IMG/VR virus record: IMGVR_UViG_3300033984_000473 | Span: 1-64,000 of that record | Reading direction: 5' to 3' (one strand) | DNA length: 64,000 bases | Part shown: in pieces, positions 1-64,000 of the stretch | Layout: every line of letters starts with the position of its first letter | Numbering within the stretch: the first letter of the stretch is position 1 | Program-made: the position numbers and the translations under genes | Notes under the pieces: generated by a model | The model's input: the letters and a program-made list of their open reading frames with translations, nothing else | Database searches by the model: none | What the model was told of the DNA's origin: nothing

Positions 1-103
1 TGATGATAAAATGGCTGAATACCATAACTCAACTTTAGGTGAACTCTTAAAAATGGGTAATACTTTCGCAATAAAAAATGAAAAAATCAAAACTACAAAG
101 TAA
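1..103 (+). CDS. 3' end of a CDS entering from the left edge (…[33 protein letters not shown])
   Basis: Open frame from position 2 to TAA 101-103, which overlaps the next ATG (TAATG). Confidence 0.6.
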
Positions 104-684
104 TGTTTGATTTAGAATATATGCGAGAAAAAATATTTGAAATCGCTGACCCAGAAAATCCTTATACTCAAGAAGATTTTGATAAGGAATTTAGCTCAAC
201 AAATAGTACTATATCTGTTGATGAAAACGCTTACAAATTATTATTTCAATTCTCAAATAAATCAACCAATGAAGACCCAGAGTACGCAACTGCTGGGTCA
301 TCTGGTTTTGATTTAAGAGCTAACCTAGAAAACCCAATTACTATTCCAGTCGGACAACGAGCAATAGTACCTACTGGGTTATTCTTTAAAATACCAGAAA
401 ATTTCGAAATACAAATTAGACCTCGTAGTGGCTTAGCAGCCAAAAACGGTGTTACTGTATTGAATACACCTGGAACTATTGATGCCGATTATAGAGGTGA
501 AATACGAATAATCCTAATCAATTTAGGATACGAACCTTTCAATATCAACCATGGCGATAGAATTGCTCAAGCGGTTGTAGCATCTGTATTTGCTAAAAAT
601 ACAATAAACCTTTCAAAGGTAGAAGAAATAAGCAACGATACCGAACGTGGTGCTGGTGGTTTTGGTAGTACTGGAAAGAACTAA
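103..684 (+). CDS. dut: Trimeric dUTPase with an N-terminal extension
   Basis: Motifs [41 protein letters not shown]. Confidence 0.97.
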
Positions 685-1073
685 TGAAATTTAACGAAAA
701 ATATGATTCAATAATGGAAGATAATGGTCTAATTGATAAATGGACCAAAATTGGTATGTTAGAAAATGGCAACAAAACACTAGCTATTGCGTTTGAAATT
801 GCGGCAGTTTATTTGGTAGATTTAGATGATATGAATAGTTCGTTAAACACACTAGTTTTTCCAGCCATTCACAGAATCTTTAGAGATAGAACAGGGGACT
901 TCAATTTTGAAGAATTAAAATTTGAGGTAATAACTGTTATTCACTTACTAAGTGAAAAATTACATTTAATCGATGGTTTATCATGTGTGAATTTTATCGA
1001 TTGTGAAGCACAATTTTTAACAGCATTTGCTGACAAATATAAAGAACAAAAAGAAAAACAAAATGATAAATAA
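684..1073 (+). CDS. Small protein resembling two segments of the major capsid protein (mini-gp23 paralog)
   Basis: KWTKIGML…LAIAFEIAAVYL…NSSLNTLVFPAIHRIF and FIDCEAQFLTAF align by eye to gp23 KWDSLGFL…IAQLYENQASTL…NSSGSFETVVFPIVRRVF and NIDAEAELTAML. Confidence 0.65.
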   Translation: MKFNEKYDSIMEDNGLIDKWTKIGMLENGNKTLAIAFEIAAVYLVDLDDMNSSLNTLVFPAIHRIFRDRTGDFNFEELKFEVITVIHLLSEKLHLIDGLSCVNFIDCEAQFLTAFADKYKEQKEKQNDK

Positions 1074-2061
1074 ATTCGATTTTAACGACATTTTAATTAA
1101 ACCAGCAGCTGTTTCATACATTGAAAGCAGACAAGACATTAACCCATTTTACGATGGGTTTTTACCTTTGATAACAGCACCAATGGATACAGTAATCGAT
1201 AATGAAAATGAAAACCTATTTACTAGGGCAAATATAGTAACGTGTTTACCTAGAGGTGAAAAAAATAACTCTAAAGGTTTTGAATCTTATTCTTTAGATG
1301 AAATCCATAATAAACTATTGCTCAATAGTTTGGACCCTAATGGTATGTATCTTATTGATATAGCCAATGGTCACATGGAAAAACTTTTAATCATGACCAG
1401 AGCAATCAAGGAAAGACACCCAAACTTAAAACTTATGGTTGGTAACGTTGCTAACCCAGAAACCTATGTTGATTTATCTAACGCTGGTGCTGATTATATT
1501 AGAATCGGTATCGGAAATGGTGGTGGTTGTAGTACAACAGTACATACAGGTGTTGGATATCCAATGGGTTCTCTAGTTAGAGAATGTTACTTAGCTTCAA
1601 AGTTGTTGGGAAAACCAGCTAAGATTGTTGCCGATGGTGGAATGCAAAACTATAGTGATATTATTAAAGCTTTGGCTTTGGGTGCTGATTTTGTAATGGT
1701 TGGAAGCCTTTTTAATAAAGCCATGGATTCATGTGGTGATAACTACCTATGGAAATTCATTAGAGTACCGCAAGGCCTAGCTGAGATAGCATATCAATGT
1801 AAAATACCAGTTTACAAAAAGTTTAGAGGTATGAGTACCAAAGAAGTACAAAAAAAGTGGGGCAAGATAACCTTGACAAGTTCGGAAGGTGTGATTAGAT
1901 TTAGAAGAGTTAAATATTCATTAAATCAATGGGTAAATAACTTTGAAGATTATCTTCGTTCATCAATGAGCTACTCTAACGCTAATAACTTAGAGGAATT
2001 TATAGGAAACGCAGAAACAATAAGAATAACAGATAACGCATTTAATAGATACAACAAATAA
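1063..2061 (+). CDS. GMP reductase / IMP dehydrogenase family protein without CBS domains
   Basis: FDFNDILIKP, TAPMDTV, IDIANGH, catalytic loop GIGNGGGCSTT, ADGG, KALALGADFVMVGS, flap RGMST…SEG (more GMPR-like). ATG 1063 preferred over TTG 1027. Confidence 0.88.
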   Translation: MINKFDFNDILIKPAAVSYIESRQDINPFYDGFLPLITAPMDTVIDNENENLFTRANIVTCLPRGEKNNSKGFESYSLDEIHNKLLLNSLDPNGMYLIDIANGHMEKLLIMTRAIKERHPNLKLMVGNVANPETYVDLSNAGADYIRIGIGNGGGCSTTVHTGVGYPMGSLVRECYLASKLLGKPAKIVADGGMQNYSDIIKALALGADFVMVGSLFNKAMDSCGDNYLWKFIRVPQGLAEIAYQCKIPVYKKFRGMSTKEVQKKWGKITLTSSEGVIRFRRVKYSLNQWVNNFEDYLRSSMSYSNANNLEEFIGNAETIRITDNAFNRYNK

Positions 2062-3710
2062 TGGTAACAGTAGTATATTGTACAAGAGAAACAAACCCAA
2101 CACACAAAGAACATTTGATTAAGAGCTCTGGGCTTCATAATAACATCGAGGTTATTGAAATAATCAATAATGGTGAATCACTAACCAAAGCATATAATCG
2201 TGGCTTAAAACAAGCTAAAAACGATATTGTCATATTTTGTCATGACGATTTAACCATTGAAACTAAACAATGGGGTTCTAAGCTGCTTAAACAGTTTCAA
2301 AAGAATCCAGAATATGGTATCATTGGCGTTGCTGGTAGTAAACACATGCCAGTATCTGGTCAATGGTGGGAAAAGAAAAACAAAATGTATGGTCGTGTAC
2401 AACATACTCACGAAGGTAAGTCTTGGTTATCAGCATATAGTGATGATTTAGGACAGGAATTAGAAGAAGTTGTAATCGTTGATGGTCTTTGGTTTGCGGT
2501 TGATAAGACTAAAATCAAAAAAGAATTTAATGAAAACGTTGAAGGCTTTCATTTCTATGATGTAACTTTTGCTTTTGAAAACTATTTGGAAGGTGTTAAG
2601 GTTGGTGTAACAACAGCAATCAGAATAAACCATCAATCTATCGGTATGACCAACGAAGCATGGGAGAAAAATAGAGCTGACTTTTCAGAAGCCTACCAAG
2701 CCCATTTACCAGCTGACATCAAAAGAGTTTTGCGTAAAAATGAAAAATTAAATGTTCTAATTGGTTGTCTTAGCTTTGCTAACTACACTGGTTCAGAGTT
2801 ATATGTTTTTGAGTTAGCTAAACAATTAATCAAACAAGGTTGTGATGTTAGCATTTGTTCAAACATAGGTCAACCATTAGCTTCAGCGGCAAACAAGTTA
2901 GGTATTAAGATGTACAACTTACAAGAACCGCCTGGTTTTAAATTAGGTGATGGTAAATGGTTATTAAAATCTCCAACTGGTGATGTTGTTTCACAAGAGA
3001 ACACACTTTATAATGTGATACCAACAAACTTTGATGTCATTCATATGAATCATAAGCCAGTTACAGAACATTTATTAAGGTTATACCCAAACACACCAAT
3101 CATCTGTTCAATCCATTCTGAAGTTATTCCTTTGGAAGAACCAGTAATATCACCTTTGATTAAAAAATACATAGCGATTAGACCAGAGATTAAAGATTAT
3201 ATTGTTGATACTTTTGGAATTACTGAAGAAAACGTTAGTGTTATCTACAATCCGATTGATTCTGAAAAATTCAAACCAGTTAATAACACTGAAAAACGAG
3301 ATAAAAAAAGAATTCTTTTTGTTGGAACTATCGATTACTTAAGACGTGAAACAATTCAAGACTTGGTGAATACGACCAGAGAAAATAATCAAGAATTATG
3401 GATTGTTGGTAAAAAGAATGACACTTATTTAGACGATATGATTAATGGACAAACCCATGTATCGTATTTTGAACCAACATCAAGTATTGAGAAATATATC
3501 CATCAATGTGATGAAACTGCTGGTATACTTTTAGGTAGAACAACAATTGAAGGTTGGTTATGTGGTAAAAAAGGTTGGATTTATAACGTAGATTCTACAG
3601 GTGTAATCAAATCAAAAGAACTACATGATATTCCAGTAGATGTTGATAAATTTAACGCTACAAATATTACCAAAACAATAATTGAAGAATACAAATTGAT
3701 ACTAGAATAA
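2061..3710 (+). CDS. Two-domain glycosyltransferase (GT-A/GT2-like N-terminus, GT-B/GT4-like C-terminus)
   Basis: SLTKAYNRG, IFCHDDL, VDGLWF, FHFYD; then TGSELYVFELAKQL, VIYNPID, ILFVG. Confidence 0.85.
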   Translation: MVTVVYCTRETNPTHKEHLIKSSGLHNNIEVIEIINNGESLTKAYNRGLKQAKNDIVIFCHDDLTIETKQWGSKLLKQFQKNPEYGIIGVAGSKHMPVSGQWWEKKNKMYGRVQHTHEGKSWLSAYSDDLGQELEEVVIVDGLWFAVDKTKIKKEFNENVEGFHFYDVTFAFENYLEGVKVGVTTAIRINHQSIGMTNEAWEKNRADFSEAYQAHLPADIKRVLRKNEKLNVLIGCLSFANYTGSELYVFELAKQLIKQGCDVSICSNIGQPLASAANKLGIKMYNLQEPPGFKLGDGKWLLKSPTGDVVSQENTLYNVIPTNFDVIHMNHKPVTEHLLRLYPNTPIICSIHSEVIPLEEPVISPLIKKYIAIRPEIKDYIVDTFGITEENVSVIYNPIDSEKFKPVNNTEKRDKKRILFVGTIDYLRRETIQDLVNTTRENNQELWIVGKKNDTYLDDMINGQTHVSYFEPTSSIEKYIHQCDETAGILLGRTTIEGWLCGKKGWIYNVDSTGVIKSKELHDIPVDVDKFNATNITKTIIEEYKLILE

Positions 3711-4663
3711 TGAGTAAGATACAAGAATGGTTTAATAGAAAACTTGCGATATTATCAATCGCTCTTAGCAATGTTGAAAAAGGTGCTTTGGCACAAACAG
3801 GTGAGTCTTTAGGTACTGGTATAAACCAAAACCAAAGGCTTTCACAAGGTAAATTATCGGATTCATTAGTGAATGGGGAAATTACCCAAGAAGTGCTTAA
3901 TTTAAAATGGCGAACATATAAAATATTAAGAGCTAGCGAAGGCTTAACAGCCGAGATAGTAGGGTATGATGCCGATGGTATGCCAATCACAAAGGTTAAA
4001 AAAAGAAATTCTAAAAAAGGGTTAAAAAAGGTTGTGTTAGATAATAACGATAATTTTCCTTTAGAAATGGTTGTTGATAATAGTGAAATATCTACTGGTA
4101 GCAATGATGCTATGGATAATGATTATATCAGTATCCTAGACGAAGTATCTTTTAACCTAGATGCCGATGGCGGTGTTCTTAGTGCAACACATGGTAGTAT
4201 TAAAAGTACTGAATATTTTGCAACAAATAAAAACGAAAAACCAATTGTTGTTGAAAGAGAGTACATACCAAATTTTAAGATAGAAGACTACACTACAAAA
4301 CTTAATGTTAGAAAAATTAATAAAAAACAAAGACTATTGGAATTTTGTGTAAGCATTTACGCAGACGAGTACAACAGAACTAGTAGGTTATTTTTAAGTG
4401 CTATTAAAAAAGCGATGGAGAATCCAAGTCAAGCCAATATGTTATCGATAGATAAAGTTAGCTTTGTAACTTATAAAACAATGGGTGCTTCAGATTATTT
4501 GGAATACGAATACGAAATAACTTCATTTGATAAAATAATCGAATTTAACGGAAACTATGTTATAAAGTTTATTGGAGATATAAGTATCGATGGTAAAGAT
4601 ATCTTAGAAGAACATAGAGTCGAATCGTTAGATAAGAAATATGAAAATAAAGAAAAAAAATAA
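3710..4663 (+). CDS. Hypothetical phage protein
   Basis: 317-aa ORF translationally coupled (TAATG) at both ends; no recognised motif. Confidence 0.75.
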   Translation: MSKIQEWFNRKLAILSIALSNVEKGALAQTGESLGTGINQNQRLSQGKLSDSLVNGEITQEVLNLKWRTYKILRASEGLTAEIVGYDADGMPITKVKKRNSKKGLKKVVLDNNDNFPLEMVVDNSEISTGSNDAMDNDYISILDEVSFNLDADGGVLSATHGSIKSTEYFATNKNEKPIVVEREYIPNFKIEDYTTKLNVRKINKKQRLLEFCVSIYADEYNRTSRLFLSAIKKAMENPSQANMLSIDKVSFVTYKTMGASDYLEYEYEITSFDKIIEFNGNYVIKFIGDISIDGKDILEEHRVESLDKKYENKEKK

Positions 4664-5298
4664 TGAGTGTTTTAAGTAATCATTTTGATAAGGTATATTG
4701 TGTAAACCTTAATAGACGAGCAGATAGATGGGAAAAAGTTTGTAAAGAATTTAACCGATTGGGTATTGATGAAGTTGAACGCTACGAAGCAATTGATGGG
4801 AAAGAATTTGACTGGTCAACAATCAAATTCAACCCTAGTTTGTTGGTTGGTGAATTAGGGTTGATTGAAACTCACATCAACTTAATCAAAGAAGCCAAAG
4901 AAAAAGGTTATAAAAGTGTTTTGATATTTGAAGATGATGTGTATTTTACATCTGAATTCGATAAATTAGATGAATACATGGCAGCGTTGCCGACAAATTG
5001 GGATATGATATACTTAGGTGGTAACCATAGCTATGGTCCAACACCTGTAAATGTTAATGATAAAATATTAAAATTAACCAAGACATATACAACACATTGT
5101 ATTGCTATAAAAGATACCTTATACGATACAATTATTGCAATGACCGAAGGTAGAAAAAAACAAATAGATGTTTACTACGCTGATTTACAAAACTTATATA
5201 ACGTCTATGGTTTTACACCGAATATGGCACTACAAACTATTGATTTTAGTGACATACAAAATCGACAAGTAAACTATAACAATTATTTTAAACAATGA
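4663..5298 (+). CDS. Glycosyltransferase family 25-like
   Basis: YCVNLNRRADRW, EAIDG, LIFEDDV, WDMIYLG. Confidence 0.88.
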   Translation: MSVLSNHFDKVYCVNLNRRADRWEKVCKEFNRLGIDEVERYEAIDGKEFDWSTIKFNPSLLVGELGLIETHINLIKEAKEKGYKSVLIFEDDVYFTSEFDKLDEYMAALPTNWDMIYLGGNHSYGPTPVNVNDKILKLTKTYTTHCIAIKDTLYDTIIAMTEGRKKQIDVYYADLQNLYNVYGFTPNMALQTIDFSDIQNRQVNYNNYFKQ

Positions 5299-6095
5299 TA
5301 TGTTGTAATTTAAAAGGTGGTCTAGGTAATATGTTATTTCAGATTGCTGCGGCCAAGTCAATGGCTGTTGATACAAACAACAAATGTTGTTTTCCAAATC
5401 TAAATAGTCATTTACATTATTTAGATTCTGATATGATGTACAATCCAGTTTTAAGACATAGTTCTGAATATATGAAACTTTTAAAAAACTTGGAAGTATG
5501 TGGAATTGTTGATTATGGGAATACCATTAAATTTCCTTTTGAATACGTTGAAGTTCAACTTTCAAAATATAACACCTACATTGATGGGTTCTTTCAAAGT
5601 GAAAAGTATTTTAAACACAATAGAAAAGAAGTTTTAGAGTTTTTAGATTTTAGTTTTATTTCTCAAGAATATATTGATGAAAAATATGGGTTCTTTAGGG
5701 GTAATCACACAACATCAATACACGTTAGGCGTGGTGACTATCTAAGACACCCAAACCACCACCCACCGCAAACATTAGAATACTATATGGAAGGTGTTGA
5801 AATGTTAAAAGATAAAACTGATTTATTTGTCATCTTTAGTGATGATATTGAATGGTGTAAAGTAAACCTAGATTTAGATAATGCGGTTTACATTGAAAAC
5901 GAAAAAGATTATATTGAACTATATTTGATGAAAATTTGTAACAACAACATCACCTGTAATTCATCGTTTGGCTGGTGGGGAGCTTGGTTAAATGAAAATT
6001 CAGATAAGATAGTTATCGGACCCAAGATATGGTTCGGTTCAGCAATACAACATAACACAGGGGATATAATACCCGAAGATTGGATTAAAATTTAA
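5295..6095 (+). CDS. Alpha-1,2-fucosyltransferase (GT11 family)
   Basis: GGLGNMLFQ, DGFFQSEKYF, SIHVRRGDY, FSDDIEWC, NSSFGWWGAWL. Confidence 0.93.
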   Translation: MICCNLKGGLGNMLFQIAAAKSMAVDTNNKCCFPNLNSHLHYLDSDMMYNPVLRHSSEYMKLLKNLEVCGIVDYGNTIKFPFEYVEVQLSKYNTYIDGFFQSEKYFKHNRKEVLEFLDFSFISQEYIDEKYGFFRGNHTTSIHVRRGDYLRHPNHHPPQTLEYYMEGVEMLKDKTDLFVIFSDDIEWCKVNLDLDNAVYIENEKDYIELYLMKICNNNITCNSSFGWWGAWLNENSDKIVIGPKIWFGSAIQHNTGDIIPEDWIKI

Positions 6096-6096
6096 T

Positions 6097-6519
6097 ATGG
6101 AAAAAATTTACTCAAAAGTAGAAGAAGGAAAACTATTACACATAATCAATAGACTTAGCGAAATAGAAGGTAGAACCGAAGCGGTTCCAGAAGATAATTT
6201 CATTCAATGTGCTACATTGAAAATGGAAAAAGGAAAAACATTCCCACCACACAAACACATAACAAAAGATAGACACTATCCAGAACAAATAGCTCAAGAA
6301 TCATGGGTTGTAATCAAAGGAAGTGTTAAGTGTATCTTTTACGATATTGATGACACAATCATCGCCACTCCAACCTTAGAAGCTGGCGATGCTAGCTTTA
6401 CACTTTATGGTGGTCATACCTATGAAATATTAGAAGACGATACTATTGTTTATGAATATAAAACTGGACCTTATGAAGGTCAAAAACTGGACAAAACATT
6501 TATTAGCAATGACAAATAG
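6097..6519 (+). CDS. Cupin-fold protein (WbuC/sugar isomerase-like)
   Basis: PPHKH…QESWVVIKG…GGHTYEILED…EYKTGPY cupin pattern inside a sugar cluster. Confidence 0.75.
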   Translation: MEKIYSKVEEGKLLHIINRLSEIEGRTEAVPEDNFIQCATLKMEKGKTFPPHKHITKDRHYPEQIAQESWVVIKGSVKCIFYDIDDTIIATPTLEAGDASFTLYGGHTYEILEDDTIVYEYKTGPYEGQKLDKTFISNDK

Positions 6520-7111
6520 TGATGGGATAACAAAATGGTTTAGAGATAACGGTGATTATACTCATAATATAACCTATAGTTTAACTGAGGATTCGGTTAT
6601 AATGGATTTAGGTGGGTATACAGGTGTTTGGGCTCAACAGATGATTGACAAATATAACCCAAATGTTTATATCTTAGAACCAGTGGTTAAATTTCATGAT
6701 GGTATGGTTTCAAAATTTAAAAATAACTCCAAAGTACGTTTATTAAACGTTGGTGTTGGAACCGAAGATAAAGATGGTTTTATCTTTATAAGTGGTGATG
6801 CTACGTCATCTAATCTAGCCAATGGTGAATCAATTAGTGTTAAGTTTAATACGATTGATACAATATTAGAAAAATGGGGTTTAAATGAAGTTGATTTGAT
6901 TCAAATTAACATTGAAGGTGATGAATATCCGTTATTAGAACACATGATATCAACTGGTTCTATAAACAAATTTAAAAACATACAAGTTCAATTTCATTTA
7001 GGTATTGAAAACGATGTCGATAGACGAAATAAAATTCAAGAAGGTTTTATGGCCAATGGATTCAAAAATAATTTTGATTACCCATTTGTTTGGGAATCAT
7101 GGGGTAAATAA
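6509..7111 (+). CDS. FkbM-family SAM-dependent methyltransferase
   Basis: MDLGGYTG, ILEPV, DLIQINIEGDEY, QVQFH; ATG 6509 overlaps the upstream stop region. Confidence 0.85.
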   Translation: MTNSDGITKWFRDNGDYTHNITYSLTEDSVIMDLGGYTGVWAQQMIDKYNPNVYILEPVVKFHDGMVSKFKNNSKVRLLNVGVGTEDKDGFIFISGDATSSNLANGESISVKFNTIDTILEKWGLNEVDLIQINIEGDEYPLLEHMISTGSINKFKNIQVQFHLGIENDVDRRNKIQEGFMANGFKNNFDYPFVWESWGK

Positions 7112-7119
7112 TATTAATT

Positions 7120-7980
7120 ATGAAAGTTTTATTTAATTACGCAGATTTAAAGTTTTATAACTCACAAAAATTAAATACGGAAACTGGTTTAAGTATTGGT
7201 GGTTTTGATAAAGTATTTGACTTTAAAAAAGAAGATATAACCCAAGAGTTTTATCTGAAATATAAGAACATCCTAGACCAACCTAGAGGTGCTGGTTATT
7301 GGTTATGGAAATTTCATTTTGCTACGAGATTGTTAAATGACGAATCAATACCAGAAGATAGTTATATTTTCTACGCAGACTCTGGTTCAAAGTTTATTGG
7401 TTCTATTGATGAATTAATAAGCGTTTTTGAAAGAGATAATCTTTCGGTTATGACATTCAGACAAAACCATTTAAGTTATGTTTGGACCAAAAGAGATGCT
7501 TTTATTTTAACCGATACTGACTCACCAGAATATACACATACTGGTGCTAGGGTTGGTGGTTGGTTTTTATTAAAGAAGAATGATTTTAGTCGAGAATTTA
7601 TGGGTAAATGCCTTGAATATGGCTGCGACCATAGAATTATAACGGATTCACCCAACGAATTAGGTGTTCCAAATTATAATGGTTTTATTGAGAACCGTCA
7701 TGACGAAACAGTAATTACACTAGTTAGTAAAAAATATGGGTTATTTCCGTATCGAAACCCATCACAATGGGGTTATACTGGTGACGTTAACTTTACAGAC
7801 AATATGTATGGTGAAGAAGCCACTAAAAAAATGGTTGAGAAATTCGGAGAACTGTCAACATGGGGAAATAAATATGGTAACTATTTCCATGGCGAATCGT
7901 TAAATCAATACCCTCATTTTGAAATTGACGACAAATCCACCTACCCAACAATAATGGATTTACATAAAAGCCCACAATAA
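7120..7980 (+). CDS. Putative glycosyltransferase-like protein
   Basis: RGAGYWLWK, FYADSG, WTKRD, ENRHDET pattern suggests a GT-A-like protein; cluster context. Confidence 0.55.
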   Translation: MKVLFNYADLKFYNSQKLNTETGLSIGGFDKVFDFKKEDITQEFYLKYKNILDQPRGAGYWLWKFHFATRLLNDESIPEDSYIFYADSGSKFIGSIDELISVFERDNLSVMTFRQNHLSYVWTKRDAFILTDTDSPEYTHTGARVGGWFLLKKNDFSREFMGKCLEYGCDHRIITDSPNELGVPNYNGFIENRHDETVITLVSKKYGLFPYRNPSQWGYTGDVNFTDNMYGEEATKKMVEKFGELSTWGNKYGNYFHGESLNQYPHFEIDDKSTYPTIMDLHKSPQ

Positions 7981-7983
7981 TAT

Positions 7984-8523
7984 ATGATAAAAGCACTAGG
8001 TAGCGATATAATCGTTGATGACGATGTCGTTGTAAAACAAGAATTAACAATAAATGGTTCACACGTAGCGATAGATAAAGGATTTTATTGTACAACAAAT
8101 TCTACAATTGGTGATTATGTACATATTGGACCTTATGTTACAATTATAGGCGGTAAAGAAGGCAGCTTCAAAGCTGCTGGTTTTAACAATATAATGGCTG
8201 GTGCCAGAATTGTGTGTGGGTCTGATAGATTTGACGACAGCGGCTTATTTGGGGCCATGATTCCAAAAGAATTAAAAGGCACTCAAATAATCGAACCAGT
8301 AGTTATGGAAGAATTTTCTAATATCGGAACAAACGCTATTGTGTTGCCTGGTTCAACACTTAGACGAGGTGTTTTATTAACAGCTGGTAGTTTGTTAATG
8401 GGTGATACCGAAGAATGGGGTGTTTATAAAGGGAATCCAGCGGTCTTGGTTAAAAAAATCAACCCAACAAAAATAATCGAAAATGCTAAAAAATTAGGAT
8501 ATGATTTACATAATAGGGGATAG
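7984..8523 (+). CDS. Hexapeptide-repeat (left-handed beta-helix) sugar acetyltransferase
   Basis: IGDYVHIGPYVTI, NIGTNAIVLPGSTL, VYKGNPA. Confidence 0.88.
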   Translation: MIKALGSDIIVDDDVVVKQELTINGSHVAIDKGFYCTTNSTIGDYVHIGPYVTIIGGKEGSFKAAGFNNIMAGARIVCGSDRFDDSGLFGAMIPKELKGTQIIEPVVMEEFSNIGTNAIVLPGSTLRRGVLLTAGSLLMGDTEEWGVYKGNPAVLVKKINPTKIIENAKKLGYDLHNRG

Positions 8524-9187
8524 CCATGTATCAATCTTTTCGGGTGTTGATACCAAATCAGACGGGCAAATGCATATGCAACCAGAATTCGGTTATTGTT
8601 ATACATTATCACAAGGACAACTCCAACCTTTGATTAACCCTTTCGAACAAAAACTGTCTGAATTTTTAGCAATAAAAGCTGGTTCATATACAGCATATAA
8701 TTCATTTAATAAATTACACAAAATAGAACAAATTATATCCGAATACAATATCGGTGATAATGATTATGTTTTTTTATGTTTTGGTCAAATTGATATTCAA
8801 AACCATATAATACCAAATTCGACAAATGTTGGTGTTGTTGAAACTGTTAAGATTTGTGTTGATAGATACATTAAAACACTTAACTATTTAAAAACAAAAT
8901 ACCCAAATATTAATATCGGTGCTTATGGTGCACCAGCAACATCAATAGGTTGTGGTAATATACCTAAAATCAATAAAGAAGAAGCTATAAACTATAATAA
9001 TATTACATTATGGTTTAATGAATATCTTAAAATTAAGTGTGAAGAATTTAATATCGCATTTAAAGATATTTCTAAAAACTTATTAACTGATGACGGTTCA
9101 ACAAATAATAAATTTGTAATTGACGATATTCATTTGTCAATAAACGCAATACCCTTTTTACTAAATGAGTTTTCAGATATAATATGA
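8501..9187 (+). CDS. SGNH/GDSL-like hydrolase or O-acyltransferase
   Basis: IIGDSH block I, CFGQID, C-terminal DDIH. Confidence 0.72.
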   Translation: MIYIIGDSHVSIFSGVDTKSDGQMHMQPEFGYCYTLSQGQLQPLINPFEQKLSEFLAIKAGSYTAYNSFNKLHKIEQIISEYNIGDNDYVFLCFGQIDIQNHIIPNSTNVGVVETVKICVDRYIKTLNYLKTKYPNINIGAYGAPATSIGCGNIPKINKEEAINYNNITLWFNEYLKIKCEEFNIAFKDISKNLLTDDGSTNNKFVIDDIHLSINAIPFLLNEFSDII

Positions 9188-9819
9188 TACAATTTCATAC
9201 ATATGGCGATAGCCACGCATCAGAACATGGTAGTTGGACCAACATAAATATAAATGGTGTAAACATTGTTGTTAATTGGCTTGGACCTAGGTTAATGTAC
9301 AGTTTTGGTAGAGATAAAAACAAAATAGTACAAGATAACATGATAAATGATGGTGATTATATTTGTTTTTGTTTCGGAGAAATAGATTGCAGAGCCCACA
9401 TCAATAAATATGAACCAAATTGGTGTAAATCCATTGATAATATGGTTTCAGAATATTTTATTGCAATATCAAATAATGTGTCAAACTTAAACGTAAAGAC
9501 GTGTGTTTATAATGTTGTACCACAATTAGAAAGAGGGTTACCCGAAAATATGTGGATAGCCAAATGGGATGAGGAAAACTCTCACAATCCAAATGTTTTA
9601 CCAGCATTAGGAACCAATGAAGACAGGGTTAAATATAGTCTTTATATGAATGAAAAACTGAAAGAATATTGTGATTTATATGGGTACATATTTTTTGATA
9701 TTTACAACAAATACACCAACGATAAAGGATATTTAAACCCAACTTATTCAGATACTAACTGTCACATAAAAGACCCAATTTTTATAAAAGAAAGATTAGA
9801 AAAAATAATTTATGGATAG
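9184..9819 (+). CDS. SGNH/GDSL-like hydrolase (paralog of the preceding gene)
   Basis: YGDSH, CFGEIDCR, DTNCH. Confidence 0.72.
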   Translation: MIQFHTYGDSHASEHGSWTNININGVNIVVNWLGPRLMYSFGRDKNKIVQDNMINDGDYICFCFGEIDCRAHINKYEPNWCKSIDNMVSEYFIAISNNVSNLNVKTCVYNVVPQLERGLPENMWIAKWDEENSHNPNVLPALGTNEDRVKYSLYMNEKLKEYCDLYGYIFFDIYNKYTNDKGYLNPTYSDTNCHIKDPIFIKERLEKIIYG

Positions 9820-10627
9820 AGCAAAAATTAATATGATAGGCGGTGGCTTCCAGCACAGCGTGTCAACCAATGATATGAACCCAAGGTTAATCGAATGGGT
9901 AAAAGATGGTTCGGCACCAATATCGATTCACATTGATAACGGACTTCACATACCAATAAATCCAAACACTAAAAATTATGGTTGGTTGTGTGAATCAAAA
10001 ACTATTATTTCATCACATTATGTGTGGTGTCAAAGAAACATTGAAACTTTAAAAAACAATTTTATTAAAGTTTTCACACATGATGTTGAGTTAGCCAGCT
10101 TATCAGATATATTCCAACTAACACAATGTAGTGCCAAATCATATTTTGCTCATGGTGAAATGTATCCAAAAACAAAACTGGTATCAATGATTGCATCAAA
10201 TAAAACTATGTGTTCTGAACACGTTTACAGACAAGAAATGATTCAAAAGTACTCAAGTAAATGTGACCACTTTGGTCGAGGATACAGACAAATAGCGAAC
10301 AAAGAAGACGGGTTGAAAGATTATTGTTTCTCTATTGTAATGGAAAACGCTACATACGCAAATATGTTTACTGAAAAGATAACCGATTGTTTGATGACTG
10401 GAACAATACCAATTTATTACGGTATTTCAAATATTGGTGATTATTTTGATATTGATGGTATAATAACGTTAGATGATAACTTTAAGATTGAAGACTTATC
10501 TTTTGAATTATATGAATCAAAAATTGAATCAGTTAAAAAAAATCTACAATTAGCTATTGATTTATTGGTTGCAGAAGATTATATTTATGAGAACTTTATT
10601 GAAATCGATAACAAAATAAATAAATAA
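9812..10627 (+). CDS. Glycosyltransferase family 10 (alpha-1,3-fucosyltransferase)-like
   Basis: VSMIASN, YCFSIVMEN, TEKITDCLMTGTIPIYYG resembles the GT10 fucosyltransferase motif. Confidence 0.78.
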   Translation: MDRAKINMIGGGFQHSVSTNDMNPRLIEWVKDGSAPISIHIDNGLHIPINPNTKNYGWLCESKTIISSHYVWCQRNIETLKNNFIKVFTHDVELASLSDIFQLTQCSAKSYFAHGEMYPKTKLVSMIASNKTMCSEHVYRQEMIQKYSSKCDHFGRGYRQIANKEDGLKDYCFSIVMENATYANMFTEKITDCLMTGTIPIYYGISNIGDYFDIDGIITLDDNFKIEDLSFELYESKIESVKKNLQLAIDLLVAEDYIYENFIEIDNKINK

Positions 10628-10633
10628 AAAAAT

Positions 10634-11236
10634 ATGTCATTTGAAATTATTACTGAATTTGAAAAATCAATAGCTGAATTTTTTGGCTCACCCTATGCTG
10701 TGGCAGTAGATAGCTGCACACATGGTATTGAATTATGTTTAAGATATACCAAAGAAACAAAAATAAGTGTACCCAAAAGAACCTATTTGTCAGTACCATT
10801 TTTAGCTGAAAAAATGAATTTAGAAAGAGAATGGCGAGATGAAGAATGGGAAGACTATTATACGCTTAACTATGGCGATAAAAGAATAATAGACGCTGCT
10901 GTTCTTTGGAAAAAAGATAGCTACATACCAAACACTTTTATGTGTCTTAGTTTTCAATATCAAAAACACCTTTCGTTAGGTAGAGGTGGTATTATTTTAT
11001 TAGATAATGAAGAAGACTTTATCACACTTAAAAAAATGTCTTATGATGGAAGATTACCAAATATACCATGGAGAGAACAAAATATCAACACTGTTGGTTT
11101 TCATTATTATATGACACCAGAAACCGCAAAGTTAGGTTTAGAAAAATTAAAATTAGCTATTGAAACTGCACCTAAAAAATGGTTGGTTACCGATTGGCCA
11201 GATTTAACAAAAATGGAAATTTTTAATAAAAAATAA
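10634..11236 (+). CDS. Compact DegT/DnrJ/EryC1/StrS PLP-dependent sugar aminotransferase
   Basis: FEKSIAEFFG…AVAVDSCTHG, IDAA, SFQYQKHL..GRGG, GFHYYM; only 200 aa. Confidence 0.82.
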   Translation: MSFEIITEFEKSIAEFFGSPYAVAVDSCTHGIELCLRYTKETKISVPKRTYLSVPFLAEKMNLEREWRDEEWEDYYTLNYGDKRIIDAAVLWKKDSYIPNTFMCLSFQYQKHLSLGRGGIILLDNEEDFITLKKMSYDGRLPNIPWREQNINTVGFHYYMTPETAKLGLEKLKLAIETAPKKWLVTDWPDLTKMEIFNKK

Positions 11237-11253
11237 AAAATAAAAAAAGAAAC

Positions 11254-12225
11254 ATGAAAAAAGCATTTATCACAGGAATCAACGGACAAGATGGTTCATA
11301 TTTAGCCGAATACTTATTAGAATTAGGTTATGAAGTACATGGAATTATAAGAAGAAATTCTAGCGTTGAATCTCAGCAAAGTAGATTTTCTGATGAAGTT
11401 AGAAATAAAGTTAACATTCATTATGGTGACTTATTAGACCAAGGTGGTTTAGAAAAATTACTAGACCAAATCCAACCAGATGAAATTTATAACCTAGCTG
11501 CTCAAAGCCATGTAAGGATTAGCTTTGATATTCCACAATTTACGGTACAAACAAACGCAATAGGTATTCTAAATATTCTCGAAGCGTACAGACGTGCATG
11601 CCCAACAGCTAGATTCTACCAAGCTAGTTCTTCAGAAATGTTTGGTAACTCGGTAGATGCCGATGGATTCCAAAGAGAAACAACGCAAATGACACCAGTT
11701 AGCCCTTACGGATGTTCTAAGGTATTTGGATATAACATTACTAGAAACTATCGTAATGCTTATAAATTACACACATGTAATGGAATCCTATTCAACCATG
11801 AATCACCAAGAAGAGCTTCAAATTTTGTAACCAACAAAGTTGTTAAGACCGCTGTTGAAATCAAATTAGGTTTAACAGATAAATTGGTTCTAGGCAATAT
11901 GGATTCATACAGAGATTGGGGCCATTCTAAGGACTATGTTAAAGCTATGCACCTAATTATTAACCATGATACCCCAGATGATTTTGTTGTGTCTACAATG
12001 ACCACACATTCAGTTAGAGAAATGGTTGAATATGTGTTTAAAAAATTAGACTTAGATTACACACAATATGTTTCACAAGATGCCAAATTTCTTAGAGCTG
12101 AAGAATTAAAATATTTGAAAGGTGACTCAACTAAAATTAGAGAAACATTAGGTTGGAAACCAGAATACACGTTTGAAACCTTGATGGATGATATGATTGA
12201 GGGTTGGTTAGAAAAATTAACATAA
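11254..12225 (+). CDS. gmd: GDP-mannose 4,6-dehydratase
   Basis: ITGINGQDGSYLAEYLL, YNLAAQSHV, QASSSEMFG, SPYGCSK, LFNHESPRR, RDWGH. Confidence 0.97.
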   Translation: MKKAFITGINGQDGSYLAEYLLELGYEVHGIIRRNSSVESQQSRFSDEVRNKVNIHYGDLLDQGGLEKLLDQIQPDEIYNLAAQSHVRISFDIPQFTVQTNAIGILNILEAYRRACPTARFYQASSSEMFGNSVDADGFQRETTQMTPVSPYGCSKVFGYNITRNYRNAYKLHTCNGILFNHESPRRASNFVTNKVVKTAVEIKLGLTDKLVLGNMDSYRDWGHSKDYVKAMHLIINHDTPDDFVVSTMTTHSVREMVEYVFKKLDLDYTQYVSQDAKFLRAEELKYLKGDSTKIRETLGWKPEYTFETLMDDMIEGWLEKLT

Positions 12226-12234
12226 AATAATTAA

Positions 12235-12262
12235 AATATCCTAGCGTTTGCGTTAGGATATT
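12235..12262 (+). terminator. Stem-loop after gmd; its 3' arm contains the ATATTTAT promoter motif of phoH
   Basis: AATATCCTAGCG-TTTG-CGTTAGGATATT inverted repeat. Confidence 0.5.
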
Positions 12263-12266
12263 TATA
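12257..12266 (+). promoter_or_regulatory. Putative phage late promoter (GATATTTATA)
   Basis: Motif recurs on the sense strand upstream of about 20 genes in the window. Confidence 0.6.
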
Positions 12267-12290
12267 TTTATAATAAAACCTATTAAGCCT

Positions 12291-13148
12291 ATGCCTAGAA
12301 AAGTTTCAACCACGACAAAAACTCCAGCTGTAAGAACACCTAGAGTTAAGAAAGAAACTACGGCTGCCACATCGCAGCAAAAACCAAGTGTTGATTTATT
12401 ATCCTTGATTAAAATCGACCTAAAGCATAAAAACGAAGTACAAAAAAAATTGACACAAGCCATTAAAACTGGTGATGTAACAATTTGTACGGGACCAGCT
12501 GGAACTGGTAAAACACTTCTTAGTGTTGCCGAAGCTTTGCTACTTTTGAAAGCTCATCCAGACAAATATCATGAAATAAAATTAGTAAAATCTATTGTTC
12601 AACTTAAAGACGAAGATTTAGGAACGTTGCCTGGTGATGAAAAAGATAAATTGAAATTTATCATGATGTCATTCTTTGATGCTTTCTATAAATTAATCGG
12701 TGAAGAAACAACAAACAGATTACTAGATGCTGGCTATATCAAAATGGAAGTATTTGGTTCTATTCGTGGTAGGTCTTTATCTAACTGTATTATTTTATTT
12801 GATGAGTTCCAAAACGTTACCGATAACAATGGTAAAACACTTTTAACTAGGTTTTCTGAAAATACTAAAGTTATCGCTTTGGGTGATAGCAACCAAGTAG
12901 ATTTAAAAACACCAGAAAGTAGTTGTTTATTTGAGTTGGTTCGTATGGCTAAGTTACACCCAGAAGAAGGTGTAAATGTTGTCGAATTTACTGAAGATGA
13001 AGTTGTTAGACATAGACTTACAAAATACTTTATTCAAATCTTTGAACATAAAGACTACAAGAAAAAACCAAATATCGATAGGGTTAAAAAAATAGAACCG
13101 ATTATCAAAAAATCTTTTTTTACTAGATTTTTAGAATTATTTAGCTAA
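12291..13148 (+). CDS. phoH: PhoH-like ATPase
   Basis: GPAGTGKT, LGTLPG, RGRSL, DEFQN, LGDSNQVDL, VVRH. Confidence 0.93.
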   Translation: MPRKVSTTTKTPAVRTPRVKKETTAATSQQKPSVDLLSLIKIDLKHKNEVQKKLTQAIKTGDVTICTGPAGTGKTLLSVAEALLLLKAHPDKYHEIKLVKSIVQLKDEDLGTLPGDEKDKLKFIMMSFFDAFYKLIGEETTNRLLDAGYIKMEVFGSIRGRSLSNCIILFDEFQNVTDNNGKTLLTRFSENTKVIALGDSNQVDLKTPESSCLFELVRMAKLHPEEGVNVVEFTEDEVVRHRLTKYFIQIFEHKDYKKKPNIDRVKKIEPIIKKSFFTRFLELFS

Positions 13149-13198
13149 AAATCTAATTTTTACTTTACTTATTCGAAATTAATCGTTAGATTGGTGTC

Positions 13199-13801
13199 AT
13201 GAAAATAGGAATAAGTATTAACGAGGTTTTACGAGATTTTATTGGTCAATTGGCTTACACTTACGATAAATATATCGGGGAAACTGATATCACTGAAGGA
13301 GATGTAACCAATTTTAATTTAATTGAGTTCTTTAAGTTTGATGACATCAACAAACTTAACACGTTTCTTTATTTAGAAGCCCCTCTAGAGATTTTCGGCC
13401 ATGCCGACCAGATGTCAGATGGTTTGATGAACCATTTCAATAACTTCATCATGGATATGAATGACGATGGCGACCACGAGATTGAACTTGTAAGTCGTGA
13501 AATCGATAAAAGCATCCCATCAACTTACTTCTTTTTATCTAAAACTAGTTGCAGAATCGATAAGGTTAGATTCGTCAAACAATACCCACAAGAATGGGAT
13601 GGTGTTGACGTACTTATTACTGCCAACCCTTTTGCTTTAGAAAACAAACCTTCTGGTAAAATTAGTGTTAAGGTAAAAGCATCTTACAATACTGATACAC
13701 CAGCTGATTATGAAATTGACTCTATACTAGATTTCATTAACGATGAAGAATTAAGAACTAGAATATTAACAACAACCATAACAACTTACGAAGAAATTTA
13801 A
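13199..13801 (+). CDS. HAD/5'(3')-deoxyribonucleotidase-like protein with a degenerate motif I
   Basis: MKIGISINEVLRDF (cf. GIDIDGVL.D), C-terminal YN; first Asp absent. Confidence 0.5.
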   Translation: MKIGISINEVLRDFIGQLAYTYDKYIGETDITEGDVTNFNLIEFFKFDDINKLNTFLYLEAPLEIFGHADQMSDGLMNHFNNFIMDMNDDGDHEIELVSREIDKSIPSTYFFLSKTSCRIDKVRFVKQYPQEWDGVDVLITANPFALENKPSGKISVKVKASYNTDTPADYEIDSILDFINDEELRTRILTTTITTYEEI

Positions 13802-13806
13802 AAATT

Positions 13807-14166
13807 ATGATAGCATTCGGTGGAACAGTCTATGTATTAGACATGGACAAATTAACAAAAGCTGTATCAAGTGATGATACAAATGCATCTTCAGAAACTG
13901 TTGATACTGTAACTAAGGTTTACTTAGATGCCAATGGTGCCGAAAGTGCAAGTGAAGTTTTAAGCACTGTACGTGAAAGAGGTAGAGAAATTGACAGTAT
14001 AAAATATGATTTAATGCGAACACTAATTGAAGTCTTATTAGATGGAAATGAAGAAGCGGATGAATCGTTAGGTGTTGACAGAGCTTTAGACTCTGCTCCG
14101 CTATCATTTAAAATAGCCTTTAATACTTTACTTCAGTATGGTATTTTAAAAGAAATAGAAGAATAA
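13807..14166 (+). CDS. Hypothetical protein
   Basis: 119-aa ORF in operon. Confidence 0.7.
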   Translation: MIAFGGTVYVLDMDKLTKAVSSDDTNASSETVDTVTKVYLDANGAESASEVLSTVRERGREIDSIKYDLMRTLIEVLLDGNEEADESLGVDRALDSAPLSFKIAFNTLLQYGILKEIEE

Positions 14167-14189
14167 TAACCCAAAAACAAAAAAACAAA

Positions 14190-15338
14190 ATGGAAGAACA
14201 AAAAAACCAACTTGACGAACAAATTAAACAAGTTACGTCTGTTATCGAAAATTTAGAGAAGAAAGATTTTACTCTATATTTTTTCACATTGGATACGAAA
14301 GGTAATCCAACAGCTGGAATTGCTAATATCTACGAACATGTTAAAGTACTTAACGAATTAGGGTATAGAGCAACAATCCTTCACGAAAAAAACGAATATA
14401 AAATCAAAGGTGATGAAAACGGAAACGGTGCTGCCGATTGGTTAGGTGATGAATACGCTTTATTACCACACATCTCAATCGAAGCTCAAACCCTTAATAT
14501 CGGACCAGCTGATTTTATTATCATCCCAGAGATTTTCTCTAATATTATGGACCAAGTAAAAGGATTCCCATGTAAAAAAATTGTATTATCACAAAGCTAT
14601 GATTATCTATTGGAATTATTACCAATTGGTAAAAGATGGAACACAGATTATGGTTTCCACGATGTAATCACAACTAGCGAAAAACAAGCAACATATTTGA
14701 GAAATTTATTCCCATCTATCAACACTCACATCGTACCAGTAGCTATTCCAAGTTATTTTAAAGATAGTGACAAACCTAAAACACCAATCGTTGCAGTGCA
14801 TACTAGAAATTCTGGTGATGCCGCTAAGATTGCTAAATCATTCTATTTACAGTATCCAGTTTATAAATGGATTACGTTCAAAGAATTAAGAGGATTGTCT
14901 AGACCAGACTTTGCAACTCAATTAGGTAAAGCATGTGTCGCTGTTTGGATTGATGATACCGCTGGATTCGGAACATTCCCATTAGAAGCTATTGAGTCAA
15001 ATACAGCAGTTATCGGTAAAATGCCAAATCTTATTCCAGAATGGATGGAAACATCAGATGAAGAAGGAAACATGGTCATAAAAAATAACGGTGTTTGGAC
15101 TAACACCACGATGAATATCCCAGAATTAATCGCTACTTACTTAAAAGTATGGTTAGAAGATGCGGTTCCTTCAGATTTAACAGAAGGTATCAAAGCAAGT
15201 CAAGGATTATATACTTCTGAAAAACAACGTGAAGCTATGACTAATGTTTACGGTGGTTTATTAACAAATAGAATTGCAGAACTTAATAACACTTTAGATA
15301 CTTTAGAAAAATCTAAACTAACAACTAACGCTCAATAA
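14190..15338 (+). CDS. GT-B fold glycosyltransferase-like protein
   Basis: AGIANIYEHVKVLNELGY, DFIIIPE, GFGTFPLEA (GT4-like signature). Confidence 0.7.
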   Translation: MEEQKNQLDEQIKQVTSVIENLEKKDFTLYFFTLDTKGNPTAGIANIYEHVKVLNELGYRATILHEKNEYKIKGDENGNGAADWLGDEYALLPHISIEAQTLNIGPADFIIIPEIFSNIMDQVKGFPCKKIVLSQSYDYLLELLPIGKRWNTDYGFHDVITTSEKQATYLRNLFPSINTHIVPVAIPSYFKDSDKPKTPIVAVHTRNSGDAAKIAKSFYLQYPVYKWITFKELRGLSRPDFATQLGKACVAVWIDDTAGFGTFPLEAIESNTAVIGKMPNLIPEWMETSDEEGNMVIKNNGVWTNTTMNIPELIATYLKVWLEDAVPSDLTEGIKASQGLYTSEKQREAMTNVYGGLLTNRIAELNNTLDTLEKSKLTTNAQ

Positions 15339-15349
15339 AAAAACACAAA

Positions 15350-16147
15350 ATGGAAAAAACAAATATTTCAGTAATACTTCCAGTTCATGAATTGAACGAA
15401 GTAACAAAACCAATGTTCGATAACGCTGTAACCAGTATCAAAGAACAATCAGTAAGACCAGATGCTTTAATCATCGTTGTACCTAAAGGTAGTGAAGTTG
15501 CAAATTACATCAAAGGTTTAGATTTTGGTGACTATAAAGATTCAATCACTATTGCTGAAAACGAAGGTGAGACAGATTTTGCTTCACAAATCAATTATGG
15601 TGTTTCTGTTACCAAAACAGAATGGTTCAGTATCTTAGAATTCGATGATGAATTTGCTAAGATTTGGATTAAAAATGCTGTTGAATACAAAAAAGCACAC
15701 GCTAACGTTGAATTGTTTATGCCAATCATTATCGATGTAGATGCAATTGGAAATTTTATAGGATTCACAAACGAAGCAGTTTGGGCCAATAGTTTCTCTG
15801 ACGAATTAGGTATCTTAGACAACACAGCATTATTAGCTTATCAAAACTTTAATATTGATGGTATGGTAATTAAAAAATCAGTTTATGATGAATTTGGTGG
15901 GTTTAAACCTAGTATCAAATTAACATTCATTTATGAATTTTTACTACGTATGACATTCAAAGATGTTAAGGTTATGGTTATTCCTAGATTTGGATATAAA
16001 CATGTCAATCAAAGACAAGATTCATTGTTCTCAAACTACAAAGAAACACTTAACCCTGTAGAGGCTAGATGGTGGTTAGCAACAGCAAAAAGAGAATACT
16101 ATTTTCCAAATGATAGAAAAATAACGTATGAATCACAGAATGCGTAA
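15350..16147 (+). CDS. Glycosyltransferase family 2-like
   Basis: ISVILPVH, QINYGV, ILEFDDE, GGF, YEFLLR. Confidence 0.8.
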   Translation: MEKTNISVILPVHELNEVTKPMFDNAVTSIKEQSVRPDALIIVVPKGSEVANYIKGLDFGDYKDSITIAENEGETDFASQINYGVSVTKTEWFSILEFDDEFAKIWIKNAVEYKKAHANVELFMPIIIDVDAIGNFIGFTNEAVWANSFSDELGILDNTALLAYQNFNIDGMVIKKSVYDEFGGFKPSIKLTFIYEFLLRMTFKDVKVMVIPRFGYKHVNQRQDSLFSNYKETLNPVEARWWLATAKREYYFPNDRKITYESQNA

Positions 16148-16876
16148 ATGATTGCTAAACGAGGACGAAAAAGAACAAATGATATGTATTTTGGTCCAGA
16201 AGAAGAAGAAGCAGTTGTAAAATTCTTAGAATCAGAAAATGAAACTGAAAGAAACTTAATCTTTAATGAGTGGCTCAAAGCCCCCTTAGATAAGATGATA
16301 GAATCGATAATCAGACGATATAAATTATATAGAAAGGGTGAAACTTTTGAAGAACTTCATGGTGACACCGTTTCTTTTCTGATGACAAAGGTACATAAAT
16401 TTGAAACTGGTCGAGGCAAAAAAGCCTATTCCTATTTCGGAACAATAGCAAAAAATTATATTCTAGGTCTTTTAATTAAAGATGAAAAATACATGAAGCA
16501 AACAGCCTGTTATGAGGATATGGCTCAAAGTATTGAAGAACGTGATGACCTAGTATATGTTATTGATGGTGATGGTTTTATGATGGAAGAATTCATTAAA
16601 AAATTATCAGATGGTATCAAAGAAGAATTAAACGATGAAAATCATATCCCTAAAAAACGATTAAATGATAATGAGAAAAAAGTAGGTTTTGCTTTGATTG
16701 AAATTTTAGAAAATTGGGAAACAGCATTCGAATCTATGGATGGTGGTTCAAAATATAATAAGAACTCTGTCTTAGAAACCATGCGTAATTACACTAACTT
16801 ATCAACTAAAGATATTAGATTAGCCATGAAACGTTATAAAGAGCTATATGAGCTTTTAAAACAACATGGATTATAG
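16148..16876 (+). CDS. T4 gp55-like late-transcription sigma factor
   Basis: Sigma region-2-like LDKMIESIIRRY…KVHKFETGRGKKAYSYFGTIAKNY; next to structural genes. Confidence 0.72.
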   Translation: MIAKRGRKRTNDMYFGPEEEEAVVKFLESENETERNLIFNEWLKAPLDKMIESIIRRYKLYRKGETFEELHGDTVSFLMTKVHKFETGRGKKAYSYFGTIAKNYILGLLIKDEKYMKQTACYEDMAQSIEERDDLVYVIDGDGFMMEEFIKKLSDGIKEELNDENHIPKKRLNDNEKKVGFALIEILENWETAFESMDGGSKYNKNSVLETMRNYTNLSTKDIRLAMKRYKELYELLKQHGL

Positions 16877-16903
16877 AAAAATTGTAATAAAACCTTATCA
16901 ATA

Positions 16904-16913
16904 GGTATTTATA
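16904..16913 (+). promoter_or_regulatory. Putative late promoter (GGTATTTATA) for the 16.9-20.5 kb operon
   Basis: Matches the recurring TATTTAT motif, ~30 nt before ATG 16943. Confidence 0.55.
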
Positions 16914-16942
16914 GTAAATAACATTTAATAAAAACTATTAAA

Positions 16943-17332
16943 ATGCCAAGAAAAAGAAAACAAGACGTAAAAGTAAACAATACAGAATCCTTAGAAGGAC
17001 TTATGCAAGAAACTTATAATGATGCATGTTTACAAATAAATGATGCTCAAAAAGTTATTAATGAATTATCTACTGGTGTTACACCAGTGGACGTGGACGA
17101 ACATACTAAGATTGCCAAAGAAAAAGGTGGTCTTTTAAAAATTAAAGATTCTGCTATTAGACTTAAATTAGAGTTAGCTAAACTTCAAAGCGATATTATT
17201 AAAAGCCGTGGAGATGTTGAAACTGCTATTACTCAAAGAAGTAACGGTTCAGCTTCTCTTAGTGATTTTAAATCAATTAGAGAAATGTTAAAAAACGATA
17301 AGCAAAACGGGATAGAAAGCGAAGAAGAATAA
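16943..17332 (+). CDS. Hypothetical coiled-coil protein
   Basis: 129-aa helical ORF. Confidence 0.7.
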   Translation: MPRKRKQDVKVNNTESLEGLMQETYNDACLQINDAQKVINELSTGVTPVDVDEHTKIAKEKGGLLKIKDSAIRLKLELAKLQSDIIKSRGDVETAITQRSNGSASLSDFKSIREMLKNDKQNGIESEEE

Positions 17333-17334
17333 GT

Positions 17335-18774
17335 ATGTCAATAGTATCAAAAAAGAAACAAATTTTTGGGAAGATAGCTGCTGCTAGAACTTTAACCGAA
17401 GGCATGCCTAAGTTAAAACTAGGCTCTTCATTCCCATCAATTAACAATGCTGGAGACAGTATTACTTTTTTAACCGACCTAATCAAATCTTTGATTGGGT
17501 ATGACGCTTTAATTAAGAGCGTTGTAGACATCTTAACACATTCGATAGATGATATTGAGGTAGCGGTAAAACAAGCCCTTAAAATCGATTTAAAAAGCAT
17601 AGTTAGTTGCGGTATTGACCCTAGCTTACCTTCTTTTTTGAAACAACCAAGTGGTGCTGGTATTGTTATTGAACTTAAAAAGATAGATTTTGTTGATTTG
17701 ATGAAAACAGACCCAAATAGTGATTCTGGTAAATTGTTATTCAACAACATCACATCACCATTAACCAACTCTACTGATTTTAATACTTTTCTAGCTGGTG
17801 TAATCCAAGATGATGGAAATTTTAATACATGGAAAGACCACAATGGTGTTGGTATGTTAGATATAAAATTTGTTTCTAAGGATTTAAGTGGTATTAACCC
17901 AAATAATTCTTTGACGATATTGGCTAACCCAAACTATAACTCAAAAACGCTAAACGACTTAAACAATAATTACATTGACAGTCTTAAATTATTTGACACT
18001 AAACACTTGGTTAACAATATAATAGATTCAATATTTGGTTCAATTTCTACAAATTTGAAAAAAACTGTAAAACAACTAGATTTTGAAGGTCAAATAAATT
18101 CCGTTGTTGGTAAGATGATTAGCTCTGACGCTGGTAACACAGTAAACAATGACCCATTCAAAATGGCCAAAGGAGAGTTGTCTAAGATTCAAAGTGCTGC
18201 TAACGATAAACAAAAAGGTTTAACTAAACTAAGCACATCAACCAAATTTGACGCAAAAGTCCCTCAAGGCATGTTAACAACATTTAACAGTGCAATGGAT
18301 GGTGCCAGTTCACTTCAAGGTAAAAAAGATGCGTTGACTCAACATTTGAATTTTATGTCAACTAAATCTGCGTTAAATGCTAAGAACCCTATTGATGTAC
18401 CAGCGATAAAGTTAAATTTTATACAAGAAATAATAAACAACTTAATAAAATCAATTGTTGGTGTAATATTGTCACCAAAGGTTATTATGATTTTTGTGAT
18501 TAATTTTAAAATTGTTTATGGCCCTACTGCTGATTTCGGAAGCGGTGTTGATTTCATTAAGAAAAATAAACAACTAATCAATAGAATCATAAAAAAAATA
18601 ACGACTATGATAATTCAATACTTATTAAAAATAGCGTTGAAACGAATAGCTGAATTGGTAGGTCAAGCTCAAATCAAAAAAGAAATTGATAAGCAAAAAA
18701 ATAAAATAATACAATTGTTAAGTCTTACTGGTGTACCGCCAGAAGCACTTAGGATAATAAAAGGTTTAGGATAA
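17335..18774 (+). CDS. Hypothetical protein, probably virion/baseplate-associated
   Basis: 479-aa ORF in the operon leading to the spike gene. Confidence 0.6.
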   Translation: MSIVSKKKQIFGKIAAARTLTEGMPKLKLGSSFPSINNAGDSITFLTDLIKSLIGYDALIKSVVDILTHSIDDIEVAVKQALKIDLKSIVSCGIDPSLPSFLKQPSGAGIVIELKKIDFVDLMKTDPNSDSGKLLFNNITSPLTNSTDFNTFLAGVIQDDGNFNTWKDHNGVGMLDIKFVSKDLSGINPNNSLTILANPNYNSKTLNDLNNNYIDSLKLFDTKHLVNNIIDSIFGSISTNLKKTVKQLDFEGQINSVVGKMISSDAGNTVNNDPFKMAKGELSKIQSAANDKQKGLTKLSTSTKFDAKVPQGMLTTFNSAMDGASSLQGKKDALTQHLNFMSTKSALNAKNPIDVPAIKLNFIQEIINNLIKSIVGVILSPKVIMIFVINFKIVYGPTADFGSGVDFIKKNKQLINRIIKKITTMIIQYLLKIALKRIAELVGQAQIKKEIDKQKNKIIQLLSLTGVPPEALRIIKGLG

Positions 18775-19256
18775 TGGATAGTTGTAACGTAGATAAAAAT
18801 GATGATAATGCAACCAGCGGCTCTGGTAGTGTTGGTAGCAACGGTACTAATGGGTTTAACCTAGGTAGTATTAGTGGTGTTTTGAATTTAATATTATCAG
18901 CTTTTGCAATCCCAGAAGTTCCAGTGTTGCCTTTACCACCACCATTGATTATGATTGGTAGTAATTTAAGACCTGGTATTTCAGCACAAGCTATTGCTTC
19001 TAGAATTATTTCTAGACAATCAGAAGCTGGTCGACAAGTTGGTGATGTTTTTGCCGATGGACCAAATAATGAAGAAGCCATGGAAGCGATTAGAGTTGAA
19101 GAAATAGTAAACTCTTTATTAACTGAAATGGTTGTAAATGTGGTTATTCCGCCTGGTATTGCTGTGGCAACTGTAGGTGCTGGTAATCTTGGTGCTCCCG
19201 TTGTATCAATGGGTGCGACAACTACAATGGGTATTGGTAACGGTATCCCAAGATAA
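18774..19256 (+). CDS. Hypothetical protein, probably structural
   Basis: Gly/Pro/Val-rich 160-aa ORF coupled by TAATG. Confidence 0.6.
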   Translation: MDSCNVDKNDDNATSGSGSVGSNGTNGFNLGSISGVLNLILSAFAIPEVPVLPLPPPLIMIGSNLRPGISAQAIASRIISRQSEAGRQVGDVFADGPNNEEAMEAIRVEEIVNSLLTEMVVNVVIPPGIAVATVGAGNLGAPVVSMGATTTMGIGNGIPR

Positions 19257-19267
19257 AAATAGAAAAT

Positions 19268-19447
19268 ATGAATGAAGACTTAGAAGATAAATCAAACAAT
19301 GAGATTCTATTTGAAATAAAACAAATGGAAGCTGACCATGAAGCAATCAAAATGAAAATGCTTAAAGACTACGATAAAATGGTTGAATTAGAAAAAAGAT
19401 TTGACGTAGCTAATAAAATAATATTAAAAAGATTAAAAGGGGAATAA
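19268..19447 (+). CDS. Small coiled-coil protein (59 aa, not in the ORF track): MNEDLEDKSNNEILFEIKQMEADHEAIKMKMLKDYDKMVELEKRFDVANKIILKRLKGE
   Basis: ATG 19268 to TAA 19447 fills the gap between neighbouring genes. Confidence 0.7.
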   Translation: MNEDLEDKSNNEILFEIKQMEADHEAIKMKMLKDYDKMVELEKRFDVANKIILKRLKGE

Positions 19448-19448
19448 T

Positions 19449-20468
19449 ATGTATTTCACAGACGGTAATAATAAATTAACTAGAGGTGCTGGTAGTGGTG
19501 CTTATCAAAAACAAAATAGCTTTCAGTATCTAAAATATGGTCAAGTTGTTTCGGTTTATGATGACTATAGCTTAGGTAGAATACAAGTTAGAATCAAAGG
19601 TTCTCAATCAGCTGGTGGTGATGATGGGGTTCCTAACAATAAATTACCATTTTGTGTACCTATGATTCCAAAACATATCTCAATAACTCCAAAGGTTGGG
19701 GAATCTGTTTGGGTATTTGTTTTTGATAAAAATAGACAGCATGCTGATAGATTATATATTGGGCCAATAATTTCTCAATTAGACAAACTTAACCATGATG
19801 ATGGTAGAACATCAGCATTGGCTGGTTTCACATTTGGACCTGTGACACCAAAAGTTAATATGACCAACATACCACAACTTATAGGTGTTTTCCCAAACTC
19901 AGCTGACGTATCAATTCAAGGTAGGTATAACACAGACATTACTCAAAAAGTTAATGAAATTGTTATTAGAGCTGGTAAATTTGAGTCTTCTCCACAGACA
20001 TCCCAAAATCCATATCCATTCCAATTCAACACCAAAACACAGGCGTATATTCAAATTCAAAATGATGTTAAAATATACAGTGATGATATGTTAATGAAAA
20101 ATTTCTCTGACGGTGCAAATTTAGACGGTGCTTTTGGAACTATTACAAACATTGTTGCTAGTAAAATCAATTTAATAACACATAGAGATGGTACCCCTAG
20201 ATTTAACGTTACGGGTCAAGAAACACTTATCTCTGACGATGAAATGAATAGAATATTAAATGAAGCCCATCAATTACCATTTGGTGATGTATTGATAGAA
20301 TATTTAAAACTATTAAAAGAAGCTTTATTCGCACACGTTCACAACGGTAGTGGTAATCCAGCAACCGATTTAACCGCTTCTGGCAACAAACAACCATTGG
20401 CTGCTTTTAAAGCAAAAGCTGATGATTTAGAAAAATCAATGTTATCTAAAAACATTCGAATTAATTAA
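19449..20468 (+). CDS. Baseplate central spike / gp5-gpV-like protein
   Basis: N-terminal OB-fold pattern GQVVSVYD…GRIQVRI…PKVGESVWV; C-terminal HVH apex motif; no lysozyme domain seen. Confidence 0.72.
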   Translation: MYFTDGNNKLTRGAGSGAYQKQNSFQYLKYGQVVSVYDDYSLGRIQVRIKGSQSAGGDDGVPNNKLPFCVPMIPKHISITPKVGESVWVFVFDKNRQHADRLYIGPIISQLDKLNHDDGRTSALAGFTFGPVTPKVNMTNIPQLIGVFPNSADVSIQGRYNTDITQKVNEIVIRAGKFESSPQTSQNPYPFQFNTKTQAYIQIQNDVKIYSDDMLMKNFSDGANLDGAFGTITNIVASKINLITHRDGTPRFNVTGQETLISDDEMNRILNEAHQLPFGDVLIEYLKLLKEALFAHVHNGSGNPATDLTASGNKQPLAAFKAKADDLEKSMLSKNIRIN

Positions 20469-20476
20469 TCTTTTTA

Positions 20477-20486
20477 GATATTTATA
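20477..20486 (+). promoter_or_regulatory. Putative late promoter (GATATTTATA)
   Basis: Recurring motif, 12 nt before ATG 20499. Confidence 0.6.
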
Positions 20487-20498
20487 TAAAAAGATAAG

Positions 20499-21893
20499 AT
20501 GGTAGTACGCACATATTTCGACAAGAACAACACAATCGTTAGTAACCTAAACGTCAATACTGGTTTAAACCCAGTAACTGAATTGTTTTATGGTGGAGCT
20601 ATCGGTCAACAACAATATAGCAGATTTCTATTTCATTTCGATGAAACTAGATTAAAAGCAATGTATAATGATGGTACCTTTACTGATTTAAGTAAACTTA
20701 AACACACACTTAGACTTACAAATACTGGTTCTTTTGACAAAGAACTTTTAAACACAAATATGGGTTCAAAAGAAAGAACTACTTCATTTGATTTGATAGC
20801 TTTTAAAATACAACAACCATGGGACAATGGTGTTGGTTATGATTACGAAATACCAATATTAGCCTACGGTGATGCTGCATTTAGTAATGGAGTCTCTAAC
20901 TGGGTAAACGCTCAAACAGGTATTGAATGGGCTAACGGTACTGGAACATATTCTGGTTCACCATCTGGTATTACAGTGTCAACACAACATTTTGACAAAG
21001 GAAATGAAAACATTGAAATGGATATCACAGATTATGTAAATGGTGTTATTACTGGAAACACAAATAATGGTTTAGGTATTGCATATGCTAGACCATTTGA
21101 ACAAATGAATACTACAAGTCTTCAATATGTTGGGTTCTTTACAAACAATACACAAACCTTCTACGAACCATTTGTTGAAACAATTTATTCTAACCACATT
21201 ACAGACGATAGAAACAACTTTTTCCTAGATAAAGCTAACAAGTTATACCTATACGTTAATCTTGCTGGAAACCCTACTAATTTGGATTTTATACCTAGTG
21301 TAGATGTTTATGACGCTAGTGGTAATATGTTTATGACTTATTCGCCATCACAAGTTAACCATGTAACAAAAGGTGTTTACTCAATCGATATCCTTGTACC
21401 AACTTCTGGAAATGAAGGTGTTATGTACAATGACGTATGGACAAACATTAGTATCAACGGTGTAATTAGACCAGATATTTCCATGGATTTTGTAACGAAA
21501 GACTCCATGGGTTATTATGATTTAAGTAACGGTGATTCATTACCTAAAAAAGTTGCTGTATCAATATCTGGATTACAAAATAAAGAAAGAATTAAACGTG
21601 GTGATATTCGTAAGGTTTTGGTTTCGGCTAGAATACCTTATACTATTGAGCAATCGCAAGCAATTAGTGGTATAAAATATAGAATTTATGTTTCGGAAGG
21701 TTCTAGTGAATTAACTGTAGTTGATTTCCAACCAGTTGAAATGGCAATTAATAACTACTATTTCTTATTGGATACTGCTAGTCTTGTACCAAATACTTAT
21801 TATTTAGACGTATTGGTTACCTCTAACCTAGAAGTGACAACAATAAAAAGAGCGATTCAATTTGATATCGTAAACCAAGTAGAACTAAGATAA
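20499..21893 (+). CDS. Putative virion structural protein (beta-rich)
   Basis: Asn/Thr/Gly-rich, YSRFLFHFD…WDNGVG…IEMDITDYV pattern; late motif upstream. Confidence 0.6.
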   Translation: MVVRTYFDKNNTIVSNLNVNTGLNPVTELFYGGAIGQQQYSRFLFHFDETRLKAMYNDGTFTDLSKLKHTLRLTNTGSFDKELLNTNMGSKERTTSFDLIAFKIQQPWDNGVGYDYEIPILAYGDAAFSNGVSNWVNAQTGIEWANGTGTYSGSPSGITVSTQHFDKGNENIEMDITDYVNGVITGNTNNGLGIAYARPFEQMNTTSLQYVGFFTNNTQTFYEPFVETIYSNHITDDRNNFFLDKANKLYLYVNLAGNPTNLDFIPSVDVYDASGNMFMTYSPSQVNHVTKGVYSIDILVPTSGNEGVMYNDVWTNISINGVIRPDISMDFVTKDSMGYYDLSNGDSLPKKVAVSISGLQNKERIKRGDIRKVLVSARIPYTIEQSQAISGIKYRIYVSEGSSELTVVDFQPVEMAINNYYFLLDTASLVPNTYYLDVLVTSNLEVTTIKRAIQFDIVNQVELR

Positions 21894-21896
21894 ATT

Positions 21897-22235
21897 ATGA
21901 AAAACTTTATAAAAAGATTGCTTAGAGAACAAATGATTGATGGTCAAAACATGAACAAAGGAACACAATATGCGTGTAACAAAATGACTATCAATAGTTA
22001 TTCTGAAGCGTTGGAAAATGTTGAAAGAGCTTTGAAAGGTGCTAACCCAGAAACTAGAACACGTGTTATGCAAAAAATTCACGCACCTTTAGAAAATTTA
22101 AAGAACGAAGAAAGTAAAATTACTGACGAAGTTAAAACAGCACATATGTCTGGGGATTCAATACCAGATGAGGCTGACACGTACTGGCATCAAATCCAGA
22201 CAACACTTTGCGAGATGGGTCCAGAATTCCAATAA
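21897..22235 (+). CDS. Hypothetical protein with N-terminal IKRLLRE peptide
   Basis: MKNFIKRLLREQ. Confidence 0.65.
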   Translation: MKNFIKRLLREQMIDGQNMNKGTQYACNKMTINSYSEALENVERALKGANPETRTRVMQKIHAPLENLKNEESKITDEVKTAHMSGDSIPDEADTYWHQIQTTLCEMGPEFQ

Positions 22236-22253
22236 ATTATTTTTAAAAAAGAC

Positions 22254-22285
22254 TTGACAAATAAAGTATTTGTCGTATATTTATA
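22254..22285 (+). promoter_or_regulatory. Promoter for the 22391 gene (TTG-N19-TATATTTA; also contains TATATTTATA)
   Basis: TTG 22254-56 and TATATTTA 22276-83, Bacteroidota-type spacing. Confidence 0.55.
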
Positions 22286-22286
22286 T

Positions 22287-23325
22287 TTACGTTAACTCAA
22301 CGTATTAGTCCCGACCATTAAAACGGTTTAGAGTTTAGAGATAAACAAAGGTATTAGTACACTAATAACAAACATTAAAAGTTAAACAACATGAAAAAAC
22401 AAATGATTATTGAACCGTCAAAAGCGGTTCCGACAGCTAACATTGCTGTAAACAAAAGTAGAATTAAAATCTACGAAAATGATGGCAACATGCCAACTTA
22501 CTATCTTCAAAAAGGACAAGAGTTCCAAATTGAATTATACAATCCGACTCAAGGAACTGTATTAGCAAAAATTTCACTTAACAACACATCAATTTCTCAA
22601 GGTGGTTTGGTTTTAAAACCTGGCCAAAGAGTATTTTTAGACCGTTATCTAGACGTAGCTAAGAAATTCTTATTTGATACTTATGAAGTATCAAATTCTG
22701 AAGAAACTAAAAAAGCCATAGAAAAAAATGGTGATTTTAAAGTTGAATTCTTTAAAGAACTATTACCAGTACGTTTTATACCATCTAATTTAATTGTAGG
22801 TGGTTCTTATGGTGGTTCTTTCGGTGGACCAAGTTATGGTGGTGGATATGCTCATACAACACTATCAACCAACATACCTAATGGTGTGTGTTCAACCAAC
22901 GGGTTAATTGAAACATCATCATCAGCGTATTACAACGCTACTTCTACTAACATAACTAATTGTAGTAGCAGCTTTTCAACAAGCGTAACGACAGATGCAC
23001 TTGGTTCTTTTTCTGATGATGTATTATCAGCACCTAAAGGTGGAATACTTCGTTCTGCAAAAAAATCAAAATCAATTGAAACTGGTAGAGTTGAACAAGG
23101 TTCAGATTCTGACCAAAAATTCAAAACATCAAACAAAGATTTTGAATACTTTGCTTTCCACACAATCGAGTGTAAGATGCTTCCAGTATCTCAAAAAATT
23201 AACACAGCTGAAGACATCAACGTGAAAAGATATTGTACAAACTGTGGTGCTAAGTTAGGAAAAACAGATAAATTCTGTTCTAGCTGTGGTACAAAAGCCT
23301 AAATAAATTACAAGAGTTAACGTAA
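22287..23325. repeat. 12-bp perfect inverted repeat bracketing a single gene (TTACGTTAACTC 22287-22298 / GAGTTAACGTAA 23314-23325)
   Basis: Direct reading; arms lie just after the promoter and just before the terminator. Confidence 0.75.
22391..23302 (+). CDS. Hypothetical protein with Gly/Ser-rich linker and C-terminal zinc ribbon
   Basis: CTNCG…FCSSCG at the C-terminus; stand-alone transcription unit. Confidence 0.75.
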   Translation: MKKQMIIEPSKAVPTANIAVNKSRIKIYENDGNMPTYYLQKGQEFQIELYNPTQGTVLAKISLNNTSISQGGLVLKPGQRVFLDRYLDVAKKFLFDTYEVSNSEETKKAIEKNGDFKVEFFKELLPVRFIPSNLIVGGSYGGSFGGPSYGGGYAHTTLSTNIPNGVCSTNGLIETSSSAYYNATSTNITNCSSSFSTSVTTDALGSFSDDVLSAPKGGILRSAKKSKSIETGRVEQGSDSDQKFKTSNKDFEYFAFHTIECKMLPVSQKINTAEDINVKRYCTNCGAKLGKTDKFCSSCGTKA

Positions 23326-23326
23326 T

Positions 23327-23359
23327 AAAAAAAGCCGAGGATTATTCTTCGGCTTTTTT
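23327..23359. terminator. Bidirectional intrinsic terminator between convergent genes
   Basis: AAAAAAAGCCGAGGA-TTAT-TCTTCGGCTTTTTT. Confidence 0.85.
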
Positions 23360-23361
23360 AT

Positions 23362-23820
23362 TTAATATGATGTCAGAATACAGCAGTTATAATCTTCTAT
23401 TGTTGAAATTCCTATATGTGTAAAATTAGGGTTATCTAATATTGCTTTATGTGGTGGCGAACCCAAATAAGCCGTAAGCATTGATAATGGAGTTTGATAA
23501 TTATAAGCTACTATTTCACCGACCCTTTCAGCGTGGCTTAAGTTTGCCCTAATGCTAAAATAATCATGCGAAAGAACACCTTTATCTATCATGTATAATA
23601 CATGACCAGCAGCTAGTTCTGTTGTTAACGAATCTATTTTTAAGACACTTAAACCATGGTCTACTCTATAATTATTAATTATTAAAAATAAAGTGTCATC
23701 ACTTTCAGATAAAACAATATTTTCATTTGGAATATAAATATCATTAACATGTTCTTTAGAACATGTTAATGATATTAGAATCATTATAAATAATAATAAG
23801 TAAGTGAATATCTGTTTCAT
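23362..23820 (-). CDS. CAP/SCP-domain secreted or lipoprotein
   Basis: Hydrophobic N-terminus with Cys; INNYR…GL, H..YM, LSH, GEIVA, SPPHKAIL, THIGI. Confidence 0.82.
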   Translation of the reverse strand: MKQIFTYLLLFIMILISLTCSKEHVNDIYIPNENIVLSESDDTLFLIINNYRVDHGLSVLKIDSLTTELAAGHVLYMIDKGVLSHDYFSIRANLSHAERVGEIVAYNYQTPLSMLTAYLGSPPHKAILDNPNFTHIGISTIEDYNCCILTSY

Positions 23821-23822
23821 AG

Positions 23823-24467
23823 TTAGTTTATTTTTAAGTTCATTTTATTTATCTGAAACAATTCATTTAAGTCTTTTATTGTTATTGGAATTATCTCACC
23901 ATTAACGTTTGAGCCAATCCAACAATACCTACGTTTGTCAATATATAGGATTTTAAAATATGAAATCGGTATTGGAATCTTGCTTTTTGGTAAATATTGT
24001 TTTTTTTGACCTTCATAAATGACTCCTGTGATGATAACTGTATCACGTTTATACTTGTATATCGAATCTTCAACACTTCCCTCTAATTGAGCCCATTTGC
24101 CTCTATTAAAGGCTGCTAGTTGTGGAGCTTGATTAAATAAGCTGAAAGACTCATGATTTAATACATTATCATAAGAAGTTATATGTGATGGGGTTAAGTG
24201 ACCTAAGTCGTAACCAGTGTGTAAATATAAATCTTTTTTATATTTTCCTTTGTACGTATCTTGAAACCAACGATTATCCCTTTCTTTATCTAACTTCAAA
24301 AAATTACCATACGAAATAGTATGTTTAGAAACCATTGCACATGTATCTTTTGTTAGATATAATGTGATATCACCGTAAGAGATGATTAATTTGTTGTTGG
24401 TTGTAACTGTTTGTGTGTAGCTGTTCATACTAATGAACAATACTAATAATAAAAACATTTTTGCCAT
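23823..24467 (-). CDS. Secreted DNA/RNA non-specific endonuclease (NucA/Serratia-type)
   Basis: Signal peptide; GYDLGHL, NQAPQLAAFNRGKWAQLE, IPIPISYFKI. Confidence 0.88.
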   Translation of the reverse strand: MAKMFLLLVLFISMNSYTQTVTTNNKLIISYGDITLYLTKDTCAMVSKHTISYGNFLKLDKERDNRWFQDTYKGKYKKDLYLHTGYDLGHLTPSHITSYDNVLNHESFSLFNQAPQLAAFNRGKWAQLEGSVEDSIYKYKRDTVIITGVIYEGQKKQYLPKSKIPIPISYFKILYIDKRRYCWIGSNVNGEIIPITIKDLNELFQINKMNLKIN

Positions 24468-24469
24468 AT

Positions 24470-25009
24470 CTATAATTGTATTTGAGTGAAATCGGAATCA
24501 TAAAACGGTATATTCCCTAATTTTTCTTTAAATGTAGAAAAAAAATCTGGTTCACTTATTTTAAAATCTTCTATTGTTCCACTTGCTGGTGTAAATCTAA
24601 TCCCCAGTAAATATTTAGATATTGGTTCTAATGTACCAATAAAAAATTCTTCACTTTCATTGTAATCACTTCTACTAGTATCCGCTTTTGTTTTGCTTCC
24701 AAATTGAGCAAAATAATCATGTGGTACTAATCTTTTACCAAAATCACGTTTTATCGCATCGCCATCTAGTATTAATTGTATATCACTAAAAATTAAATTA
24801 ACGTTTCTAGTTAGAGAAACACCATTATAATCTTTACTCTCACCATTAAATTTTGTTAATATTTTTTGGGTTGTTTTAGGTTCTATTTTATTATCACTAA
24901 TAATCTTTAATACTCTATCGATAAAAGTACTATGGTATAATATATTTTTACCCTTAAATGGTGATTTTAAAATTGATTCTCTAAGTAACTTTTGTATAAA
25001 TTCTTTCAT
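24470..25009 (-). CDS. Putative ADP-ribosyltransferase-fold protein with N-terminal LLRE peptide
   Basis: LYHST…GVSLTR…ESEE (H-S-ExE arrangement of ART folds); starts MKEFIQKLLRES. Confidence 0.55.
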   Translation of the reverse strand: MKEFIQKLLRESILKSPFKGKNILYHSTFIDRVLKIISDNKIEPKTTQKILTKFNGESKDYNGVSLTRNVNLIFSDIQLILDGDAIKRDFGKRLVPHDYFAQFGSKTKADTSRSDYNESEEFFIGTLEPISKYLLGIRFTPASGTIEDFKISEPDFFSTFKEKLGNIPFYDSDFTQIQL

Positions 25010-25012
25010 AAC

Positions 25013-25022
25013 TATAAATATC
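25013..25022 (-). promoter_or_regulatory. Putative late promoter GATATTTATA, 3 nt before the ATG
   Basis: Minus strand reads GATATTTATA-GTT-ATG. Confidence 0.55.
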
Positions 25023-25031
25023 CATATAAAT

Positions 25032-25061
25032 AAAAAAGGCCACCGTATGGTAGCCTTTTTT
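25032..25061 (-). terminator. Intrinsic terminator after the major capsid gene
   Basis: Minus strand AAAAAAGGCTACC-ATAC-GGTGGCCTTTTTT. Confidence 0.8.
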
Positions 25062-25079
25062 AATTTATAAAGATTATGA

Positions 25080-26921
25080 TTATCTTAATTCGTTGATATC
25101 AAATGTTGGAATACCATCAACTCTTACGTGACCGTAGAATCTGTTATTAACAACTTTTTTAGCGTAACGTGTCATAATACCTTTAACTGGAGCAAAGTTG
25201 AATGGGTTGTACATTGTTGGAGTTAATTGTAATGGAACGTATGGTGCATAGATATAACCAGTATCAAGTAATGATTTACCTTTGTGTCCGATGATTACTG
25301 AGTAAGGTGGAGCATAAGGGTCACGGTACACTTGGTAACGTCCGCTTAATGAACCGATTCTTTCAATACCCATGTTGTATTGGTCTTGCTCTGGGTTAGC
25401 ATCACTTACGTGGAAGTATTCTAAATCATCAAAAATAGCTGAGATTTCAGAAGAAACTACGATAAAGTTAGCACCACCTCTAAGAGTAGATTTGTGTATT
25501 TGAGCAGAAACTTGGTTTAATCTAGTGATTAAAGTTTGGTTCCAGTCTTTTTGAGTATATGGACTTGCAGCAGAAGAAGCTTTTCTCCAACCATTGTAAT
25601 CCCATCTCAATTGCCATGCAGCAGCTTTACGGATATCTCTAAGGATTTCACGGTCAATCTCAGCAGCAACTTGTTCAGATAACATAGCTGTTAATTCAGC
25701 TTCTGCATCAATGTTGTGGAATGCACTAACGTCTTGAGCAAGCTCTGGAGACCAAGTAGCACGTAATTTTCTTTCTTCAACAGCAACAACAACTTCGTCT
25801 AATTTGAAAGATACTTCTCCCATTTCAGTTTCAAGCTCTAATGTTGCGTATTCAGCCCATGCAGATGCAAATGTGAACGCTGTTACAGTAGTTGCAGAAG
25901 CACCAACATAACCATCATAAGTTGCAGTACCAGCACCACCAGCACCATTAGCTGTTGTTCCTACTGGGTGACGTAAGTCTAATTCTAAGTAAAGTGTACC
26001 AGTACCATCAGTCAATGCTTTTGAACCAGAAACAATTCCTTTACCATATTGTTGAGTAACTAATCTGAAAGGGATTTCTTTACCAGCAGCGATAATTGTG
26101 TTACCGTCACGGTCTAAGATACCTGTTACAGCAGAGTTAATAACGTGTAATGAAGCTAAGAATGACTCAGTATCCATGTTGTTACCATCAGCACCTGTCA
26201 TAACTTCTCTACCACCAGTTGTTACACCAGCAGAGAAACCAGAAATTCCTAAGATAATACCTCTTAATGAACCGTCAGTTGCAGTAGGTCCAGCAGACAT
26301 ACTTCCTGTAGCGATAGTGTAGTTACCATCAACTCCTAAAGTGAAAACAGCGTTAACACCAGGTTGGATAGTAAGAGTACCTTTAGAGTTATCAAATAAA
26401 CCATCATTGTAGAATGCATCGTAAAGATTTTTTCCAGCGAATGAAGTTACTGCACAATTAGCTTGGTTGATACAAGATGGAACACCACCGTTCATAGCTG
26501 TGTGAGCAGAGTAAGTAGTACCGTAAGCACCGTTACCACCATTAGCAGCGTAGTCAGAACCTGGTAAACCAGCAGCGTCAACACGTTGAGATGTAACTGG
26601 AACGAAGAAGAACAATTTACCGATTGGCATGTTCATAGCTTGTACAGATACGATATCATTAGCTAATAATTTAGAGAATACTCTACGTACAATTGGGAAT
26701 ACAACTGTTTCGAAAGAACCAGAAGAGTTAGTAGTAGTGTTTTCAGTTAATAATGTAGACGCTTGGTTTTCATATAACTGAGCGATGTTTTCTTTAACGT
26801 GTCCTTTTAGACCGTCTAGGAATCCTAATGAATCCCATTTAGATTGTGTTTCTTTACGGATAGCCTTCATGTGGTTTAATCCGATATTTCCAACCTGTCC
26901 AGATGTTAATAAATGTGACAT
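25080..26921 (-). CDS. Major capsid protein (T4 gp23-like) with a large Gly/Thr/Ala-rich insertion
   Basis: LYENQ, LLTE cleavage site, FPIVRRVF, VSVQAM..PIG, RKLRATWSPELAQD, IDAEAEL, YAPYVPL, GIMTRY. Confidence 0.96.
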   Translation of the reverse strand: MSHLLTSGQVGNIGLNHMKAIRKETQSKWDSLGFLDGLKGHVKENIAQLYENQASTLLTENTTTNSSGSFETVVFPIVRRVFSKLLANDIVSVQAMNMPIGKLFFFVPVTSQRVDAAGLPGSDYAANGGNGAYGTTYSAHTAMNGGVPSCINQANCAVTSFAGKNLYDAFYNDGLFDNSKGTLTIQPGVNAVFTLGVDGNYTIATGSMSAGPTATDGSLRGIILGISGFSAGVTTGGREVMTGADGNNMDTESFLASLHVINSAVTGILDRDGNTIIAAGKEIPFRLVTQQYGKGIVSGSKALTDGTGTLYLELDLRHPVGTTANGAGGAGTATYDGYVGASATTVTAFTFASAWAEYATLELETEMGEVSFKLDEVVVAVEERKLRATWSPELAQDVSAFHNIDAEAELTAMLSEQVAAEIDREILRDIRKAAAWQLRWDYNGWRKASSAASPYTQKDWNQTLITRLNQVSAQIHKSTLRGGANFIVVSSEISAIFDDLEYFHVSDANPEQDQYNMGIERIGSLSGRYQVYRDPYAPPYSVIIGHKGKSLLDTGYIYAPYVPLQLTPTMYNPFNFAPVKGIMTRYAKKVVNNRFYGHVRVDGIPTFDINELR

Positions 26922-26955
26922 AATTTGTTTGTTTTATTTTTTGGGTTATTTTATT

Positions 26956-28170
26956 TTATCTTTTTTCAACTCTGTTCATCAAATCAATGATTCTTTTTGT
27001 TGAAGGGTCAACATATGCTGTACTTTCGTTTAATTGTTTTGAAGTACTAGTAGATGCTTCTTTAATAATTTTACGTTCTACTGATTCGTTAATTGGTTTT
27101 CTTGAATCCAATTCGTTAGTAATAGTTTTGTAAAGTTTTTTTGATTCTACAAGGTTAGAAACTTCTCCATCAAATCTTTTGATGATATTTTGTTTCTCAG
27201 CTTTTGTAGTTGAATGCTCAGTTAATAATCTAGTTACATAAGTAAGATTACTATTGAACACTACAGTTTCAACTAATTTGCTTCTAAATTCTCTAAGAGC
27301 AGTTCTGAACTCGTCATTTTCAGCTTTTAGTTTAGTTGCTTCAGTTAGTAAACTGTTATATTTTTTAGTTGTTTCAGAAACTAATTTTTTTGCTGCGATA
27401 GATTCAGTTTTGATTTTACCAGCACCGCCAGTATTTGTCAAATCAGAATAAGATTTTCCATTTTGAGCTAAACCGATAACTAATTTTTCGTCTAGTTCTT
27501 CAACTTCTTCTTCTTCACCTTCTTCTTCACCTTCTTCTTCATCACCAACAGGTACTAAGTCATCTGGAATATCACTTCCTTCTTCTTCGTCATCCATTTC
27601 GATTTCATATTCCACATCGTCTTCTGCACCTTCTTCATCTTCCATACCCATATCGGCCATGTCTAAATCTAAATCCTCAGCTCCCGCTTCTGGTGTATTA
27701 CCATCTAATTTTACAACGTACTCACCTGGTTCTGAGATGTTCAAGTGAATTTCGTCACCCACGATTTCGATTTCGTCTTCGCCACTTAATTTTTTGTAGA
27801 TTGCGATTACGTCATCATCAGATGCTGCGGTCATATCCATTTCTTCTCCACCTAACGTATCAACGTCCATTCCCATTTCTGGTTCCATTTCTGGTCCCAC
27901 TTCTTCAGAGTCTTCCATGTCGCCTAAGCCACCTTCGATTGAATCATCTTCAGTACCTTCTTCATCAGACATTGTATCCAAGTCTAATTCTTCTGGTGCC
28001 TCTAAGTCTTCTTCTTCATAAATCTCTTTAACTAGAGATTCTTTCACTACACTATCAATTTCTTCTTTAGCTACGCTACGAAGTATTTCTTTTGTGTTAG
28101 CATTAAGAGCACTTTGAATATTTTTGATATCCAATAATGCTTCTTCAAGTATTGATTTGTTTTCTGCCAT
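26956..28170 (-). CDS. Prohead core/scaffolding protein (gp22-like role)
   Basis: Very acidic centre, coiled-coil C-terminus, many L/I-x-E sites; between protease and capsid genes. Confidence 0.8.
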   Translation of the reverse strand: MAENKSILEEALLDIKNIQSALNANTKEILRSVAKEEIDSVVKESLVKEIYEEEDLEAPEELDLDTMSDEEGTEDDSIEGGLGDMEDSEEVGPEMEPEMGMDVDTLGGEEMDMTAASDDDVIAIYKKLSGEDEIEIVGDEIHLNISEPGEYVVKLDGNTPEAGAEDLDLDMADMGMEDEEGAEDDVEYEIEMDDEEEGSDIPDDLVPVGDEEEGEEEGEEEEVEELDEKLVIGLAQNGKSYSDLTNTGGAGKIKTESIAAKKLVSETTKKYNSLLTEATKLKAENDEFRTALREFRSKLVETVVFNSNLTYVTRLLTEHSTTKAEKQNIIKRFDGEVSNLVESKKLYKTITNELDSRKPINESVERKIIKEASTSTSKQLNESTAYVDPSTKRIIDLMNRVEKR

Positions 28171-28240
28171 TTTAGTTTTTTGTTTTTTGTATTTATTTAT
28201 TTTATTTCAATTAAATAAACAATGAGATATACTCATTTGT

Positions 28241-28251
28241 TAATAAATATG
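28241..28251 (-). promoter_or_regulatory. Putative late promoter (CATATTTATTA) for scaffold-capsid
   Basis: Recurring motif in the intergenic region upstream of 28170. Confidence 0.55.
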
Positions 28252-28301
28252 TGTAATTTTATCAAAAATCGTTTTAACCTTAAAAAAATTAAAAAAAAAT
28301 A

Positions 28302-29027
28302 CTATTCAGATAAAAATTTATCTAAATTATTTAATAGGTTTTCTTTTAATATTGGTTTTTTAATTTCTACGTTTTCAACATATGGTGCCATTTCTTCTCT
28401 ACTTCTTCCAATCCACGCATCTGGTGTAGATGGTGCTGTAACAACATCCCAACAAATAATCTCGAAATCGTCTTGAACAATTTGCTCACCGTTTTTACCT
28501 TCTTTAAGTGAACCAACACCTCTAGAAGATACACCTATCTTAATTCTATTTCTTAGTAAGTTAGCAACTTCATCACCTTTGGTTGATACGATACCATAGT
28601 TAATAAAACCAGGTGTCATTAAGATTTCCATCTTACCCATAAGTGTATGACCTTCCCACCATGTTTCAACAATGTTGTGTGATATTCTATCACCAGCAAT
28701 AATTGAAGACTCTGGGTGGTCTAATTCACCAACAGCTCTACGTTCACGTATTGCTTCTTGATATAGTCTGTCTTGATGTTTAAGGATAGCTTCTGGATAG
28801 ATTCTACCATTACGATTAAGTATACCGTATTTCTGTAATACCACGTAAACTATAAGTGGTTCAACTATTGCTAGTTTCCCACCAGTATCTAGTTTTTTAA
28901 TTTCATTAATGAATGGTTGATTTCTAGGCTCTTCTGGAGATATATAACCAGCATCATGCTCGATTAATCCACCCCAACCGCTTTCACCACGTTTTAATAC
29001 TCTAAAGTCTTTATAATTTATGTCCAT
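28302..29027 (-). CDS. Prohead protease (T4 gp21-like)
   Basis: NRNGRIYP, GELDHP, SH, GVSSRGVGSL, DVVTAPSTPDA. Confidence 0.95.
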   Translation of the reverse strand: MDINYKDFRVLKRGESGWGGLIEHDAGYISPEEPRNQPFINEIKKLDTGGKLAIVEPLIVYVVLQKYGILNRNGRIYPEAILKHQDRLYQEAIRERRAVGELDHPESSIIAGDRISHNIVETWWEGHTLMGKMEILMTPGFINYGIVSTKGDEVANLLRNRIKIGVSSRGVGSLKEGKNGEQIVQDDFEIICWDVVTAPSTPDAWIGRSREEMAPYVENVEIKKPILKENLLNNLDKFLSE

Positions 29028-29045
29028 GTTTACTATCTATATAGA

Positions 29046-29055
29046 TATAAATATC
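29046..29055 (-). promoter_or_regulatory. Putative late promoter GATATTTATA
   Basis: 18 nt upstream of the protease ATG. Confidence 0.6.
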
Positions 29056-29065
29056 GACAATAAAT

Positions 29066-29097
29066 AAAAAAACCCCCAATATCACTATCGAGGGTTT
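29066..29097 (-). terminator. Intrinsic terminator
   Basis: Minus strand AAACCCTCGATA-GTGA-TATTGGGGG followed by a T run. Confidence 0.65.
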
Positions 29098-29110
29098 AAA
29101 TTTTATTATT

Positions 29111-29554
29111 TTATATTTTTTTCTTGTGGAATTTGAATGTTTTATTTTCATCAAATACCGATTTAATAACCATAGGTGTAATCCTATCTAAGTTATAACT
29201 CATCTTATCCGAGTTTACTGGTAATTCTGTGTGTAAGAATAATGTTATCTCACAATTCATAAAGCTACGCTTGCCGTATCTTATTCCAGACTCTCTTATG
29301 TCTAAGTCAACTATTGTATCGTTTCGAACAAAATCACTATCTGATTCTGAATAAAAATGATTAAACAATACATTTTTTATTTTCTTGTTAATGTCTTTTA
29401 TACTTCTTGTGTAATTGACACCTTCTTCCTCTAAGGGTTCGGCCCATGCCGAGATGTTAATATAAACCGCTTTTGGGTTTTTGTTGTTAACACTACCAAA
29501 AACTACATTATAGTTTTTGAAGTTGTTATTCTTGATTTCTTTTCCTGTTTTCAT
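29111..29554 (-). CDS. Hypothetical conserved phage protein
   Basis: ATG 29554 (MKTGKEIK) sits downstream of a Bacteroidota-type promoter. Confidence 0.7.
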   Translation of the reverse strand: MKTGKEIKNNNFKNYNVVFGSVNNKNPKAVYINISAWAEPLEEEGVNYTRSIKDINKKIKNVLFNHFYSESDSDFVRNDTIVDLDIRESGIRYGKRSFMNCEITLFLHTELPVNSDKMSYNLDRITPMVIKSVFDENKTFKFHKKKI

Positions 29555-29572
29555 ATACCTGGTATTTTTATA

Positions 29573-29603
29573 CAAATATACGCATTTTTCCAGGAAAGTC
29601 AAA
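29573..29603 (-). promoter_or_regulatory. Bacteroidota primary-sigma-type promoter TTTG-N19-TATATTTG
   Basis: Fits the -33/-7 consensus TTTG/TAnnTTTG. Confidence 0.7.
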
Positions 29604-29608
29604 TCTGG

Positions 29609-29950
29609 TTAGTGACCCATTTTACCCCAAATAGAAATCGCAATTCCGATTATGATTTGGATAAATGCAACTATTGCAATAGCAGCACCTAACAATGTTT
29701 TTTGTTTATAAAGTTCATCCTTAGCTTCTTTCATTTGACTAGGTGACCAAACTTCATTTACTTTTTCAATCCATGCTGAATTTGTACTAACACTTTTTTC
29801 GATGCTCTTAACATCGTTTAATTTAAGGTTCATTTCGTTTAGCTTTCCATCAAAGTCTGAACGCATTTTTTCGTGGTTATCATTTAAACGCTCCAATTCC
29901 TTTAGAACTAATTTACTGTAATCTCCCCAACTATCTTTTTCTTCTGCCAT
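29609..29950 (-). CDS. Coiled-coil protein with one C-terminal transmembrane helix (holin-like candidate)
   Basis: LLGAAIAIVAFIQIIIGIAISIW. Confidence 0.55.
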   Translation of the reverse strand: MAEEKDSWGDYSKLVLKELERLNDNHEKMRSDFDGKLNEMNLKLNDVKSIEKSVSTNSAWIEKVNEVWSPSQMKEAKDELYKQKTLLGAAIAIVAFIQIIIGIAISIWGKMGH

Positions 29951-29952
29951 GG

Positions 29953-30183
29953 TTATATAATATTAATTTTATTTAATATATTAGTTACTGCAATGCACAT
30001 TGACTCGTAACATTTAATTTTTATTTTCGCTGTTTTAGCATCGTCAATTTCTTCTTTTCCGATGTCGACAACTTCTTTTAATTGTTTGACAACTTCTTTA
30101 TATGAGTTGTCGGTATTTTGTGAACATATCTTATCAGTCAAGACTCTTAACTGTAGAATATTTTCACTTGGAACGCTTTTCAT
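29953..30183 (-). CDS. Hypothetical protein
   Basis: 76-aa ORF in operon. Confidence 0.6.
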   Translation of the reverse strand: MKSVPSENILQLRVLTDKICSQNTDNSYKEVVKQLKEVVDIGKEEIDDAKTAKIKIKCYESMCIAVTNILNKINII

Positions 30184-30205
30184 GGTATTAATGTTTAATT
30201 ATTTA

Positions 30206-30973
30206 TTATTTTAAACTAGTTCTCAATTCTACCAATTTTGATATGTTTTTGAAAAAATCTTCATTGATTTCTAATTTGTCATTTAATAATTTGTCTTTAA
30301 CACGCAATAGTTTATCTTTTGCGTTTAAATCCGCACCTTCAAGTTTCAAGTTTATCATATCGATACACTCTCTAACTGTTGCTGTATATACTTCAGATTT
30401 TTTAACATCATCTGAATCAATCAAAGCTTTAAGAATTTGTTTTTCAGATTCATCTAACATTGAATATTTTTCATTGTATTTTTCAACCATGATAGTTGAA
30501 ATCATACTGTTAGGTAAATCGATTGATTCTTTAACTTCTTTTGGTTTATTTGTTTTCATGAAATTGATAATACTAGCAGTAGCCTCAACGATTGCGTCAA
30601 TGTTGCCAGTTGTTTTATCCGTAAATATTAATTTTGAAATATTTTCGTGTAACTCTTCATTTGTATATTCACCTTTAGCTTGTTCAAACAAGATTGGGTT
30701 AGCTAAAGCGAAATTAGCCTCAACTATATCGTTTTTTGAAAACTTTTTAAGTAGAGCAATATTTTCTTGTAAAAACAAATTTGCTTTAAATTCATTTTCC
30801 TCTATCTTATTTTCAATATTATTATAAACTAAAAATTGAGTTCTTAAAATATCACTCTCTTTAATAGTTTTTATGTATTTTTTGAACAATTGTTTGCTAT
30901 CGTTGTTTTTATCAACAAGCCCTTCAGCCAAAATTCCATTAAACGCATTTTTTATTTTACCAAAATTTTGCAT
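30206..30973 (-). CDS. Hypothetical head-module protein
   Basis: 255 aa, between portal and protease; AATATTTATTA motif upstream (~30988). Confidence 0.7.
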   Translation of the reverse strand: MQNFGKIKNAFNGILAEGLVDKNNDSKQLFKKYIKTIKESDILRTQFLVYNNIENKIEENEFKANLFLQENIALLKKFSKNDIVEANFALANPILFEQAKGEYTNEELHENISKLIFTDKTTGNIDAIVEATASIINFMKTNKPKEVKESIDLPNSMISTIMVEKYNEKYSMLDESEKQILKALIDSDDVKKSEVYTATVRECIDMINLKLEGADLNAKDKLLRVKDKLLNDKLEINEDFFKNISKLVELRTSLK

Positions 30974-31019
30974 ATGTTTTTATTTATTAATAAATATTAT
31001 AATTTACTCGAAAAAATCA

Positions 31020-33050
31020 TTATTCTTCCAACATTTTGTCAATACCACTAATCATGTCATCGATGTTTTCATTTATCTTAACATTCTTATCGTAAATCTT
31101 AACTTTTTCCTCTTTGTTTGTTTCAGTCGGTTTCACTGATTCTATTAGCAAATCAACAAATCTACCCTCGTATTTTTTATTTCTAGCATTAAGTTTTTCA
31201 CTCAAAATACTTTTTTCTTCTTTAAGTAATTTTTTTAATTTATTTACGGATTCAGCTACAGTTTCTGGGGCTTCTTCAGTTGCCGCAGCACCTTCTTCAC
31301 CACCAGCTTCAGTTGCCGCTGCACCTTCTTCACCTTCAGCACCACCTTCAGTGTCACCAAAGTCTAAATCTTCACCAGCACCGCCACCGCCACCGAATGA
31401 ACCACCTAGACCACCGCCACCACCAGCGGCACCATCTTCACCTTCTTCACCACCAGCAGCACCACCACCAGTTAATGCAAGTTGATAATCACCATAGATT
31501 CTATCTACAACATCAAACATACCAGTATGTTTAATAACATTACCAGAATTAGCCAATTCAGCTGAAGCGGCTTTTTCCATTCTTTGCTCAAGTAAATCTT
31601 GTTTGATTTCATCATCAGACCATCCTAGGATATCTCTATGTGCTTTAGTCATCGACATAGCACCAAATCCATTACCAGCATCGGCCACAGCATCTTTATA
31701 AAGAGTAATCTTCAATTGTAAATGCTCAATTTTAAGCATTTCAGCCTGTGTAGATGGGTTGTTAAGTGTAAGTGTAAAATTATCTAAGTCTTCTTCAAAA
31801 CCTAGAATGTATAAATGTATAATCGCAATCTTATTAAGCTCTTGAAGCATAGATTGTTGGATACGGTTGATTGTTCTAGAGAAACGAATATCTTGTAGAG
31901 CTAAGTTTTTACCCTCACCTGTAGCTTCCTCAAAACCTAAGAAAGGCTTAGGAACACGCAATGCTGTGAATAAATTTCTTTGTAAGTATTCAATATCTGC
32001 AATCTGGTCCAAGTTTTCAGCACCAGGCAATGTATCAATAGGGTTAGGTGCACCTTCAGTTCTCATAGGGATAAAGAAATCTTGGTCATTGGCCAATTGG
32101 TTATAACGTAAATCGATTTGACCAGTTTGTGGGTCAGTAATTGGCATACGTTTAAATCTGTCAGCAATTTGGTTTACGTAAGCTTCAACATCGGCATCAT
32201 CAATATTACCAACATAGATTTTATATACTCTACGTTCTGGAGCTCTAGTAACACGGTAAACAAGCATTGAATCCTCAGAAAGGATAAGTTGTTTCCAAAT
32301 ACGTCTTGCTTTCTCTAAAACTGATGTTCCGTAAGGTAAACGTCTATCATCACCTAGAAGTCTAAAGTGAGCAATTTGCCATGAATTGAATTCAACATCA
32401 CGACCTCTCCAGAAGAATTTTACTTTATCTGTACTACTAACTTCTTCGTTAGGTAATTCTCTACCAGAAATCATATCAAACAATCCACTTTCTCTACGTT
32501 CCATTTCATAGTTAGGCATTTGTTTACCACCTAACACACCATGAGTATCATCTATATTCAAATAAACAAAGTTATCACCGTATTTACATGTATTTCTAGT
32601 CCACATCGGTAATGATGTGTGCAAATCAAGTCTATTGAAGAATAAATCTTCTAGGATACCTTTTACACGTTTACTATCAGAATAGATATTCATTACCCTA
32701 CCGTTATCATTTACTGTTGTAGATTCTTCCATCATTACGTCTAATGCAGCCGCAATTGTTGGGTAAAACTCCATAGCTTCGAAATCGGAATAAGAACCGA
32801 TACGAGTTGTTTCATAGTTGATTGATTGTTGGAACAATCCACTCTCAACTTTTTTCCAAGTATTTCCTAATAACTTGTTTTGTTGTGCTTGTAACTTTGC
32901 TGCGTCAAACTCAGCTTTGTCAGTAGTTCTAAGTAATTCACCTTTACCCAAGTTGTAACGTTGAGTTGGTTGTTTTTGAGTATGCTTAACAGCATCTGGA
33001 CTAATTACTTGACCTAATCTTTGAAATAATGTTAAATTTTTATTTGCCAT
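31020..33050 (-). CDS. Portal protein (T4 gp20-like) with a Gly/Glu/Ala-rich C-terminal extension
   Basis: YGTSVLEKARRIWKQL…YRVTRAPERRVYKIYVGN, DFFIP, IDTLPG, ALRVP, DIRFSRTINRIQ. Confidence 0.95.
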   Translation of the reverse strand: MANKNLTLFQRLGQVISPDAVKHTQKQPTQRYNLGKGELLRTTDKAEFDAAKLQAQQNKLLGNTWKKVESGLFQQSINYETTRIGSYSDFEAMEFYPTIAAALDVMMEESTTVNDNGRVMNIYSDSKRVKGILEDLFFNRLDLHTSLPMWTRNTCKYGDNFVYLNIDDTHGVLGGKQMPNYEMERRESGLFDMISGRELPNEEVSSTDKVKFFWRGRDVEFNSWQIAHFRLLGDDRRLPYGTSVLEKARRIWKQLILSEDSMLVYRVTRAPERRVYKIYVGNIDDADVEAYVNQIADRFKRMPITDPQTGQIDLRYNQLANDQDFFIPMRTEGAPNPIDTLPGAENLDQIADIEYLQRNLFTALRVPKPFLGFEEATGEGKNLALQDIRFSRTINRIQQSMLQELNKIAIIHLYILGFEEDLDNFTLTLNNPSTQAEMLKIEHLQLKITLYKDAVADAGNGFGAMSMTKAHRDILGWSDDEIKQDLLEQRMEKAASAELANSGNVIKHTGMFDVVDRIYGDYQLALTGGGAAGGEEGEDGAAGGGGGLGGSFGGGGGAGEDLDFGDTEGGAEGEEGAAATEAGGEEGAAATEEAPETVAESVNKLKKLLKEEKSILSEKLNARNKKYEGRFVDLLIESVKPTETNKEEKVKIYDKNVKINENIDDMISGIDKMLEE
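31275..31333 (-). repeat. Imperfect tandem repeat encoding GEEGAAATE twice in the portal tail
   Basis: TTCAGTTGCCGC(A/T)GCACCTTCTTCACC occurs twice. Confidence 0.75.
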
Positions 33051-33095
33051 AACTTTTTTATTAAATTATAATGTTTTTTTTAGAAAATTAAAGAG

Positions 33096-33350
33096 TTATT
33101 GAACATAATCACACTCTACGTATGCTAAATGGGCTTGTTTATTCTCAACAATCCCCAAACTATATACGTAAGTTGTTATCCAATCTTGCCCTTGTGAGTT
33201 AGGTAATGCAGAACAATAATAAGGCTTAGCGTTATTATTCAAAGAATTGCTTGCCGTTCTCTTTGTTAAATCATTAGGTAATGGTGACCATTTATATAAT
33301 TGAGCCCCACTAGATTTTAATGTAAATACTTTTTTTCCTACAAATGCCAT
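33096..33350 (-). CDS. Hypothetical protein
   Basis: 84-aa ORF between terminase and portal. Confidence 0.6.
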   Translation of the reverse strand: MAFVGKKVFTLKSSGAQLYKWSPLPNDLTKRTASNSLNNNAKPYYCSALPNSQGQDWITTYVYSLGIVENKQAHLAYVECDYVQ

Positions 33351-33354
33351 TGTT

Positions 33355-35133
33355 TTATCTTTGTTTATTCATCCCACCAAATAACCACATATATTCACCT
33401 CTAGGGTCTTGAACATTTTTGTATGCGACATGTTGTGGGTTTATTTTAGTTACTTCTTTACCAGTAACTGTATCTACTGATGTTGTAGTCGCTGGCCCTT
33501 GTGCTGAATTAGCACTAGATAACCAACTATTCAACATAGCTTTGTTTTGTTTTTCAAGTCTTTCTAATTTTTTGAAAGCGTGCTCGATTACCCATAAAGC
33601 CATACCCATAGCCATAAGTAAATCATCATGGTAACCTTCCATGTGGTCTGGTCTACCATTTTTGTAAATAAATGTTTTCATTTCAGATACCATTCTAGAA
33701 GAACGAATCTTAACCCCGTTGGTTCTAATTTGATATTCTAAATTTGAAATCATAGGTAAACGTACCGAAGTAGCGTGGAACCCTGGAATTTTATTGTCTT
33801 TATCGTAAGATGTTAATTCTCTTTGTCTAGCCGAAAGTATCTTACCATTAGCATTATCATAGTGAAGTAATTTGTAATCAAATTCTAGTAATTTTAAAAC
33901 TGTAGAAACACCCATACCACCAGTCACATCGACTACTGTATAAGCTTTATATAATTCACCGTATTCTTCTACGATTTGAGCTAGTAAATCTGGTTGTATC
34001 TTACCTTGATACTCCATAACCTGTTCCATCGTTGTAAAGTCTAATATAATGATTGTAGAAGCATCTTCACCATCACCCCTAGATACATCGACACCCATGA
34101 TATATTGGTGGTCTTCTCTAGGTTGGTCCCAAATCCAAATCTCACCTTCAGCACCATAGGTTAATAATGGTTTCATTACGTTTGTCTTTTCTTGGAAAGC
34201 TATGTGTTCTTCATTGATTACGTTACCACCAGACCCAATAAAGGATACATCAAGCTCTTGTGCAATCATCTTGGCATCGTTGTTCATACCTAAACACATT
34301 TCTTCATACCATGATGAAGTCGGTTTCCAACCATCATCAAGTCTTCTATTGTATGAATCAAATGTAAATTCAGTTTCTACTTCTAATTCATCACCCTTGA
34401 ACCATCGTAAGTCTTTGTTGTAACGTAAATCTTCATACCATTTCATTTCAACGATATTGAAGTTGTTTTTACCATTCTTAGCTTGGTCATATGTTTTGTA
34501 GTACAAAGCATCCATACCTTTAGGAGTTGAAATAAGCGTTGCTTTTCCCCCAGTACCTAAAGCAGTAAGAGCAGCACCAAATACTTCGGCACCGTTATCG
34601 ATATAGGCAGCCTCATCCATGATAAGGTAAGTCGGTGTAAATCCACGCAAGGCATCTTTAGATGTTGCAACCGCTTTAACACGGCTACCATTAGGAAGTC
34701 TAATCTCTTTCTTAGAATCGGTAATAAAAATTGATTTAGCTTCGTTCTTAGCGTTACCGTAATATTCGTCACCCCAAATCCATCTAGGTAGTTGAGATAA
34801 GAAATCTTTAATCTTAGCTAAGAACTCAAAAGCAAGTTCTTGTTTATTCGCAATAATTAGAATGTTTTCTGGATTGTCAGCATCGGCCCAGCCGACCTTG
34901 ATTGACATATAAGCAGCAGTTGTAGTTGATACACCAGCCTGTCTAGGTTTAGTTACTAGATTAAATCTGTGTTTTTCGTAAGCGAGAATAATTTCCTTTT
35001 GTCTAGGAAATAACTTAAAGGGTACAAAACCCTCTTGCGTTTTATCAAATGTTTCCAAATACGTTTCAATAGCGTAAGATGGGTTCATCAGACATTTCGT
35101 ATATTCTTTAAATATTTCGTGTGTCGTTAGCAT
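33355..35133 (-). CDS. Terminase large subunit (T4 gp17-like)
   Basis: KPRQAGVSTT Walker A, LIMDEAA Walker B, ISTP, GVDVSRG nuclease motif, HDDL; ATG 35133 follows CATATTTATA. Confidence 0.95.
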   Translation of the reverse strand: MLTTHEIFKEYTKCLMNPSYAIETYLETFDKTQEGFVPFKLFPRQKEIILAYEKHRFNLVTKPRQAGVSTTTAAYMSIKVGWADADNPENILIIANKQELAFEFLAKIKDFLSQLPRWIWGDEYYGNAKNEAKSIFITDSKKEIRLPNGSRVKAVATSKDALRGFTPTYLIMDEAAYIDNGAEVFGAALTALGTGGKATLISTPKGMDALYYKTYDQAKNGKNNFNIVEMKWYEDLRYNKDLRWFKGDELEVETEFTFDSYNRRLDDGWKPTSSWYEEMCLGMNNDAKMIAQELDVSFIGSGGNVINEEHIAFQEKTNVMKPLLTYGAEGEIWIWDQPREDHQYIMGVDVSRGDGEDASTIIILDFTTMEQVMEYQGKIQPDLLAQIVEEYGELYKAYTVVDVTGGMGVSTVLKLLEFDYKLLHYDNANGKILSARQRELTSYDKDNKIPGFHATSVRLPMISNLEYQIRTNGVKIRSSRMVSEMKTFIYKNGRPDHMEGYHDDLLMAMGMALWVIEHAFKKLERLEKQNKAMLNSWLSSANSAQGPATTTSVDTVTGKEVTKINPQHVAYKNVQDPRGEYMWLFGGMNKQR

Positions 35134-35145
35134 ATTCTTTTTAGT

Positions 35146-35155
35146 TATAAATATG
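35146..35155 (-). promoter_or_regulatory. Putative late promoter CATATTTATA
   Basis: 12 nt upstream of the terminase ATG. Confidence 0.6.
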
Positions 35156-35186
35156 CTAAAATATAGTAAAATCAATAATACCAAAT

Positions 35187-35213
35187 GATAAAGGCCCCAA
35201 ACGGAGCCTTTAT
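35187..35213 (-). terminator. Intrinsic terminator
   Basis: Minus strand AATAAAGGCTCCG-TT-TGGGGCCTTTAT. Confidence 0.7.
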
Positions 35214-35236
35214 TTATAATAATCTAGTATTTTTTG

Positions 35237-36535
35237 TTAGAATAATTCACCAATATCGAACCCATCATCTTCAGTGGAATCATCTTCGGATTCACCCATG
35301 TGTTTACCACCCATAAGTTCTTCTAAATCAAATCCTTCGTCCTCAACTTCTTGTGGGTTAACACCAGAGATTTCAGTCATAGCCTCGTTGAATTCGTCTT
35401 CATGTAATCCATTTCTAACTTCTTCTACGATAGTCTTTATGATTTTCTTACCTTCTTTGGTTCCAGCAACGATTTCTCTCATCTTTTGATTAAACTCTCT
35501 AACTGGTAAAGCGGCTATTTCACTATATATGTGATGTTTCAAGTCAAAATCATCTGGGTCAATAGCTTCAGTAAATCTATTCCATAACGCTGGACCTATT
35601 CTCATATCCCATGGTTCGGCAGCCAAGTAATCAGCTTTGTTTATTACATATTCACCGACTTTTTTGTTCTGTGGTAATCCATGTGCTGATAATAATTCCA
35701 TAACGCCTTTTACTAACTCATGTATAAGAACTGGGAAGACCATAGCTTGTACATGTATCACAGGTTTTGGATTATCTTTGGTTGGAAACATAACTCTAAC
35801 AACACCGCCATTTACACCGTTTTCCATCTTAGGGATAACATAATACATATAGTCAGCCGCAGCCATCATCTTAGCATATTTGTTTGGTAATCTAGGGTCC
35901 ATTTCACTTAATTCATCATCAACCATATGGAACATATGACTACATTTTTTAGCAGCACCCTGTGTCATTGCATTAAGGAATCTTCTTTTATGAACTTCTT
36001 CATTAGCATTAACCATTGATTCATGGTCTTTGAATTCTATTTCTTTTGTAATTGGTTTAGGGTTTTTCTTAGTACCAACCATATTGATATTTGGAGTTAG
36101 TTCTGCGTGTATTTCAACAATATCTTCACCCATATCATATTCTTCACGAATCATTTTGATAGCTAATTTCTCTAATTTTCTTTTGTGTTTAGACTCTAAA
36201 GCCATACTATCGTGAACCAAAGGCATCATCTCACTAATAAGCTTAGAATTATCAATTGAATCACAATCAAAAGCTCTTTTGTAGCGTTTAGCAACCTCGT
36301 TGAATCTTTCACCCATAATCTTTTGTTCAAAAGAACTTTCATCACCAGATGGTAATATTGGGTTCTTTTCCAAAGAGTGTTTCCCTTCTGCTAATTCCAA
36401 CTCTAATATAGGGTCCATTCTTTCAGAAAGTCCTTCTGGATAAACAACACCTTCATTAAGCATTTTTCCTTTGTTCTCTTTAGCTAATTTAGCCTTTCTT
36501 AAAGCTTCTTCAGCTATTTTTTTGTAGTCTGCCAT
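35237..36535 (-). CDS. Conserved phage head-region protein with a zincin-like HELxK segment
   Basis: FPVLIHELVKGVMEL; N-terminal MLNE site; acidic tail. Confidence 0.65.
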   Translation of the reverse strand: MADYKKIAEEALRKAKLAKENKGKMLNEGVVYPEGLSERMDPILELELAEGKHSLEKNPILPSGDESSFEQKIMGERFNEVAKRYKRAFDCDSIDNSKLISEMMPLVHDSMALESKHKRKLEKLAIKMIREEYDMGEDIVEIHAELTPNINMVGTKKNPKPITKEIEFKDHESMVNANEEVHKRRFLNAMTQGAAKKCSHMFHMVDDELSEMDPRLPNKYAKMMAAADYMYYVIPKMENGVNGGVVRVMFPTKDNPKPVIHVQAMVFPVLIHELVKGVMELLSAHGLPQNKKVGEYVINKADYLAAEPWDMRIGPALWNRFTEAIDPDDFDLKHHIYSEIAALPVREFNQKMREIVAGTKEGKKIIKTIVEEVRNGLHEDEFNEAMTEISGVNPQEVEDEGFDLEELMGGKHMGESEDDSTEDDGFDIGELF

Positions 36536-37575
36536 TATTTTATATCTTTAACTTTTATAGTTTTTATTACGGTTTTCGGTTTAATAGATTCTAATAATTG
36601 ATTTTTAGTTATAAGCTTAGATTCAGCTACCGCTGGAGCTGCTGGTGCAGCCGAATCAGTTTGAGCAATATCTTTAAATGAAGTCATTAAACTACTTAAT
36701 TTATTCAATGGAACACCAATTTCAGCAGCCATAGCTGTAAGGAATTGTACTTGTTCGATTGGTTTGTTCAACTTAGATAATGCAACGCTAAATTTATCTT
36801 TTATTAGTTTACCTAGTTTTTTAACATCAGTTTGAAGTGATTTGACATCAACACCACCAGTGTTACTATCTTCTTCATTGATGTCTGATTTAAAATAATC
36901 ACCAAATCTAAATTTCTTAAGAGTTTTAGCATCCATGTAATCTTCATCTGAACCTAACTTGATACCAGATTTAATCATTTCTTTTGTTGTTTTAAACTTA
37001 GCTGTAACCTTACCGTTTCTGATATTTACAAAAAAATGTTTGTAACCAGGTAAATCAGATAAATTCAAATAATCGATAAACCCTTCTTTGTCATTGTAAG
37101 ACCTTTCTTCAGTGGCATAATCATCTTCTTTTATCGGTAAACTTTTACCTTCTTTTTCCAACATAGGCAACGCTATTGTTTTTTCAAAGTGTTCAACAGC
37201 GTGAATAAGATTATTACCAATTTCGTCTTTCTCATCATGACAATATACCGCCATTACAATTTGTTTATCAGCTGTCATACCTCTAACCATTTGGTATTTT
37301 TGAGCACCTATGGTAAATGGTTTCGAAACTTCACCAGTTTTATCATCTTTAACATTAGAAAGATATTTGATAGTTGCATCATCTTGTGGTGCAATCACCG
37401 CTTCTGGCTCCAATACATCATCATCTTCTTCTAAGGTTAAACTAGCTTTAGCTGTTGCGTTCTTATCAACAACCACCGTATCAGTCTTTTGTAATTTATT
37501 GGTACTAGCAAGTGTTACAGCAGCATTTGGGTCACCAACTACAAATTTCGCTTCTTGTATTTTATTTTTGTTCAT
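36535..37575 (-). CDS. Putative prohead core/internal protein
   Basis: Multiple I/L-x-E sites (IQEA, IKED, INEE, VAES, LLES). Confidence 0.6.
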   Translation of the reverse strand: MNKNKIQEAKFVVGDPNAAVTLASTNKLQKTDTVVVDKNATAKASLTLEEDDDVLEPEAVIAPQDDATIKYLSNVKDDKTGEVSKPFTIGAQKYQMVRGMTADKQIVMAVYCHDEKDEIGNNLIHAVEHFEKTIALPMLEKEGKSLPIKEDDYATEERSYNDKEGFIDYLNLSDLPGYKHFFVNIRNGKVTAKFKTTKEMIKSGIKLGSDEDYMDAKTLKKFRFGDYFKSDINEEDSNTGGVDVKSLQTDVKKLGKLIKDKFSVALSKLNKPIEQVQFLTAMAAEIGVPLNKLSSLMTSFKDIAQTDSAAPAAPAVAESKLITKNQLLESIKPKTVIKTIKVKDIK

Positions 37576-37972
37576 GTTTTTTTATATTATAATTAAGTAT
37601 TAGGTCTTTTTCGTATAACTTTTCTTCTACTTCCTCTATCGGTAAACCAAAGTGGAAATGAAGTCTTTTTTCTGGGTAAGCATCATAAGCATTTATATTT
37701 TCCCATGCTAACGGAAGTACACCATCAACAGAATCCCATACAGCAAACTCTGAACTTTCTTGAATTAAATCTAATTTTAATTCTGATTCAAGTCTACCAA
37801 CATTTTTAATAAAATTGTCGTGGGGAGCCTCTGGTCGCCCAGCAGCTGGGTATGTATCCCATTCCTCACCATCAATATTTTCAGTTGTATCTGAAAAGAT
37901 AAATTCATACACATAGTTTCCTTTGTAATCTTTACCTATTTTATTGACATATATTAAAAATAAATCTTTCAT
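37562..37972 (-). CDS. Hypothetical acidic protein
   Basis: 136-aa ORF in operon. Confidence 0.7.
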   Translation of the reverse strand: MKDLFLIYVNKIGKDYKGNYVYEFIFSDTTENIDGEEWDTYPAAGRPEAPHDNFIKNVGRLESELKLDLIQESSEFAVWDSVDGVLPLAWENINAYDAYPEKRLHFHFGLPIEEVEEKLYEKDLILNYNIKKHEQK

Positions 37973-39723
37973 TAGTTAACATACATATTTAATTCATAAG
38001 TTCCACTATCCATACGGTATATCTGAATATGTAACTCTTTTCGTTGTAATTTACCGTCAACGGTTAATTCTTTATTATATCGTTGTGTTTGCCCATAAGC
38101 AACATGTTGTGGGTCAGATAATTCAAATTGAATTGGGTCATAACCTCTTTTTGTAGTATAAACTTCAGCTTCGTTAAAACAACTAGCAAGTGTTTTATGG
38201 TAAGTTTCAAAATCGAATTTACCTTCTTTTAATGCTTTAGGGGCTGGTTGAACAGCTGGTTGAACCGTAAAAGGTTTATTTCTTCTACTAGGTTGTACAG
38301 GTGTTTCAACTGGTTTGGTTGTTGGTTTAGTTACTGGCTGTGGAGCAATAGCTGGTTCTGAATTTGTCATATCATTTTGATTAAAACTTTCTTGTAATTT
38401 TAAAGTTAAATAACTTTTATCAAAGATACTAATTTTTTTTGGATTAATCAAGTTTTCAGCCACCATTTTTGATACAGGTGTGTTAGACCACATTTTACAT
38501 GACCAATATTTTGGCGTAGTTCTATCTTTAGCTTGGGCACAGTTATGTCTTGCTCTAAAAGATTTTTTTCTTTCTGGGTTATCTCTTTTGATTTCCATGT
38601 TTGCGTCACCAAAATTAACCTTTACAACTTTACCTTTTTTATTTTTAACATAAACCTTAAACTTTTTATTTTTAACATCACCAGAACTTGGTTTACCCAA
38701 TGTAACAGTTTTACCTTCATACTCTGCTTCGTTTAAATTAACATTTTCAACACTACCATATTCATCTTGGTAACCACCTTCAGTTTCACCATCATAGTCC
38801 ATGGAATCATCTTCAATGTTAGATTCAAAGAAGTGATATACTTCTTCTATATCATCAGCAGAACTAGCAACATGGTCAACAGCCCATGCATGCCCATTGG
38901 CACACATTTCATCGATTTGTTGTTGATTCATTTCTAATAACTCACCAGCAGCGTGATGTATAGTTTTAAGGTTTTGCCAGAACATATAGTTCAAAGACTC
39001 ACCACCTTGATGGTTTTCGTTAACTGGTACGCAGTTAGGAACTTCTTTCCCACCTTTTTCTTTCATACCAACTTGTTTATACCCTTTCCAACATGGTTTA
39101 ATCTCATCTAACCTGTTTTCTTCCATGAATTCTTCGCTACCTTCTGGTGCGAATATACTCATTCTTTTACCGTGACCAGGAAGTATGAAATTTTCGTTTT
39201 CATAGATAGTGTATTCTTCAAGGTCTTCAGAATCATCTTCAGTACCAAAACCACTGTCACCACTATCGCTGTCATTGGTTCCATCATTATTATCCTCTCC
39301 ACTATCGGTATCATCTTGAGTACCCATATCAGAATCTTTCGAATCATCGTTTCCAGCTGTATTAACTTTTTTAATTATATCTTTTTTGTCTTCTTCATCC
39401 ATCTCAGAAGTGTGAGTTGCAGACAATAAAGAATTGATAGCAAACTTCTCTAATTCGAAATCTGGCTGACCTTGTTCTTCGTTGTATTTTCTTAAGGATT
39501 GTCCTAACTTTCCAGTTAGTTGTTCAATGTATTTTTTTGGGTCTGTTTCTTCATCAGCCGCAACACCAGCATCAAACGGTTCGTCATCAAATGGCTTATC
39601 ATCAGCTGCGGGAGCAGCATCAGTTGTATCAGCACCAGTGTCGCCAAAACCAGAAGTTTCAGTATCGGCAGCAACAGGTTGAGCTGGAGCGGCTACTGCT
39701 GGGGTAGCAGTAGCCATCTTCAA
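37972..39723 (-). CDS. Modular acidic internal-head-type protein; probably the C-terminal part of a -1 frameshift fusion with 39744-40562
   Basis: Modules PCWKGY…VPNCVP, YMFWQNL…, KFKVYVKN…SFRARHNC…YWSC, Pro-rich, separated by x-x-E sites; frame stays open upstream to the A10 run at 39762-39771. Confidence 0.7.
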   Translation of the reverse strand: MKMATATPAVAAPAQPVAADTETSGFGDTGADTTDAAPAADDKPFDDEPFDAGVAADEETDPKKYIEQLTGKLGQSLRKYNEEQGQPDFELEKFAINSLLSATHTSEMDEEDKKDIIKKVNTAGNDDSKDSDMGTQDDTDSGEDNNDGTNDSDSGDSGFGTEDDSEDLEEYTIYENENFILPGHGKRMSIFAPEGSEEFMEENRLDEIKPCWKGYKQVGMKEKGGKEVPNCVPVNENHQGGESLNYMFWQNLKTIHHAAGELLEMNQQQIDEMCANGHAWAVDHVASSADDIEEVYHFFESNIEDDSMDYDGETEGGYQDEYGSVENVNLNEAEYEGKTVTLGKPSSGDVKNKKFKVYVKNKKGKVVKVNFGDANMEIKRDNPERKKSFRARHNCAQAKDRTTPKYWSCKMWSNTPVSKMVAENLINPKKISIFDKSYLTLKLQESFNQNDMTNSEPAIAPQPVTKPTTKPVETPVQPSRRNKPFTVQPAVQPAPKALKEGKFDFETYHKTLASCFNEAEVYTTKRGYDPIQFELSDPQHVAYGQTQRYNKELTVDGKLQRKELHIQIYRMDSGTYELNMYVN

Positions 39724-39743
39724 CTTATATTTTGTTTCTTCGT

Positions 39744-40562
39744 TTACTTTAGAGTGTATACTTTTTTTTTTAAAGTCCCTTCAGTTAAACTATCAATGAT
39801 TGAATCCATGTTTTCCATAGCTCTAATTATTGAAAGTTTATGAGATTCTTTGATAGCTCCGTCTTTTGGGTCTTTATCAGCACCATTTGGAACACCATCA
39901 CCATCATCATCAATACCTAATTTCTCTTTGTCGTTTCCAGTATATTTTCCTGGGTTTTTAATCATTTCATCTATAGCTTGTTCAGCTTCAGTTAAATCTT
40001 CTTCTTTATTTTTTTTTATTCTATAATCAGCATCGTTATCTTCATCTTCTTCCTCTTTATCATAATCTTTTTCATCTTCTGGATTTGGACCATCTTCCCA
40101 TTCAAATAATGGTGTATTGTGTTCCATGTTTCCTTCATTAGAAAATCCATTACCACCATATTGTGAGAACCCAGCAACATTTTCAGTTAATAGGTTATCA
40201 TTTTTGAATACGTTGATGTCACCACCTTGTCCGTAAGCTTCAGCCAAAGATTTAAAATTAAGATTTAAGTGCTTGATTGCTTTAGCATATGAGCCATAAG
40301 CTTCTGATTTTTTGTTTTGTAAACCACCGATGTATTTAAAGTCTTCAGCTAAAATGCTAGAAACTTTATTTGTTACTTTGATATAGTATTCGTGGTTTTC
40401 TCTTACGATAGCATAAGATTTACCGTCTGGACCAACTTTTGTTAATTCCACAACAGAATTTGAATGATTTTCATTGATAGAAGAAATACCCATCAATTCT
40501 TTCATACGCTCATTAATTTCGTTACCTTTTAGGCCAACAGGGTTTATTTTATTGTTTTTCAT
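39744..40562 (-). CDS. Putative prohead core/internal protein (N-terminal part of possible frameshift fusion)
   Basis: RMKELMG, INEN, LLTEN, IKES; ends …LKKKVYTLK* over TTT-A10. Confidence 0.72.
   Translation of the reverse strand: MKNNKINPVGLKGNEINERMKELMGISSINENHSNSVVELTKVGPDGKSYAIVRENHEYYIKVTNKVSSILAEDFKYIGGLQNKKSEAYGSYAKAIKHLNLNFKSLAEAYGQGGDINVFKNDNLLTENVAGFSQYGGNGFSNEGNMEHNTPLFEWEDGPNPEDEKDYDKEEEDEDNDADYRIKKNKEEDLTEAEQAIDEMIKNPGKYTGNDKEKLGIDDDGDGVPNGADKDPKDGAIKESHKLSIIRAMENMDSIIDSLTEGTLKKKVYTLK
39762..39774 (-). other. Slippery site T TTA AAA AAA AAA (candidate -1 frameshift or transcriptional slippage)
   Basis: The -1 frame opens two codons before this site and the 0 frame closes five codons after it. 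Confidence 0.6.
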
Positions 40563-40592
40563 ATCGTGTATTGTTTGTTTTTCTTATTTTTA

Positions 40593-40602
40593 TATAAATA
40601 TC
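40593..40602 (-). promoter_or_regulatory. Putative late promoter GATATTTATA
   Basis: 30 nt upstream of ATG 40562. Confidence 0.6.
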
Positions 40603-40621
40603 TAACTTTAATTCAAAGTTA

Positions 40622-40873
40622 TTAATTATAATTAGGACTACCTAATAGAACATCTTTATTTTCGCCAAGTAAATAACACCCAGTACCTGTACCGCTACCA
40701 ACACTTCTAACCCATACTGATATGTTAGAAGATGATGCTACAGCTACTGAAACACCATTTAAAGTTATTGTACAACCAGATGTACCACCATAAATTTCAG
40801 TATATGTATGTGCAGTAAAGTTTGGTGACTGTGCTGGAACTATAATGCTATGTATATCATTAATTTTTGCCAT
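40622..40873 (-). CDS. Small beta-rich protein, possibly virion decoration
   Basis: ATG 40873 (MAKINDIH) follows AATATTTATTA; Gly/Ser/Thr-rich. Confidence 0.6.
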   Translation of the reverse strand: MAKINDIHSIIVPAQSPNFTAHTYTEIYGGTSGCTITLNGVSVAVASSSNISVWVRSVGSGTGTGCYLLGENKDVLLGSPNYN

Positions 40874-40907
40874 AATATTTTCTTTTCTAATAAATATTAA
40901 GAAAAAC

Positions 40908-40932
40908 AAAAAAAAGTACCAATTGGTACTTT
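40908..40932 (-). terminator. Intrinsic terminator
   Basis: Minus strand AAAGTACC-AATT-GGTACTTTTTTTT. Confidence 0.75.
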
Positions 40933-40945
40933 ATTTGTTTAAATC

Positions 40946-41263
40946 TTATAATAATCCTAGAAGTAAATAGGATAATTTATAACCTATAAATGCACCTAGT
41001 GCCGAAGGTATCGGAAAGATTATAAGTTTTCCTAAGTCTGTGACATATTTTGGCCTATTGACAATCTTTCCCATAAAAATGTAATAAACTATATAACCCA
41101 ACAAAACAGCTATATCAGTCTTAGTTGCAATAAACACCACCAGCGTGGCACCAATAAACCCAAACAAAAAGTTATCTCTAACACCTTCCCAGATTTCTTG
41201 GTTGGTCGCATTGTTGTATTCTCTAACTAACTTTCTAACCTTAGCCTTATTCCTCATTTCCAT
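40946..41263 (-). CDS. Small membrane protein (about three hydrophobic helices)
   Basis: FLFGFIGATLVVFIA, IAVLLGYIVYYIF, LIIFPIPSALGAFIGY. Confidence 0.75.
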   Translation of the reverse strand: MEMRNKAKVRKLVREYNNATNQEIWEGVRDNFLFGFIGATLVVFIATKTDIAVLLGYIVYYIFMGKIVNRPKYVTDLGKLIIFPIPSALGAFIGYKLSYLLLGLL

Positions 41264-41384
41264 TTTTGTTCGTTTTTAAAGTTTTAATATATCTCTCTAG
41301 ATATATTATTTTTCTACGTATTCCAATATTAGCGTTAGCGATTAATATTAGTTGTTCGTTTAAAGAATCCATTTGTGTCTTCAT
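41247..41384 (-). CDS. Possible 45-aa ORF (MKTQMDSLNEQLILIANANIGIRRKIIYLERYIKTLKTNKNGNEE)
   Basis: Fills the gap between thyA and the membrane gene; below the track cut-off. Confidence 0.4.
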   Translation of the reverse strand: MKTQMDSLNEQLILIANANIGIRRKIIYLERYIKTLKTNKNGNEE

Positions 41385-41386
41385 AA

Positions 41387-43666
41387 CTAATTGCTTAAAG
41401 GTGCCTTGATTGTAGCGTGCGATTGATAATCCTCTAATTGAAAATCTTCTACCTGTACATCTCTGTATGACTTATCACTTTCATGACCACAATTTTTAGC
41501 CCAAAATTCGGTGTTAATTCTTACGCTTGGCAAAGGAAAAGGCTCTCTTGTTCTTGTCGGTATTTCCCTAGTTTTTAATTTAGCATCCATCCAGTGGTCA
41601 TCGTTTGCTACCATTCCAGGTGCGTACTCATCATAATACATTTTAATCCTTTCTTCTCTGTTGTATTCTACCCCAATTTGTTCTTTAGCAGCATCCAAAT
41701 GGTTTGAATACAAATGAACATCACCCAAGTTCCCAATCAATTGGTCTGGAATCATATTGGCTTCTTCGGCTAATATCATCAACAACAATCCATAAGAGGC
41801 AATGTTGAATGGTAACCCTAAGAATGTATCTACACTTCGTTGATTCCACATTAAAGAGATTGCTCTTCGAGGTATGTTTTCAATATCCAGATATTCGTGT
41901 TTATGTGTAATTGCAAAAATAAGGTGAGATACTTTTAGTCCATCAGATTCACGTTTCTTAATTACTAGGTAGTTCTGTCTTTCTTCCAAACTCAACTCTC
42001 TTGTATAAACTTGAAATCCATAATGACAATTATGGTTAACCAAATTAAAAACATTATAAGTATGGTTATTTTCTGTTGAAATATTATATACATATCCATT
42101 ATAATTAGTTTTTTCAATATCTTTAACAAGTAACCATAAATAATCATTATCAAAAATATAATTTTTTGATTTATTTTTTTGTTGGTAAACATTTATTGAA
42201 TAAGTATTTTTTTGATTAACTTCACGACCTTCTATAATTTTTTTATTAGGTCTTTTTTGATAATATACTGACGCTTTTATATTTAATTTAGCGTATAATA
42301 ATTGTAATCCGTAGGCTATATTATCAGATACCGTAGTATAACTAATACCATCTTTAGTAATACAACCATCAGCCCTTTGATAACCTTTAATAAATTCTTC
42401 GATTAAATGCTTAGGTCCGTTATGTATAAATTGTGGTATCATTTTACCATCTGCGTATTTTCCAAACTCAGTTAATATTTTAAATAATTGCTGCTTTCTT
42501 CCAACATATTTTTTACAATTTACTCCAGAATTATTTAATCTAGCAAGACCAATAATATTTGTTAATCTAGGTAATACTTCTTCTATTTGGTTGTCATTAA
42601 TAGTAAAATAAATTTCTTTTTTAGAATTAATTAACCAACCATCACCTAAAAAATAACCCATTAAATACCAATAATCTTTATCATCTAATTTTGTAGATAT
42701 TAATTTTTCAGAATATTGGTTATCTTCGATAATAGTCTCAAATGTTGGTATAATCTCTTCTTTATTTATAGGCATACCTATATAGTCATTCTTAGTTATT
42801 TCATCGGCATTTATATAACCTTTATCTTTCACTAAAAATGGGTGATTTGGTGTTACACCAATAAATTTAGAGTTTCCATAAACCCTTATATGTAATAAAT
42901 CATTATTATATTTTGTTTCATGTAATTCATAAACCTTTTGGTAAGACCCATCTTCTGTTAATACTAAATCATTAATGGTTATTTCAGATATTTTTCGATA
43001 CCCATCAATACACGCAACTAACATATCTGAACTAAAACAAGGTGGAAGAACCATTTGGTCCAGCTCTCCAACATTCCAAGCATTAACCATTAATCGTCTT
43101 GAGTCTGGATTTGTTTTAAGGTCGTTGATTAGATTTTGGATTTGGTCTATTTGACCTTCCAATACATATTGACTAACAGGTATCTTTCCCTCTTCTTTTA
43201 TTCTTTTCAAAACTCGTTTACCACCACAGCTTCTCCATTGTTTACCATAAATAGGGCCTAATTCACCCCACTTCTTAGCAAACTCATCATCTGTTTTGAT
43301 TCTTCTAATAAATTCATCATTATCTGCAACTCTTTCTGTTCCATCATCTAACCGAATACCAGCAACATTGCCTTTATTAAATTCGTTACAATACTTCTTA
43401 TAAGCATCACCATCCCAAATATGACAATTAGCATCAACCAACGGTTTAATATTTGTTTCCCCTCGTAAGAACCATAATAGTTCTGTTACGATTGTTTTCC
43501 ATGGCATCTTCTTCGTAGTAAGTAAAGGAAAACCATCTTTCATATCGTGACGTATTTGTCTTCCAAATACGCTAATGGTCCCAGTCCCAGTACGGTCTTT
43601 CTTTTCTACTCCATTATCTAAGATATCATGAAGTAAGTCTGTATATTGTTTGTCTAATTTATTCAT
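41387..43666 (-). CDS. thyA: Thymidylate synthase interrupted by an intein
   Basis: [44 protein letters not shown]|C…N|[28 protein letters not shown]. Confidence 0.96.
42029..43039 (-). mobile_element. Intein (337 aa) with LAGLIDADG homing endonuclease, inserted just before the catalytic Cys of ThyA
   Basis: Block A CFSSDMLV, block [17 protein letters not shown] and [10 protein letters not shown], block [12 protein letters not shown], block G NHN followed by +1 Cys. Confidence 0.95.
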
Positions 43667-44060
43667 AAGTCTCTATTGTTTTTCCTTTATATTTTATTGT
43701 AATAATGTGTTTAGGTACGCAAATATCTATATCAGTATTATATACTTTTTTGTATGAGTCAAACCATTCATGAGCTGGTAAAGACATTCTATCCCATGGC
43801 ATAACCCAACCGTTAACATTTGAAATTTTAGCTAACCATTTATAACGTTCTGCATTTGTCAACCCTATTCGTTCAACAGTAATCCCCCATTGCATGGTAA
43901 AACCATTAGCTCTAGGGTGATTTTCTAGTATTGATTTTTCAAACCATTTTCTATTCATAGGTAAATAAAAATCTGGTTGAACATCATATGTTTCTGGACA
44001 TATGGGTTCTATGAAATTATCCAAATAATTTTGATATGCTTCATCGATAAGTTCATTCAT
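43659..44060 (-). CDS. Hypothetical protein
   Basis: 133-aa ORF overlapping the thyA start. Confidence 0.65.
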
Positions 44061-44061
44061 A

Positions 44062-44484
44062 TTACTTTTTCTTTTTAGGGTAATACATATCTACAAAATC
44101 TTTACCTGTAGTATCTTCATCACCATTATCTGAAATAAAGAAGAAAGCATCGTCAACAGCTTTTATTAGTTGTTTTCTAGTAAATTCTTTCTTTTCTTTT
44201 TTAGGTTTATCTAATATCAAAGCCATGAACTCATCAATCTGTTCTTGCCTTGGCTTTGCATTTTCATGCTCATTGGCATAGTTGAATGTCTTGTTATAAC
44301 TGGTCGTCAACTCAAGTTTTCCATCAAAGAATTTTTGTAATTTCTTTTTTGATAAGGATTCAATAAAATTCCCATGGTCATCAAAGATAAAAAATTTATC
44401 TGAAGTTGGTTTATAATATGCTTTTAAAACATCACCCTCGAAGTTTAAAAGTCCTAATTTTTTGTCATTTTTGTTTTTTATCAT
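44062..44484 (-). CDS. Hypothetical protein
   Basis: 140-aa ORF in operon. Confidence 0.65.
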   Translation of the reverse strand: MIKNKNDKKLGLLNFEGDVLKAYYKPTSDKFFIFDDHGNFIESLSKKKLQKFFDGKLELTTSYNKTFNYANEHENAKPRQEQIDEFMALILDKPKKEKKEFTRKQLIKAVDDAFFFISDNGDEDTTGKDFVDMYYPKKKK

Positions 44485-44897
44485 CTTCTAATAAGTAAGT
44501 ATTGGTAATTGTTATCGTTTATTGTTTCTTCTGGTGTTTTAATGTCGTTTAACATATGTTCTCTTTCTTCTGGTGTAATCGCAATCGCTGCCATTCTAAC
44601 ACTTCTAATCGGTGCGAAGTTATCTGAATCATAAGTTATTGAACTAAAAACGCTATTCTCATCACTTGCAAGTATGAAAAATTTAACCAATTTCATATGT
44701 GATGGATGGTTAATATATTCTACAATGTTATCTATTCGATGTGTTTTAACCTCTATAGTTCTTTCTCTAACTGCATGACCATTGCTAATATATGTTCTAA
44801 ACAATGGATAATCAATAAACTCTACAAGAGGGTTTTCATCTAAAACCTTTCTCTCATAGAGTCTATTATCATTTCCTTTTATTATTTTAAAATACAT
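44481..44897 (-). CDS. Hypothetical protein
   Basis: 138-aa ORF, coupled at both ends. Confidence 0.65.
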   Translation of the reverse strand: MYFKIIKGNDNRLYERKVLDENPLVEFIDYPLFRTYISNGHAVRERTIEVKTHRIDNIVEYINHPSHMKLVKFFILASDENSVFSSITYDSDNFAPIRSVRMAAIAITPEEREHMLNDIKTPEETINDNNYQYLLIRR

Positions 44898-45361
44898 TAT
44901 CCGTTTACGGTGTCTAACTTAGAAGCGATTGCTGTTTCATACTCAGCGATAGCAGCTTTAGCTTTTGCGAATTGACCACTTTCTAAAGTTTGTGTGTTGT
45001 CGTAGTAAACGATGATATCTCTCATTTTTTCAACCATTGATTTAACTGCGTGATTGATAACTGCGTTATCTTCATCTTGTTTAATTGTTGCCACTTCTGA
45101 AAGAATGTCTCTAACATCTACCTTACCCAAGTTTTGGAAAGAGTGTTTTTTGATGTGAGAATTAAAGATAGAACCTTGACTATCTGCGATTTCGAATCTA
45201 GTATAATCGGTTGCTGATACACCTTCGTAAAGATATTGTCCACCGTTATTGAAGATAATGGTCAAAGCTTGAGTGTCTTTGTCGTAAGTAGAAGCACAAA
45301 TATTCGAAGATGAATACATTGCTTTGACTTTGTTGTCTTTTTCTTGTTTTTTTAAAATCAT
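44897..45361 (-). CDS. KTSC-domain protein with a helical C-terminal extension
   Basis: SSNICASTYD…LTIIFNNGGQYLYEGV…F..ADSQGSIFNSHIK. Confidence 0.82.
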   Translation of the reverse strand: MILKKQEKDNKVKAMYSSSNICASTYDKDTQALTIIFNNGGQYLYEGVSATDYTRFEIADSQGSIFNSHIKKHSFQNLGKVDVRDILSEVATIKQDEDNAVINHAVKSMVEKMRDIIVYYDNTQTLESGQFAKAKAAIAEYETAIASKLDTVNG

Positions 45362-45382
45362 TTTGTTTTTTTTATGTAATTG

Positions 45383-45622
45383 TTATTGTGCATGCGTTTT
45401 ATAAGCAGATACTTCATTCAAATGAAATATTTTACCAGTACTAGTTAGCGTATCGTTGATTTCATCTTTTTCATCGATGGTTATAATAATATAATCCCCA
45501 GTTATCATTAAACCACAATCGAAAAATTCAATTTTTGTAATTGAAGTTAAGTCGTTGGTCTTTAATGTGTTCTTTAATAATAGCTCAACTTTACCGAATT
45601 TTGGTGCTCTGTTTGTATTCAT
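45383..45622 (-). CDS. Hypothetical protein
   Basis: 79-aa first gene behind a Bacteroidota-type promoter. Confidence 0.65.
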   Translation of the reverse strand: MNTNRAPKFGKVELLLKNTLKTNDLTSITKIEFFDCGLMITGDYIIITIDEKDEINDTLTSTGKIFHLNEVSAYKTHAQ

Positions 45623-45637
45623 TATTTACTTTTTATA

Positions 45638-45668
45638 CAAAGATACGAATATTTATCTTTAGATGCAA
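45638..45668 (-). promoter_or_regulatory. Bacteroidota-type promoter TTG-N20-TATCTTTG (leftward, toward thyA)
   Basis: Plus strand CAAAGATA 45638-45, CAA 45666-68. Confidence 0.7.
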
Positions 45669-45669
45669 G

Positions 45670-45700
45670 TTGCATTTATAATAATTTTTTAGTACCTTTG
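45670..45700 (+). promoter_or_regulatory. Bacteroidota-type promoter TTG-N20-TACCTTTG (rightward, clpC)
   Basis: TTG 45670-72, TACCTTTG 45693-700; back-to-back with the leftward promoter. Confidence 0.7.
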
Positions 45701-45727
45701 CTAAAGAAATATAAACCTACAAAAAAT

Positions 45728-48229
45728 ATGAATAGAGAGATTTATCCGAAAGTTAAAATTATCATGAACCATGCGATAAAAGAGGCAAAATCTTTCGATG
45801 ATGTTAAGGTCAGACCAGAGCATGTAATTCTATCAATGTTGATTGATAATGACAATGAATGTACGAAAGTACTTAATGTTTTAAACATTGACACAATAGA
45901 ATTATATGACAAGATTTCTGATTTCTTAAGAAAAAGTGATTTAACACCTAGAGTTGGTAGTTCTAGAAAAACCCTACCATTTTCAGATGAAACCAAAGCC
46001 ATTATCAAAACTTTGGACGATGAATGTGAAAAATTAAATGATAATATGATTGATACGACTCACGTTATGTTAGGAATATTATTTGCTAAGCTTCCAGTAA
46101 GCGAAGTTTTAACCAAGTTAGGAATAACTTATAACCGTTTTAAAAAAACAATGAAAGACATGGATAATCCAAAGAATAGTGCACCAAGTAGTGGTGATGA
46201 ACAGGACGAAAACGAAGCGTTCAAAAGAAGACAAAAACCAGTAGATGCTAAATCAAAAACTCCAGTATTGGATAATTTTTGTAGAGATGTATCTAAAGCA
46301 GCTGAAAAGGGTGAAATTGACCCAGTTGTTGGTCGTGAAAAAGAAATCAAACGTGTTTCTCAAATTCTTTCTCGTAGAAAGAAAAACAATCCAATCCTTA
46401 TTGGTGAGCCTGGTGTTGGTAAAACTTCTATCGTAGAAGGGCTTGCTCAGCTTATCAAAGATGGTGAAGCTCCAAGAACCCTTAATGGTAAAAGACTTTT
46501 CACGTTAGACCTAGCTTCAATTGTTGCTGGTACAAAATATCGTGGACAATTTGAGGAAAGAATGAAAGCAATCCTTGAAGAATGTAAAGCCAACCCAGAT
46601 GTTGTGTTATTTATTGATGAGTTACACACTATCATCGGTGCTGGTAATGCCTCTGGTTCACTAGATGCTAGTAATATCTTCAAGCCAGCTTTGGCTCGTG
46701 GTGAACTACAAGTAATCGGAGCGACAACTCTTGACGAATACCGTGAGAATATTGAGAAAGATGGTGCGTTGACCAGACGTTTCCAACAAGTATTGGTTGA
46801 AGAACCAACGCTAGAAGAAACAAAAACAATCCTTATGAATATCAAGGATAAATACGAAAAACACCACAAGGTAAAATACACTGATGAAGCTATCGATGAG
46901 TGCGTTAAATTATCTGCTCGTTACATTATGGAAAGAAGTATGCCAGACAAAGCTATCGATGTGATGGATGAAGCTGGTGCTAGTACCAATGTTAGTGTTG
47001 AAAAACCAGAAAACATCAAAGAACTTGAAAATAAAAAACGAGAAATAAACATCGTTAAAAAAGAAGTTGTTCAAAAACAAAAATACGAAGAAGCGGCTAA
47101 GCTTAGAGATGAAGAAAAAAATATCATCGAAGAATTAGAAAAAGCTACAGCTATTTGGCAAGAATCTTTAGATAGCAAACAAACCATCGTTGGTGTTGAT
47201 ATGATTTCAGAAGTTGTATCTATGATGACTGGAATTCCACTGAACAAAATCTCAACCCAAGAAGGGAAAAGACTTATCAATATGGATAAAGACCTTATGG
47301 GTAAAGTTATTGGTCAAGATTCAGCAGTAACCAAAGTTGTTAAAGCCATAAAGCGTAACCGTATTGGAATAAAAGATAAAAACAAACCAGTTGGTTCATT
47401 TATATTTTTAGGTCCAACAGGTGTAGGTAAAACACTCTTGGCTAAATTGTTGGCTGAACAAGTATTTGGTGATGCAGAAGCTCTTGTAAGAATGGATATG
47501 TCAGAATACATGGAAAAACATTCAGTATCTAGACTTATCGGCCCACCACCAGGATATGTCGGTTACGACCAAGGTGGTCAGTTAACTGAAAAAGTAAGAA
47601 GAAAACCACACTGTGTTATCTTATTTGATGAAATCGAAAAGGCCCACGAAGATGTATTCAACGTTCTATTGCAATTATTAGATGAAGGTCAATTAACAGA
47701 TGGGTTAGGTCGAAAGGTTAACTTTAAAAATGCTTTGATTATCTTGACTTCAAACATTGGTGTAAGAGAAGTTAATTCATTTGGTAAAACAATGGGGTTT
47801 GAAACTGAATCTAATGTAATCAATGAAGAAAATAAAGCTCGTGCTATCATTGAGAAAGCTTTAAAGAAAAAATTTAAACCAGAATTCCTTAATCGTATCG
47901 ATGAAGCTATCGTGTTTAATGCTCTTAAAGAAGAAGATATCCATAAGATTATCTACATTGAAATTGAGAAACTATCTGAAAGAATCAATGAAATGAATTA
48001 TAAGTTAGAAATAACCAAAGATGCTATTGAATTTTTAGCTAGACAAGGTTATGATGAAGCTTATGGTGCTAGACCATTAACCAGAGCAATTCAACACTAT
48101 GTTGAGGACCCAGTTGCCGATGAAATACTTAACGGTAACATTTTAGAAGGTGAAACGATTGAAATTACTTTTGATAAAACAAAAGAAGAAATCGTAGTCC
48201 AAGCAAAAAAAACTAAAAAAACTAAATAA
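45728..48229 (+). CDS. clpC: ClpC-type AAA+ unfoldase (Clp N domain, two AAA modules, UVR-like middle domain)
   Basis: GEPGVGKT, FIDELH, GPTGVGKT, RMDMSEYMEKHSVSRLIG, LFDEIEKAH, QKYEEAAKLRD, MGF ClpP-docking-like loop. Confidence 0.93.
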   Translation: MNREIYPKVKIIMNHAIKEAKSFDDVKVRPEHVILSMLIDNDNECTKVLNVLNIDTIELYDKISDFLRKSDLTPRVGSSRKTLPFSDETKAIIKTLDDECEKLNDNMIDTTHVMLGILFAKLPVSEVLTKLGITYNRFKKTMKDMDNPKNSAPSSGDEQDENEAFKRRQKPVDAKSKTPVLDNFCRDVSKAAEKGEIDPVVGREKEIKRVSQILSRRKKNNPILIGEPGVGKTSIVEGLAQLIKDGEAPRTLNGKRLFTLDLASIVAGTKYRGQFEERMKAILEECKANPDVVLFIDELHTIIGAGNASGSLDASNIFKPALARGELQVIGATTLDEYRENIEKDGALTRRFQQVLVEEPTLEETKTILMNIKDKYEKHHKVKYTDEAIDECVKLSARYIMERSMPDKAIDVMDEAGASTNVSVEKPENIKELENKKREINIVKKEVVQKQKYEEAAKLRDEEKNIIEELEKATAIWQESLDSKQTIVGVDMISEVVSMMTGIPLNKISTQEGKRLINMDKDLMGKVIGQDSAVTKVVKAIKRNRIGIKDKNKPVGSFIFLGPTGVGKTLLAKLLAEQVFGDAEALVRMDMSEYMEKHSVSRLIGPPPGYVGYDQGGQLTEKVRRKPHCVILFDEIEKAHEDVFNVLLQLLDEGQLTDGLGRKVNFKNALIILTSNIGVREVNSFGKTMGFETESNVINEENKARAIIEKALKKKFKPEFLNRIDEAIVFNALKEEDIHKIIYIEIEKLSERINEMNYKLEITKDAIEFLARQGYDEAYGARPLTRAIQHYVEDPVADEILNGNILEGETIEITFDKTKEEIVVQAKKTKKTK

Positions 48230-48235
48230 TTAATC

Positions 48236-48263
48236 AAACCCACATTTTTTTGTGGGTTTTTTT
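48236..48263 (+). terminator. Intrinsic terminator after clpC, followed at once by a TATATTTATC motif
   Basis: AAACCCACA-TTTTTT-TGTGGGTTTTTTT. Confidence 0.8.
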
Positions 48264-48275
48264 ATATTTATCAAT

Positions 48276-49145
48276 ATGATAGAAGACATATTACAAAATA
48301 AATACGGAGAAAGCCTTAAAGCTTTAGACATATACGAAACAAACACTAGCCTCAAGCTTACTAGGATTATCGTTAATCCAGAAACTAGAGATACAGGCGT
48401 GGGTAGCAACGTTATGCAAGATTTAGTTAAGTATGCTGATGACAAAGGTAAAATAGTTACTTTAACACCATCTAAAGATTTTGGTGGAAATGTTAACAGA
48501 CTGGTTCAATTCTACAAAAGATTCGGTTTTAAAATGAATAAAGGACACAATAAAAACTTCCAGTTTATGGATACTATGATTCGATACCCAAAATTAGCTG
48601 GAATGAAAGAAAACTTTAAACCATTGATTAAAAATCTTCTTAGAGAAGCCATCGATAAAACAATCAAATGTAAAAAATGTGGATGGAAATGGAAATTAAA
48701 AGATGGCGGGGACGACCCATACGTTTGTCATAAATGCCATCCAGAGAATATACCAAAAAAGAAACCAATTAAAGAAGCTTTATTAAATAAAACAGATGCT
48801 GATATTTTAAAAGTAACTGACTTTGTTAATTTTGCTAAAGATTACCTAGAAATCAACGATGATATTAAAATAAGTTTAGCTTTTGAAAAAACACCAGACA
48901 TAAGAACTACAGCCTATTACAATAATGAAGGTTTCATAAAGGTTTATGTTAAAGATAGAGCAATAATTGATGTTTGTAGAAGTATCGCTCACGAGCTGGT
49001 ACACCATAAACAAAATCTAGATGGAAGATTTGAAGATGCTGTTGACCCAGGTGAAGATGGTAGTGAATTTGAAAATGAAGCTAACTCAGTAGCTGGAGTA
49101 CTAATAAGAAAATGGGGTAGAATACACCCAGAAATATACACTTAA
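48276..49145 (+). CDS. Modular protein: GNAT-like domain + Cys4 zinc ribbon + HExxH metallopeptidase-like domain
   Basis: VNPETRDTGVGS…RLVQFYKRFGF; CKKC…CHKC; RSIAHELVHH…ENEAN; linkers IKNLLREA and PIKEA. Confidence 0.7.
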   Translation: MIEDILQNKYGESLKALDIYETNTSLKLTRIIVNPETRDTGVGSNVMQDLVKYADDKGKIVTLTPSKDFGGNVNRLVQFYKRFGFKMNKGHNKNFQFMDTMIRYPKLAGMKENFKPLIKNLLREAIDKTIKCKKCGWKWKLKDGGDDPYVCHKCHPENIPKKKPIKEALLNKTDADILKVTDFVNFAKDYLEINDDIKISLAFEKTPDIRTTAYYNNEGFIKVYVKDRAIIDVCRSIAHELVHHKQNLDGRFEDAVDPGEDGSEFENEANSVAGVLIRKWGRIHPEIYT

Positions 49146-49148
49146 GAT

Positions 49149-49454
49149 ATGGAAAATAAATTAAAAGGCGGTAAATCAGATACTTTATCTTTAAAAGATA
49201 TAGCTGATAAGTTTGATGTGCCAGTTACCACCATCAAAAAACAAATTGAAAAAGGAATCAAAGTCGAAATGGAACATACTAGCGATAAAGAAAAAGCTAG
49301 AGAAATCGCAACTGACCACGTTTCCGAATTTGCTGACTACTACGATAGATTAGGGAAGATGGAAAATAAAGCTTCTAAGGACTTGAAAGTTAAAGGTGTG
49401 ACCGAGAATACCAAAACACTAATTAAACGTCTTATACGTGAGAATATTAAATAA
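49149..49454 (+). CDS. Small phage protein (GIKVEMEHT…IATDH..E..DYY family, DUF5661-like) with C-terminal IKRLIRE
   Basis: Motif recognised by eye. Confidence 0.65.
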   Translation: MENKLKGGKSDTLSLKDIADKFDVPVTTIKKQIEKGIKVEMEHTSDKEKAREIATDHVSEFADYYDRLGKMENKASKDLKVKGVTENTKTLIKRLIRENIK

Positions 49455-49482
49455 AAAAAGCCTGTTATTAACAGGCTTCTTT
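49453..49482. terminator. Bidirectional terminator
   Basis: AAAAAAAGCCTGTT-ATT-AACAGGCTTCTTT between convergent genes. Confidence 0.8.
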
Positions 49483-49489
49483 GTTTTAA

Positions 49490-50026
49490 TTAATTAATAT
49501 CTCTATTCCAAGTATATTCATCACTAACTTTAGCAAATCTACTATCTTTTTCATAATCAATCCTACCAAGTTTAGGGTCAAAATACCCAACCAAATCAGC
49601 GTATAGATATATTTTATATTTATTTGTATCTTCGTTATATATAGTACCTAATGCTGGGTTTGAATCGATAAATGTTTTAAAATCATTTTTGTTTACCAAC
49701 CTAACACTGCTAAAACCATTTGATTCTTCTCTTATTGTTCCTTGATTAGCTAATTGAAATTCAAAATCATTCGCATGGAATCTTCTAGTTCCAAACTCAA
49801 CGACCCATTCACCACTACTTTCTCTACCGATATATTCACCTTTCATATTTGGCGTAACCATCTCACCTGTATTATCATCAATTTTTCTAGCATCTCCGAC
49901 CCAAACAATTTCATCACCTCTTTTTGCTTCCAAGTTTTCGGTAATAATCCCTTTAGATTCTAAGTATCTTTGTTCAGCCAATATGTTAGTCTTAGCTATA
50001 TTTAATTTTTTATCTGATTTTCTCAT
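49490..50026 (-). CDS. Hypothetical protein with N-terminal ILAE/YLES/ITEN sites
   Basis: GATATTTATA at 50040-50049 upstream. Confidence 0.65.
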   Translation of the reverse strand: MRKSDKKLNIAKTNILAEQRYLESKGIITENLEAKRGDEIVWVGDARKIDDNTGEMVTPNMKGEYIGRESSGEWVVEFGTRRFHANDFEFQLANQGTIREESNGFSSVRLVNKNDFKTFIDSNPALGTIYNEDTNKYKIYLYADLVGYFDPKLGRIDYEKDSRFAKVSDEYTWNRDIN

Positions 50027-50065
50027 AGTGTATTTTTAATATAAATATCTTAGGTTTTTTAAAAG

Positions 50066-50593
50066 TTAGCCAATATACTCATGGCTAAAACAAATTCTTT
50101 TGTTGTCAAAGTAATGTTCTTTGTACATATTTTCAATTGAAACGTCTTTTCTCAATTTCTTATTCTTGCTAGTTGGTTTCCAAAGACTTGAATTTTCTCT
50201 GTAATAACCCATTCTAGGGTGTGCAGTTCTAGAGAAATACCTATGACCTTCATCTATGTGTATTTGAGCAATAGCATCTGAAAATCTAACACCTAATCCC
50301 ATTCCTTGATAATCTGGAAGAATAACTGTGCGGTGACCACGCCACGCATTTTTAAGGGTTCCACTTGGCATTGTTATGGCTGCACCGAACGCAACTACAT
50401 TTCCTTCCCATACTCCAATGTAACATCTGGAAGCTTTGTTTACATTTCCATCTAAATAGTGATGGTCCTTAAACATTCCCCAACTATCATAGTTTGTGCG
50501 ATATACGTCAATTTTGATTTCTGGTCGGGCAAAAAAAAACCGTCTAGCAATTCGCCTGTGTCGGTATCTAATACCCAATCTGGTTCTAACCAT
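50066..50593 (-). CDS. GNAT/Mom-like acetyltransferase domain; probably the C-terminal half of an ABC-ATPase fusion reached by -1 frameshift
   Basis: RPEIKI…WGMFKDHHYL…RTVILPDYQGMGLG; no plausible own start, the N-terminus before the T9 run looks non-coding. Confidence 0.75.
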   Translation of the reverse strand: MVRTRLGIRYRHRRIARRFFFARPEIKIDVYRTNYDSWGMFKDHHYLDGNVNKASRCYIGVWEGNVVAFGAAITMPSGTLKNAWRGHRTVILPDYQGMGLGVRFSDAIAQIHIDEGHRYFSRTAHPRMGYYRENSSLWKPTSKNKKLRKDVSIENMYKEHYFDNKRICFSHEYIG

Positions 50594-51141
50594 TCTAATA
50601 TGTCCCTATGACACGTTGATAATACTATGTTTTCCAAGTCGTTGTTTCTTATATACCTAGACAAAGATACACTAGCAGCCTTGGCCACCGCCCTATCAAC
50701 AACACTAGTAAACTCATCTATAACAACGTTAGATTTAATCTTACGAGCCAAGTCAGCTCTGAATTTTTCACCGTTGGATAGCACATGATATGGTTTATAC
50801 CACGATGGTACGGAATTCAACCCAACACTACCCAATTTATTTATAGCCTCGTCTGGACTAGCAAAATGTGATACAATAGATTTGTTTGATTCCCATACAG
50901 GATTTTCTTCAGTTCCGAATTGTTTTAAAAGAGTAGATTTACCAGAACCACTTGAACCAACGATTACTCCTAGTTTAAATTTTTTTGGTAGATTTGTGGG
51001 TAATTTCCACTGGTAGAATTTTGACGTACCATCGAAAGCACAATCAAAAGCTTTTTCACTGGCCGTGATAAAATCATCTCGGTCAACACTAGACACCAAG
51101 GGTTCGGTATCTTTAATTAATTTTTGGATAACTTTTTCCAT
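50452..51141 (-). CDS. Soluble ABC-type ATPase domain
   Basis: GSSGSGKSTLL, LSNGEKFRADLAR, VIDEFTSVVDR, STCH; no transmembrane partner nearby. Confidence 0.85.
   Translation of the reverse strand: MEKVIQKLIKDTEPLVSSVDRDDFITASEKAFDCAFDGTSKFYQWKLPTNLPKKFKLGVIVGSSGSGKSTLLKQFGTEENPVWESNKSIVSHFASPDEAINKLGSVGLNSVPSWYKPYHVLSNGEKFRADLARKIKSNVVIDEFTSVVDRAVAKAASVSLSRYIRNNDLENIVLSTCHRDILEWLEPDWVLDTDTGELLDGFFLPDQKSKLTYIAQTMIVGECLRTITI
50531..50541 (-). other. Slippery site GG-T9 joining the ATPase (0 frame) and acetyltransferase (-1 frame)
   Basis: 0 frame GGT TTT TTT TTG CCC; -1 frame CGG TTT TTT TTT GCC CGA CCA GAA. Confidence 0.6.
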
Positions 51142-51158
51142 GAAACTTTTTTTAAATA

Positions 51159-51197
51159 AAATAGCTAGGGATGCATAAAATAATGTCCCTAGCTATT
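51159..51197 (-). terminator. Stem-loop, probable terminator
   Basis: AATAGCTAGGGA…TCCCTAGCTATT inverted repeat. Confidence 0.6.
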
Positions 51198-51215
51198 AAT
51201 ATTTTTTGATAAAAA

Positions 51216-51422
51216 TTACTTTTTACCTTCAGTTAATTGTTGGAATTTAGCCTCTAACGCAGCAATTTTACCTTCTAAAACAGCAGTTTTATTGTTGGTT
51301 TTTTTAGCTTGTTCGTTAATCCATTCTTGTTTTTTCACAGCAACTGCTTCATTTACAATATTGTCGATTAAATCAACTAAATGGTTTTCTTTAATTTTAA
51401 CTGTTTTTTTTACGTTTGACAT
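51216..51422 (-). CDS. Small protein made mostly of head-targeting-like peptide plus coiled coil
   Basis: VKIKENHLVDLIDNIVNEA…INEQ…VLEG…LTEG; late motif at ~51457. Confidence 0.65.
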   Translation of the reverse strand: MSNVKKTVKIKENHLVDLIDNIVNEAVAVKKQEWINEQAKKTNNKTAVLEGKIAALEAKFQQLTEGKK

Positions 51423-51490
51423 ATGTTCTAAGTGTTAAATAAAATCTTATTTTCTATAATAAATATATTGAAATAATAGAAAAGTTTAAT

Positions 51491-51646
51491 TTATCTAACA
51501 AAAATATCTACATTGAATATTTTTAATAGGTCAATTAACGTTAAATTTTTTAAAGTTGCAAAATTTTTAGCAGCTCCATGTAAATCATTAGCTGAAGTGG
51601 TGTTTATAACTTCACCTTTTTTTGTTTTTAATGCGAATTTTATCAT
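51491..51646 (-). CDS. 51-aa ORF not in the track (MIKFALKTKKGEVINTTSANDLHGAAKNFATLKNLTLIDLLKIFNVDIFVR)
   Basis: ATG 51646 to TAA 51491; ATATTTATT motif just upstream. Confidence 0.55.
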   Translation of the reverse strand: MIKFALKTKKGEVINTTSANDLHGAAKNFATLKNLTLIDLLKIFNVDIFVR

Positions 51647-51696
51647 AGGGTTTTCTTTTTAAATAAATATAAAAGAAAACCCTACAAAGTAAAATT

Positions 51697-52227
51697 TTAA
51701 CACTTTCTGTCAGCCGCAGTTGAAGCCGCCCATGCATCTGGTTTTATCTTGAAATCGTAACCCATACCTAAGATGTAACCAACGGCAGATTGTAACGCTT
51801 TGTTAGAATCGTGTTTAGGGTCTGGGTTAATATCTGCGTGAATTTCCATCTTGATTTCGTATAAGTCTAATAACTCAGCAATTTCAGTGGCAACTTCAAT
51901 AGATTTCCCTACCTCAAATACCATTCTTTCATTTACTAGTTCTTTGTCTCTTTTTTTTCCATCTAAGTCTTTTTTCTTAAAGTCATGATTATAAGTAGCC
52001 GAAATAATCATACCACCACGGCCCCAAATAACACCACCACCCAAATCCTCGGTAGCGGTAATAAGGATAACTGTCGCAAATCTATAAAGCGTTTTGCTTA
52101 TTTTTTGCGAGTCAGTACCAATAGATACTTTAAGTATTTTATTTTTTGCTAATTCTTCGTCAAAAAGGTTAGCTAAGTAATCTACTATAGATTCTTCAAT
52201 TACTTTGTCATTTCTTTTCCATTTCAT
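51697..52227 (-). CDS. RNase H-like YkuK-family protein
   Basis: IGTDSQ, ERMVFEVGKS, EIHADIN, KPDAWAASTAADR. Confidence 0.82.
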   Translation of the reverse strand: MKWKRNDKVIEESIVDYLANLFDEELAKNKILKVSIGTDSQKISKTLYRFATVILITATEDLGGGVIWGRGGMIISATYNHDFKKKDLDGKKRDKELVNERMVFEVGKSIEVATEIAELLDLYEIKMEIHADINPDPKHDSNKALQSAVGYILGMGYDFKIKPDAWAASTAADRKC

Positions 52228-52264
52228 GTTTTCTACTTTTTTGTTTATTTTATTGTTTAAAACA

Positions 52265-52291
52265 AAAAAAGGCTCCAAATTGGAGCCTTTT
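52265..52291 (-). terminator. Intrinsic terminator
   Basis: AAAAGGCTCCAA-TTTGGAGCCTTTTTTT on the minus strand. Confidence 0.8.
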
Positions 52292-52296
52292 ATCGT

Positions 52297-53712
52297 TTAA
52301 CTTATATAAGTTGTTGGTAACAACTTCTTTAATTTTTGATAATTCTCTGCTCCTATGTCTTCTTCACGTACCCCTACTCTATGTAGCGACCCACCATTAC
52401 TTTTATCCAAATAGGCAATCTCAGACGGTATGTCTATTATCGGATTACCAATGATATTTAAAAACTGAAGATTTTTTAACGCACCTATTTCTTTTGGTAA
52501 TTCTTTGATACGGTTTTCCGTTAGAACCAACATTTCTAAATTCGTTAATTTACCGATAGATGGATGTAACTCAACCATCTTAGCATTTGTAATGATAAGT
52601 TGGTCAAGTGATTTAAACTTGCTAATATCTGGCAATCTCGGTATTTCTCTAGTCATAAATCTTATTGTTGGTGTGTCTTCTTCTAATAATTCAAATAAGC
52701 TCTCTGCGAACCCAAATTGAATTAAGTAATCTAAATATCTGTTATTCTCTAATCCTTTGCTATGGTTTTTAGCCATACCCATTAACTCTTCATAAAAAAA
52801 GTTACTAATACCCTCACTTTGGTTAATTACATCTTCAAAAATGCTAACATTCTGACCATTTCTACTATCTTTAAGCTGATTGGTTTCAAAGTGTATTTGA
52901 TATAACTCTTTTGAAGTCCCTTCAAAGAACTTATTGTTAATTATTATATAAATATCAGACTTTTTACCATTAGGCTTTTTATGACCTTCAGTATAGCTCT
53001 TGAACATACCATTTCCAGCTCTAGCTGTACACCAGTTAGCAAAGTTATCAAAAACCGTACTAGCTTCAGTGGTTTTAGGTATAAACAACGTAAACTTTCT
53101 ATCTTTTACTGGCATCTCTGCTTGTCCAGAATCTACAAATTTTTGTAGAGTTCTCTCAATAGCACTTGCATCTTTTTCGATAAACGGGTCTACCGAATCA
53201 AATAATTGCGATAAAGATTTGTATTGGTTAATATCCGTTGGGTCTGTTAAACCTTTAAGACTGTAGCTTCCTTTACATAAATCTTTAAATTTTTTCTTAC
53301 GTTTATTATCTTCAAATAAAACCAAATACTTATTTGCCTGTGGTAAATCTTCATCAACGAAACGAATTGCAGCGTCAACGCTAGATTGTTTACCATCTTT
53401 AATTAAACGTGTAAACATGTTCAACATCCATTGTATAAAAACCTTATTTTCTGTTGGGTCAGCAACAATCATTGAAGCAAACACGTCCGAACAGATACTA
53501 ACTTTTTTAAGTATTCTATCCTTTCCATTTGGTTTAACCGAAAGAATAGCCAACATGTTACCACTATGAGTCGTTATCAATGAAGACATGTATTGATTAT
53601 TTGTTAGTTCTTCCATTTTGCTCTCTAATTGAGAGTTCTCGGAACCACATTCAAACACATCAAATGTCTCAGCCAAAAATGTTAATCTATCGGTAATATT
53701 CTTTTCTTTCAT
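52297..53712 (-). CDS. Protein with a central WCTA-motif phage domain and C-terminal leucine-rich repeats
   Basis: TEAS…NWCTA…YIII…YQIHF; LRRs LTNLEMLVLTENRIKELPKEIGALKNLQFLNIIGNPI. Confidence 0.8.
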   Translation of the reverse strand: MKEKNITDRLTFLAETFDVFECGSENSQLESKMEELTNNQYMSSLITTHSGNMLAILSVKPNGKDRILKKVSICSDVFASMIVADPTENKVFIQWMLNMFTRLIKDGKQSSVDAAIRFVDEDLPQANKYLVLFEDNKRKKKFKDLCKGSYSLKGLTDPTDINQYKSLSQLFDSVDPFIEKDASAIERTLQKFVDSGQAEMPVKDRKFTLFIPKTTEASTVFDNFANWCTARAGNGMFKSYTEGHKKPNGKKSDIYIIINNKFFEGTSKELYQIHFETNQLKDSRNGQNVSIFEDVINQSEGISNFFYEELMGMAKNHSKGLENNRYLDYLIQFGFAESLFELLEEDTPTIRFMTREIPRLPDISKFKSLDQLIITNAKMVELHPSIGKLTNLEMLVLTENRIKELPKEIGALKNLQFLNIIGNPIIDIPSEIAYLDKSNGGSLHRVGVREEDIGAENYQKLKKLLPTTYIS

Positions 53713-53730
53713 GTTTATTCGTTTTATGAA

Positions 53731-53761
53731 CAAAGATACACAAAAAAAACGGATAAGGCAA
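53731..53761 (-). promoter_or_regulatory. Bacteroidota-type promoter TTG-N20-TATCTTTG
   Basis: Plus strand CAAAGATA 53731-38, CAA 53759-61. Confidence 0.7.
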
Positions 53762-53764
53762 GTA

Positions 53765-54106
53765 TTAGATTAAAAATTTGCTAAAATAATCGTCTTCTAT
53801 ATATTCTTCGATTCTTCTCTTTAAAAACCATATCAACCCATCTACTTCATCTATCTCTCTTTCGATGATATCTAGTATCACTTTGCTTGGGTCTTCACCA
53901 TCGGTTAATCGATATTTAATCTCCTTGAAATACTCCCCCTTATTTTGACTCATCAATTGTTGAATCACTAAATTATACGTTTCCCATCTGTTTTCTTTTT
54001 CTTCATCTAGTGTTTCTAAGATACAAATAACGTGTTTGTTATATGCTTTGTCCAAGGTAGTTCTTTTACTTCTTCCAGCTTTTAATAAAAAATTTTTAGC
54101 TTCCAT
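53765..54106 (-). CDS. Hypothetical protein (paralog of 54220-54540)
   Basis: WETYNLVIQQL…EIKYRLTDGEDPSKVILDII. Confidence 0.7.
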   Translation of the reverse strand: MEAKNFLLKAGRSKRTTLDKAYNKHVICILETLDEEKENRWETYNLVIQQLMSQNKGEYFKEIKYRLTDGEDPSKVILDIIEREIDEVDGLIWFLKRRIEEYIEDDYFSKFLI

Positions 54107-54219
54107 AAGTGTCGATTAAATTAAATGTTATTTAATAATAAATATCACAATATCTCTAATCAGAACATAAATTTTTTGTTAATAATCCCTATACCCGCTG
54201 AGCCTCAGCGTTATAAATT

Positions 54220-54540
54220 TTAGAAATTTTTGATTTTATTATACAACCTATCTAGCTCTGGACTCTGGTGTCTAATTTGCCCGATTACTTCAATACACAC
54301 TTCATTAGGGTCAGAATTTTCTGTCAATTTATATTGAAGTTCTTTCACTTTCAAGGTGTCTTTTAAGGTATTCTTAAGTTCTAAAATGACTTGGTTATAA
54401 GTAACCCATGCTTGTTTGTTTTCGATGTCACCTAAAATAAGATTTTCAGTTAGCATGTCTTCATACTCGTGCTCTAAATATGTGTCAAAAGCACCGTAAT
54501 GCTCCCTTAATACTAGTCTTATTTTATCTTTAAGGTCCAT
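54220..54540 (-). CDS. Hypothetical protein with N-terminal IRLVLRE peptide (paralog of 53765-54106)
   Basis: WVTYNQVILEL…ELQYKLTENSDPNEVCIEVI. Confidence 0.7.
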   Translation of the reverse strand: MDLKDKIRLVLREHYGAFDTYLEHEYEDMLTENLILGDIENKQAWVTYNQVILELKNTLKDTLKVKELQYKLTENSDPNEVCIEVIGQIRHQSPELDRLYNKIKNF

Positions 54541-54551
54541 CTAATTCGCAG

Positions 54552-54893
54552 TTATCTATGTGAAACATTTTTAGATAACTGGAAGTCGTCAGTTATCTTT
54601 CCAAACATCCAATCTTTAATTACCTGTTTGGTGAAATCTTCCTTGGTCTTATATTTGAATTGCATGTAATCAAATAAATCTTTCGGTGAAATAACTTCAT
54701 CATCAAGGTTGACCTTAACCATTTTCATTGGTTTATAATCACCACCTTCACGTGCAAAATTTTCTGTGGGTGTATAGTTTGCATCCAACTCATCTTTCAT
54801 TTGTTTAACAATAGATGAATGTGCAGTTGACTCACTGATAAAATGTTTTAAGCGTGTTAATTGGCTTTCCGTTATGATTAATTTATTTTTCAT
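54552..54893 (-). CDS. Hypothetical protein with N-terminal LIITESQL peptide
   Basis: MKNKLIITESQLTRLKHFISES; GATATTTATA 3 nt upstream (54897-54906). Confidence 0.7.
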   Translation of the reverse strand: MKNKLIITESQLTRLKHFISESTAHSSIVKQMKDELDANYTPTENFAREGGDYKPMKMVKVNLDDEVISPKDLFDYMQFKYKTKEDFTKQVIKDWMFGKITDDFQLSKNVSHR

Positions 54894-54915
54894 ATCTATA
54901 AATATCTTTAGAAAT

Positions 54916-54941
54916 AAAAAAGGCCCCAAATGGGACCTTTT
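54916..54941 (-). terminator. Intrinsic terminator after thioredoxin
   Basis: Minus strand AAAAGGTCCCA-TT-TGGGGCCTTTTTT. Confidence 0.7.
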
Positions 54942-54964
54942 ATTTTTAAGAATGTAGAATTATA

Positions 54965-55291
54965 TTATAAACTATCGATAATAGCTTGTAATTCAGTTTG
55001 GCTCTTAGCACCAGCACTTCTTTTACCTACAATTTCTTCACCATCTTTAAAGAAGATAACTGTTGGAATCCCTCTAACATTATACTTTTGTGCTAGCTCT
55101 TGGTTTCCTTCACCATCAACATTCACTTTTCCAATTGTGATACCCTTATTTTTTTCGTCCACTGATAGAGCCTCAATTACTGGGCCTAACATTTTGCATG
55201 GGCCACACCACGGTGCCCAAAAATCTAAAACAGTTATGTTTTTTTGTTTGAAAACATCTTGTACGTTTTCTTTTGTTACTTCTAATGCCAT
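54965..55291 (-). CDS. trxA: Thioredoxin
   Basis: DFWAPWCGPCK, KVNVD, RGIPT. Confidence 0.95.
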   Translation of the reverse strand: MALEVTKENVQDVFKQKNITVLDFWAPWCGPCKMLGPVIEALSVDEKNKGITIGKVNVDGEGNQELAQKYNVRGIPTVIFFKDGEEIVGKRSAGAKSQTELQAIIDSL

Positions 55292-55350
55292 TTACTTAAA
55301 TTTTATTTTTTGTTATAGTTATAAATATATTAAATCAAATACAAAAATCA

Positions 55351-55602
55351 ATGACAGATTCAGCAATGATATGGAAATTTTTAGCTCGTGAGTTCCCAGA
55401 TGACCATCCAGTTATCTATATGTACGTCTGTGGCAACGTTAGAAGCCCTAAAACCGCAATAGATAAAGCTATGATAATCACTAAAAAAATATTCTGCCCA
55501 CCATTCGAAATTAGCTTTGTTCAAGCTATACTAAAAGGATTCCTAGATATGAAAAAAGACCAATACACCAAAGCCTTGATAAAGGTTAAACCCCTATATT
55601 AA
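55351..55602 (+). CDS. Hypothetical protein
   Basis: 83-aa ORF. Confidence 0.55.
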   Translation: MTDSAMIWKFLAREFPDDHPVIYMYVCGNVRSPKTAIDKAMIITKKIFCPPFEISFVQAILKGFLDMKKDQYTKALIKVKPLY

Positions 55603-55913
55603 TTCAAAGACATAGGGTAAAATTCTAGTGTTCCTCTAACGATACTTTCGAAATCTGTAAATCTAGTAACATCTAAATTAAAAAATATTGCAATATAATG
55701 ACCGCTTTCGTCAAATGTAAAACCATATATCTTTTCTAGCATAATCGCCACCTCGCTTAAATCAACACGCTCTCTAGAAGATGGGTTACCACCTCTAATA
55801 GCATAACCCAACCCATGACAATAGTTAGGGAATGAGGAATAGTTAGATTTCTTAAATTGTCTAAAAGAAACTTCACATATCGTGAGCATTACAAAGTTAT
55901 CAAATTTATTCAT
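55599..55913 (-). CDS. Hypothetical protein
   Basis: 104-aa ORF; TATATTTG -7-like element at 55922-29. Confidence 0.55.
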   Translation of the reverse strand: MNKFDNFVMLTICEVSFRQFKKSNYSSFPNYCHGLGYAIRGGNPSSRERVDLSEVAIMLEKIYGFTFDESGHYIAIFFNLDVTRFTDFESIVRGTLEFYPMSLN

Positions 55914-55973
55914 TTATTATACAAATATACGATTTATTATTCAATTATAAAATATTTATAGTAAATATCTTTT

Positions 55974-56219
55974 ATGTTAGACGAAAAAGACGAAGAAATG
56001 ATTCTAAAGTTCATTCAACGAAATTATCCAGTTGCCAGAATAAAACACAATATGCGTTTTAGACGTGCTATTGTTATCGATGGTAAAACACCACACATAC
56101 TTAGTGATGCAAAATCTACTCTACCAATCAAAATAGAGCTAAGTAACATCATCAAAAAGATATTTGATTGCAACTATATTACAGCTGAAAAACTTATCAC
56201 CAAAGCCCTTAATATCTAA
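55974..56219 (+). CDS. Hypothetical protein
   Basis: 81-aa ORF; AATATTTATA at 55951-60. Confidence 0.6.
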   Translation: MLDEKDEEMILKFIQRNYPVARIKHNMRFRRAIVIDGKTPHILSDAKSTLPIKIELSNIIKKIFDCNYITAEKLITKALNI

Positions 56220-56813
56220 TTACCACGAAGCAACCTTTTGAAAGGTTAACTCAGACCAATAATGACAATTATACCCATTGATACTTCCTTCCATTTCTTG
56301 GATTTGTATTCTAATTATCCCATTGGCATAATCAACAGTTTGACCACTAAATGGTCTGGAAGAACCACCCATCAACACATTACCAGTGTAAATCGGGTCC
56401 TCAACAATTGTTTTATTGGAACCAACAAAATAAACAGCGTAGCGTTTTGTCGGGTCATCATTTAATACAAATTTTCCATATCCTGGATAAGACATTGGTT
56501 GGTAAAAAGAATAAGTAGTAACATTTTCCTCTATGTTTTCAATATCAAATAAACTTCCACCCCATCTAAGACTAGATACATGTTTTGTAGAATTGAAATG
56601 ATTGAAAACTAAACGCTCATTCGTTTCACGATTATCAACATACATAACACCACTAATCAATTTAAAACGACCCCACATGCTAACAGTCGGCCCAGAATCA
56701 ACAGCAGTCATCGAACCTAACCCAGTTGGATAAGTATCAGTCGGTAATACAGCATCTGGTTGACACGATGTCAGCAACAATAAAAATGTTCCTATAAATA
56801 AAAAATTTCTCAT
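56220..56813 (-). CDS. Lipoprotein, beta-rich
   Basis: Lipobox LLLLTSC; TACCTTTG -7 element at 56833-40. Confidence 0.72.
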   Translation of the reverse strand: MRNFLFIGTFLLLLTSCQPDAVLPTDTYPTGLGSMTAVDSGPTVSMWGRFKLISGVMYVDNRETNERLVFNHFNSTKHVSSLRWGGSLFDIENIEENVTTYSFYQPMSYPGYGKFVLNDDPTKRYAVYFVGSNKTIVEDPIYTGNVLMGGSSRPFSGQTVDYANGIIRIQIQEMEGSINGYNCHYWSELTFQKVASW

Positions 56814-56880
56814 ACTTTATATCTTTAAGGTACAAAGGTATGAAAAATTTTTAAATTATCCTAATGTTTTTAACTATTTT

Positions 56881-57348
56881 TTACAATCCAAAAACAATCA
56901 ACATCATATCATCTACGATTAAATTGCCTTGGTCATCGCTAAGTAGTTGAACCTCAAGTGTATCGTCAATAGTTATGATACCTTCACCAGTACGAGTCTC
57001 AACCTTAAGTCTATCCCAATCCAATTTTAAGTCTAGAGTAGCGGTATCTGTGTTGTCCTCGTTAACAAAATAATCAACTTCAATTTCGATATCAGTCGGC
57101 CCAGCAATGTTATAAAGAGAAATCCCTCTAACACCCCATTGTTTAGCGTCTAGTTCAATTTCAAATGCTACTGTAATCTTATGTGTTATTACGTCATTTA
57201 TCTCATGACCTTTTAATTTTGCATTTCTATAAGTAAAATCAACTCCAATTTCTCTCTGATAGGAATTGCTTCCAGATTTATCTTTAGAACCTTCGGTTAA
57301 CTTACCTTTAAGTCGTTCAAGTTGTGCTTCAGTTATTTTTAATTTCAT
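56881..57348 (-). CDS. Hypothetical protein with N-terminal LKITEAQL peptide
   Basis: MKLKITEAQLERLKGKLTEG; GATATTTATA at 57361-70. Confidence 0.7.
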   Translation of the reverse strand: MKLKITEAQLERLKGKLTEGSKDKSGSNSYQREIGVDFTYRNAKLKGHEINDVITHKITVAFEIELDAKQWGVRGISLYNIAGPTDIEIEVDYFVNEDNTDTATLDLKLDWDRLKVETRTGEGIITIDDTLEVQLLSDDQGNLIVDDMMLIVFGL

Positions 57349-57405
57349 AATCTTTTTTATTATAAATATCATTGATTATTAATAAAATTTGTAGTATATT
57401 TAAAC

Positions 57406-57858
57406 ATGGCAAATTTAGAATTTAATAGCGATTTGAAATTAGGTAATGATGGTGAAAAAACTATCATAGATTTCTTGGAATCCAAAGGTAGCAAATACAT
57501 TAGTTCAAACAATGATAATCAATATGATATCAAAATGTTAAAGAACGGGAAAGTAATAACTTATGAAATTAAAACCGATGTAACATGTGCACCACTATTT
57601 GATACTGGGAACATTTTTATCGAATTCAAATCCAGAGGAAAACAATCTGGGATTACAGTAACCAAAGCTGATTGGTTCGTAACATATTTCAAATACCTAA
57701 ACGAAGTTTGGTTTATCAAAAGTGAAAACTTAAAACAACTTATACTCGATAATGAATTCAGAGTCTTTATGGATGCTGGAGATATCGGAAGTGAAACTCA
57801 TGGCTACTTGATAAAACGAAAAGATTTTAAAGAACATTTCCATACCTATAAACTATAA
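57406..57858 (+). CDS. PD-(D/E)xK nuclease-like protein
   Basis: GE…YDIKM…YEIKTD…TGNIFIEF.SRGK.SGI..TKADW. Confidence 0.72.
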   Translation: MANLEFNSDLKLGNDGEKTIIDFLESKGSKYISSNNDNQYDIKMLKNGKVITYEIKTDVTCAPLFDTGNIFIEFKSRGKQSGITVTKADWFVTYFKYLNEVWFIKSENLKQLILDNEFRVFMDAGDIGSETHGYLIKRKDFKEHFHTYKL

Positions 57859-57879
57859 TATTTATCAATAAAACAAATT

Positions 57880-58512
57880 ATGTCAGTAAAACCAAAACAA
57901 CCAAAATTATCTGTGGAATTAATACCATCAACCTGTCACTTCTCAAATGTTAGAACAACTGTTAAGTCATCAGAATGGGACAAGATTCGTTTCATCTCAT
58001 ACGAAGCTGCCGATAATAAATGTGAAATATGTAAAGACACAGGTAAAGCCCAAGGATATAAACATAACGTAGAGTGCCACGAAATCTGGGATTATGATGA
58101 TGAAAAACACGAACAAAAACTTGTTGGTCTGATTTCTTTGTGTCCAACATGTCACCAAGTTAAACATATCGGTAGAGCAATCGCCATCGGAAAACAATCA
58201 GCATGCTTCCTTCAATTAGCAAAGGTAAATAAATGGACACCTAAACAAGTACAAGAACACGTTATAGCTTCTTTTGAGCTCCATAAAGAACGTTCTAGAT
58301 ACAAGTGGACACTTGACCTATCTCTACTTACAAAAGAACCTTACAACATAAAATTAAAGGATACGAAAGAACGAATTTTCGAGGTAAAAAAATACAAAAA
58401 GAAACCCAAGAAGAAAGCTACAACTGGTGTGAAAAAAGTTCACCCTAAAGCCAAGCTGGCAGCGGTTCTTAAACCAAAAGAACCAAAAAATAAAAGACCA
58501 CCAAAAAAATAA
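57880..58512 (+). CDS. HNH-type (Cys-rich) nuclease-like protein with basic tail
   Basis: CEIC…VECHEIW…LISLCPTCHQVKH. Confidence 0.75.
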   Translation: MSVKPKQPKLSVELIPSTCHFSNVRTTVKSSEWDKIRFISYEAADNKCEICKDTGKAQGYKHNVECHEIWDYDDEKHEQKLVGLISLCPTCHQVKHIGRAIAIGKQSACFLQLAKVNKWTPKQVQEHVIASFELHKERSRYKWTLDLSLLTKEPYNIKLKDTKERIFEVKKYKKKPKKKATTGVKKVHPKAKLAAVLKPKEPKNKRPPKK

Positions 58513-58566
58513 TCTTAACTTAACACTATTGTTGAATTTTCCTATATTTATATGGAAAAAAGATAA

Positions 58567-58890
58567 GTGAATATAGTACATGTAAAACCTAATGGCCAAG
58601 ACATCGAAACTTGGATTGCCTTGCTAGAAGGTGAAGTTGTTGGTCACATTTTTATGAAAATTGAAAGTAACGATAAAATTAAATTTTTAGACGCATGGGT
58701 GCATGATGAACATAGACGAAAAGGTATCTATCGAAATCTATGGGAAACCAGATGGGAATATGTAAACCAAAACTATAAAGGACATACAATATATGCGTGG
58801 TGTAAAAACTCTAGCCTACCTTTGCTACTGGAAAAAGGGTTTATTGAAGGTGAAATATGTACCTATGTAGAAATTAAGATACATGAATAA
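58567..58890 (+). CDS. GNAT acetyltransferase
   Basis: AWVHDEHRRKGIY, SLPLLLEKGF; GTG start. Confidence 0.8.
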   Translation: MNIVHVKPNGQDIETWIALLEGEVVGHIFMKIESNDKIKFLDAWVHDEHRRKGIYRNLWETRWEYVNQNYKGHTIYAWCKNSSLPLLLEKGFIEGEICTYVEIKIHE

Positions 58891-58912
58891 AAAAAGACCC
58901 ATACGGGTCTTT
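58889..58912. terminator. Terminator between convergent genes
   Basis: AAAAAAAGACCC-ATAC-GGGTCTTT. Confidence 0.75.
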
Positions 58913-59303
58913 ATTTGTCATATGGACATCTGGTTAAACATAACCTAAAATACTTCATGTCTTTTTCATCAGAATAATAATAAAAATCTAAATAATTTGA
59001 ATATTCATCACCTTTGTCTATCTTTATTCTAATTATCTCATCTCTCCAATCATAAGCACTATATAAATAACTACCCACTTTAATAAATTGTTGTTTAGAA
59101 AGAATATTGTAAACAAATACAAAATTAGGTGTGATAAATGTTATTTCCTTACACTTATCGTCTATGTGTATTTCTCCAGATATTTTTCGGATTTCCCAAC
59201 CATCTGGTGTTCTCATATCCAGTGTGTCAAATTCATATATCTTTACTTGTGACCACATTGTAGTTACAAATAAAAAACATACTAGTGTTGCTGCTCTTAC
59301 CAT
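58911..59303 (-). CDS. Hypothetical secreted protein
   Basis: Signal-like MVRAATLVCFLFVTTMWSQ. Confidence 0.6.
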   Translation of the reverse strand: MVRAATLVCFLFVTTMWSQVKIYEFDTLDMRTPDGWEIRKISGEIHIDDKCKEITFITPNFVFVYNILSKQQFIKVGSYLYSAYDWRDEIIRIKIDKGDEYSNYLDFYYYSDEKDMKYFRLCLTRCPYDK

Positions 59304-60109
59304 AGTAATATCGGTACCAACCAAATTGGTGAAATATAGTACGGGTCGTAGTATGGGTCAAAATAATCGTAGCCATATGTCGGCATCTCCACAACGTCAA
59401 CATATTCTTCAGTTACCGTTGTAGTTTCTTCAACTACTTCGTTTTCTGGCAACGCTGTCCACGTTCCTTCAGCTTCAATATTTTCTTCAGCTTCTTTGAT
59501 TAATTGCATAGCAATATCAGTTCCTTTTATGATTACATCTTCCAATACATTATCTTGTTTAAGATAATCCACATCCACAGCAGTGTTACAAATATCTAAC
59601 ATTTCATCCCAGATAAACATATCAGTAAGATTATACTGCCATCTTGGTGCCGATAAATCAAATCGACCTTCAGTTAAGAATGACATGAAAACAATTTCCA
59701 TTGGATTTAAGCCCTTGAAATCCGCAACAGCAACTCTTACATCACTGAACCTCTCATTGCTCATATAATCAATCCAATCAGCTTCATAAAGTGATGGGTC
59801 AAACATCCTAGAGAATGCAAAGTCGCCTAGCTCTAAATCCACAGCACAGAAAATATCAAATATTTTTAAATACTCATAATACTTGTCATAGAAGTCTATG
59901 ATAACCTTACGACCAATCGGTGTTGGGTGATACTCACCATCTTTTACTTCCAAAGCACCAGTTTCAACTAACTTGTCTAAGTATTGGCTTAAGAAAATAT
60001 CTTCACCAGTTAAATTTACTGGAAAATATACTTGGAAATTTATAATCTCGTTAAGAAGAACAATACAAATGTAATTGATTCTATCCTTTTCTAATAATTG
60101 ATATCTCAT
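59297..60109 (-). CDS. Hypothetical acidic protein with Tyr/Pro-rich hydrophobic C-terminus
   Basis: 270 aa; winged-helix-like LDKLVETGAL…TPIGR near the N-terminus; ends YDPYYISPIWLVPILLW. Confidence 0.65.
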   Translation of the reverse strand: MRYQLLEKDRINYICIVLLNEIINFQVYFPVNLTGEDIFLSQYLDKLVETGALEVKDGEYHPTPIGRKVIIDFYDKYYEYLKIFDIFCAVDLELGDFAFSRMFDPSLYEADWIDYMSNERFSDVRVAVADFKGLNPMEIVFMSFLTEGRFDLSAPRWQYNLTDMFIWDEMLDICNTAVDVDYLKQDNVLEDVIIKGTDIAMQLIKEAEENIEAEGTWTALPENEVVEETTTVTEEYVDVVEMPTYGYDYFDPYYDPYYISPIWLVPILLW

Positions 60110-60114
60110 AATGA

Positions 60115-61053
60115 TTAACGTCTACGTGATGAACTTCTTGAGCTAGACCCAAATGAACGACTCCCAGAACTTCTAGAACTTGACCCAAATGAACTACGAC
60201 TTCTACTTGAACTGCTAGCAGAACTAGATGAATTTCTAGAGCGTGAACCAAACCCACTTGTAGTTGGTCTAGAACGGTTGGCCGATGTACTGGTAAATGC
60301 TTTTTGTGAACGAGTAGGTGCAGCCATGCTTTTTGACCTTGCCGATACCGCACTCGATACTTTGTTGGCGTTAGGACTACTAATCCTAGAAGATGTTTGT
60401 GATGGTCTAGTTGTTCTTGTTATTGTACTGGTTCTTGTAGTGGTAGATACTCTAGAACGGTAAGAGTTCATCGGTACACTTCTATAAGAATGGTAAGACC
60501 TAGGGTAATATCCGTAATGATAAGGACTGTAGTATGGTCTGTGATATGTGAATAAATAATTCATAATCATCAAATCCCCTAAGCTGTAATGTGATTGGTA
60601 ATTGTTGTTGCTACCATAAAGTTGTTGATTACCTTGAATGTTCATTTGAGCACCACCTTCACCTCTTGCGATTTGAATAGTTGCAACCTCTTGAGTTTCA
60701 TTGTTAGGTAAATCTACAGTAAAAGAAAATCCTTTGTCATTTCCTTCACCATATTCAGTCACTTTGATATAGTCTACACTACCATCTCCGTTTAAATCTA
60801 AATTGTTGATTGAACCATCGGAATTCAATTTGCTCTCAATCTCTTGAGCTGTTCGTGATGTTTTAACCAACTCACCCAATCCTTGTAAATCTAAATTGTC
60901 ACCGATAGACGTACTAGTCGGAGTTACACTAATTGTAGAGGGTGCTGGGTCATTCACATAAACCTGTGAATCATTGTAACGATTATCATTTTGAGATTGG
61001 CGACAGCTAACCAAGGTAAAGATTAAACCTAATGTTAATAGAAAATTTTTCAT
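60115..61053 (-). CDS. Lipoprotein with EF-hand-like DLNGDGSVD loop and Ser/Arg-rich tail
   Basis: Lipobox FTLVSC; NNLDLNGDGSVDYIKV; C-terminal SRSSFGSSSRSS…RRR. Confidence 0.78.
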   Translation of the reverse strand: MKNFLLTLGLIFTLVSCRQSQNDNRYNDSQVYVNDPAPSTISVTPTSTSIGDNLDLQGLGELVKTSRTAQEIESKLNSDGSINNLDLNGDGSVDYIKVTEYGEGNDKGFSFTVDLPNNETQEVATIQIARGEGGAQMNIQGNQQLYGSNNNYQSHYSLGDLMIMNYLFTYHRPYYSPYHYGYYPRSYHSYRSVPMNSYRSRVSTTTRTSTITRTTRPSQTSSRISSPNANKVSSAVSARSKSMAAPTRSQKAFTSTSANRSRPTTSGFGSRSRNSSSSASSSSRSRSSFGSSSRSSGSRSFGSSSRSSSRRR

Positions 61054-61085
61054 GTTGTTAATTTAAAGTTAATACTATTGAAGTA

Positions 61086-61117
61086 CAAAGGTATGTATAA
61101 TAAATGACATTTCCAAA
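61086..61117 (-). promoter_or_regulatory. Bacteroidota-type promoter TTTG-N20-TACCTTTG
   Basis: Plus strand CAAAGGTA 61086-93, CAAA 61114-17. Confidence 0.75.
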
Positions 61118-61134
61118 TTTATTTATCTTTTTAT

Positions 61135-61590
61135 TTAAAGTCGATTAATATTATCAATATCAAGCCATTCTCTTTGATGCAGATTTTGTCTATCCAATAG
61201 TTTTTTGGCATCGTTGATTTCTTTTTGCTCTTTAATCCTTTTCATCAACGCATCCATATCAGCCGTGGGTGCAACCGTTACCTTGTACCTATCCGTTCTC
61301 TCACCAGTTTCCGAGTGCCATCCAATTTGACATGACTCACACTGATAATAACCATCAACACCATTGGCCTCAACATCACCATCAGATAACTCAATAAAGT
61401 TTAAGTTGCTTATCTTTACAGGATTATCTTCAGTCCAATCATGATGCTCTTTCGCATATTTTATAGCTTGCTCCCTAGTTCTATAGTCACCAGTCAACGT
61501 ATCAATCAAATCAGCTTTGAACCAATCGTGACCACATTCTGGACATTTATCGCAATGGTTTTTGTCGGTAATCTTATAAATTTCTGTCAT
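61135..61590 (-). CDS. Hypothetical Zn-binding protein
   Basis: CPECGHDW…YQCESC; ATG 61590. Confidence 0.65.
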   Translation of the reverse strand: MTEIYKITDKNHCDKCPECGHDWFKADLIDTLTGDYRTREQAIKYAKEHHDWTEDNPVKISNLNFIELSDGDVEANGVDGYYQCESCQIGWHSETGERTDRYKVTVAPTADMDALMKRIKEQKEINDAKKLLDRQNLHQREWLDIDNINRL

Positions 61591-61606
61591 ATTTAATGTT
61601 TTTATA

Positions 61607-61637
61607 CAAAGATACGAAGCTTTAATCAAAAGTCAAA
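61607..61637 (-). promoter_or_regulatory. Bacteroidota-type promoter TTTG-N19-TATCTTTG
   Basis: Plus strand CAAAGATA 61607-14, CAAA 61634-37; abuts a divergent AATATTTATA motif (61637-46). Confidence 0.72.
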
Positions 61638-61663
61638 ATATTTATATAAAAATCTTATAACAA

Positions 61664-63307
61664 ATGAAATTATTTTTACATAGAAATATAATACTAGAAA
61701 ACTATTCAGTTCCAACCGATAAACAACCTATCGATGAAATTGATGATATAGCCAATAGTATTTCTGATAACATATCCAAAGAAGTTAGAATACCTAAAGA
61801 TGTTCTAGATAGCTTCCAAATCAAAGATACCCTTAACCCAGATATCTGGGACAACGATACTCTTAACCCACAAGTAAGTACCAAGCTTAACAAAATAGCC
61901 ATGGACTTCTTTAAAAAGCTTAACCTTCCAGCTGAAGTTAAAATGAAAGACATAATCTTTACAGGTAGCCTCGCTAACTATAACTGGTCAAAGTTTTCCG
62001 ATATCGATGTACATATCGTACTAGACTTCTCACAATTAGAAGGTGGTGAACAATTTAAAGAAGATTTCTTCTATGCTCAAAAAGCCCTATGGAATCAAGA
62101 ACATGATATTACAATACATAGCTACCCAATCGAACTATACGTTCAAGACGTTAAAGCTAAGCTAACAGCAACAGCAGTTTATTCTGTAAAGAATAACAAA
62201 TGGATTCTTAAGCCAAAGCGTGAAGAATTCAAGGTAAATAAAAGCGTAATCAAAAACAAAGCCGATAAATTTATCGCAACCCTTAAAGATATAAAAAAAT
62301 CATACGAAGAAAATGACTTTCAAGCAGTTGTAGATAAGGTAGAAGTTATCAAAGATAAAATCAAAAAATATAGAACAGCTGGTCTTGAAAAAGGTGGTGA
62401 GTTCTCAATAGAAAACATGGTATTTAAGGTGCTTAGAAGAACATCGTTTATGGATATCCTAGATAGCTACAAAGCCAAAGCCTACGATACTCTTATGAGC
62501 GTGAAAGAAGCAATAACCGAAACCAGAAAATTAATCAAACAAAGACTTGATGAGATTTCTTATGGAAGTATGTACGCAACTAAAAGCGACCTAGCAAGAA
62601 CCATGGCCAGAGTTACAAACGCATACCAATTCGTTCAATCAAGACCCAAACCAGAACTAGTTAACTATTGGAACATAATCACACACAACCCAACAGAACA
62701 AGGATTTATAGCTTCAGCTGTTATTGATATTCGTGGTGATGTGCAAATTAGAACATACAACGCTGCCGCTGGTGATGTTAGACAAAATAGATTCGACCTA
62801 AGAGGTGAAGATTCAGAACATCTAGTTCTTCCAATCTCAGCCCACCCAGGTATCGACCACCCTAACGCAAAACAAAGAACAGGTTACGCTGTTACAAAAG
62901 GTGGTATAAACAACCCAACAGCTGTGGGGCAAGGTGACTTCGGTTCCCCAGCATCAGACGCTCAAATAAAAGCATACTTCAAATATGGTGAAGTCATTAT
63001 AGATTTCGTTAAGTCTAAGATGGAAGAAAAAACAAAATCATATACAGACGGTAGTGGTGCCGAAGTTTCAGCACAAGCAATGGCCAACAACCCAGCACTG
63101 CAAAAAAAGAAAACCAAAAAGGATTTGGAAATGGAACTAGGTAGAAGAATTACTGACGCACAATTTCAAACATACTTAGATACAAACGAAAAACCAGAAG
63201 GTAGAAAAGCTACAAGCATCGAACCAGACAAAGCTGCCGAATTCGAAAAAAGACAAGCCGATGCCATCGCAAGAAGAAATCAAGCCATGGCAAGAAGAAA
63301 TAAATAA
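61664..63307 (+). CDS. Pol-beta-superfamily nucleotidyltransferase fused to an unknown C-terminal domain
   Basis: GSLANYNWSKFSDIDVHI, IELYVQ, R..GL…GEFSIENMVFKVLRR; linker VKEAITETRKLIKQRLDE. Confidence 0.8.
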   Translation: MKLFLHRNIILENYSVPTDKQPIDEIDDIANSISDNISKEVRIPKDVLDSFQIKDTLNPDIWDNDTLNPQVSTKLNKIAMDFFKKLNLPAEVKMKDIIFTGSLANYNWSKFSDIDVHIVLDFSQLEGGEQFKEDFFYAQKALWNQEHDITIHSYPIELYVQDVKAKLTATAVYSVKNNKWILKPKREEFKVNKSVIKNKADKFIATLKDIKKSYEENDFQAVVDKVEVIKDKIKKYRTAGLEKGGEFSIENMVFKVLRRTSFMDILDSYKAKAYDTLMSVKEAITETRKLIKQRLDEISYGSMYATKSDLARTMARVTNAYQFVQSRPKPELVNYWNIITHNPTEQGFIASAVIDIRGDVQIRTYNAAAGDVRQNRFDLRGEDSEHLVLPISAHPGIDHPNAKQRTGYAVTKGGINNPTAVGQGDFGSPASDAQIKAYFKYGEVIIDFVKSKMEEKTKSYTDGSGAEVSAQAMANNPALQKKKTKKDLEMELGRRITDAQFQTYLDTNEKPEGRKATSIEPDKAAEFEKRQADAIARRNQAMARRNK

Positions 63308-63310
63308 TCA

Positions 63311-63333
63311 AGGGACCACACGGTCCCTTTTTT
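63311..63333. terminator. Intrinsic terminator
   Basis: AGGGACC-ACAC-GGTCCCTTTTTT. Confidence 0.8.
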
Positions 63334-63848
63334 TAATACTCATAAACCCCAGCTTGCCGCTGCAAGATTCCATAGCTATCCATGATAACCTTGCCGTTGT
63401 ATAACACAGGAACTTGTATGAACCCAGACTTGCAACTGCAATCTTTTCCAATATGCGATGGACACACTTCTTCCACAACCAAATATATCTCGTTCGTATC
63501 AGCAAACGTTACCCTATCCAAAAATCCTTGCATGTGCAAGTCTTCCACATATGCACCATTCCATATTGAATTATGGTCGTGTGGTGGCCCTTCATTATAA
63601 ACATACCCCATGTCGTTTGGCTTTGCAATAACCTTCATGGAATCAAGACCAAATTCAAAAGATAAGGTACTATCCAATTTATACTTAAAGGTTCCAGCTT
63701 TTCTATCTATCGAATCCACTCTCATGATACCATCTGGAGTATAAGCATAATCGTTAACAAATAACTTTTCATCTGAAAGGATAATGGGAGCAATACCACC
63801 ATCGCCATTAACTATAAACTTTAACTCGTATTTTTTTATTTCTATCAT
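63333..63848 (-). CDS. Hypothetical protein
   Basis: ATG 63848 (MIEIKKY); C-terminal CPSH…CSC. Confidence 0.65.
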   Translation of the reverse strand: MIEIKKYELKFIVNGDGGIAPIILSDEKLFVNDYAYTPDGIMRVDSIDRKAGTFKYKLDSTLSFEFGLDSMKVIAKPNDMGYVYNEGPPHDHNSIWNGAYVEDLHMQGFLDRVTFADTNEIYLVVEEVCPSHIGKDCSCKSGFIQVPVLYNGKVIMDSYGILQRQAGVYEY

Positions 63849-63850
63849 AT

Positions 63851-64000
63851 CTAAAACTTTATTATTAAACCACACCTATACGTATAATCACTAACTTGAA
63901 TCCCAGCAGCAACCATCTGACAAACAAATCTAATATCCCTACTCAAATAAACCCTTACACGAACATCATACTTGCCAATACTTAAATAATCTTCAGCTTC
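63851..64000 (-). CDS. 3' end of a CDS entering from the right edge
   Basis: Open frame EAEDYLSIGKYDVRV…IIKF* ending TAG at 63851. Confidence 0.55.
   Translation of the reverse strand, partial: EAEDYLSIGKYDVRVRVYLSRDIRFVCQMVAAGIQVSDYTYRCGLIIKF

Follow-up and report, generated by a model that had tools for sequence, protein, structure and literature searches.

The prohead protease gp21 of bacteriophage T4 cuts after L/I-x-E, and the T4 capsid-targeting sequence (CTS) is the 10-aa peptide MKTYQEFIAE (PMC9026906, PMC8442874). T4 packages the ADP-ribosyltransferase (ART) Alt, both termini of which are processed (PMC9026906). In phiKZ-like giant phages (SPN3US gp53 and gp54, phiKZ gp93), propeptides with redundant internal cleavage sites are cut after Glu by a diverged gp21-like protease, and the SPN3US paralogues gp53 and gp54 have an identical N-terminus, MANFVKSKLARESVE (PMC5694885). 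The polyvalent proteins of phages and conjugative elements are effectors predicted to be delivered with the DNA (Iyer, Burroughs, Anand, de Souza and Aravind 2017; PMC5512222).

The window analyzed here comprises 64,000 nt of an uncultured T4-like jumbo phage (IMG/VR record IMGVR_UViG_3300033984_000473, positions 1-64,000). Its proteins and those of related viral contigs carry two leader types, tag1 (consensus MKx[FLIV]IKKLLRE) and tag2 (consensus MKxIIITExQ[LF]xxLIxE). As in the T4 CTS, a leader of about 10 aa starts with MK, is common to otherwise unrelated proteins and has the gp21 site L/I-x-E as its end. The phage has a T4-type head module with a gp21-family protease, a Gp23-type capsid, a Gp20-type portal and scaffold proteins; its cargo includes an ADP-ribosyltransferase, as does that of T4, and the processing of Alt at both termini parallels a C-terminal tag. 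Judged by sequence, the leader is best read as the known T4-CTS-like type, the new elements being two leaders, dozens of families, and internal and C-terminal copies. Unlike T4, the phages use leaders of two types, which are interchangeable, along with short degenerate forms, tag dozens of cargo families rather than a handful, retain conserved internal and C-terminal copies, and often place a second LxE directly after the leader. Apart from MK, a hydrophobic position 4 and the final Glu, the tag has no detectable homology with the T4 CTS. A further difference is the host, which is probably a member of the Bacteroidota.

With a one-residue gap, MANFVKSKLARESVE resembles MKNFIKKLLRE/SxxE (the slash marks the boundary), and the likeness of the SPN3US gp53/gp54 N-terminus to tag1 may be taken as a lead. 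The phiKZ-like systems differ in their cleavage motif (A/S-x-E instead of L/I-x-E), in the length of their propeptides (mostly >100 aa) and in a leader common to paralogues only, not to unrelated enzymes. The polyvalent proteins share the repertoire of ART-PolyVal, GNAT, Pol-beta nucleotidyltransferase, kinase, metallopeptidase and ParB-like domains, and the protein 48276-49145 (GNAT, Zn-ribbon, peptidase) is itself a small polyvalent protein. However, the phage effectors are mostly single-domain proteins united by a common leader and not by fusion, and in fusions the junction is marked by the leader or by an LxE alone. Encapsulin cargo-loading peptides are likewise short and terminal, act as portable address labels at either end of a protein and bring diverse enzymes into an HK97-fold shell, but they are uncleaved, bind a shell protein that belongs to a non-viral compartment and have no sequence similarity to the tags; the likeness is an analogy only.

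Tag copies in the window

An initial annotation of this DNA had listed ten peptides as copies of one shared peptide. All ten are present in the genes it named; its coordinates were those of genes, not peptides, with minus-strand genes given by the stop end. The peptides and their genes are as follows.

21897-21929, plus strand: tag1 leader MKNFIKRLLRE at the N-terminus of a 112-aa protein (21897-22235); core FIKRLLRE at 21906-21929
24977-25009, minus strand: tag1 leader MKEFIQKLLRE at the N-terminus of a 179-aa ART-like protein (24470-25009); core FIQKLLRE at 24977-25000
48276-49145, plus strand: three-domain cargo protein (GNAT, Zn-ribbon, minigluzincin-like HExxH peptidase)
48603-48647, plus strand: internal tag1 copy MKENFKPLIKNLLRE of 48276-49145, separating the GNAT domain from the Zn-ribbon and peptidase; core LIKNLLRE at 48624-48647, residue 125 of 297
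49398-49451, plus strand: C-terminal tag VTE/NTKTLIKRLIRE/NIK of the DUF5661 protein 49149-49454; core LIKRLIRE at 49419-49442, 3 aa before the stop
54831-54893, minus strand: N-terminal tag2 leader MKNKLIITESQLTRLKHFISE (LIITESQL) of the protein that ends at 54552
57292-57348, minus strand: N-terminal tag2 leader MKLKITEAQLERLKGKLTE (LKITEAQL) of the protein that ends at 56881; true ATG at 57348
51348-51422, minus strand: tag2-like leader MSNVKKTVKIKENHLVDLIDNIVNE of a 68-aa protein (51216-51422; VKIKENHL...IVNE)
61664-61699, plus strand: degenerate leader MKLFLHRNIILE at the N-terminus of a 547-aa nucleotidyltransferase-like protein (61664-63307)
62531-62554, plus strand: LIKQRLDE, internal to the 61664 protein, weakly tag-like and of uncertain status
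54502-54540, minus strand: MDLKDKIRLVLRE at the N-terminus of a 106-aa protein (54220-54540; KIRLVLRE), a weak candidate
36589-36615, minus strand: LITKNQLLE near the C-terminus of a structural-module protein (36535-37575)

The single shared peptide resolved into several classes. FIKRLLRE, FIQKLLRE, LIKNLLRE and LIKRLIRE form one non-random motif, for which 4 matches were found against 0.01 expected in residue shuffles, a circular test in that the pattern was derived from those same four. A tag1 PSSM trained solely on tags of other contigs scored the internal copy at 21.2 bits, the two N-terminal leaders at 20.9 bits each and the C-terminal copy at 14.3 bits, whereas a shuffled proteome is expected to give 0.5 matches of >=8 bits and 0.06 of >=14 bits. 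LIITESQL and LKITEAQL are genuine copies of the second widespread N-terminal leader, tag2, and VKIKENHL...IVNE is a conserved tag2 variant whose membership is probable only. LIKQRLDE (6.1 bits, with 2.4 matches of >=6 bits expected per shuffled proteome), KIRLVLRE (1.5 bits) and LITKNQLLE (-2 bits) scored at chance level as tag1 copies.

These three peptides and the abundance of [LI]-x-E, which is frequent in helical, Lys/Glu/Leu-rich proteins, would suit a chance likeness arising from low-complexity Lys/Leu/Glu-rich sequence in an AT-rich genome. With 319 occurrences in the proteins of the window, [LI]-x-E alone is indeed weak evidence because it is so common. Such an origin has practically no likelihood, and for the core four it is refuted by the external-model scores together with the phage and cellular counts. 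Hundreds of identical N-terminal copies exist in related phages, and >120 tag1-matching stretches were found in IMG/VR among the matches listed; in contrast, 596 Gb of prokaryotic genomes yielded only 10, of which 9 were chance-like. The tag is thus essentially restricted to phages. It is essentially absent from the literature searched.

Cargo proteins and their boundaries

The cargo of the 21897 protein begins with QMIDGQNMN. Among its 41 homologues in IMG/VR, the stand-alone ones retain the leader immediately before QMIDGQ, and 9 fused variants of three architectures have lost the tag at the junction, keeping [LIV]-x-E before QMIDGQ in all nine. The gene 24470-25009 adjoins the major capsid gene directly downstream. 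In an alignment of 22 homologues of its product, M1 and E11 were invariant and P3 was always L or I; E11 and the P3 residue survive even in degenerate leaders (MIKLVDIIKE/SILK) and in 5-aa insertion variants (LLREGLTE/SILK).

In the 48276 protein the tag lies between domains, each of which is found singly with a tag elsewhere. The orthologue in contig L140 has an internal MKPIIKKLLRE, and L134 and L282 encode the peptidase part in a gene of its own, with the tag at its start. At the C-terminus, 86 of the 96 DUF5661 homologues in the database end in [VI]TENTK[ST]LIKRLIRE followed by 2-4 residues, as do the orthologues in L134 and L140. Conserved copies therefore occur in all three positions, so that, as far as occurrence goes, the proposal that the tag works at the N-terminus, internally or at the C-terminus was borne out.

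The orthologues of the 54552 protein in L066, L202 and L282 have the leader and [ILV]-x-E before the conserved cargo start, and MKLKITEAQLERLKGKLTE of the 56881 protein fits the tag2 consensus. The leaders of the 51216 orthologues are VRIKESELVDLIDNIVNE (L140) and VKITENELVELIDNIVSE (L066); it is plausible, though not firm, that MSNVKKTVKIKENHLVDLIDNIVNE is a tag2-type leader. The 61664 nucleotidyltransferase has at its true N-terminus the degenerate leader MKLFLHRNIILE, which had been overlooked, and the L077 orthologue starts with the canonical MKNIIKKLLRE. LIKQRLDE in the same protein lies approximately where shorter orthologues end (about residue 290; those in L069 and L056 have 289-301 aa). 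An N-terminal ..KIRxxLRE is kept in the L066 and L282 orthologues of the 54220 protein, where KIRLVLRE may be a mere part of the domain. LITKNQLLE was ruled out as a tag, since it is not kept in the L085 homologue in addition to its negative score; its LLE is possibly a protease site at most.

Tags across related viral contigs

Tag1 was found at 100 unique N-termini, and the 90 complete ORFs among them represent at least 40 cargo families unrelated by BLASTP; tag2 was found on 90 proteins of at least 57 families. The sampling behind these counts was seeded with an ATG-AAR pattern and favours N-terminal copies. Either tag can be found on four of the cargo families, attached at one and the same position (LLRE/AVGVP and LITE/ALGVP), and the tag is thus a portable module on unrelated proteins, as had been suggested. 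In both tags the T4-type [L/I]-x-E forms the end and falls precisely on the cargo boundary, which also holds for degenerate or fused variants; a second x[LI]hxE directly follows 33 of 97 tag1 leaders (0.33 expected). The Mycobacterium and Bacillus phage homologues of one tag2 cargo lack the leader, since their alignment begins only at residue 16-21. Structural-module homologues of the phage lie within the short flanks of 53 of 120 tag1 loci, among the matches listed.

The codons for Leu9 (CTT, TTA, CTA, CTC) and Arg10 (AGA, AGG, CGA, CGT) vary. This variation and the C-terminal copy of the DUF5661 homologues indicate that selection acts on the tag as protein, not RNA. The helix is strongly amphipathic (muH 0.74-0.85), and pLDDT was <50 over the leader in two AF2 models, at residues 1-11 (as in the 24470 protein) and 1-9; the leader is thus predicted to be detached from the cargo fold.

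The high hydrophobic moment would also fit an amphipathic helix with a role inside the infected cell, for instance membrane association or self-assembly, that was spread by a mobile promoter and 5' cassette. Mobile regulatory cassettes are known in T4-type phages, and the fixed 4-nt spacing of a promoter motif, described below, suggests such a promoter-plus-start unit. However, the net charge and short hydrophobic face are atypical of membrane anchors, conserved internal and C-terminal copies have no promoter, and the cleavage-type conservation of the boundary would be left unexplained. We regard this explanation as decidedly improbable.

Promoter-like motif

We counted 32 matches to the motif ATATTTAT, with 14.3 expected; the following are among them.

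25014-25021, minus strand: 4 nt before the ATG of a tagged gene
48264-48271, plus strand: 4 nt before the true start (MIEDIL) of the 48276 protein
54898-54905, minus strand: 4 nt before the true ATG (54893) of the 54552 gene
57362-57369, minus strand: at the tagged 56881 gene
51459-51466, minus strand: at the tagged 51216 gene
61638-61645, plus strand: 18 nt upstream of the 61664 gene
29047-29054, minus strand: before the protease gene
20478-20485, plus strand: before gene 20499

It had been stated that most tagged genes stand behind this motif and that genes behind host-type promoters lack the tag. Indeed, six of nine candidate tagged genes have ATATTTAT within 70 nt upstream and the other three lie directly downstream of such a gene, whereas none of six genes with a host-type TAnnTTTG element only was tagged. 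In related contigs, TATTTAT lies within 24 nt upstream of 52 of 100 tagged N-termini versus 16% of untagged ORFs (Fisher p = 7e-15). The spacing is exactly 4 nt in 34 of those 52, so the mRNAs are possibly leaderless. Late timing of ATATTTAT is suggested solely by its presence upstream of head genes, and against it the motif also precedes non-structural genes (thioredoxin, Clp-like ATPase).

The 4-nt spacing and the A-rich ATG AAA at which the leader opens could mean that the peptide is a by-product of an RNA or DNA signal, such as a leaderless-mRNA translation start or a recombination site, with no protein function. This is highly improbable: synonymous codons vary freely while the residues are constant, the peptide is kept at C-termini and internal junctions, and tag1 and tag2 differ in DNA yet occupy the same place on homologous cargo.

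Protease, capsid and scaffold

The candidate processing machinery is encoded in the window.

28302-29027, minus strand: prohead protease of the T4 gp21 family (Pfam Peptidase_S77, E 4.5e-25)
25080-26921, minus strand: Gp23-type major capsid protein (Pfam Gp23, E 1.7e-71)
26956-28170, minus strand: scaffold-like acidic protein, recognized by direct reading, with homologues in 67 loci and no Pfam match

The protease matches the T4 gp21 structure 5JBL (E 1.1e-15), has the DHP and GVSSRG motifs, and is presumed to be the enzyme cutting after [L/I]-x-E; its own C-terminus, KKPILKE/NLLNNLDKFLSE, is tag-like and kept in about 35 loci. The LLTE site ascribed earlier to the capsid is present at the predicted maturation site ASTLLTE/N (26742-26762), and LL[TSN]E, followed by a variable stretch, is kept in 36 distinct homologues. 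The C-terminal half of the scaffold-like protein is rich in LLTE, ALRE, KLVE, NLVE and INE sites. The motif LLxE is thus common to the tag end, the capsid propeptide site and the scaffold.

These data suggest that the tags are probably detachable capsid-targeting and cleavage leaders like the T4 CTS, used on an unusual scale; core binding, packaging, cleavage and injection are all inferred from sequence. The phage's own promoters of the ATATTTAT type, shared with head genes, would drive the tagged genes. Each cargo would bear an amphipathic helix (tag1, tag2 or a short degenerate form such as MKLFLHRNIILE) that binds the assembling prohead core, so that the cargo is enclosed as the capsid shell forms. 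The gp21-family protease would then cut behind the final Glu of the [L/I]-x-E at the leader's end and free the cargo in the head, the same specificity trimming the capsid at LLTE and fragmenting the scaffold. For fused polyvalent-like proteins a single leader would suffice, and internal [L/I]-x-E junctions or tags would let the protease split the domains. In the DUF5661 family the label would lie at the C-terminus between two [L/I]-x-E-type sites; to shed this C-terminal tag, the protein would have to be cut at the upstream VTE site as well. At the next infection, the cargo would be ejected with the DNA and act before any phage gene is expressed.

A different machine might instead recognize the leader as a docking or degradation tag, either a common host target or the ClpB/ClpC-like AAA+ unfoldase of the phage (45698-48229; Clp_N, two AAA modules, ClpB_D2-small). 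The gene for the latter lies directly upstream of the tagged 48276/49149 pair, likewise in L066, L107, L134, L140 and L282. The tag is an exposed amphipathic helix, and degrons are able to work at either terminus. We nevertheless consider this rather unlikely, as it leaves unexplained the invariant Glu and P3 L/I at the exact cargo boundary, the tandem second LxE, the fusion junctions keeping [LIV]-x-E alone and the match to the LLxE sites of capsid and scaffold; it also offers no ready reason for 40 or more enzyme families to carry a degron.

If the leader loads the head, the injected arsenal of the phage and its relatives, dozens of unrelated enzymes under the same short leader, would be readable from sequence. 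The predicted cargo comprises ADP-ribosyltransferases, acetyltransferases, nucleotidyltransferases, a kinase-like protein, small zincin peptidases and many unknowns, and ART-PolyVal, GNAT, nucleotidyltransferase, kinase-like and minigluzincin-like peptidase domains were found among the tagged families. The enzyme labels given initially to the cargo of the window held for the GNAT domain, which has a Pfam match and matches a 3925-position PHROG profile, and for the peptidase, whose HExxH and downstream EN are invariant in 10 homologues; the AF2 model of the 48276 protein (pLDDT 85) gave fold matches to jannalysin, abylysin, selecase, SPRTN and Wss1. The ART-like label is backed by the best five PDB fold matches of the 24470 protein, all of the ART superfamily (Tpt1, DarT and PARP4 among them) though weak (E 0.02-0.25), and the nucleotidyltransferase label by an NTP_transf_2 score of 20.6 bits, just under the Pfam cutoff of 21.

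Metabolic-looking cargoes exist as well, for instance a pterin-4a-carbinolamine dehydratase and a NUDIX-looking sequence, and count against the capsid-targeting reading.

The window encodes a T4-type head module

The window belongs to the 233-kb viral contig IMGVR_UViG_3300033984_000473, which has a G+C content of 32%. Pfam searches assigned the following head genes.

T4-type head genes of the window
25080-26921, minus strand: Gp23-type capsid protein (Pfam Gp23, 1.7e-71)
28302-29027, minus strand: prohead protease of the gp21 family (Peptidase_S77, Pfam 4.5e-25)
31020-33050, minus strand: Gp20-type portal (Portal_T4, 5.4e-71)
33355-35184, minus strand: T4-type large terminase (Pfam)

The protease matched the solved structure of T4 gp21 (5JBL) with an E value of 1.1e-15 and has kept the DHP and GVSSRG motifs. 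A gp21-family protease and a T4-type head module are both encoded, as a leader comparable to the T4 capsid-targeting sequence (CTS) would require. Judged by the capsid protein, the closest cultured relative is Flavobacterium phage immuto, with ~41% identity over the C-terminal 40% only. When the tagged proteins described below were compared with 50,697 GenBank phage records by tblastn, three had no match. Among the GenBank phages, those of Mycobacterium and Bacillus showed similarity to a fourth cargo, solely downstream of its leader, and matches to a fifth were confined to huge uncultured phages.

The window contains two types of leader peptide

The initial annotation had regarded ten short peptides in unrelated window proteins as a single shared peptide. 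All ten exist; four represent one motif and three are at chance level. The four lie at the N-terminus of proteins 21897-22235 and 24470-25009 (ART-like), inside protein 48276-49145, and three residues before the stop codon of 49149-49454. A pattern derived from them gave 4 matches versus 0.01 in shuffled sequences, a circular statistic since the pattern was drawn from the instances. We used instead an external PSSM trained only on the tags of other contigs, a training set limited by the DNA search pattern. A profile scan of the window proteins scored the four core copies at 21.2, 20.9, 20.9, and 14.3 bits and found no further site at 8 bits or more, where 0.5 were expected. KIRLVLRE (1.5 bits), LIKQRLDE (6.1), and LITKNQLLE (-2) were at chance level with this PSSM. 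LIITESQL, LKITEAQL, and probably VKIKENHL are members of another leader, MKxIIITExQ[LF]xxLIxE (tag2), distinct from MKx[FLIV]IKKLLRE (tag1). The window thus holds four copies of tag1 and two or three of tag2.

tag1 precedes many unrelated cargo proteins

Searching IMG/VR with the back-translated tag1 peptide yielded at least 120 matching stretches and, together with the first loci, at least 100 distinct MKx[FLIV]IKKLLRE N-termini. Among the matches listed, 90 complete tag1 ORFs fell into at least 40 cargo families that were unrelated by BLASTP at 1e-4. Pfam named ART-PolyVal (three families), GNAT (three), Pterin_4a, and GP88 among these, with weak matches to Pkinase, NTP_transf_2, and DUF3990; the majority of these listed families had no Pfam match, and most tagged window proteins matched neither Pfam nor PHROGs.

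In bacterial and archaeal genomes totalling 596 Gb, the tag1 DNA pattern occurred just 10 times. Nine of these look chance-like, for example a Flp-pilin-like N-terminus and a likely tRNA synthetase, and the remaining one lies on PLXT01000115.1 (L287; 170 kb, 34% G+C). This contig is labelled as a Methanobacterium sp. MAG, but it probably comes from a phage and was misbinned with an archaeon; it encodes a genuine tag1 protein in which MKDLIKKLLRE is joined to cargo homologous to that of locus L062. Homologues of the structural genes of the window phage were present in the short flanks of 53 of the 120 pattern-derived loci among the matches listed, and the capsid N-termini of the listed tag1 loci were 82-100% identical, indicating that the tag marks one clade. 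The stretch from the capsid gene to the homologue of 20499 appears to be a variable island of tagged cargo genes. Five separate tag1 genes adjoin the capsid gene within 12 kb in one 22-kb contig (L006).

tag2 shares cargo families with tag1

A scan for MK-x(1-4)-ITExQL, in which all counts are lower bounds, revealed at least 90 N-terminal instances of tag2 in at least 57 cargo families, typically of the form MK[x]IIITE[SEQN]Q[LF]KxLIxE. Among the matches listed, the last residue of a second [LIVM]-x-E is most commonly at position 15-16. The 54552 and 56881 proteins are clear members, whose orthologues retain [ILV]-x-E ahead of the conserved cargo start, and the 51216 protein is a conserved variant.

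At least 13 tag2 proteins are homologous to tag1 cargo, and at least four cargo families carry either leader, the two being joined to the common cargo at the same point. In one family MKDLIKKLLRE precedes AVGVP and MKNILITENQLRLITE precedes ALGVP; a CxxCGW Zn-ribbon and an RVYHGF ART-like family also occur with either leader. The initial annotation had put both kinds of peptide into a single functional class. This view is favored because the cargo is shared, although the peptide sequences themselves give it no support.

Internal, C-terminal, and degenerate copies

Copies are N-terminal, internal, or C-terminal, as the initial annotation had stated.

Window proteins with internal or C-terminal tag1
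48276-49145: GNAT, tag, Zn-ribbon, and small zincin in succession
49149-49454: DUF5661 protein ending in VTE, NTKTLIKRLIRE, and NIK in succession

In the first protein, HExxH and EN of the zincin are invariant, and its model (pLDDT 85) matches the folds of jannalysin, abylysin, selecase, SPRTN, and Wss1. Elsewhere, GNAT, Zn-ribbon, and zincin are each encoded by a separate gene whose product starts with tag1, with tag2, or with a short MK...[LI]xE leader. The orthologue in locus L140 contains an internal MKPIIKKLLRE, and a single ORF in another locus (L126) has an N-terminal tag and a second one at residue 170. The C-terminal copy is widely conserved: ...[VI]TENTK[ST]LIKRLIRE plus 2-4 residues closes 86 of 96 database homologues of DUF5661, and most of the others look truncated.

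The nucleotidyltransferase-like protein 61664-63307 begins with MKLFLHRNIILE, and its orthologue in locus L077 begins with canonical tag1. Since the second half of the 61664 protein had no homologue among the fetched loci, LIKQRLDE is a possible fusion junction as judged only by orthologue lengths. Fold matches of the ART-like 24470 protein were weak (E 0.02 or worse, TM ~0.45).

Synonymous codons vary within the leader. The codons for Leu9 are CTT, TTA, CTA, and CTC, and ATT (Ile) also occurs at this position; those for Arg10 are AGA, AGG, CGA, and CGT, and those for Ile5 are ATA, ATT, and ATC. Selection on the leader therefore acts at the protein level. An RNA or DNA signal fits less well, as both this codon variation and the C-terminal copies speak against it.

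The cargo boundary resembles a prohead-protease site

The leader is strongly amphipathic (hydrophobic moment 0.74-0.85), and in two AlphaFold models its pLDDT is below 50 with the cargo domain confidently predicted. In an alignment of 22 homologues of the 24470 protein, M1 and E11 are the sole invariant leader positions, and P3, the residue two before the Glu, is L or I throughout. Even the degenerate leaders MIKLINLLKE and MIKLVDIIKE keep the terminal E and the P3 L or I. Variants with a five-residue insertion keep this rule and gain a second site, LLRE-GLTE followed by SILK. Among the matches listed, x[LI]hxE directly follows tag1 in 33 of 97 copies (0.33 expected), and in 93 of the 97 LLRE is followed by G, N, S, E, A, Q, or T.

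The 21897 protein has 41 homologues in IMG/VR, and the stand-alone ones read MKxFIKxxLRE and then QMIDGQNMN. At nine loci, in three architectures, an extra domain of ~135 aa, in one case a ParB-like DGYHR domain, is inserted between the leader and the QMIDGQ domain. In these fusions the tag is gone from the junction and [LIV]-x-E stands right before QMIDGQ in 9/9.

Similar sites were found in the head module. The initial annotation had pointed to a matching LLTE site in the capsid protein; LL[TSN]E at residue 60 is conserved in 36 distinct homologues and precedes the most variable stretch of the capsid N-terminus.

Candidate protease sites in other head proteins
26956-28170: scaffold-like protein with LLTE twice, plus ALRE, KLVE, NLVE, INE, and others
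28305-28361, minus strand: protease C-terminus, KKP[LI][LI]KE followed by NLLxxLDKFLSE, conserved in ~35 loci
31215-31241, minus strand: C-terminal extension of the portal, KLKKLLKEE

The portal KLKKLLKEE was rejected as a tag, its conservation being limited to K..KLLxE. This element and the protease C-terminus look like further protease sites or core-binding helices.

At the level of sequence, the leader thus ends in a predicted prohead-protease site at the presumed start of the mature protein, and the cargo boundary behaves as such a site would. The amphipathic leader might instead be an intracellular helix carried on a mobile promoter cassette, or a tag for docking or degradation, with the adjacent Clp-like ATPase as a possible partner. 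Both fit less well, since neither accounts for the boundary logic.

A promoter-like motif precedes tagged genes

The promoter-like motif ATATTTAT occurs 32 times in the window (14.3 expected) and lies upstream of 20 of the 85 genes, including those for the protease, 30206, 39744, 20499, thioredoxin, and the Clp-like protein. The initial annotation had placed most tagged genes behind it and none behind host-type promoters, and both statements were borne out. Six of nine candidates have the motif and each of the other three is the next gene downstream of one that has it; no tag is present on any of the six genes whose sole element is the Bacteroidota-type TAnnTTTG. Instances before tagged genes lie at 25014-25021, 48264-48271, and 54898-54905. 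Among the matches listed from related contigs, TATTTAT was found within 24 nt upstream of 52 of 100 tagged N-termini, compared with 16% of untagged ORFs (p = 7e-15), and its distance to the ATG is exactly 4 nt in 34 of the 52. The spacing ahead of structural genes is 13-31 nt. ATATTTAT is a putative late-type phage promoter, and the 4-nt spacing suggests that many tagged-gene mRNAs may be leaderless.

Comparison with known leaders and interpretation

T4 gp21 cleaves after L/I-x-E, and in the T4 CTS residues 4 and 7 count for targeting and 8 and 10 for processing (PMC9026906). The T4 CTS reads MKTYQEFIAE (PMC8442874). Like it, the tags are short N-terminal peptides common to otherwise unrelated proteins of one phage lineage. 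In T4, an Asp at P1 blocks processing and leaves targeting intact. Both tag1 and the T4 CTS start with MK, have a hydrophobic or aromatic residue in fourth position, and end in Glu; these common features fall short of homology, and we do not claim membership by descent.

Injection has been predicted for the domain set of polyvalent proteins (PMC5512222; Iyer et al. 2017). At least two disparate effector domains in a phage packaging context, the mark of that class, are found in 48276-49145 (GNAT, Zn-ribbon, zincin) and in locus L005 (GNAT and ART-PolyVal). The tag system as a whole is not a polyvalent-protein family because most tagged proteins are single-domain.

A Sec, Tat, or lipoprotein signal peptide, in which a positive N-terminal region leads into 7-15 aa of unbroken hydrophobic core, was rejected: the tag is charged throughout (KK..RE), with a mean hydrophobicity of -0.2 to -0.4, and the true signal peptides of the window (23362, 23823, 56220, 60115) look unlike it. 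A phiKZ-like propeptide (S/A-x-E, gp175/gp245-type protease) was also rejected, as P3 was L, I, or V and never A or S at the boundaries examined; the window protease is nearer to T4 gp21. In the giant phage SPN3US, the processed head paralogues gp53 and gp54 begin identically with MANFVKSKLARESVE (PMC5694885). This sequence is similar to tag1 with a second xxE site added, a likeness that may reflect an older and more widespread type of leader among phages whose proteases are gp21-like. The strings IKKLLRE, KKLLRE, and IITENQ were absent from the literature searched, in which LIKKLL, ITESQL, and ITEEQL gave few matches, all unrelated to phages.

The best reading, which we consider moderately probable, is that the tags are a CTS-like capsid-targeting and cleavage leader. 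It is favored because it alone covers six observations jointly: the invariant boundary Glu with L or I at P3, the tandem sites, the bare LxE at fusion junctions, the similar sites in capsid and scaffold, the gp21-family protease that the phage encodes, and a cargo list that mirrors T4 Alt and the polyvalent domains predicted to be injected (PMC5512222). The initial annotation had envisaged a portable tag that loads enzymes into the prohead for release at infection; its computable parts hold, and its functional core, namely packaging, cleavage, and injection, is what we infer.

A wider proposal, on which our judgment is evenly balanced, is a capsid-cargo code readable from sequence and used by a large clade of uncultured T4-like phages whose hosts are probably Bacteroidota. 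Two interchangeable leaders and bare LxE junctions would load about a hundred unrelated effector families into the head, with the label N-terminal, internal, or C-terminal, and the prohead protease would also unpack polyproteins.

Proteins co-injected with phage DNA act ahead of phage gene expression and are rich in anti-defence and host-takeover functions. To our knowledge, they are normally found only through virion proteomics of cultured phages, and the T4 CTS principle has so far been documented mainly in T-even phages. If the proposal is true, the principle would reach a distant lineage on a much larger scale, and metagenomes alone would be enough to list an injected first-strike arsenal with its anti-defence and host-takeover enzymes. 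The leader would serve for capsid cargo as a secretion signal does, naming candidate injected effectors, here more than 90 families, most of no known function. It would also show the interconversion of single-domain effectors and polyvalent fusions and could be reused for packaging foreign proteins.

Related leaders in immuto and other genes of the window

No tag was found in the first 50 kb of immuto. Its head-proximal region (L295, NC_055915.1 110411-160410) contains short leaders that are related yet different, borne by gp079, gp080, gp082, and gp083. The host of immuto is Flavobacterium sp. LMO8.

Leader-bearing genes of immuto, just upstream of its T4-type head module (L295 coordinates)
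1265-1729
1851-2165
2778-3536
3596-6121

Behind the leader MRLLELLRE lies a homologue of tag1/tag2 cargo (E 4e-32). The leader of a DUF5661 protein (E 2e-18) is MKKSQLRQIIKE and is N-terminal, in contrast to the C-terminal tag of the window's DUF5661 protein. Further leaders are MKKLIRIVE and ...KLAGIITESQF. Immuto, being cultured, is a possible experimental system.

Other genes of the window
23362-24467, minus strand: CAP/SCP-family protein and Endonuclease_NS nuclease, with signal-peptide-like N-termini
41387-43666, minus strand: thymidylate synthase with intein (Thymidylat_synt 6e-85, Intein_splicing, LAGLIDADG_3)
45698-48229, plus strand: ClpB/ClpC-like double-AAA+ protein (Clp_N, AAA, AAA_2, ClpB_D2-small)
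50452-51141 and 50066-50593, minus strand: P-loop ATPase-like and GNAT-like ORFs, overlapping by ~140 nt in different frames
52297-53733, minus strand: 471-478-aa protein, leucine-rich repeats (LRR_14, LRR_4, LRR_8) at its C-terminus

The thymidylate synthase intein contains a LAGLIDADG homing endonuclease. A 115-bp DNA match to immuto (95% identical, ~43037-43151) within this gene is ordinary conservation. In five loci (L066, L107, L134, L140, L282), the Clp-like gene shows synteny with the tagged genes for the GNAT-peptidase and the DUF5661 protein, and its product might handle tagged proteins. The 50066-51141 ORF pair may represent a single frameshifted gene, whether the shift is programmed or an error. 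The CAP/SCP and Endonuclease_NS genes sit between two tagged genes adjoining the capsid gene, and the nuclease is kept at the same position in 23 loci. The leucine-rich-repeat protein is conserved in L066 and L140.

Follow-up and report, generated by a model that had tools for sequence, protein, structure and literature searches.

A jumbo-phage gene with a predicted mRNA whose paired ends and three-way-junction leader covary among related phages

The locus and its gene

The locus lies in the genome of an uncultured freshwater giant phage, represented by a 232,931-base IMG/VR virus record of which we analyzed the first 64 kb (hereafter the window, whose numbering is used throughout). The best DNA match to the window came from a lake-water metagenome. 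The window has a G+C content of 32%, encodes a T4-like major head protein, a portal and a baseplate hub, and yielded no tRNA gene over its 64 kb. A Shine-Dalgarno-like motif accompanies only 1 of its 58 long open reading frames (ORFs) and the upstream regions are 53% A; scarce Shine-Dalgarno motifs and A-rich upstream regions are typical of Bacteroidota and their phages.

The gene at 22391-23302 closes a long plus-strand block, and a minus-strand block converges on the same terminator; its neighbors are tail-module, CAP-domain and nuclease genes. The preceding plus-strand block, a tail-gene operon, stops about 20 nt ahead of the promoter, and a promoter/terminator scan found no terminator between the two. 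Positions 22254-23359 are best read as an autonomous phage transcription unit consisting of a promoter, a leader of about 105 nt, a 303-codon ORF and an intrinsic terminator (Table 1). The promoter matched 11 of 12 consensus positions in a consensus scan, which speaks to consensus match only, and its box is kept across homologous loci. As the original prediction had noticed, a 12-nt stretch at the head of the leader (the 5′ arm) recurs as its exact complement behind the ORF (the 3′ arm), and the scan confirmed that the two arms are flanked by the promoter box on one side and the terminator on the other. The 3′ arm begins 14 nt past the stop codon's first base, so that codon and arm are 11 nt apart, with the terminator stem 2 nt beyond the arm. 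On the minus strand of the window, the unit at 29602-29090 has a promoter of the same type; its leader is short and its ends do not pair, which marks end pairing as specific to the gene at 22391-23302.

The encoded protein combines an N-terminal Ig-like beta-sandwich (about residues 10-125) with a disordered, variable, low-complexity Gly/Ser/Thr linker and a C-terminal part, which holds an IETGRVE block, conserved as IETGRVExGSxSDQ, and a CxxC-N10-CxxC zinc ribbon (PF13240). The 303-aa protein had no match in the PHROG search and none at E <= 0.001 in the PDB fold search, its structural neighbors in BFVD are uncharacterized proteins of phages and large eukaryotic viruses, and its Atlas clusters are virus-only and labeled 'hypothetical'. 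Neither an RNA-binding family nor a function was detected for it with Pfam, PHROGs, the PDB fold search or Atlas.

Table 1. Features of the transcription unit, in window coordinates
Feature	Position	Strand	Description
Promoter	22254-22281	+	TTGACA 22254-59, 16-nt spacer, TATATT 22276-81
Palindrome GACAAATA/TATTTGTC	22256-22274		In promoter spacer
5′ arm TTACGTTAACTC (RNA UUACGUUAACUC)	22287-22298	+	Coincides with, or lies a few nt from, the predicted transcript start
Leader three-way junction	22302-22360	+	RNAalifold and pair counts
Closing stem of junction	22302-22312 with 22350-22360	+	Contains both GTATTAGT copies
Hairpin P2	22313-22328	+	
Hairpin P3	22333-22346	+	
Junction strands UAGA and AAA	22329-32 and 22347-49	+	Nearly invariant
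A-rich translation-initiation window	22361-22411	+	Around AUG 22391; alignment
ORF, 303 aa	22391-23302	+	Beta-sandwich, linker, zinc ribbon
Hairpin H1 in ORF	22412-22430	+	GAACCGU-caaaa-GCGGUUC, at +22 of ORF
Hairpin H2 in ORF	22433-22449	+	ACAGC-uaacauu-GCUGU, at +43 of ORF
3′ arm GAGTTAACGTAA (RNA GAGUUAACGUAA)	23314-23325	+	Exact complement of 5′ arm
Bidirectional intrinsic terminator	23328-23359	.	14-bp stem including A-tract/U-tract; common to convergent gene block

Conservation of the arms, the leader and the coding hairpins

In the MFE fold of the whole predicted window transcript, 22287-22298 pairs with 23325-23314. Exact 12-mer inverted pairs within 1.5 kb of each other number 36 in the window against 24-27 (sd 6) in Markov shuffles, and the arm word is not enriched elsewhere in the window; because this count is at chance level, within-window inverted-repeat statistics cannot carry the claim, and the significance of the arms comes from comparison across loci. 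A protein search of IMG/VR retrieved 69 loci at 36-78% identity, of which 46 non-redundant ones were used for the arm count. The unit recurs in them as a whole, from promoter box, leader and ORF to 3′ segment and terminator, and the genes upstream differ between phages. When the 24 nt ahead of the leader stem were compared with the 35 nt past the stop codon, a helix of about 10-16 bp was found at the same two places in 39 of the 46 loci, versus 2.7% of shuffled 3′ UTRs, and five further loci (L008, L031, L035, L043 and L032) carry the exact complement of their own 5′ arm 870-1202 nt farther downstream, displaced by an inserted LAGLIDADG homing-endonuclease gene. The covariation of the arms among homologous loci that the original prediction had named as its check is thus present, with position and covariation held in 44-45 of the 46 loci; among these 46, L047 has no convincing helix and L024 a weak one. 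A ranking test, which asked for the own 3′ UTR as best partner, was uninformative since the shorter arms are contained in the longer arms of other loci.

Between lineages, both arms change together, giving covarying pairs such as ACGUUAAC/GUUAACGU, GUGUUAAC/GUUAACAC, GCGUUAAC/GUUAACGC, UAUAGUUAAC/GUUAACUAUA and AUGGUUAAC/GUUAACCAU, and quite different helices occupy the site in other lineages (CGUGAUUGA/UCAAUCACG, ACGUGAUUAAACUA/UAGUUUAAUCACGU, AGACCUUGUGGUU/AAUCACAAGGUCU). Most arms keep a GUUAAC core and vary in its flanks: in the arms with the core (GTTAAC in the DNA), the adjoining pair is C-G in 17, U-A in 6, A-U in 2 and G-C in 1; the next pair outward is A-U in 11, G-C in 12, U-A in 3 and G.U in 2; and the second pair on the opposite side of the core is C-G in 15 and A-U in 7. 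The arm variants are scattered over the protein tree and therefore require many independent double changes; the raw count on the tree is 25 such events, a figure inflated by register differences, and our estimate is at least 8. In a strand test that penalized all non-Watson-Crick pairs alike, the core helices contained four G.U mismatches (L019, L044, L050, L055) and no A.C, with two additional G.U pairs at helix positions in L039 and L065. Since G.U is acceptable solely in sense-strand RNA, mismatches of this one kind are suggestive of pairing that acts in the sense-strand RNA (p ~0.02-0.06 under a half-and-half null).

The complete arm helix is part of the MFE fold of 31 of 33 full-length predicted transcripts. 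In most loci it starts 5-6 nt past a properly spaced -10 box, about where the start site is expected, and its far end is 0-7 nt (mode 1-2) short of the terminator stem, with the 3′ segment 7-19 nt past the stop codon; the two ends of the RNA would therefore adjoin. Arms that hold their positions, change sequence on both sides and form the helix in MFE folds bear out the central proposal of the original prediction, a 5′-3′ pairing that closes the mRNA of about 1 kb. In four RNA libraries, short Logan contigs of relatives cover parts of the ORF and none covers the leader. A 161-nt RNA-library contig from a close relative (4 differences) spans 23205-23365, running across the 3′ arm to the end of the terminator, and its stop at 23365 is a hint of the transcript 3′ end, given that contigs cannot prove ends and that DNA may be present in the libraries.

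Homing endonucleases have entered some of the loci. In L008, a LAGLIDADG endonuclease gene on the minus strand sits in the zinc-ribbon codons, and beyond it the original end of the gene is preserved together with the 3′ arm and the terminator. Loci with such insertions gain a new terminator directly past the new stop codon; the gene probably works without end pairing in them, and the pairing is therefore not strictly essential.

A DNA search of named phages returned one weak match, and the protein search found homologs in the Prevotella Lak megaphages and in the 460-640-kb 'huge phages' of the LR7565xx series. In the Lak phages the gene is present, with very AT-rich flanking sequence that obscures any arms. 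LR756500 is the only distant homolog with resolved arms (UGUUAAGGU/GCCUUAACA) in addition to the leader, and a second complement of 12 nt there, TCUCACUUUGUU/AACAAAGUGAGA, would be in competition with the closing stem of the junction; LR756508 has the leader and at best a broken 5+5-bp helix, and LR756504 has the leader and no arms. Gene and leader motif thus reach the 460-640-kb huge phages, the arms there in one case.

Directly behind the 5′ arm, 47 leaders align well and fold into a three-way junction, with a closing stem that RNAalifold resolves as a 10-bp consensus (GUAUURGU.YC with GR.AUURGUAC). The sequence GTATTAGT, which had been picked out for occurring twice in the leader, does so at 22302-09 and 22351-58, and the two copies are the two strands of this stem; they resemble a direct repeat because the stem contains G.U pairs. 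Hairpin P2 reads GAGUC/GACUU in some loci and GACC/GGUU in others, and P3 occurs as GUUGU/GCAAC, GCUGU/GCAGC and GUUUA/UAAAC. By pair counting, 98.4% of the junction cells are paired and 16 of 20 pairs show compensatory changes, a level attained by 0 of 500 shuffles, with slid controls at 34-51%; the leader also contains invariant G.U pairs, which again point to sense-strand RNA. The structured leader of about 105 nt that had been predicted is accordingly upheld in the form of a covarying junction, whereas the TATTAGT-AC-ACTAATA hairpin proposed within it is rejected as a conserved element, with 66% of cells paired and 498 of 500 shuffles as high.

An Rfam cmscan of 21800-23800 at E <= 5 gave no credible match to the leader or the arms: one 20-bit chance match of a snoRNA model lay across the promoter and 5′ arm, the remaining matches were terminator-driven noise, and all were far below gathering scores. 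A covariance model built from the leader alignment found exactly one copy in the 233-kb genome and also matched LR756504, LR756500 and LR756508, and the motif always accompanies this gene, once per genome. It is a newly recognized RNA motif without an Rfam family.

Between the junction and the first coding hairpin lies the A-rich initiation window, in which the MFE fold of the closed transcript, a single-sequence prediction, leaves 34 of the 48 nt surrounding the AUG without a partner. The gene has no Shine-Dalgarno motif. At 22379-22384, 7-12 nt ahead of the AUG, it carries a conserved AGUUAA box that duplicates a portion of the 3′ arm and could pair weakly with the UUAACU stretch in the 5′ arm (mean z -1.3). 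A possibly transient local hairpin, UACGUU-aacuc-AACGUA (22288-22304, plus strand), may also form between the linker and the distal half of the 5′ arm; it appears in the MFE folds of the leader alone and of the 3′-truncated transcript and is 82% paired across loci, with weak covariation.

Within the ORF, the GAACCG/CGGTTC hairpin that had been noted early in the coding sequence corresponds to H1, whose place is conserved while its sequence varies (GGCAC/GUGCC, GCACCG/CGGUGC, GGGGU/ACCCC, UCGGAU/AUCCGA and others). Its 3′ strand encodes a conserved Val-Pro and its 5′ strand lies in the variable N-terminus. H1 was not alignable by MAFFT and RNAalifold and an ungapped-run test was too coarse, and support for it comes from the energy z-score, which averages -3.5 (44 of 48 below -1.5) against -0.3 in control windows; chimeras lose about half of the energy. 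H2 shows some compensatory changes (e.g., GCGGC/GCCGU in L027) and is less strongly supported than H1 because it falls on conserved codons. It follows that the protein's N-terminal sequence is under constraint from RNA structure.

Possible roles of the paired ends

Judged by sequence comparison, the unit encodes a conserved predicted RNA fold in which the ends pair and which compensating mutations have preserved in about 45 related phages. We consider it moderately probable, arguing largely by analogy, that the fold as a whole serves to protect the ends of the mRNA and to provide a defined landing site for the ribosome; end protection is favored because the closed form is predicted to leave the start region open and the gene does not encode a small toxin. 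The opening 10-16 nt of the transcript would pair near the predicted 3′ end, placing the ends of the RNA of about 1.07 kb side by side in stacked helices, with a Y-shaped three-way junction and its invariant bases directly behind the 5′ arm. The AUG would lie, without a Shine-Dalgarno motif, in an A-rich window of about 50 nt between the junction and the two ORF hairpins, and these elements would frame the ribosome landing site. The closed ends would deny a free 5′ end to 5′-end-dependent RNases or pyrophosphohydrolase and a free 3′ tail to exonucleases, and the main effect, by analogy, would be a long-lived, highly expressed mRNA. Before the 3′ arm is transcribed, the 5′ arm may occupy the weak local hairpin, and the closed mRNA could be either the one that is translated or, as in hok, an inert store. 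The conserved GUUAAC core, which simple end protection leaves unexplained, hints at sequence-specific recognition.

Second in rank, and rather unlikely, is a timed switch of the hok type, in which the end-paired full-length mRNA would be a stable, translationally inert store with translation delayed relative to transcription; trimming or unwinding of the 3′ end would free the 5′ arm for local re-pairing with the CACGU linker or the AGUUAA box and so change access to the start codon. The architecture matches that of hok and aapA1 in combining end pairing with what may be a 5′ hairpin formed before the 3′ end (PMC9841398, PMC5416894), the AGUUAA box can pair with the 5′ arm as described above, and the second complement of LR756500 would act in the same direction by competing with the closing stem. 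However, support for these alternative pairings, which are short and AU-rich, is weak; the predicted closed form leaves the start region open rather than sequestered, and the gene has no Shine-Dalgarno motif to mask; and the 303-aa product is no small toxin. Nor was an antisense RNA identified, a generic promoter scan showing no strong minus-strand promoter over the leader.

It is unlikely, too, that the fold is primarily a protein-binding platform, with the junction, perhaps together with the end helix and its GUUAAC core, as an operator for the encoded zinc-ribbon protein, which may regulate itself as the original prediction had considered, or for another phage or host protein. T4 gp32 and RegA act in such a way on their own or target mRNAs. 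The UAGA and AAA strands and the invariant G.U pairs are conserved beyond the needs of pairing, the motif stands once per genome and always beside this gene, and the GUUAAC core is retained in most arms amid variable flanks, all of which would suit a binding site, but the encoded protein, with its Ig-like beta-sandwich and zinc ribbon, shows no detectable RNA-binding family. Such an operator could coexist with end protection.

Processing of the transcript is distinctly improbable as the main role: the arm helix, stacked on the terminator and the leader stem, would form an RNase III-type site that frees the mRNA from upstream read-through, and both the placement of the arms around the entire cistron and the plus-strand block ending about 20 nt before the promoter, with no terminator found between them in the scan, would fit this. 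RNase III-type excision, as in rRNA precursors and T7 early mRNAs, uses a duplex of about two helical turns (~20 bp or more), for which a helix of 10-16 bp is short, and the helix lies 5-6 nt past the gene's own conserved -10 box, a position that fits a primary 5′ end.

We give very little weight to the idea that the end helix is a splint for sealing the mRNA into a covalent, exonuclease-proof circle. It arises because the predicted fold separates the 5′ and 3′ terminal nucleotides by about 2 nt, as at a nick in a double helix, where the end helix abuts the extended terminator stem, and because two RNA ligases, one Rnl2-like and one Rnl1-like, are encoded in the genome of this phage; if true, covalent sealing would yield a natural circular phage mRNA.

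Scarcely credible, finally, is the second option of the original prediction, that the arms act in DNA, either as inverted repeats at the ends of a cassette that moves or inverts or as paired operators: the core GTTAAC is itself palindromic, the unit stands behind different upstream genes in different phages and homing endonucleases have invaded the locus, but the orientation is identical in all 69 loci, whose promoter and terminator lie beyond the 5′ and 3′ arms, respectively, the arms are not the boundaries of the unit because the conserved unit includes the promoter, the mismatches are G.U only and meaningful solely in sense RNA, helix length and sequence drift freely while pairing persists, the endonuclease genes have inserted between the arms, with the ORF ends rather than the arms as their targets, no inversion or arm-bounded presence/absence was seen among the loci, and no recombinase or transposase was found near the locus among its tail-module, CAP-domain and nuclease neighbors.

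Comparison with known mRNA end pairing

To our knowledge, the pairing of bacterial mRNA ends is known from a handful of cases, mainly tiny toxin genes; here it occurs in a viral gene of ordinary size, across dozens of uncultured jumbo phages and with compensating mutations. What is new is the combination of a known device, mRNA end pairing, with an undescribed leader motif and conserved ORF hairpins, by which RNA motif databases gain a new motif. Of the features that mark type I toxin-antitoxin genes, the unit has the covarying 5′-3′ end pairing; its product is not a small (<~60 aa) hydrophobic peptide, and its ribosome-binding site is predicted not to be sequestered.

In the hok mRNA of plasmid R1, pairing between tac at the 5′ end and fbi at the 3′ end gives a stable, closed, untranslated mRNA, and a metastable 5′ hairpin acts during transcription (PMC9841398, citing Thisted 1995 and Franch 1997). 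The phage unit shares with it the pairing of the extreme 5′ end near the 3′ end, with covariation across the mRNA family, and perhaps a local 5′ hairpin that could hold the 5′ element until its 3′ partner is made; the closed form of hok is very stable (PMC9841398). By contrast, hok encodes a peptide of about 50 aa, is paired with the antisense RNA Sok and uses its end pairing to hide the Shine-Dalgarno sequence indirectly (PMC9841398), whereas the phage unit encodes 303 aa, shows no antisense RNA, lacks a Shine-Dalgarno motif, has a start predicted to be open and carries an unrelated three-way-junction leader.

The full-length aapA1 mRNA of the aapA1/IsoA1 system in Helicobacter pylori is highly stable and closed by an 11-bp 5′-3′ end helix (PMC5416894). 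That length is similar to the 10-16 bp seen here, and metastable 5′ structures of aapA1 are replaced once the 3′ end is made (PMC5416894), as the local hairpin of the phage unit may be. Unlike the phage gene, aapA1 encodes a type I toxin of 30 aa, and its end helix is itself the terminator (PMC5416894), whereas the phage unit has a canonical terminator beyond the 3′ arm.

The closest functional analogue of the end-protection reading is hbs of Bacillus subtilis, in which a 14-bp helix that joins the 5′ UTR to the 3′ UTR limits RNase Y cleavage and raises stability (PMC5737220). As in the phage unit, a long-range UTR helix is found there in an ordinary, non-toxin mRNA, and hbs is highly expressed (PMC5737220); it differs in being a single host gene, with the helix over an internal RNase Y site and no three-way-junction leader (PMC5737220). 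In icaR of Staphylococcus aureus, a segment of the 3′ UTR also pairs with the 5′ UTR of its own mRNA, in that case with the Shine-Dalgarno region, which blocks translation and leads to RNase III decay (PMC3868564); in the phage unit, by contrast, pairing involves the 5′ terminus, well away from the start codon.

The phage unit offers a natural, richly covarying model of how end closure bears on mRNA stability and translation in hosts without Shine-Dalgarno-led initiation, such as Bacteroidota. In engineered circular or end-closed bacterial mRNAs, closing the ends raises stability and expression (PMC13563091). These circles are covalent and made through permuted intron-exon constructs (PMC13563091), whereas no ribozyme or intron was found at the phage locus in the Rfam scan of 21800-23800. 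The phage mRNA would reach a similar topology non-covalently, as a natural counterpart to the closed and circular mRNAs engineered for higher expression.

Insertions and duplications at the gene ends

We found a homing-endonuclease gene of the LAGLIDADG type inserted in the final zinc-ribbon codons of one homologous locus (L008), where the insert supplies a replacement gene end and a new terminator. The native gene end (FCSSCGTKA*) persists downstream of the insert, as do the 3′ arm and the former terminator. The 3′ arm is likewise shifted downstream by 870 nt in L031 and L035, by 1202 nt in L043 and by 1141 nt in L032. As L031 and L035 share with L008 both the downstream flank and the 870-nt displacement despite differing in their arms, comparison of these loci suggests recent homing.

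The opposite end of the gene is duplicated in some relatives. In L030, the 5′ gene end is duplicated, and a GIY-YIG-like ORF joined to one copy after its codon 19 uses the intact arm and leader; another leader copy, degenerate and scoring 43 bits, precedes the full gene. A comparable duplication in L060 takes in the leader together with codons 1-44 of the gene. In the closest relative (L018; 78% identity), the arms and leader are undamaged; because its matches are spread over two reading frames, this copy is read as carrying a frameshift or an assembly error.

Possible alternative pairings and the promoter spacer

An AGUUAA box lies 7-12 nt 5′ of the AUG and repeats part of the 3′ arm, such that it could pair with the 5′ arm. 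The box is kept in all loci with GUUAAC-core arms and is missing from the clade with other arms. Since this distribution goes back to a single phylogenetic split, it does not constitute independent evidence. In L078 (LR756500), a second perfect 12-nt complement, TCTCACTTTGTT/AACAAAGTGAGA, is found beside the arms; because this complement shares bases with the closing stem of the leader junction, on its 5′ strand, and does not nest with the arm helix, it may represent an alternative pairing.

The promoter spacer is filled by a palindrome, GACAAATA-aag-TATTTGTC, in which the -35 box recurs in inverted orientation. Many relatives carry this palindrome, with both sides altered in L054 (GACAAT/ATTGTC), and it may be an operator.

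Other genes of the phage genome

The phage genome encodes two RNA ligases, Rnl2-like (PF09414) and T4 Rnl1-like (PF09511); RtcB was not found in this genome. Residues 1-211 and 601-758 of a 759-aa ORF match thymidylate synthase, and the ~390 aa between them match other families; from these matches the ORF looks like a ThyA split by an intein or inserted domain. Of the convergent neighbors of the zinc-ribbon gene, one encodes a CAP/SCP-domain protein whose N-terminus is signal-like and another a DNA/RNA non-specific endonuclease; both are unusual beside the head module.

Feature positions (window coordinates unless a homologous locus, L, or the whole genome record, G000, is named)
Feature	Position	Strand
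LAGLIDADG gene	L008:3906-4715	minus
Closest relative	L018:2487-3397	
GIY-YIG-like fusion	L030:2077-2992	
5′ duplication	L060:1842-2950	
Spacer palindrome	22256-22274	
AGUUAA box	22379-22384	
Second complement, L078	~300-315; ~20-31 nt past the stop codon	
RNA ligases (outside window)	G000:C1:194552-194863 and 200624-201226	
759-aa ORF	41387-43666	minus
Convergent neighbors	23362-25009	minus

Follow-up and report, generated by a model that had tools for sequence, protein, structure and literature searches.

We identified a run of ten A's (A10) between two neighbouring genes of an uncultured freshwater T4-like giant phage that is kept in almost 80 relatives and almost certainly lets part of the gene's expression slip into the -1 frame, yielding a short 272-aa protein and a long 863-aa protein that carries a string of small modules. 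The site lies in a 64,000-nt stretch (the window; positions 1 to 64,000 of IMG/VR record IMGVR_UViG_3300033984_000473) of a 232,931-nt genome. We infer from sequence comparison, rather than from direct RNA or protein evidence, that this is programmed recoding producing a fusion of the two open reading frames (ORF1 and ORF2), for which transcriptional slippage with insertion of one A is the more likely mechanism, although a -1 ribosomal shift is not excluded. The features of the locus are summarized in the table below.

Coordinates (window positions), strand and supporting observations for the recoding locus and for the predicted prohead protease gene
Coordinates	Strand	Feature	Description	Support
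39744-40562	-	ORF1 (P0001, 272 aa), zero-frame short product	Conserved N-terminal domain (about residues 1-125), variable acidic middle, conserved C-terminal helix LSIxRAMxxMDxIIDxL followed by KKK	Homologs in 93 IMG/VR stretches
39762-39771	-	A10 run, shift site (T10 on the + strand)	Encodes KKK in both frames; 3' end at a zero-frame codon boundary	Across 78 junctions: A10 in 67, A9 in 9, A11 in 2
39744-39783	-	Recoding window	-1-frame stop TGA at 39781-39783; both frames open only in the 37-nt stretch 39744-39780; zero-frame stop TAA at 39744-39746	In relatives the -1 frame opens from 2 nt inside the run to 36 nt before it, and the zero frame stops 1-24 nt after the run
39718-39762	-	Bridge, read only in the -1 frame	Reads S I H S K V N E E T K Y K L K; VNE at 39739-39747; KYKLK at 39718-39732; lies upstream of the only ATG	Motif in 76 of 78 junctions; codon-position entropy 0.56/0.42/1.05 bits
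37972-39717	-	ORF2 (P0002, 581 aa from ATG 39717)	String of five small folded modules (predicted) separated by disordered acidic or Pro/Ala-rich linkers; universally conserved core at residues about 40-122	Modules 190-410 also occur as stand-alone small ORFs in other aquatic phages
37972-40562	-	Predicted trans-frame product (863 aa)	Codons 40562-39762 in frame 0, then 39762-37972 in frame -1; equals an mRNA with A11	Natural in-frame equivalents: L072/L073 (483 aa) and L163 (620 aa)
28302-29027	-	T4 gp21-type prohead protease (Peptidase_S77)	Enzyme proposed to cut at the [LIVM]xE sites	phrog_207, 1.2e-38; PF03420, 88.7 bits against a cut-off of 27

The sequence layout given in a preliminary description of this locus was reproduced in full, and its observation holds. 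On the minus strand the zero frame reads ACT TTA AAA AAA AAA GTA across the run and ends with CTA AAG TAA, such that ORF1 terminates 15 nt after the run. The -1 frame opens only 9 nt before the run and reads FKKKSIHSKVNEETKYKLKM through to the stop at 37972. A TTG at 39723 would give a 583-aa ORF2. A simulated fusion comprises 267 + 596 = 863 aa, as previously estimated. Chance does not explain this arrangement. Of the 25 A/T runs of nine or more in the genome, each of which was examined for a second recoding site, this is the only one that joins a long open frame upstream (270 codons) to a long frame downstream (599 codons).

The layout recurs in 77 other distinct junctions from IMG/VR and in one MAG contig (L162), and 77 of 78 distinct relatives' gene-pair junctions have ORF2 in the -1 frame with an A9-A11 run in the overlap. 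The run is 9-11 A's in all 78 junctions and in L162, and is never shorter than nine. The overlap of the two frames is tiny in every relative (13-64 nt), and in several it shrinks to 13 nt, which is the run itself. The A9 and A11 variants arise by substitution at the 5' edge of the run and keep the -1 relation, and no in-frame run variant was seen in 78 junctions. Two lineages, represented by L072/L073 and by L163, encode the ORF1 N-domain and the ORF2 core as one in-frame ORF without any run.

The bridge beyond the ORF1 stop is coding in the -1 frame. The peptide [LIVM]xE-TKYKLKL (K[YF]x[LI]K in its conserved part) lies downstream of the ORF1 stop in 76 of 78 junctions and varies mainly at third codon positions, at which entropy is about twice that of positions 1 and 2. 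In 60 of 76 junctions there is no ATG, GTG or TTG between the -1 stop and this motif, and the window's ATG at 39717 is replaced by Leu, Ile or Val codons in most relatives. Selection also acts on the nucleotides themselves. All three Lys codons at the junction are AAA in 78 of 78 (log10 P about -18.7 from codon usage, treating the 78 related junctions as independent), against 17% AAG elsewhere in these genes. In contrast, other KKK tripeptides in the same genes are broken by AAG in 49 of 52 cases, so that unbroken A9 encodes KKK in only 3 of 52, against an expected 57% or so, although the window's genome does contain at least two A9 runs inside ORFs.

The A10 state of the DNA is not an assembly error. 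A10 appears in 67 independent assemblies, and searches of assembled (Logan) sequencing contigs recovered it without indel in two DNA runs (one of them probably the window's own source sample, the other an independent freshwater run), in one RNA library and in a further metagenome contig. The RNA-library contig (X19, 205 nt), the only one over the site, shows A10 as the major species. Since contigs drop minority variants and the library may contain DNA, this neither supports nor excludes slippage.

We looked for elements that could stimulate a ribosomal shift. The +1 to +40 stretch folds at -1.5 kcal/mol in the window, and across 78 junctions no structure lies 5-45 nt downstream of the run (mean MFE -2.5 kcal/mol, z -0.07), including the canonical 5-9 nt spacing. 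A stable GC-rich region starts about 35 nt downstream (z -2.3) and could conceivably influence ribosomes, although its spacing is non-canonical and variable. A perfect hairpin at 39691-39715 was rejected as a stimulator, since it is 45 nt from the run and lies in a generally self-complementary Pro/Ala-coding stretch. A 5' hairpin abutting the run (Roseiflexus IS630 type) is not conserved. GAAGGG lies upstream of the run in the window, but SD-like tetramers 4-18 nt upstream occur in only 29 of 78 junctions (37%, against a 22% background). No promoter-like or terminator-like site was found between the ORFs.

Searches for homologs of known function gave little information. Megablast of the region and tblastn of ORF1 against cultured phages found nothing, and no cultured relative carries ORF1 or the ORF2 core. 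Pfam and PHROG searches of ORF1, ORF2 and the three genes between ORF2 and the terminase gene returned no informative family; ORF1 had no match, while ORF2 obtained only PHROGs of unknown function and a sub-threshold DUF5754 hit. Structure models of ORF1 (pLDDT 65) and ORF2 (pLDDT 64) matched only uncharacterised proteins in PDB, BFVD and AFDB clusters, and an ESM Atlas feature search returned only hypothetical viral clusters. A scan of genome contigs yielded only a probably mis-binned MAG contig and a Prochlorococcus single-cell contig, which we do not treat as host evidence.

Taken together, we consider the A10 run to be a conserved, programmed recoding site. In this view, most expression ends at the zero-frame stop five codons after the run and gives the ORF1 protein, while a fraction enters the -1 frame and gives the ORF1-ORF2 fusion. 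We favour, with moderate confidence, a shift made mainly by whichever RNA polymerase transcribes this late region: on a homopolymer as long as the RNA:DNA hybrid (9-10 bp), the nascent RNA would realign and one extra A would be inserted, so that ordinary translation of the A11 mRNA reads LKKKSIHSKVNEETKYKLK into ORF2. Bacterial RNA polymerase slips efficiently on runs of nine A/T (Atkins et al., 2016; PMC5009743), which is consistent with the minimum run length, the avoidance of unbroken A9 elsewhere in these genes and the lack of a nearby downstream structure or a conserved SD-like element. However, any A run of nine or more also contains a perfect A_AAA_AAA heptamer in phase, so the sequence alone cannot separate the polymerase from the ribosome, which may contribute. 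The layout and its conservation, the coding character of the bridge, the lack of start codons, the natural in-frame fusions and the A10 state of the DNA are established by our analysis, whereas the polymerase as the slipping machine, synthesis of the fusion protein, the short:long ratio, proteolytic processing and a location in the head are inferred.

The proposed function is likewise an inference. ORF1 would be the constant part and ORF2 a string of exchangeable small modules, which after incorporation into the prohead would be separated by the phage's gp21-type protease at the [LIVM]xE sites, the first of which lies directly after the shift site. T4-type and giant-phage prohead proteases cut after Glu in x-X-E motifs (PMC5694885). 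An [LIVM]xE occurs within 7 aa before KYKLK in 76 of 76 junctions, and similar motifs at most borders of the predicted ORF2 modules (residues 203, 232, 328, 419 and 441) are kept in 72-88% of aligned relatives, and in 62% at residue 496. Since ORF1 and ORF2 match no known head, scaffold or internal-protein family, and three unannotated genes separate them from the terminase gene, the virion and protease part of this model rests on motifs and context only.

The preliminary interpretation, a programmed -1 shift on the A run fusing the 272-aa ORF to the long ORF, is supported by these data. The two outcomes named beforehand as refuting it, reads showing A11 or homologs lacking the slippery site, were both tested and neither occurred: the DNA contigs show A10, and all 77 other frameshifted junctions keep an A9-A11 run in a minimal overlap window. 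Its remark that the bridge contains a VNE site like the other linkers also holds, while its alternative of independent initiation at ATG 39717 is not the conserved route. Two caveats apply, in that the shift may happen in the RNA polymerase rather than in the ribosome, and that its reading of a head core protein with cargo is still an inference.

The best surviving alternative is that the same fusion protein is made by -1 programmed ribosomal frameshifting, with two tRNA-Lys slipping back on A_AAA_AAA while the mRNA stays A10. We regard this as possible, though less likely. The heptamer lies in the zero-frame phase within a narrow, conserved overlap, the 3' end of the run is at a codon boundary in 72 of 78 junctions, the RNA-library contig shows A10, SD-like tetramers are somewhat commoner than background, and -1 shifts are the classical route in phage genes (PMC5009743). 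Against it, no junction has a run shorter than nine although seven would be enough for a ribosome, no stimulatory structure lies at the canonical spacing, the SD-like element is not conserved, and the avoidance of unbroken A9 elsewhere fits slippage proneness that depends on run length. It is very unlikely that there is no recoding and that ORF2 is translated on its own, from ATG 39717, a non-canonical start or by reinitiation, with the run merely encoding a Lys-rich C-terminus. An ATG does follow the ORF1 stop by 26 nt in the window, and 19 of 76 relatives have an ATG somewhere before the end of the motif, but this ATG is not conserved, the conserved -1-frame peptide begins at the run, upstream of any start, and the start-codon counts, invariant AAA codons, in-frame fusions and absence of a promoter-like site argue against it. 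An artefact (a true genome with A11 and a single ORF) or a DNA-level A10/A11 polymorphism from replication slippage (phase variation), conceivable because homopolymers are error-prone in sequencing and replication and because A9 and A11 variants exist, is least likely given the A10 assemblies and the constant -1 relation.

A more far-reaching possibility, which we consider doubtful but not excluded, is that a whole clade of uncultured T4-like giant phages uses obligatory transcriptional slippage on a hybrid-length A10 tract to express ORF2, the tract having been introduced into what is still a single ORF in two related lineages (one on a Prochlorococcus single-cell contig). Slippage would then set the ratio between a constant core protein and the same protein carrying exchangeable cargo modules, which the gp21-type protease would cut free inside the head. 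To our knowledge, this would be the first programmed transcriptional slippage in a dsDNA phage morphogenesis gene, and a modular cargo-loading device. Literature searches for a prior description of this site, or of transcriptional slippage in phage capsid genes, found nothing specific, although the literature searched was not exhaustive.

Our findings show that automatic annotation of this widespread freshwater and marine phage group is systematically wrong, since in most relatives ORF2 has no start codon and is either missed or given a false start. The site also provides an unusually clean natural data set for recoding on long A runs, with about 80 diverged copies and internal negative controls from the broken KKK codons and natural in-frame fusions. 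If the processing model is right, it also reveals how these phages load a variable set of small proteins into the head in a fixed proportion; the same small proteins are scattered as orphan ORFs through pelagiphages, cyanophages and roseophages.

Recoding of these general types is already known, and the present case can be compared with several systems. The T4 prohead core and internal proteins (gp22, gp67, gp68, IPI-III and Alt) are processed by gp21 at L/I-x-E, and the ejection or inner-body proteins of giant phages are cut at A/S/G-x-E; our genome likewise has a Peptidase_S77 protease, and the proteins are acidic and disordered with conserved hydrophobic-x-Glu motifs at module borders, but we found no sequence or fold similarity to any of them, and no polyprotein or frameshift is known for the T4 proteins. 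The lambda-like G/GT tail assembly chaperone shift, conserved across dsDNA phages, is similarly a clade-wide -1 shift near the end of a short ORF that gives, as inferred here, a fixed-ratio fusion with the next ORF and is recognisable purely from comparative genomics. However, it involves tail chaperones next to the tape-measure gene, whereas our pair lies upstream of the terminase and portal genes, shares no homology with G/GT and uses a long homopolymer. The -1 ribosomal frameshifts of E. coli dnaX and IS elements on A_AAA_AAG, and that of the phage T7/T3 capsid gene 10A/10B, share a Lys-codon slippery site, conservation among relatives and, if our inference holds, a minor C-terminally extended form of a structural protein, but use 7-nt motifs, usually with a 3' hairpin and/or a 5' SD-like stimulator, neither of which is conserved here, where the predicted extension is also far larger (596 aa). 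A further parallel is dnaX (tau/gamma) of Thermus thermophilus, made by transcriptional slippage on a 9-nt homopolymer, with the Shigella spa13, spa33 and mxiA genes and IS elements with A9+ runs as related cases. There too the homopolymer is as long as the RNA:DNA hybrid, no 3' stimulatory structure is needed, and, as we infer here, two products share an N-terminus in a ratio set by slippage (PMC5009743). Our case is a phage late-region gene pair in which slippage is inferred, and while slippage gives the shorter product in dnaX, here it would give the longer one.

ORF1 (P0001), on the minus strand, ends in the zero frame with the codons ACT TTA AAA AAA AAA GTA TAC ACT CTA AAG TAA, whereas the -1 frame is open from just after a TGA and reads FKKKSIHSKVNEETKYKLKMATATP onwards without a stop to the end of ORF2. 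The first ATG in that frame starts P0002 (581 aa). The two frames are open together for only 37 nt, and joining them on the A10 run gives a predicted product of 267 + 596 = 863 aa. Every element of the preliminary description of this junction proved correct.

The window is the first 64 kb of a 232,931-nt IMG/VR virus record with a GC content of 33%, which CheckV rates as 64% complete. The gene pair lies in a long minus-strand block that also holds genes for the large terminase, a T4-type portal, a Peptidase_S77 gp21-type prohead protease, and a Gp23-family major capsid protein. Upstream is a thymidylate synthase gene (Thymidylat_synt, 6.3e-85) that is interrupted by an intein with a LAGLIDADG homing-endonuclease domain (Intein_splicing and LAGLIDADG_3 hits). 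No promoter-like or terminator-like site lies between ORF1 and ORF2.

Positions of the features discussed in the text
Feature	Sequence	Position	Strand
ORF1 (P0001, 272 aa)	window	39744..40562	minus
A10 run	window	39762-39771	minus
TGA of the -1 frame	window	39781-39783	minus
Open -1 frame	window	39780 to 37972	minus
First ATG of the -1 frame (P0002)	window	39717	minus
Small Cys-containing modules (P0002 residues 190-410)	window	about 38490-39150	
Perfect hairpin 3' of the run	window	39691-39715	minus
Second run (A9) inside ORF1	window	40009-40017	minus
Thymidylate synthase gene with intein	window	41387-43666	minus
Large terminase	window	33355-35184	minus
T4-type portal	window	31020-33050	minus
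Peptidase_S77 gp21-type prohead protease	window	28302-29027	minus
Gp23-family major capsid protein	window	25080-26921	minus
Example of an A10 run directly before an ATG	whole record	177026-177035	minus
In-frame, run-free version of the ORF1-ORF2 protein	L163	5995-7857	
In-frame, run-free version of the ORF1-ORF2 protein	L072	1038-2489	
ORF2 with intein-like insertion (931 aa)	L045	2324-5116	

The genome has 25 A or T runs of 9 or more, of which only this one joins a long open frame upstream (270 codons) to another long frame downstream (599 codons); the rest are intergenic, lie at gene ends, or lie inside a single frame. In the whole record, T runs on the plus strand stop sharply at 10 (12 of T9, nine of T10, and none longer), and several minus-sense A10 runs sit directly before an ATG or just after a stop codon, which may reflect a leader or terminator element. 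A second run, A9, lies inside ORF1 (DYRIKKNKEE region), where a slip would truncate the protein; it is absent from the closest relatives, the IMG/VR loci L001 and L008, and therefore looks lineage-specific. Contigs from the source DNA run, from an independent freshwater DNA run, and from a metatranscriptome library cover the junction run with no indel, and an exact-flank pattern search that allowed A9-A12 found one more metagenome contig, also with A10.

Scans of IMG/VR with both proteins gave 160 loci (L001-L160), which after removal of duplicates represent 78 distinct relatives' gene-pair junctions. In 77 of these 78 relatives the ORF2 homolog is in the -1 frame and an A run sits in the overlap. 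The statistics that follow count 78 frameshifted junctions, namely these 77 plus the window's own. Among them the run is A10 in 67, A9 in nine, and A11 in two, and the A9 and A11 variants differ by a substitution at the 5' edge, so that the frame relation is kept. The -1 frame opens between 2 nt inside the run and 36 nt before it, and the zero frame stops 1-24 nt after it; in five relatives the shared window is 13 nt, which is the run alone. The identity of relatives to the window protein falls to 44% for ORF1 and 35% for ORF2. The same layout, with A9, can also be seen in L162 (PLXT01000052.1), a 103-kb contig in an archaeal MAG labelled Methanobacterium sp. that is probably a mis-binned phage contig.

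Directly after the run the -1 frame reads S-[LI]-x-E or a variant, followed by (E)TKYKLK[LIV]. The K[YF]x[LI]K motif is present in 76 of 78 junctions, where it lies 5-128 nt beyond the ORF1 stop and is always preceded within 7 residues by [LIVM]xE. Per-position entropy is 0.56, 0.42, and 1.05 bits for codon positions 1, 2, and 3, respectively, which is the signature of protein-level selection. In 60 of 76 junctions there is no ATG, GTG, or TTG between the -1-frame stop and the motif, and the Met encoded by the first ATG of the window is Leu, Ile, or Val in most relatives. Independent initiation therefore cannot be the conserved way to express this sequence.

Run-free fusions of the two parts were also found. 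L072 and L073 encode one 483-aa ORF, and L163, a contig in the single-cell assembly of Prochlorococcus sp. AG-409-L21 that may be a phage that infected or was co-sorted with a Prochlorococcus cell, encodes one 620-aa ORF. Each contains the ORF1 N-domain, a KYKLKV or KKVIKV element, and the ORF2 core in one frame, with no long run, which shows that the two parts work as one polypeptide.

Selection also appears to act on the nucleotides themselves. Lys codons elsewhere in the two genes are 83% AAA, whereas the three junction Lys codons are AAA in all 78 junctions (log10 P about -18.7, a value that treats the 78 related junctions as independent and so overstates the significance). Away from the junction, KKK tripeptides in the ORF1 and ORF2 homologs of the IMG/VR loci are broken by an AAG in 49 of 52 cases, and an unbroken A9 occurs in three of 52, where about 57% would be expected, so that unbroken A9 appears to be counter-selected in these genes. 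Long A runs are thus avoided where the frame must be held, and fixed where it must change.

Slippage by RNA polymerase and by the ribosome would give the same protein, and we consider the polymerase somewhat more likely than not to be responsible. The run is never shorter than 9, although a ribosome needs only 7, and bacterial polymerase slips efficiently on runs of 9 A/T, the hybrid being 9-10 bp (PMC5009743). The 5-45 nt after the run are unstructured (mean MFE -2.5 kcal/mol, z -0.07), and no hairpin abuts the run upstream. We counted on the same side that an SD-like element is present in only 37% of junctions, against a 22% background. A structured GC-rich stretch begins about 35 nt downstream (z -2.3), and the next 60 nt are similarly structured, the whole Pro/Ala-coding stretch from +35 to +155 being more structured than shuffles across relatives. 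In the window this region includes a perfect 9-bp hairpin (GGCUACUGC / GCAGUAGCC), extended to 11 pairs in the predicted fold, which overlaps the last base of the first ATG and lies 45 nt 3' of the run. Since both structured stretches encode Pro/Ala-rich linkers, we read this structure as a by-product of the coding sequence. Ribosomal frameshifting is the less favoured but still possible alternative: a perfect A_AAA_AAA heptamer lies in phase, and the RNA-library contig shows A10, although this is weak evidence because contigs hide minority species. The remaining explanations are, taken together, very unlikely.

Neither ORF has a named family, and no cultured phage was found to have ORF1 or the ORF2 core. 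ORF1 comprises a confidently modelled beta-alpha N-domain (residues 35-125), a variable acidic middle, and a C-terminal helix before KKK. ORF2 is predicted to form five small folded modules, at residues 60-120, 205-232, 244-301, 330-410, and 500-581, separated by disordered linkers. Fold searches gave only uncharacterised proteins. Modules differ in number and kind between relatives, whose ORF2 ranges from 262 to 931 aa; the 931-aa ORF2, from the relative L045, has a long insertion starting with C-VPENT inside a 'RCTRIAKxKYDVWPSAYA' module that looks like an intein. Some modules also occur alone. The small Cys-containing modules (CWKGYxQVGMK...VPNCVP, and KFKVYVKN...FRARHxC...YWSCKMW) recur as stand-alone hypothetical ORFs in pelagiphages, cyanophages, roseophages, a 642-kb uncultured phage, and Nitrosopumilaceae spindle-shaped viruses, and one AFDB cluster joins the second of them to a ParB/sulfiredoxin domain.

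Conserved [LIVM]xE motifs sit at the module borders of ORF2: LDE203, VNE232, LNE328, VAE419, and LQE441 are kept in 72-88% of aligned relatives, and LKE496 in 62%. Prohead proteases of the T4 and giant-phage type cut after Glu in such motifs (PMC5694885; for T4 background, PMC9958956), and this genome has one. From this we infer a polyprotein that would be taken into the prohead and cut into modules, with the first cut directly after the shift site. This remains a hypothesis, which we hold only tentatively, at best about as likely as not.

The finding is real. The interpretation first offered, a programmed -1 shift on the A run that fuses the two ORFs, was supported: of the two results named beforehand as capable of refuting it and examined here, A11 was not seen in the contigs that cover the run, and loss of the slippery run was not the pattern among relatives, 77 of 78 of which retain it. 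What the analysis establishes is the junction and its conservation, whereas the choice between polymerase and ribosome and the function of the products are inferred from sequence alone. Recoding of this kind is already known from other systems; what is new here is the site itself, which is unusually well conserved.
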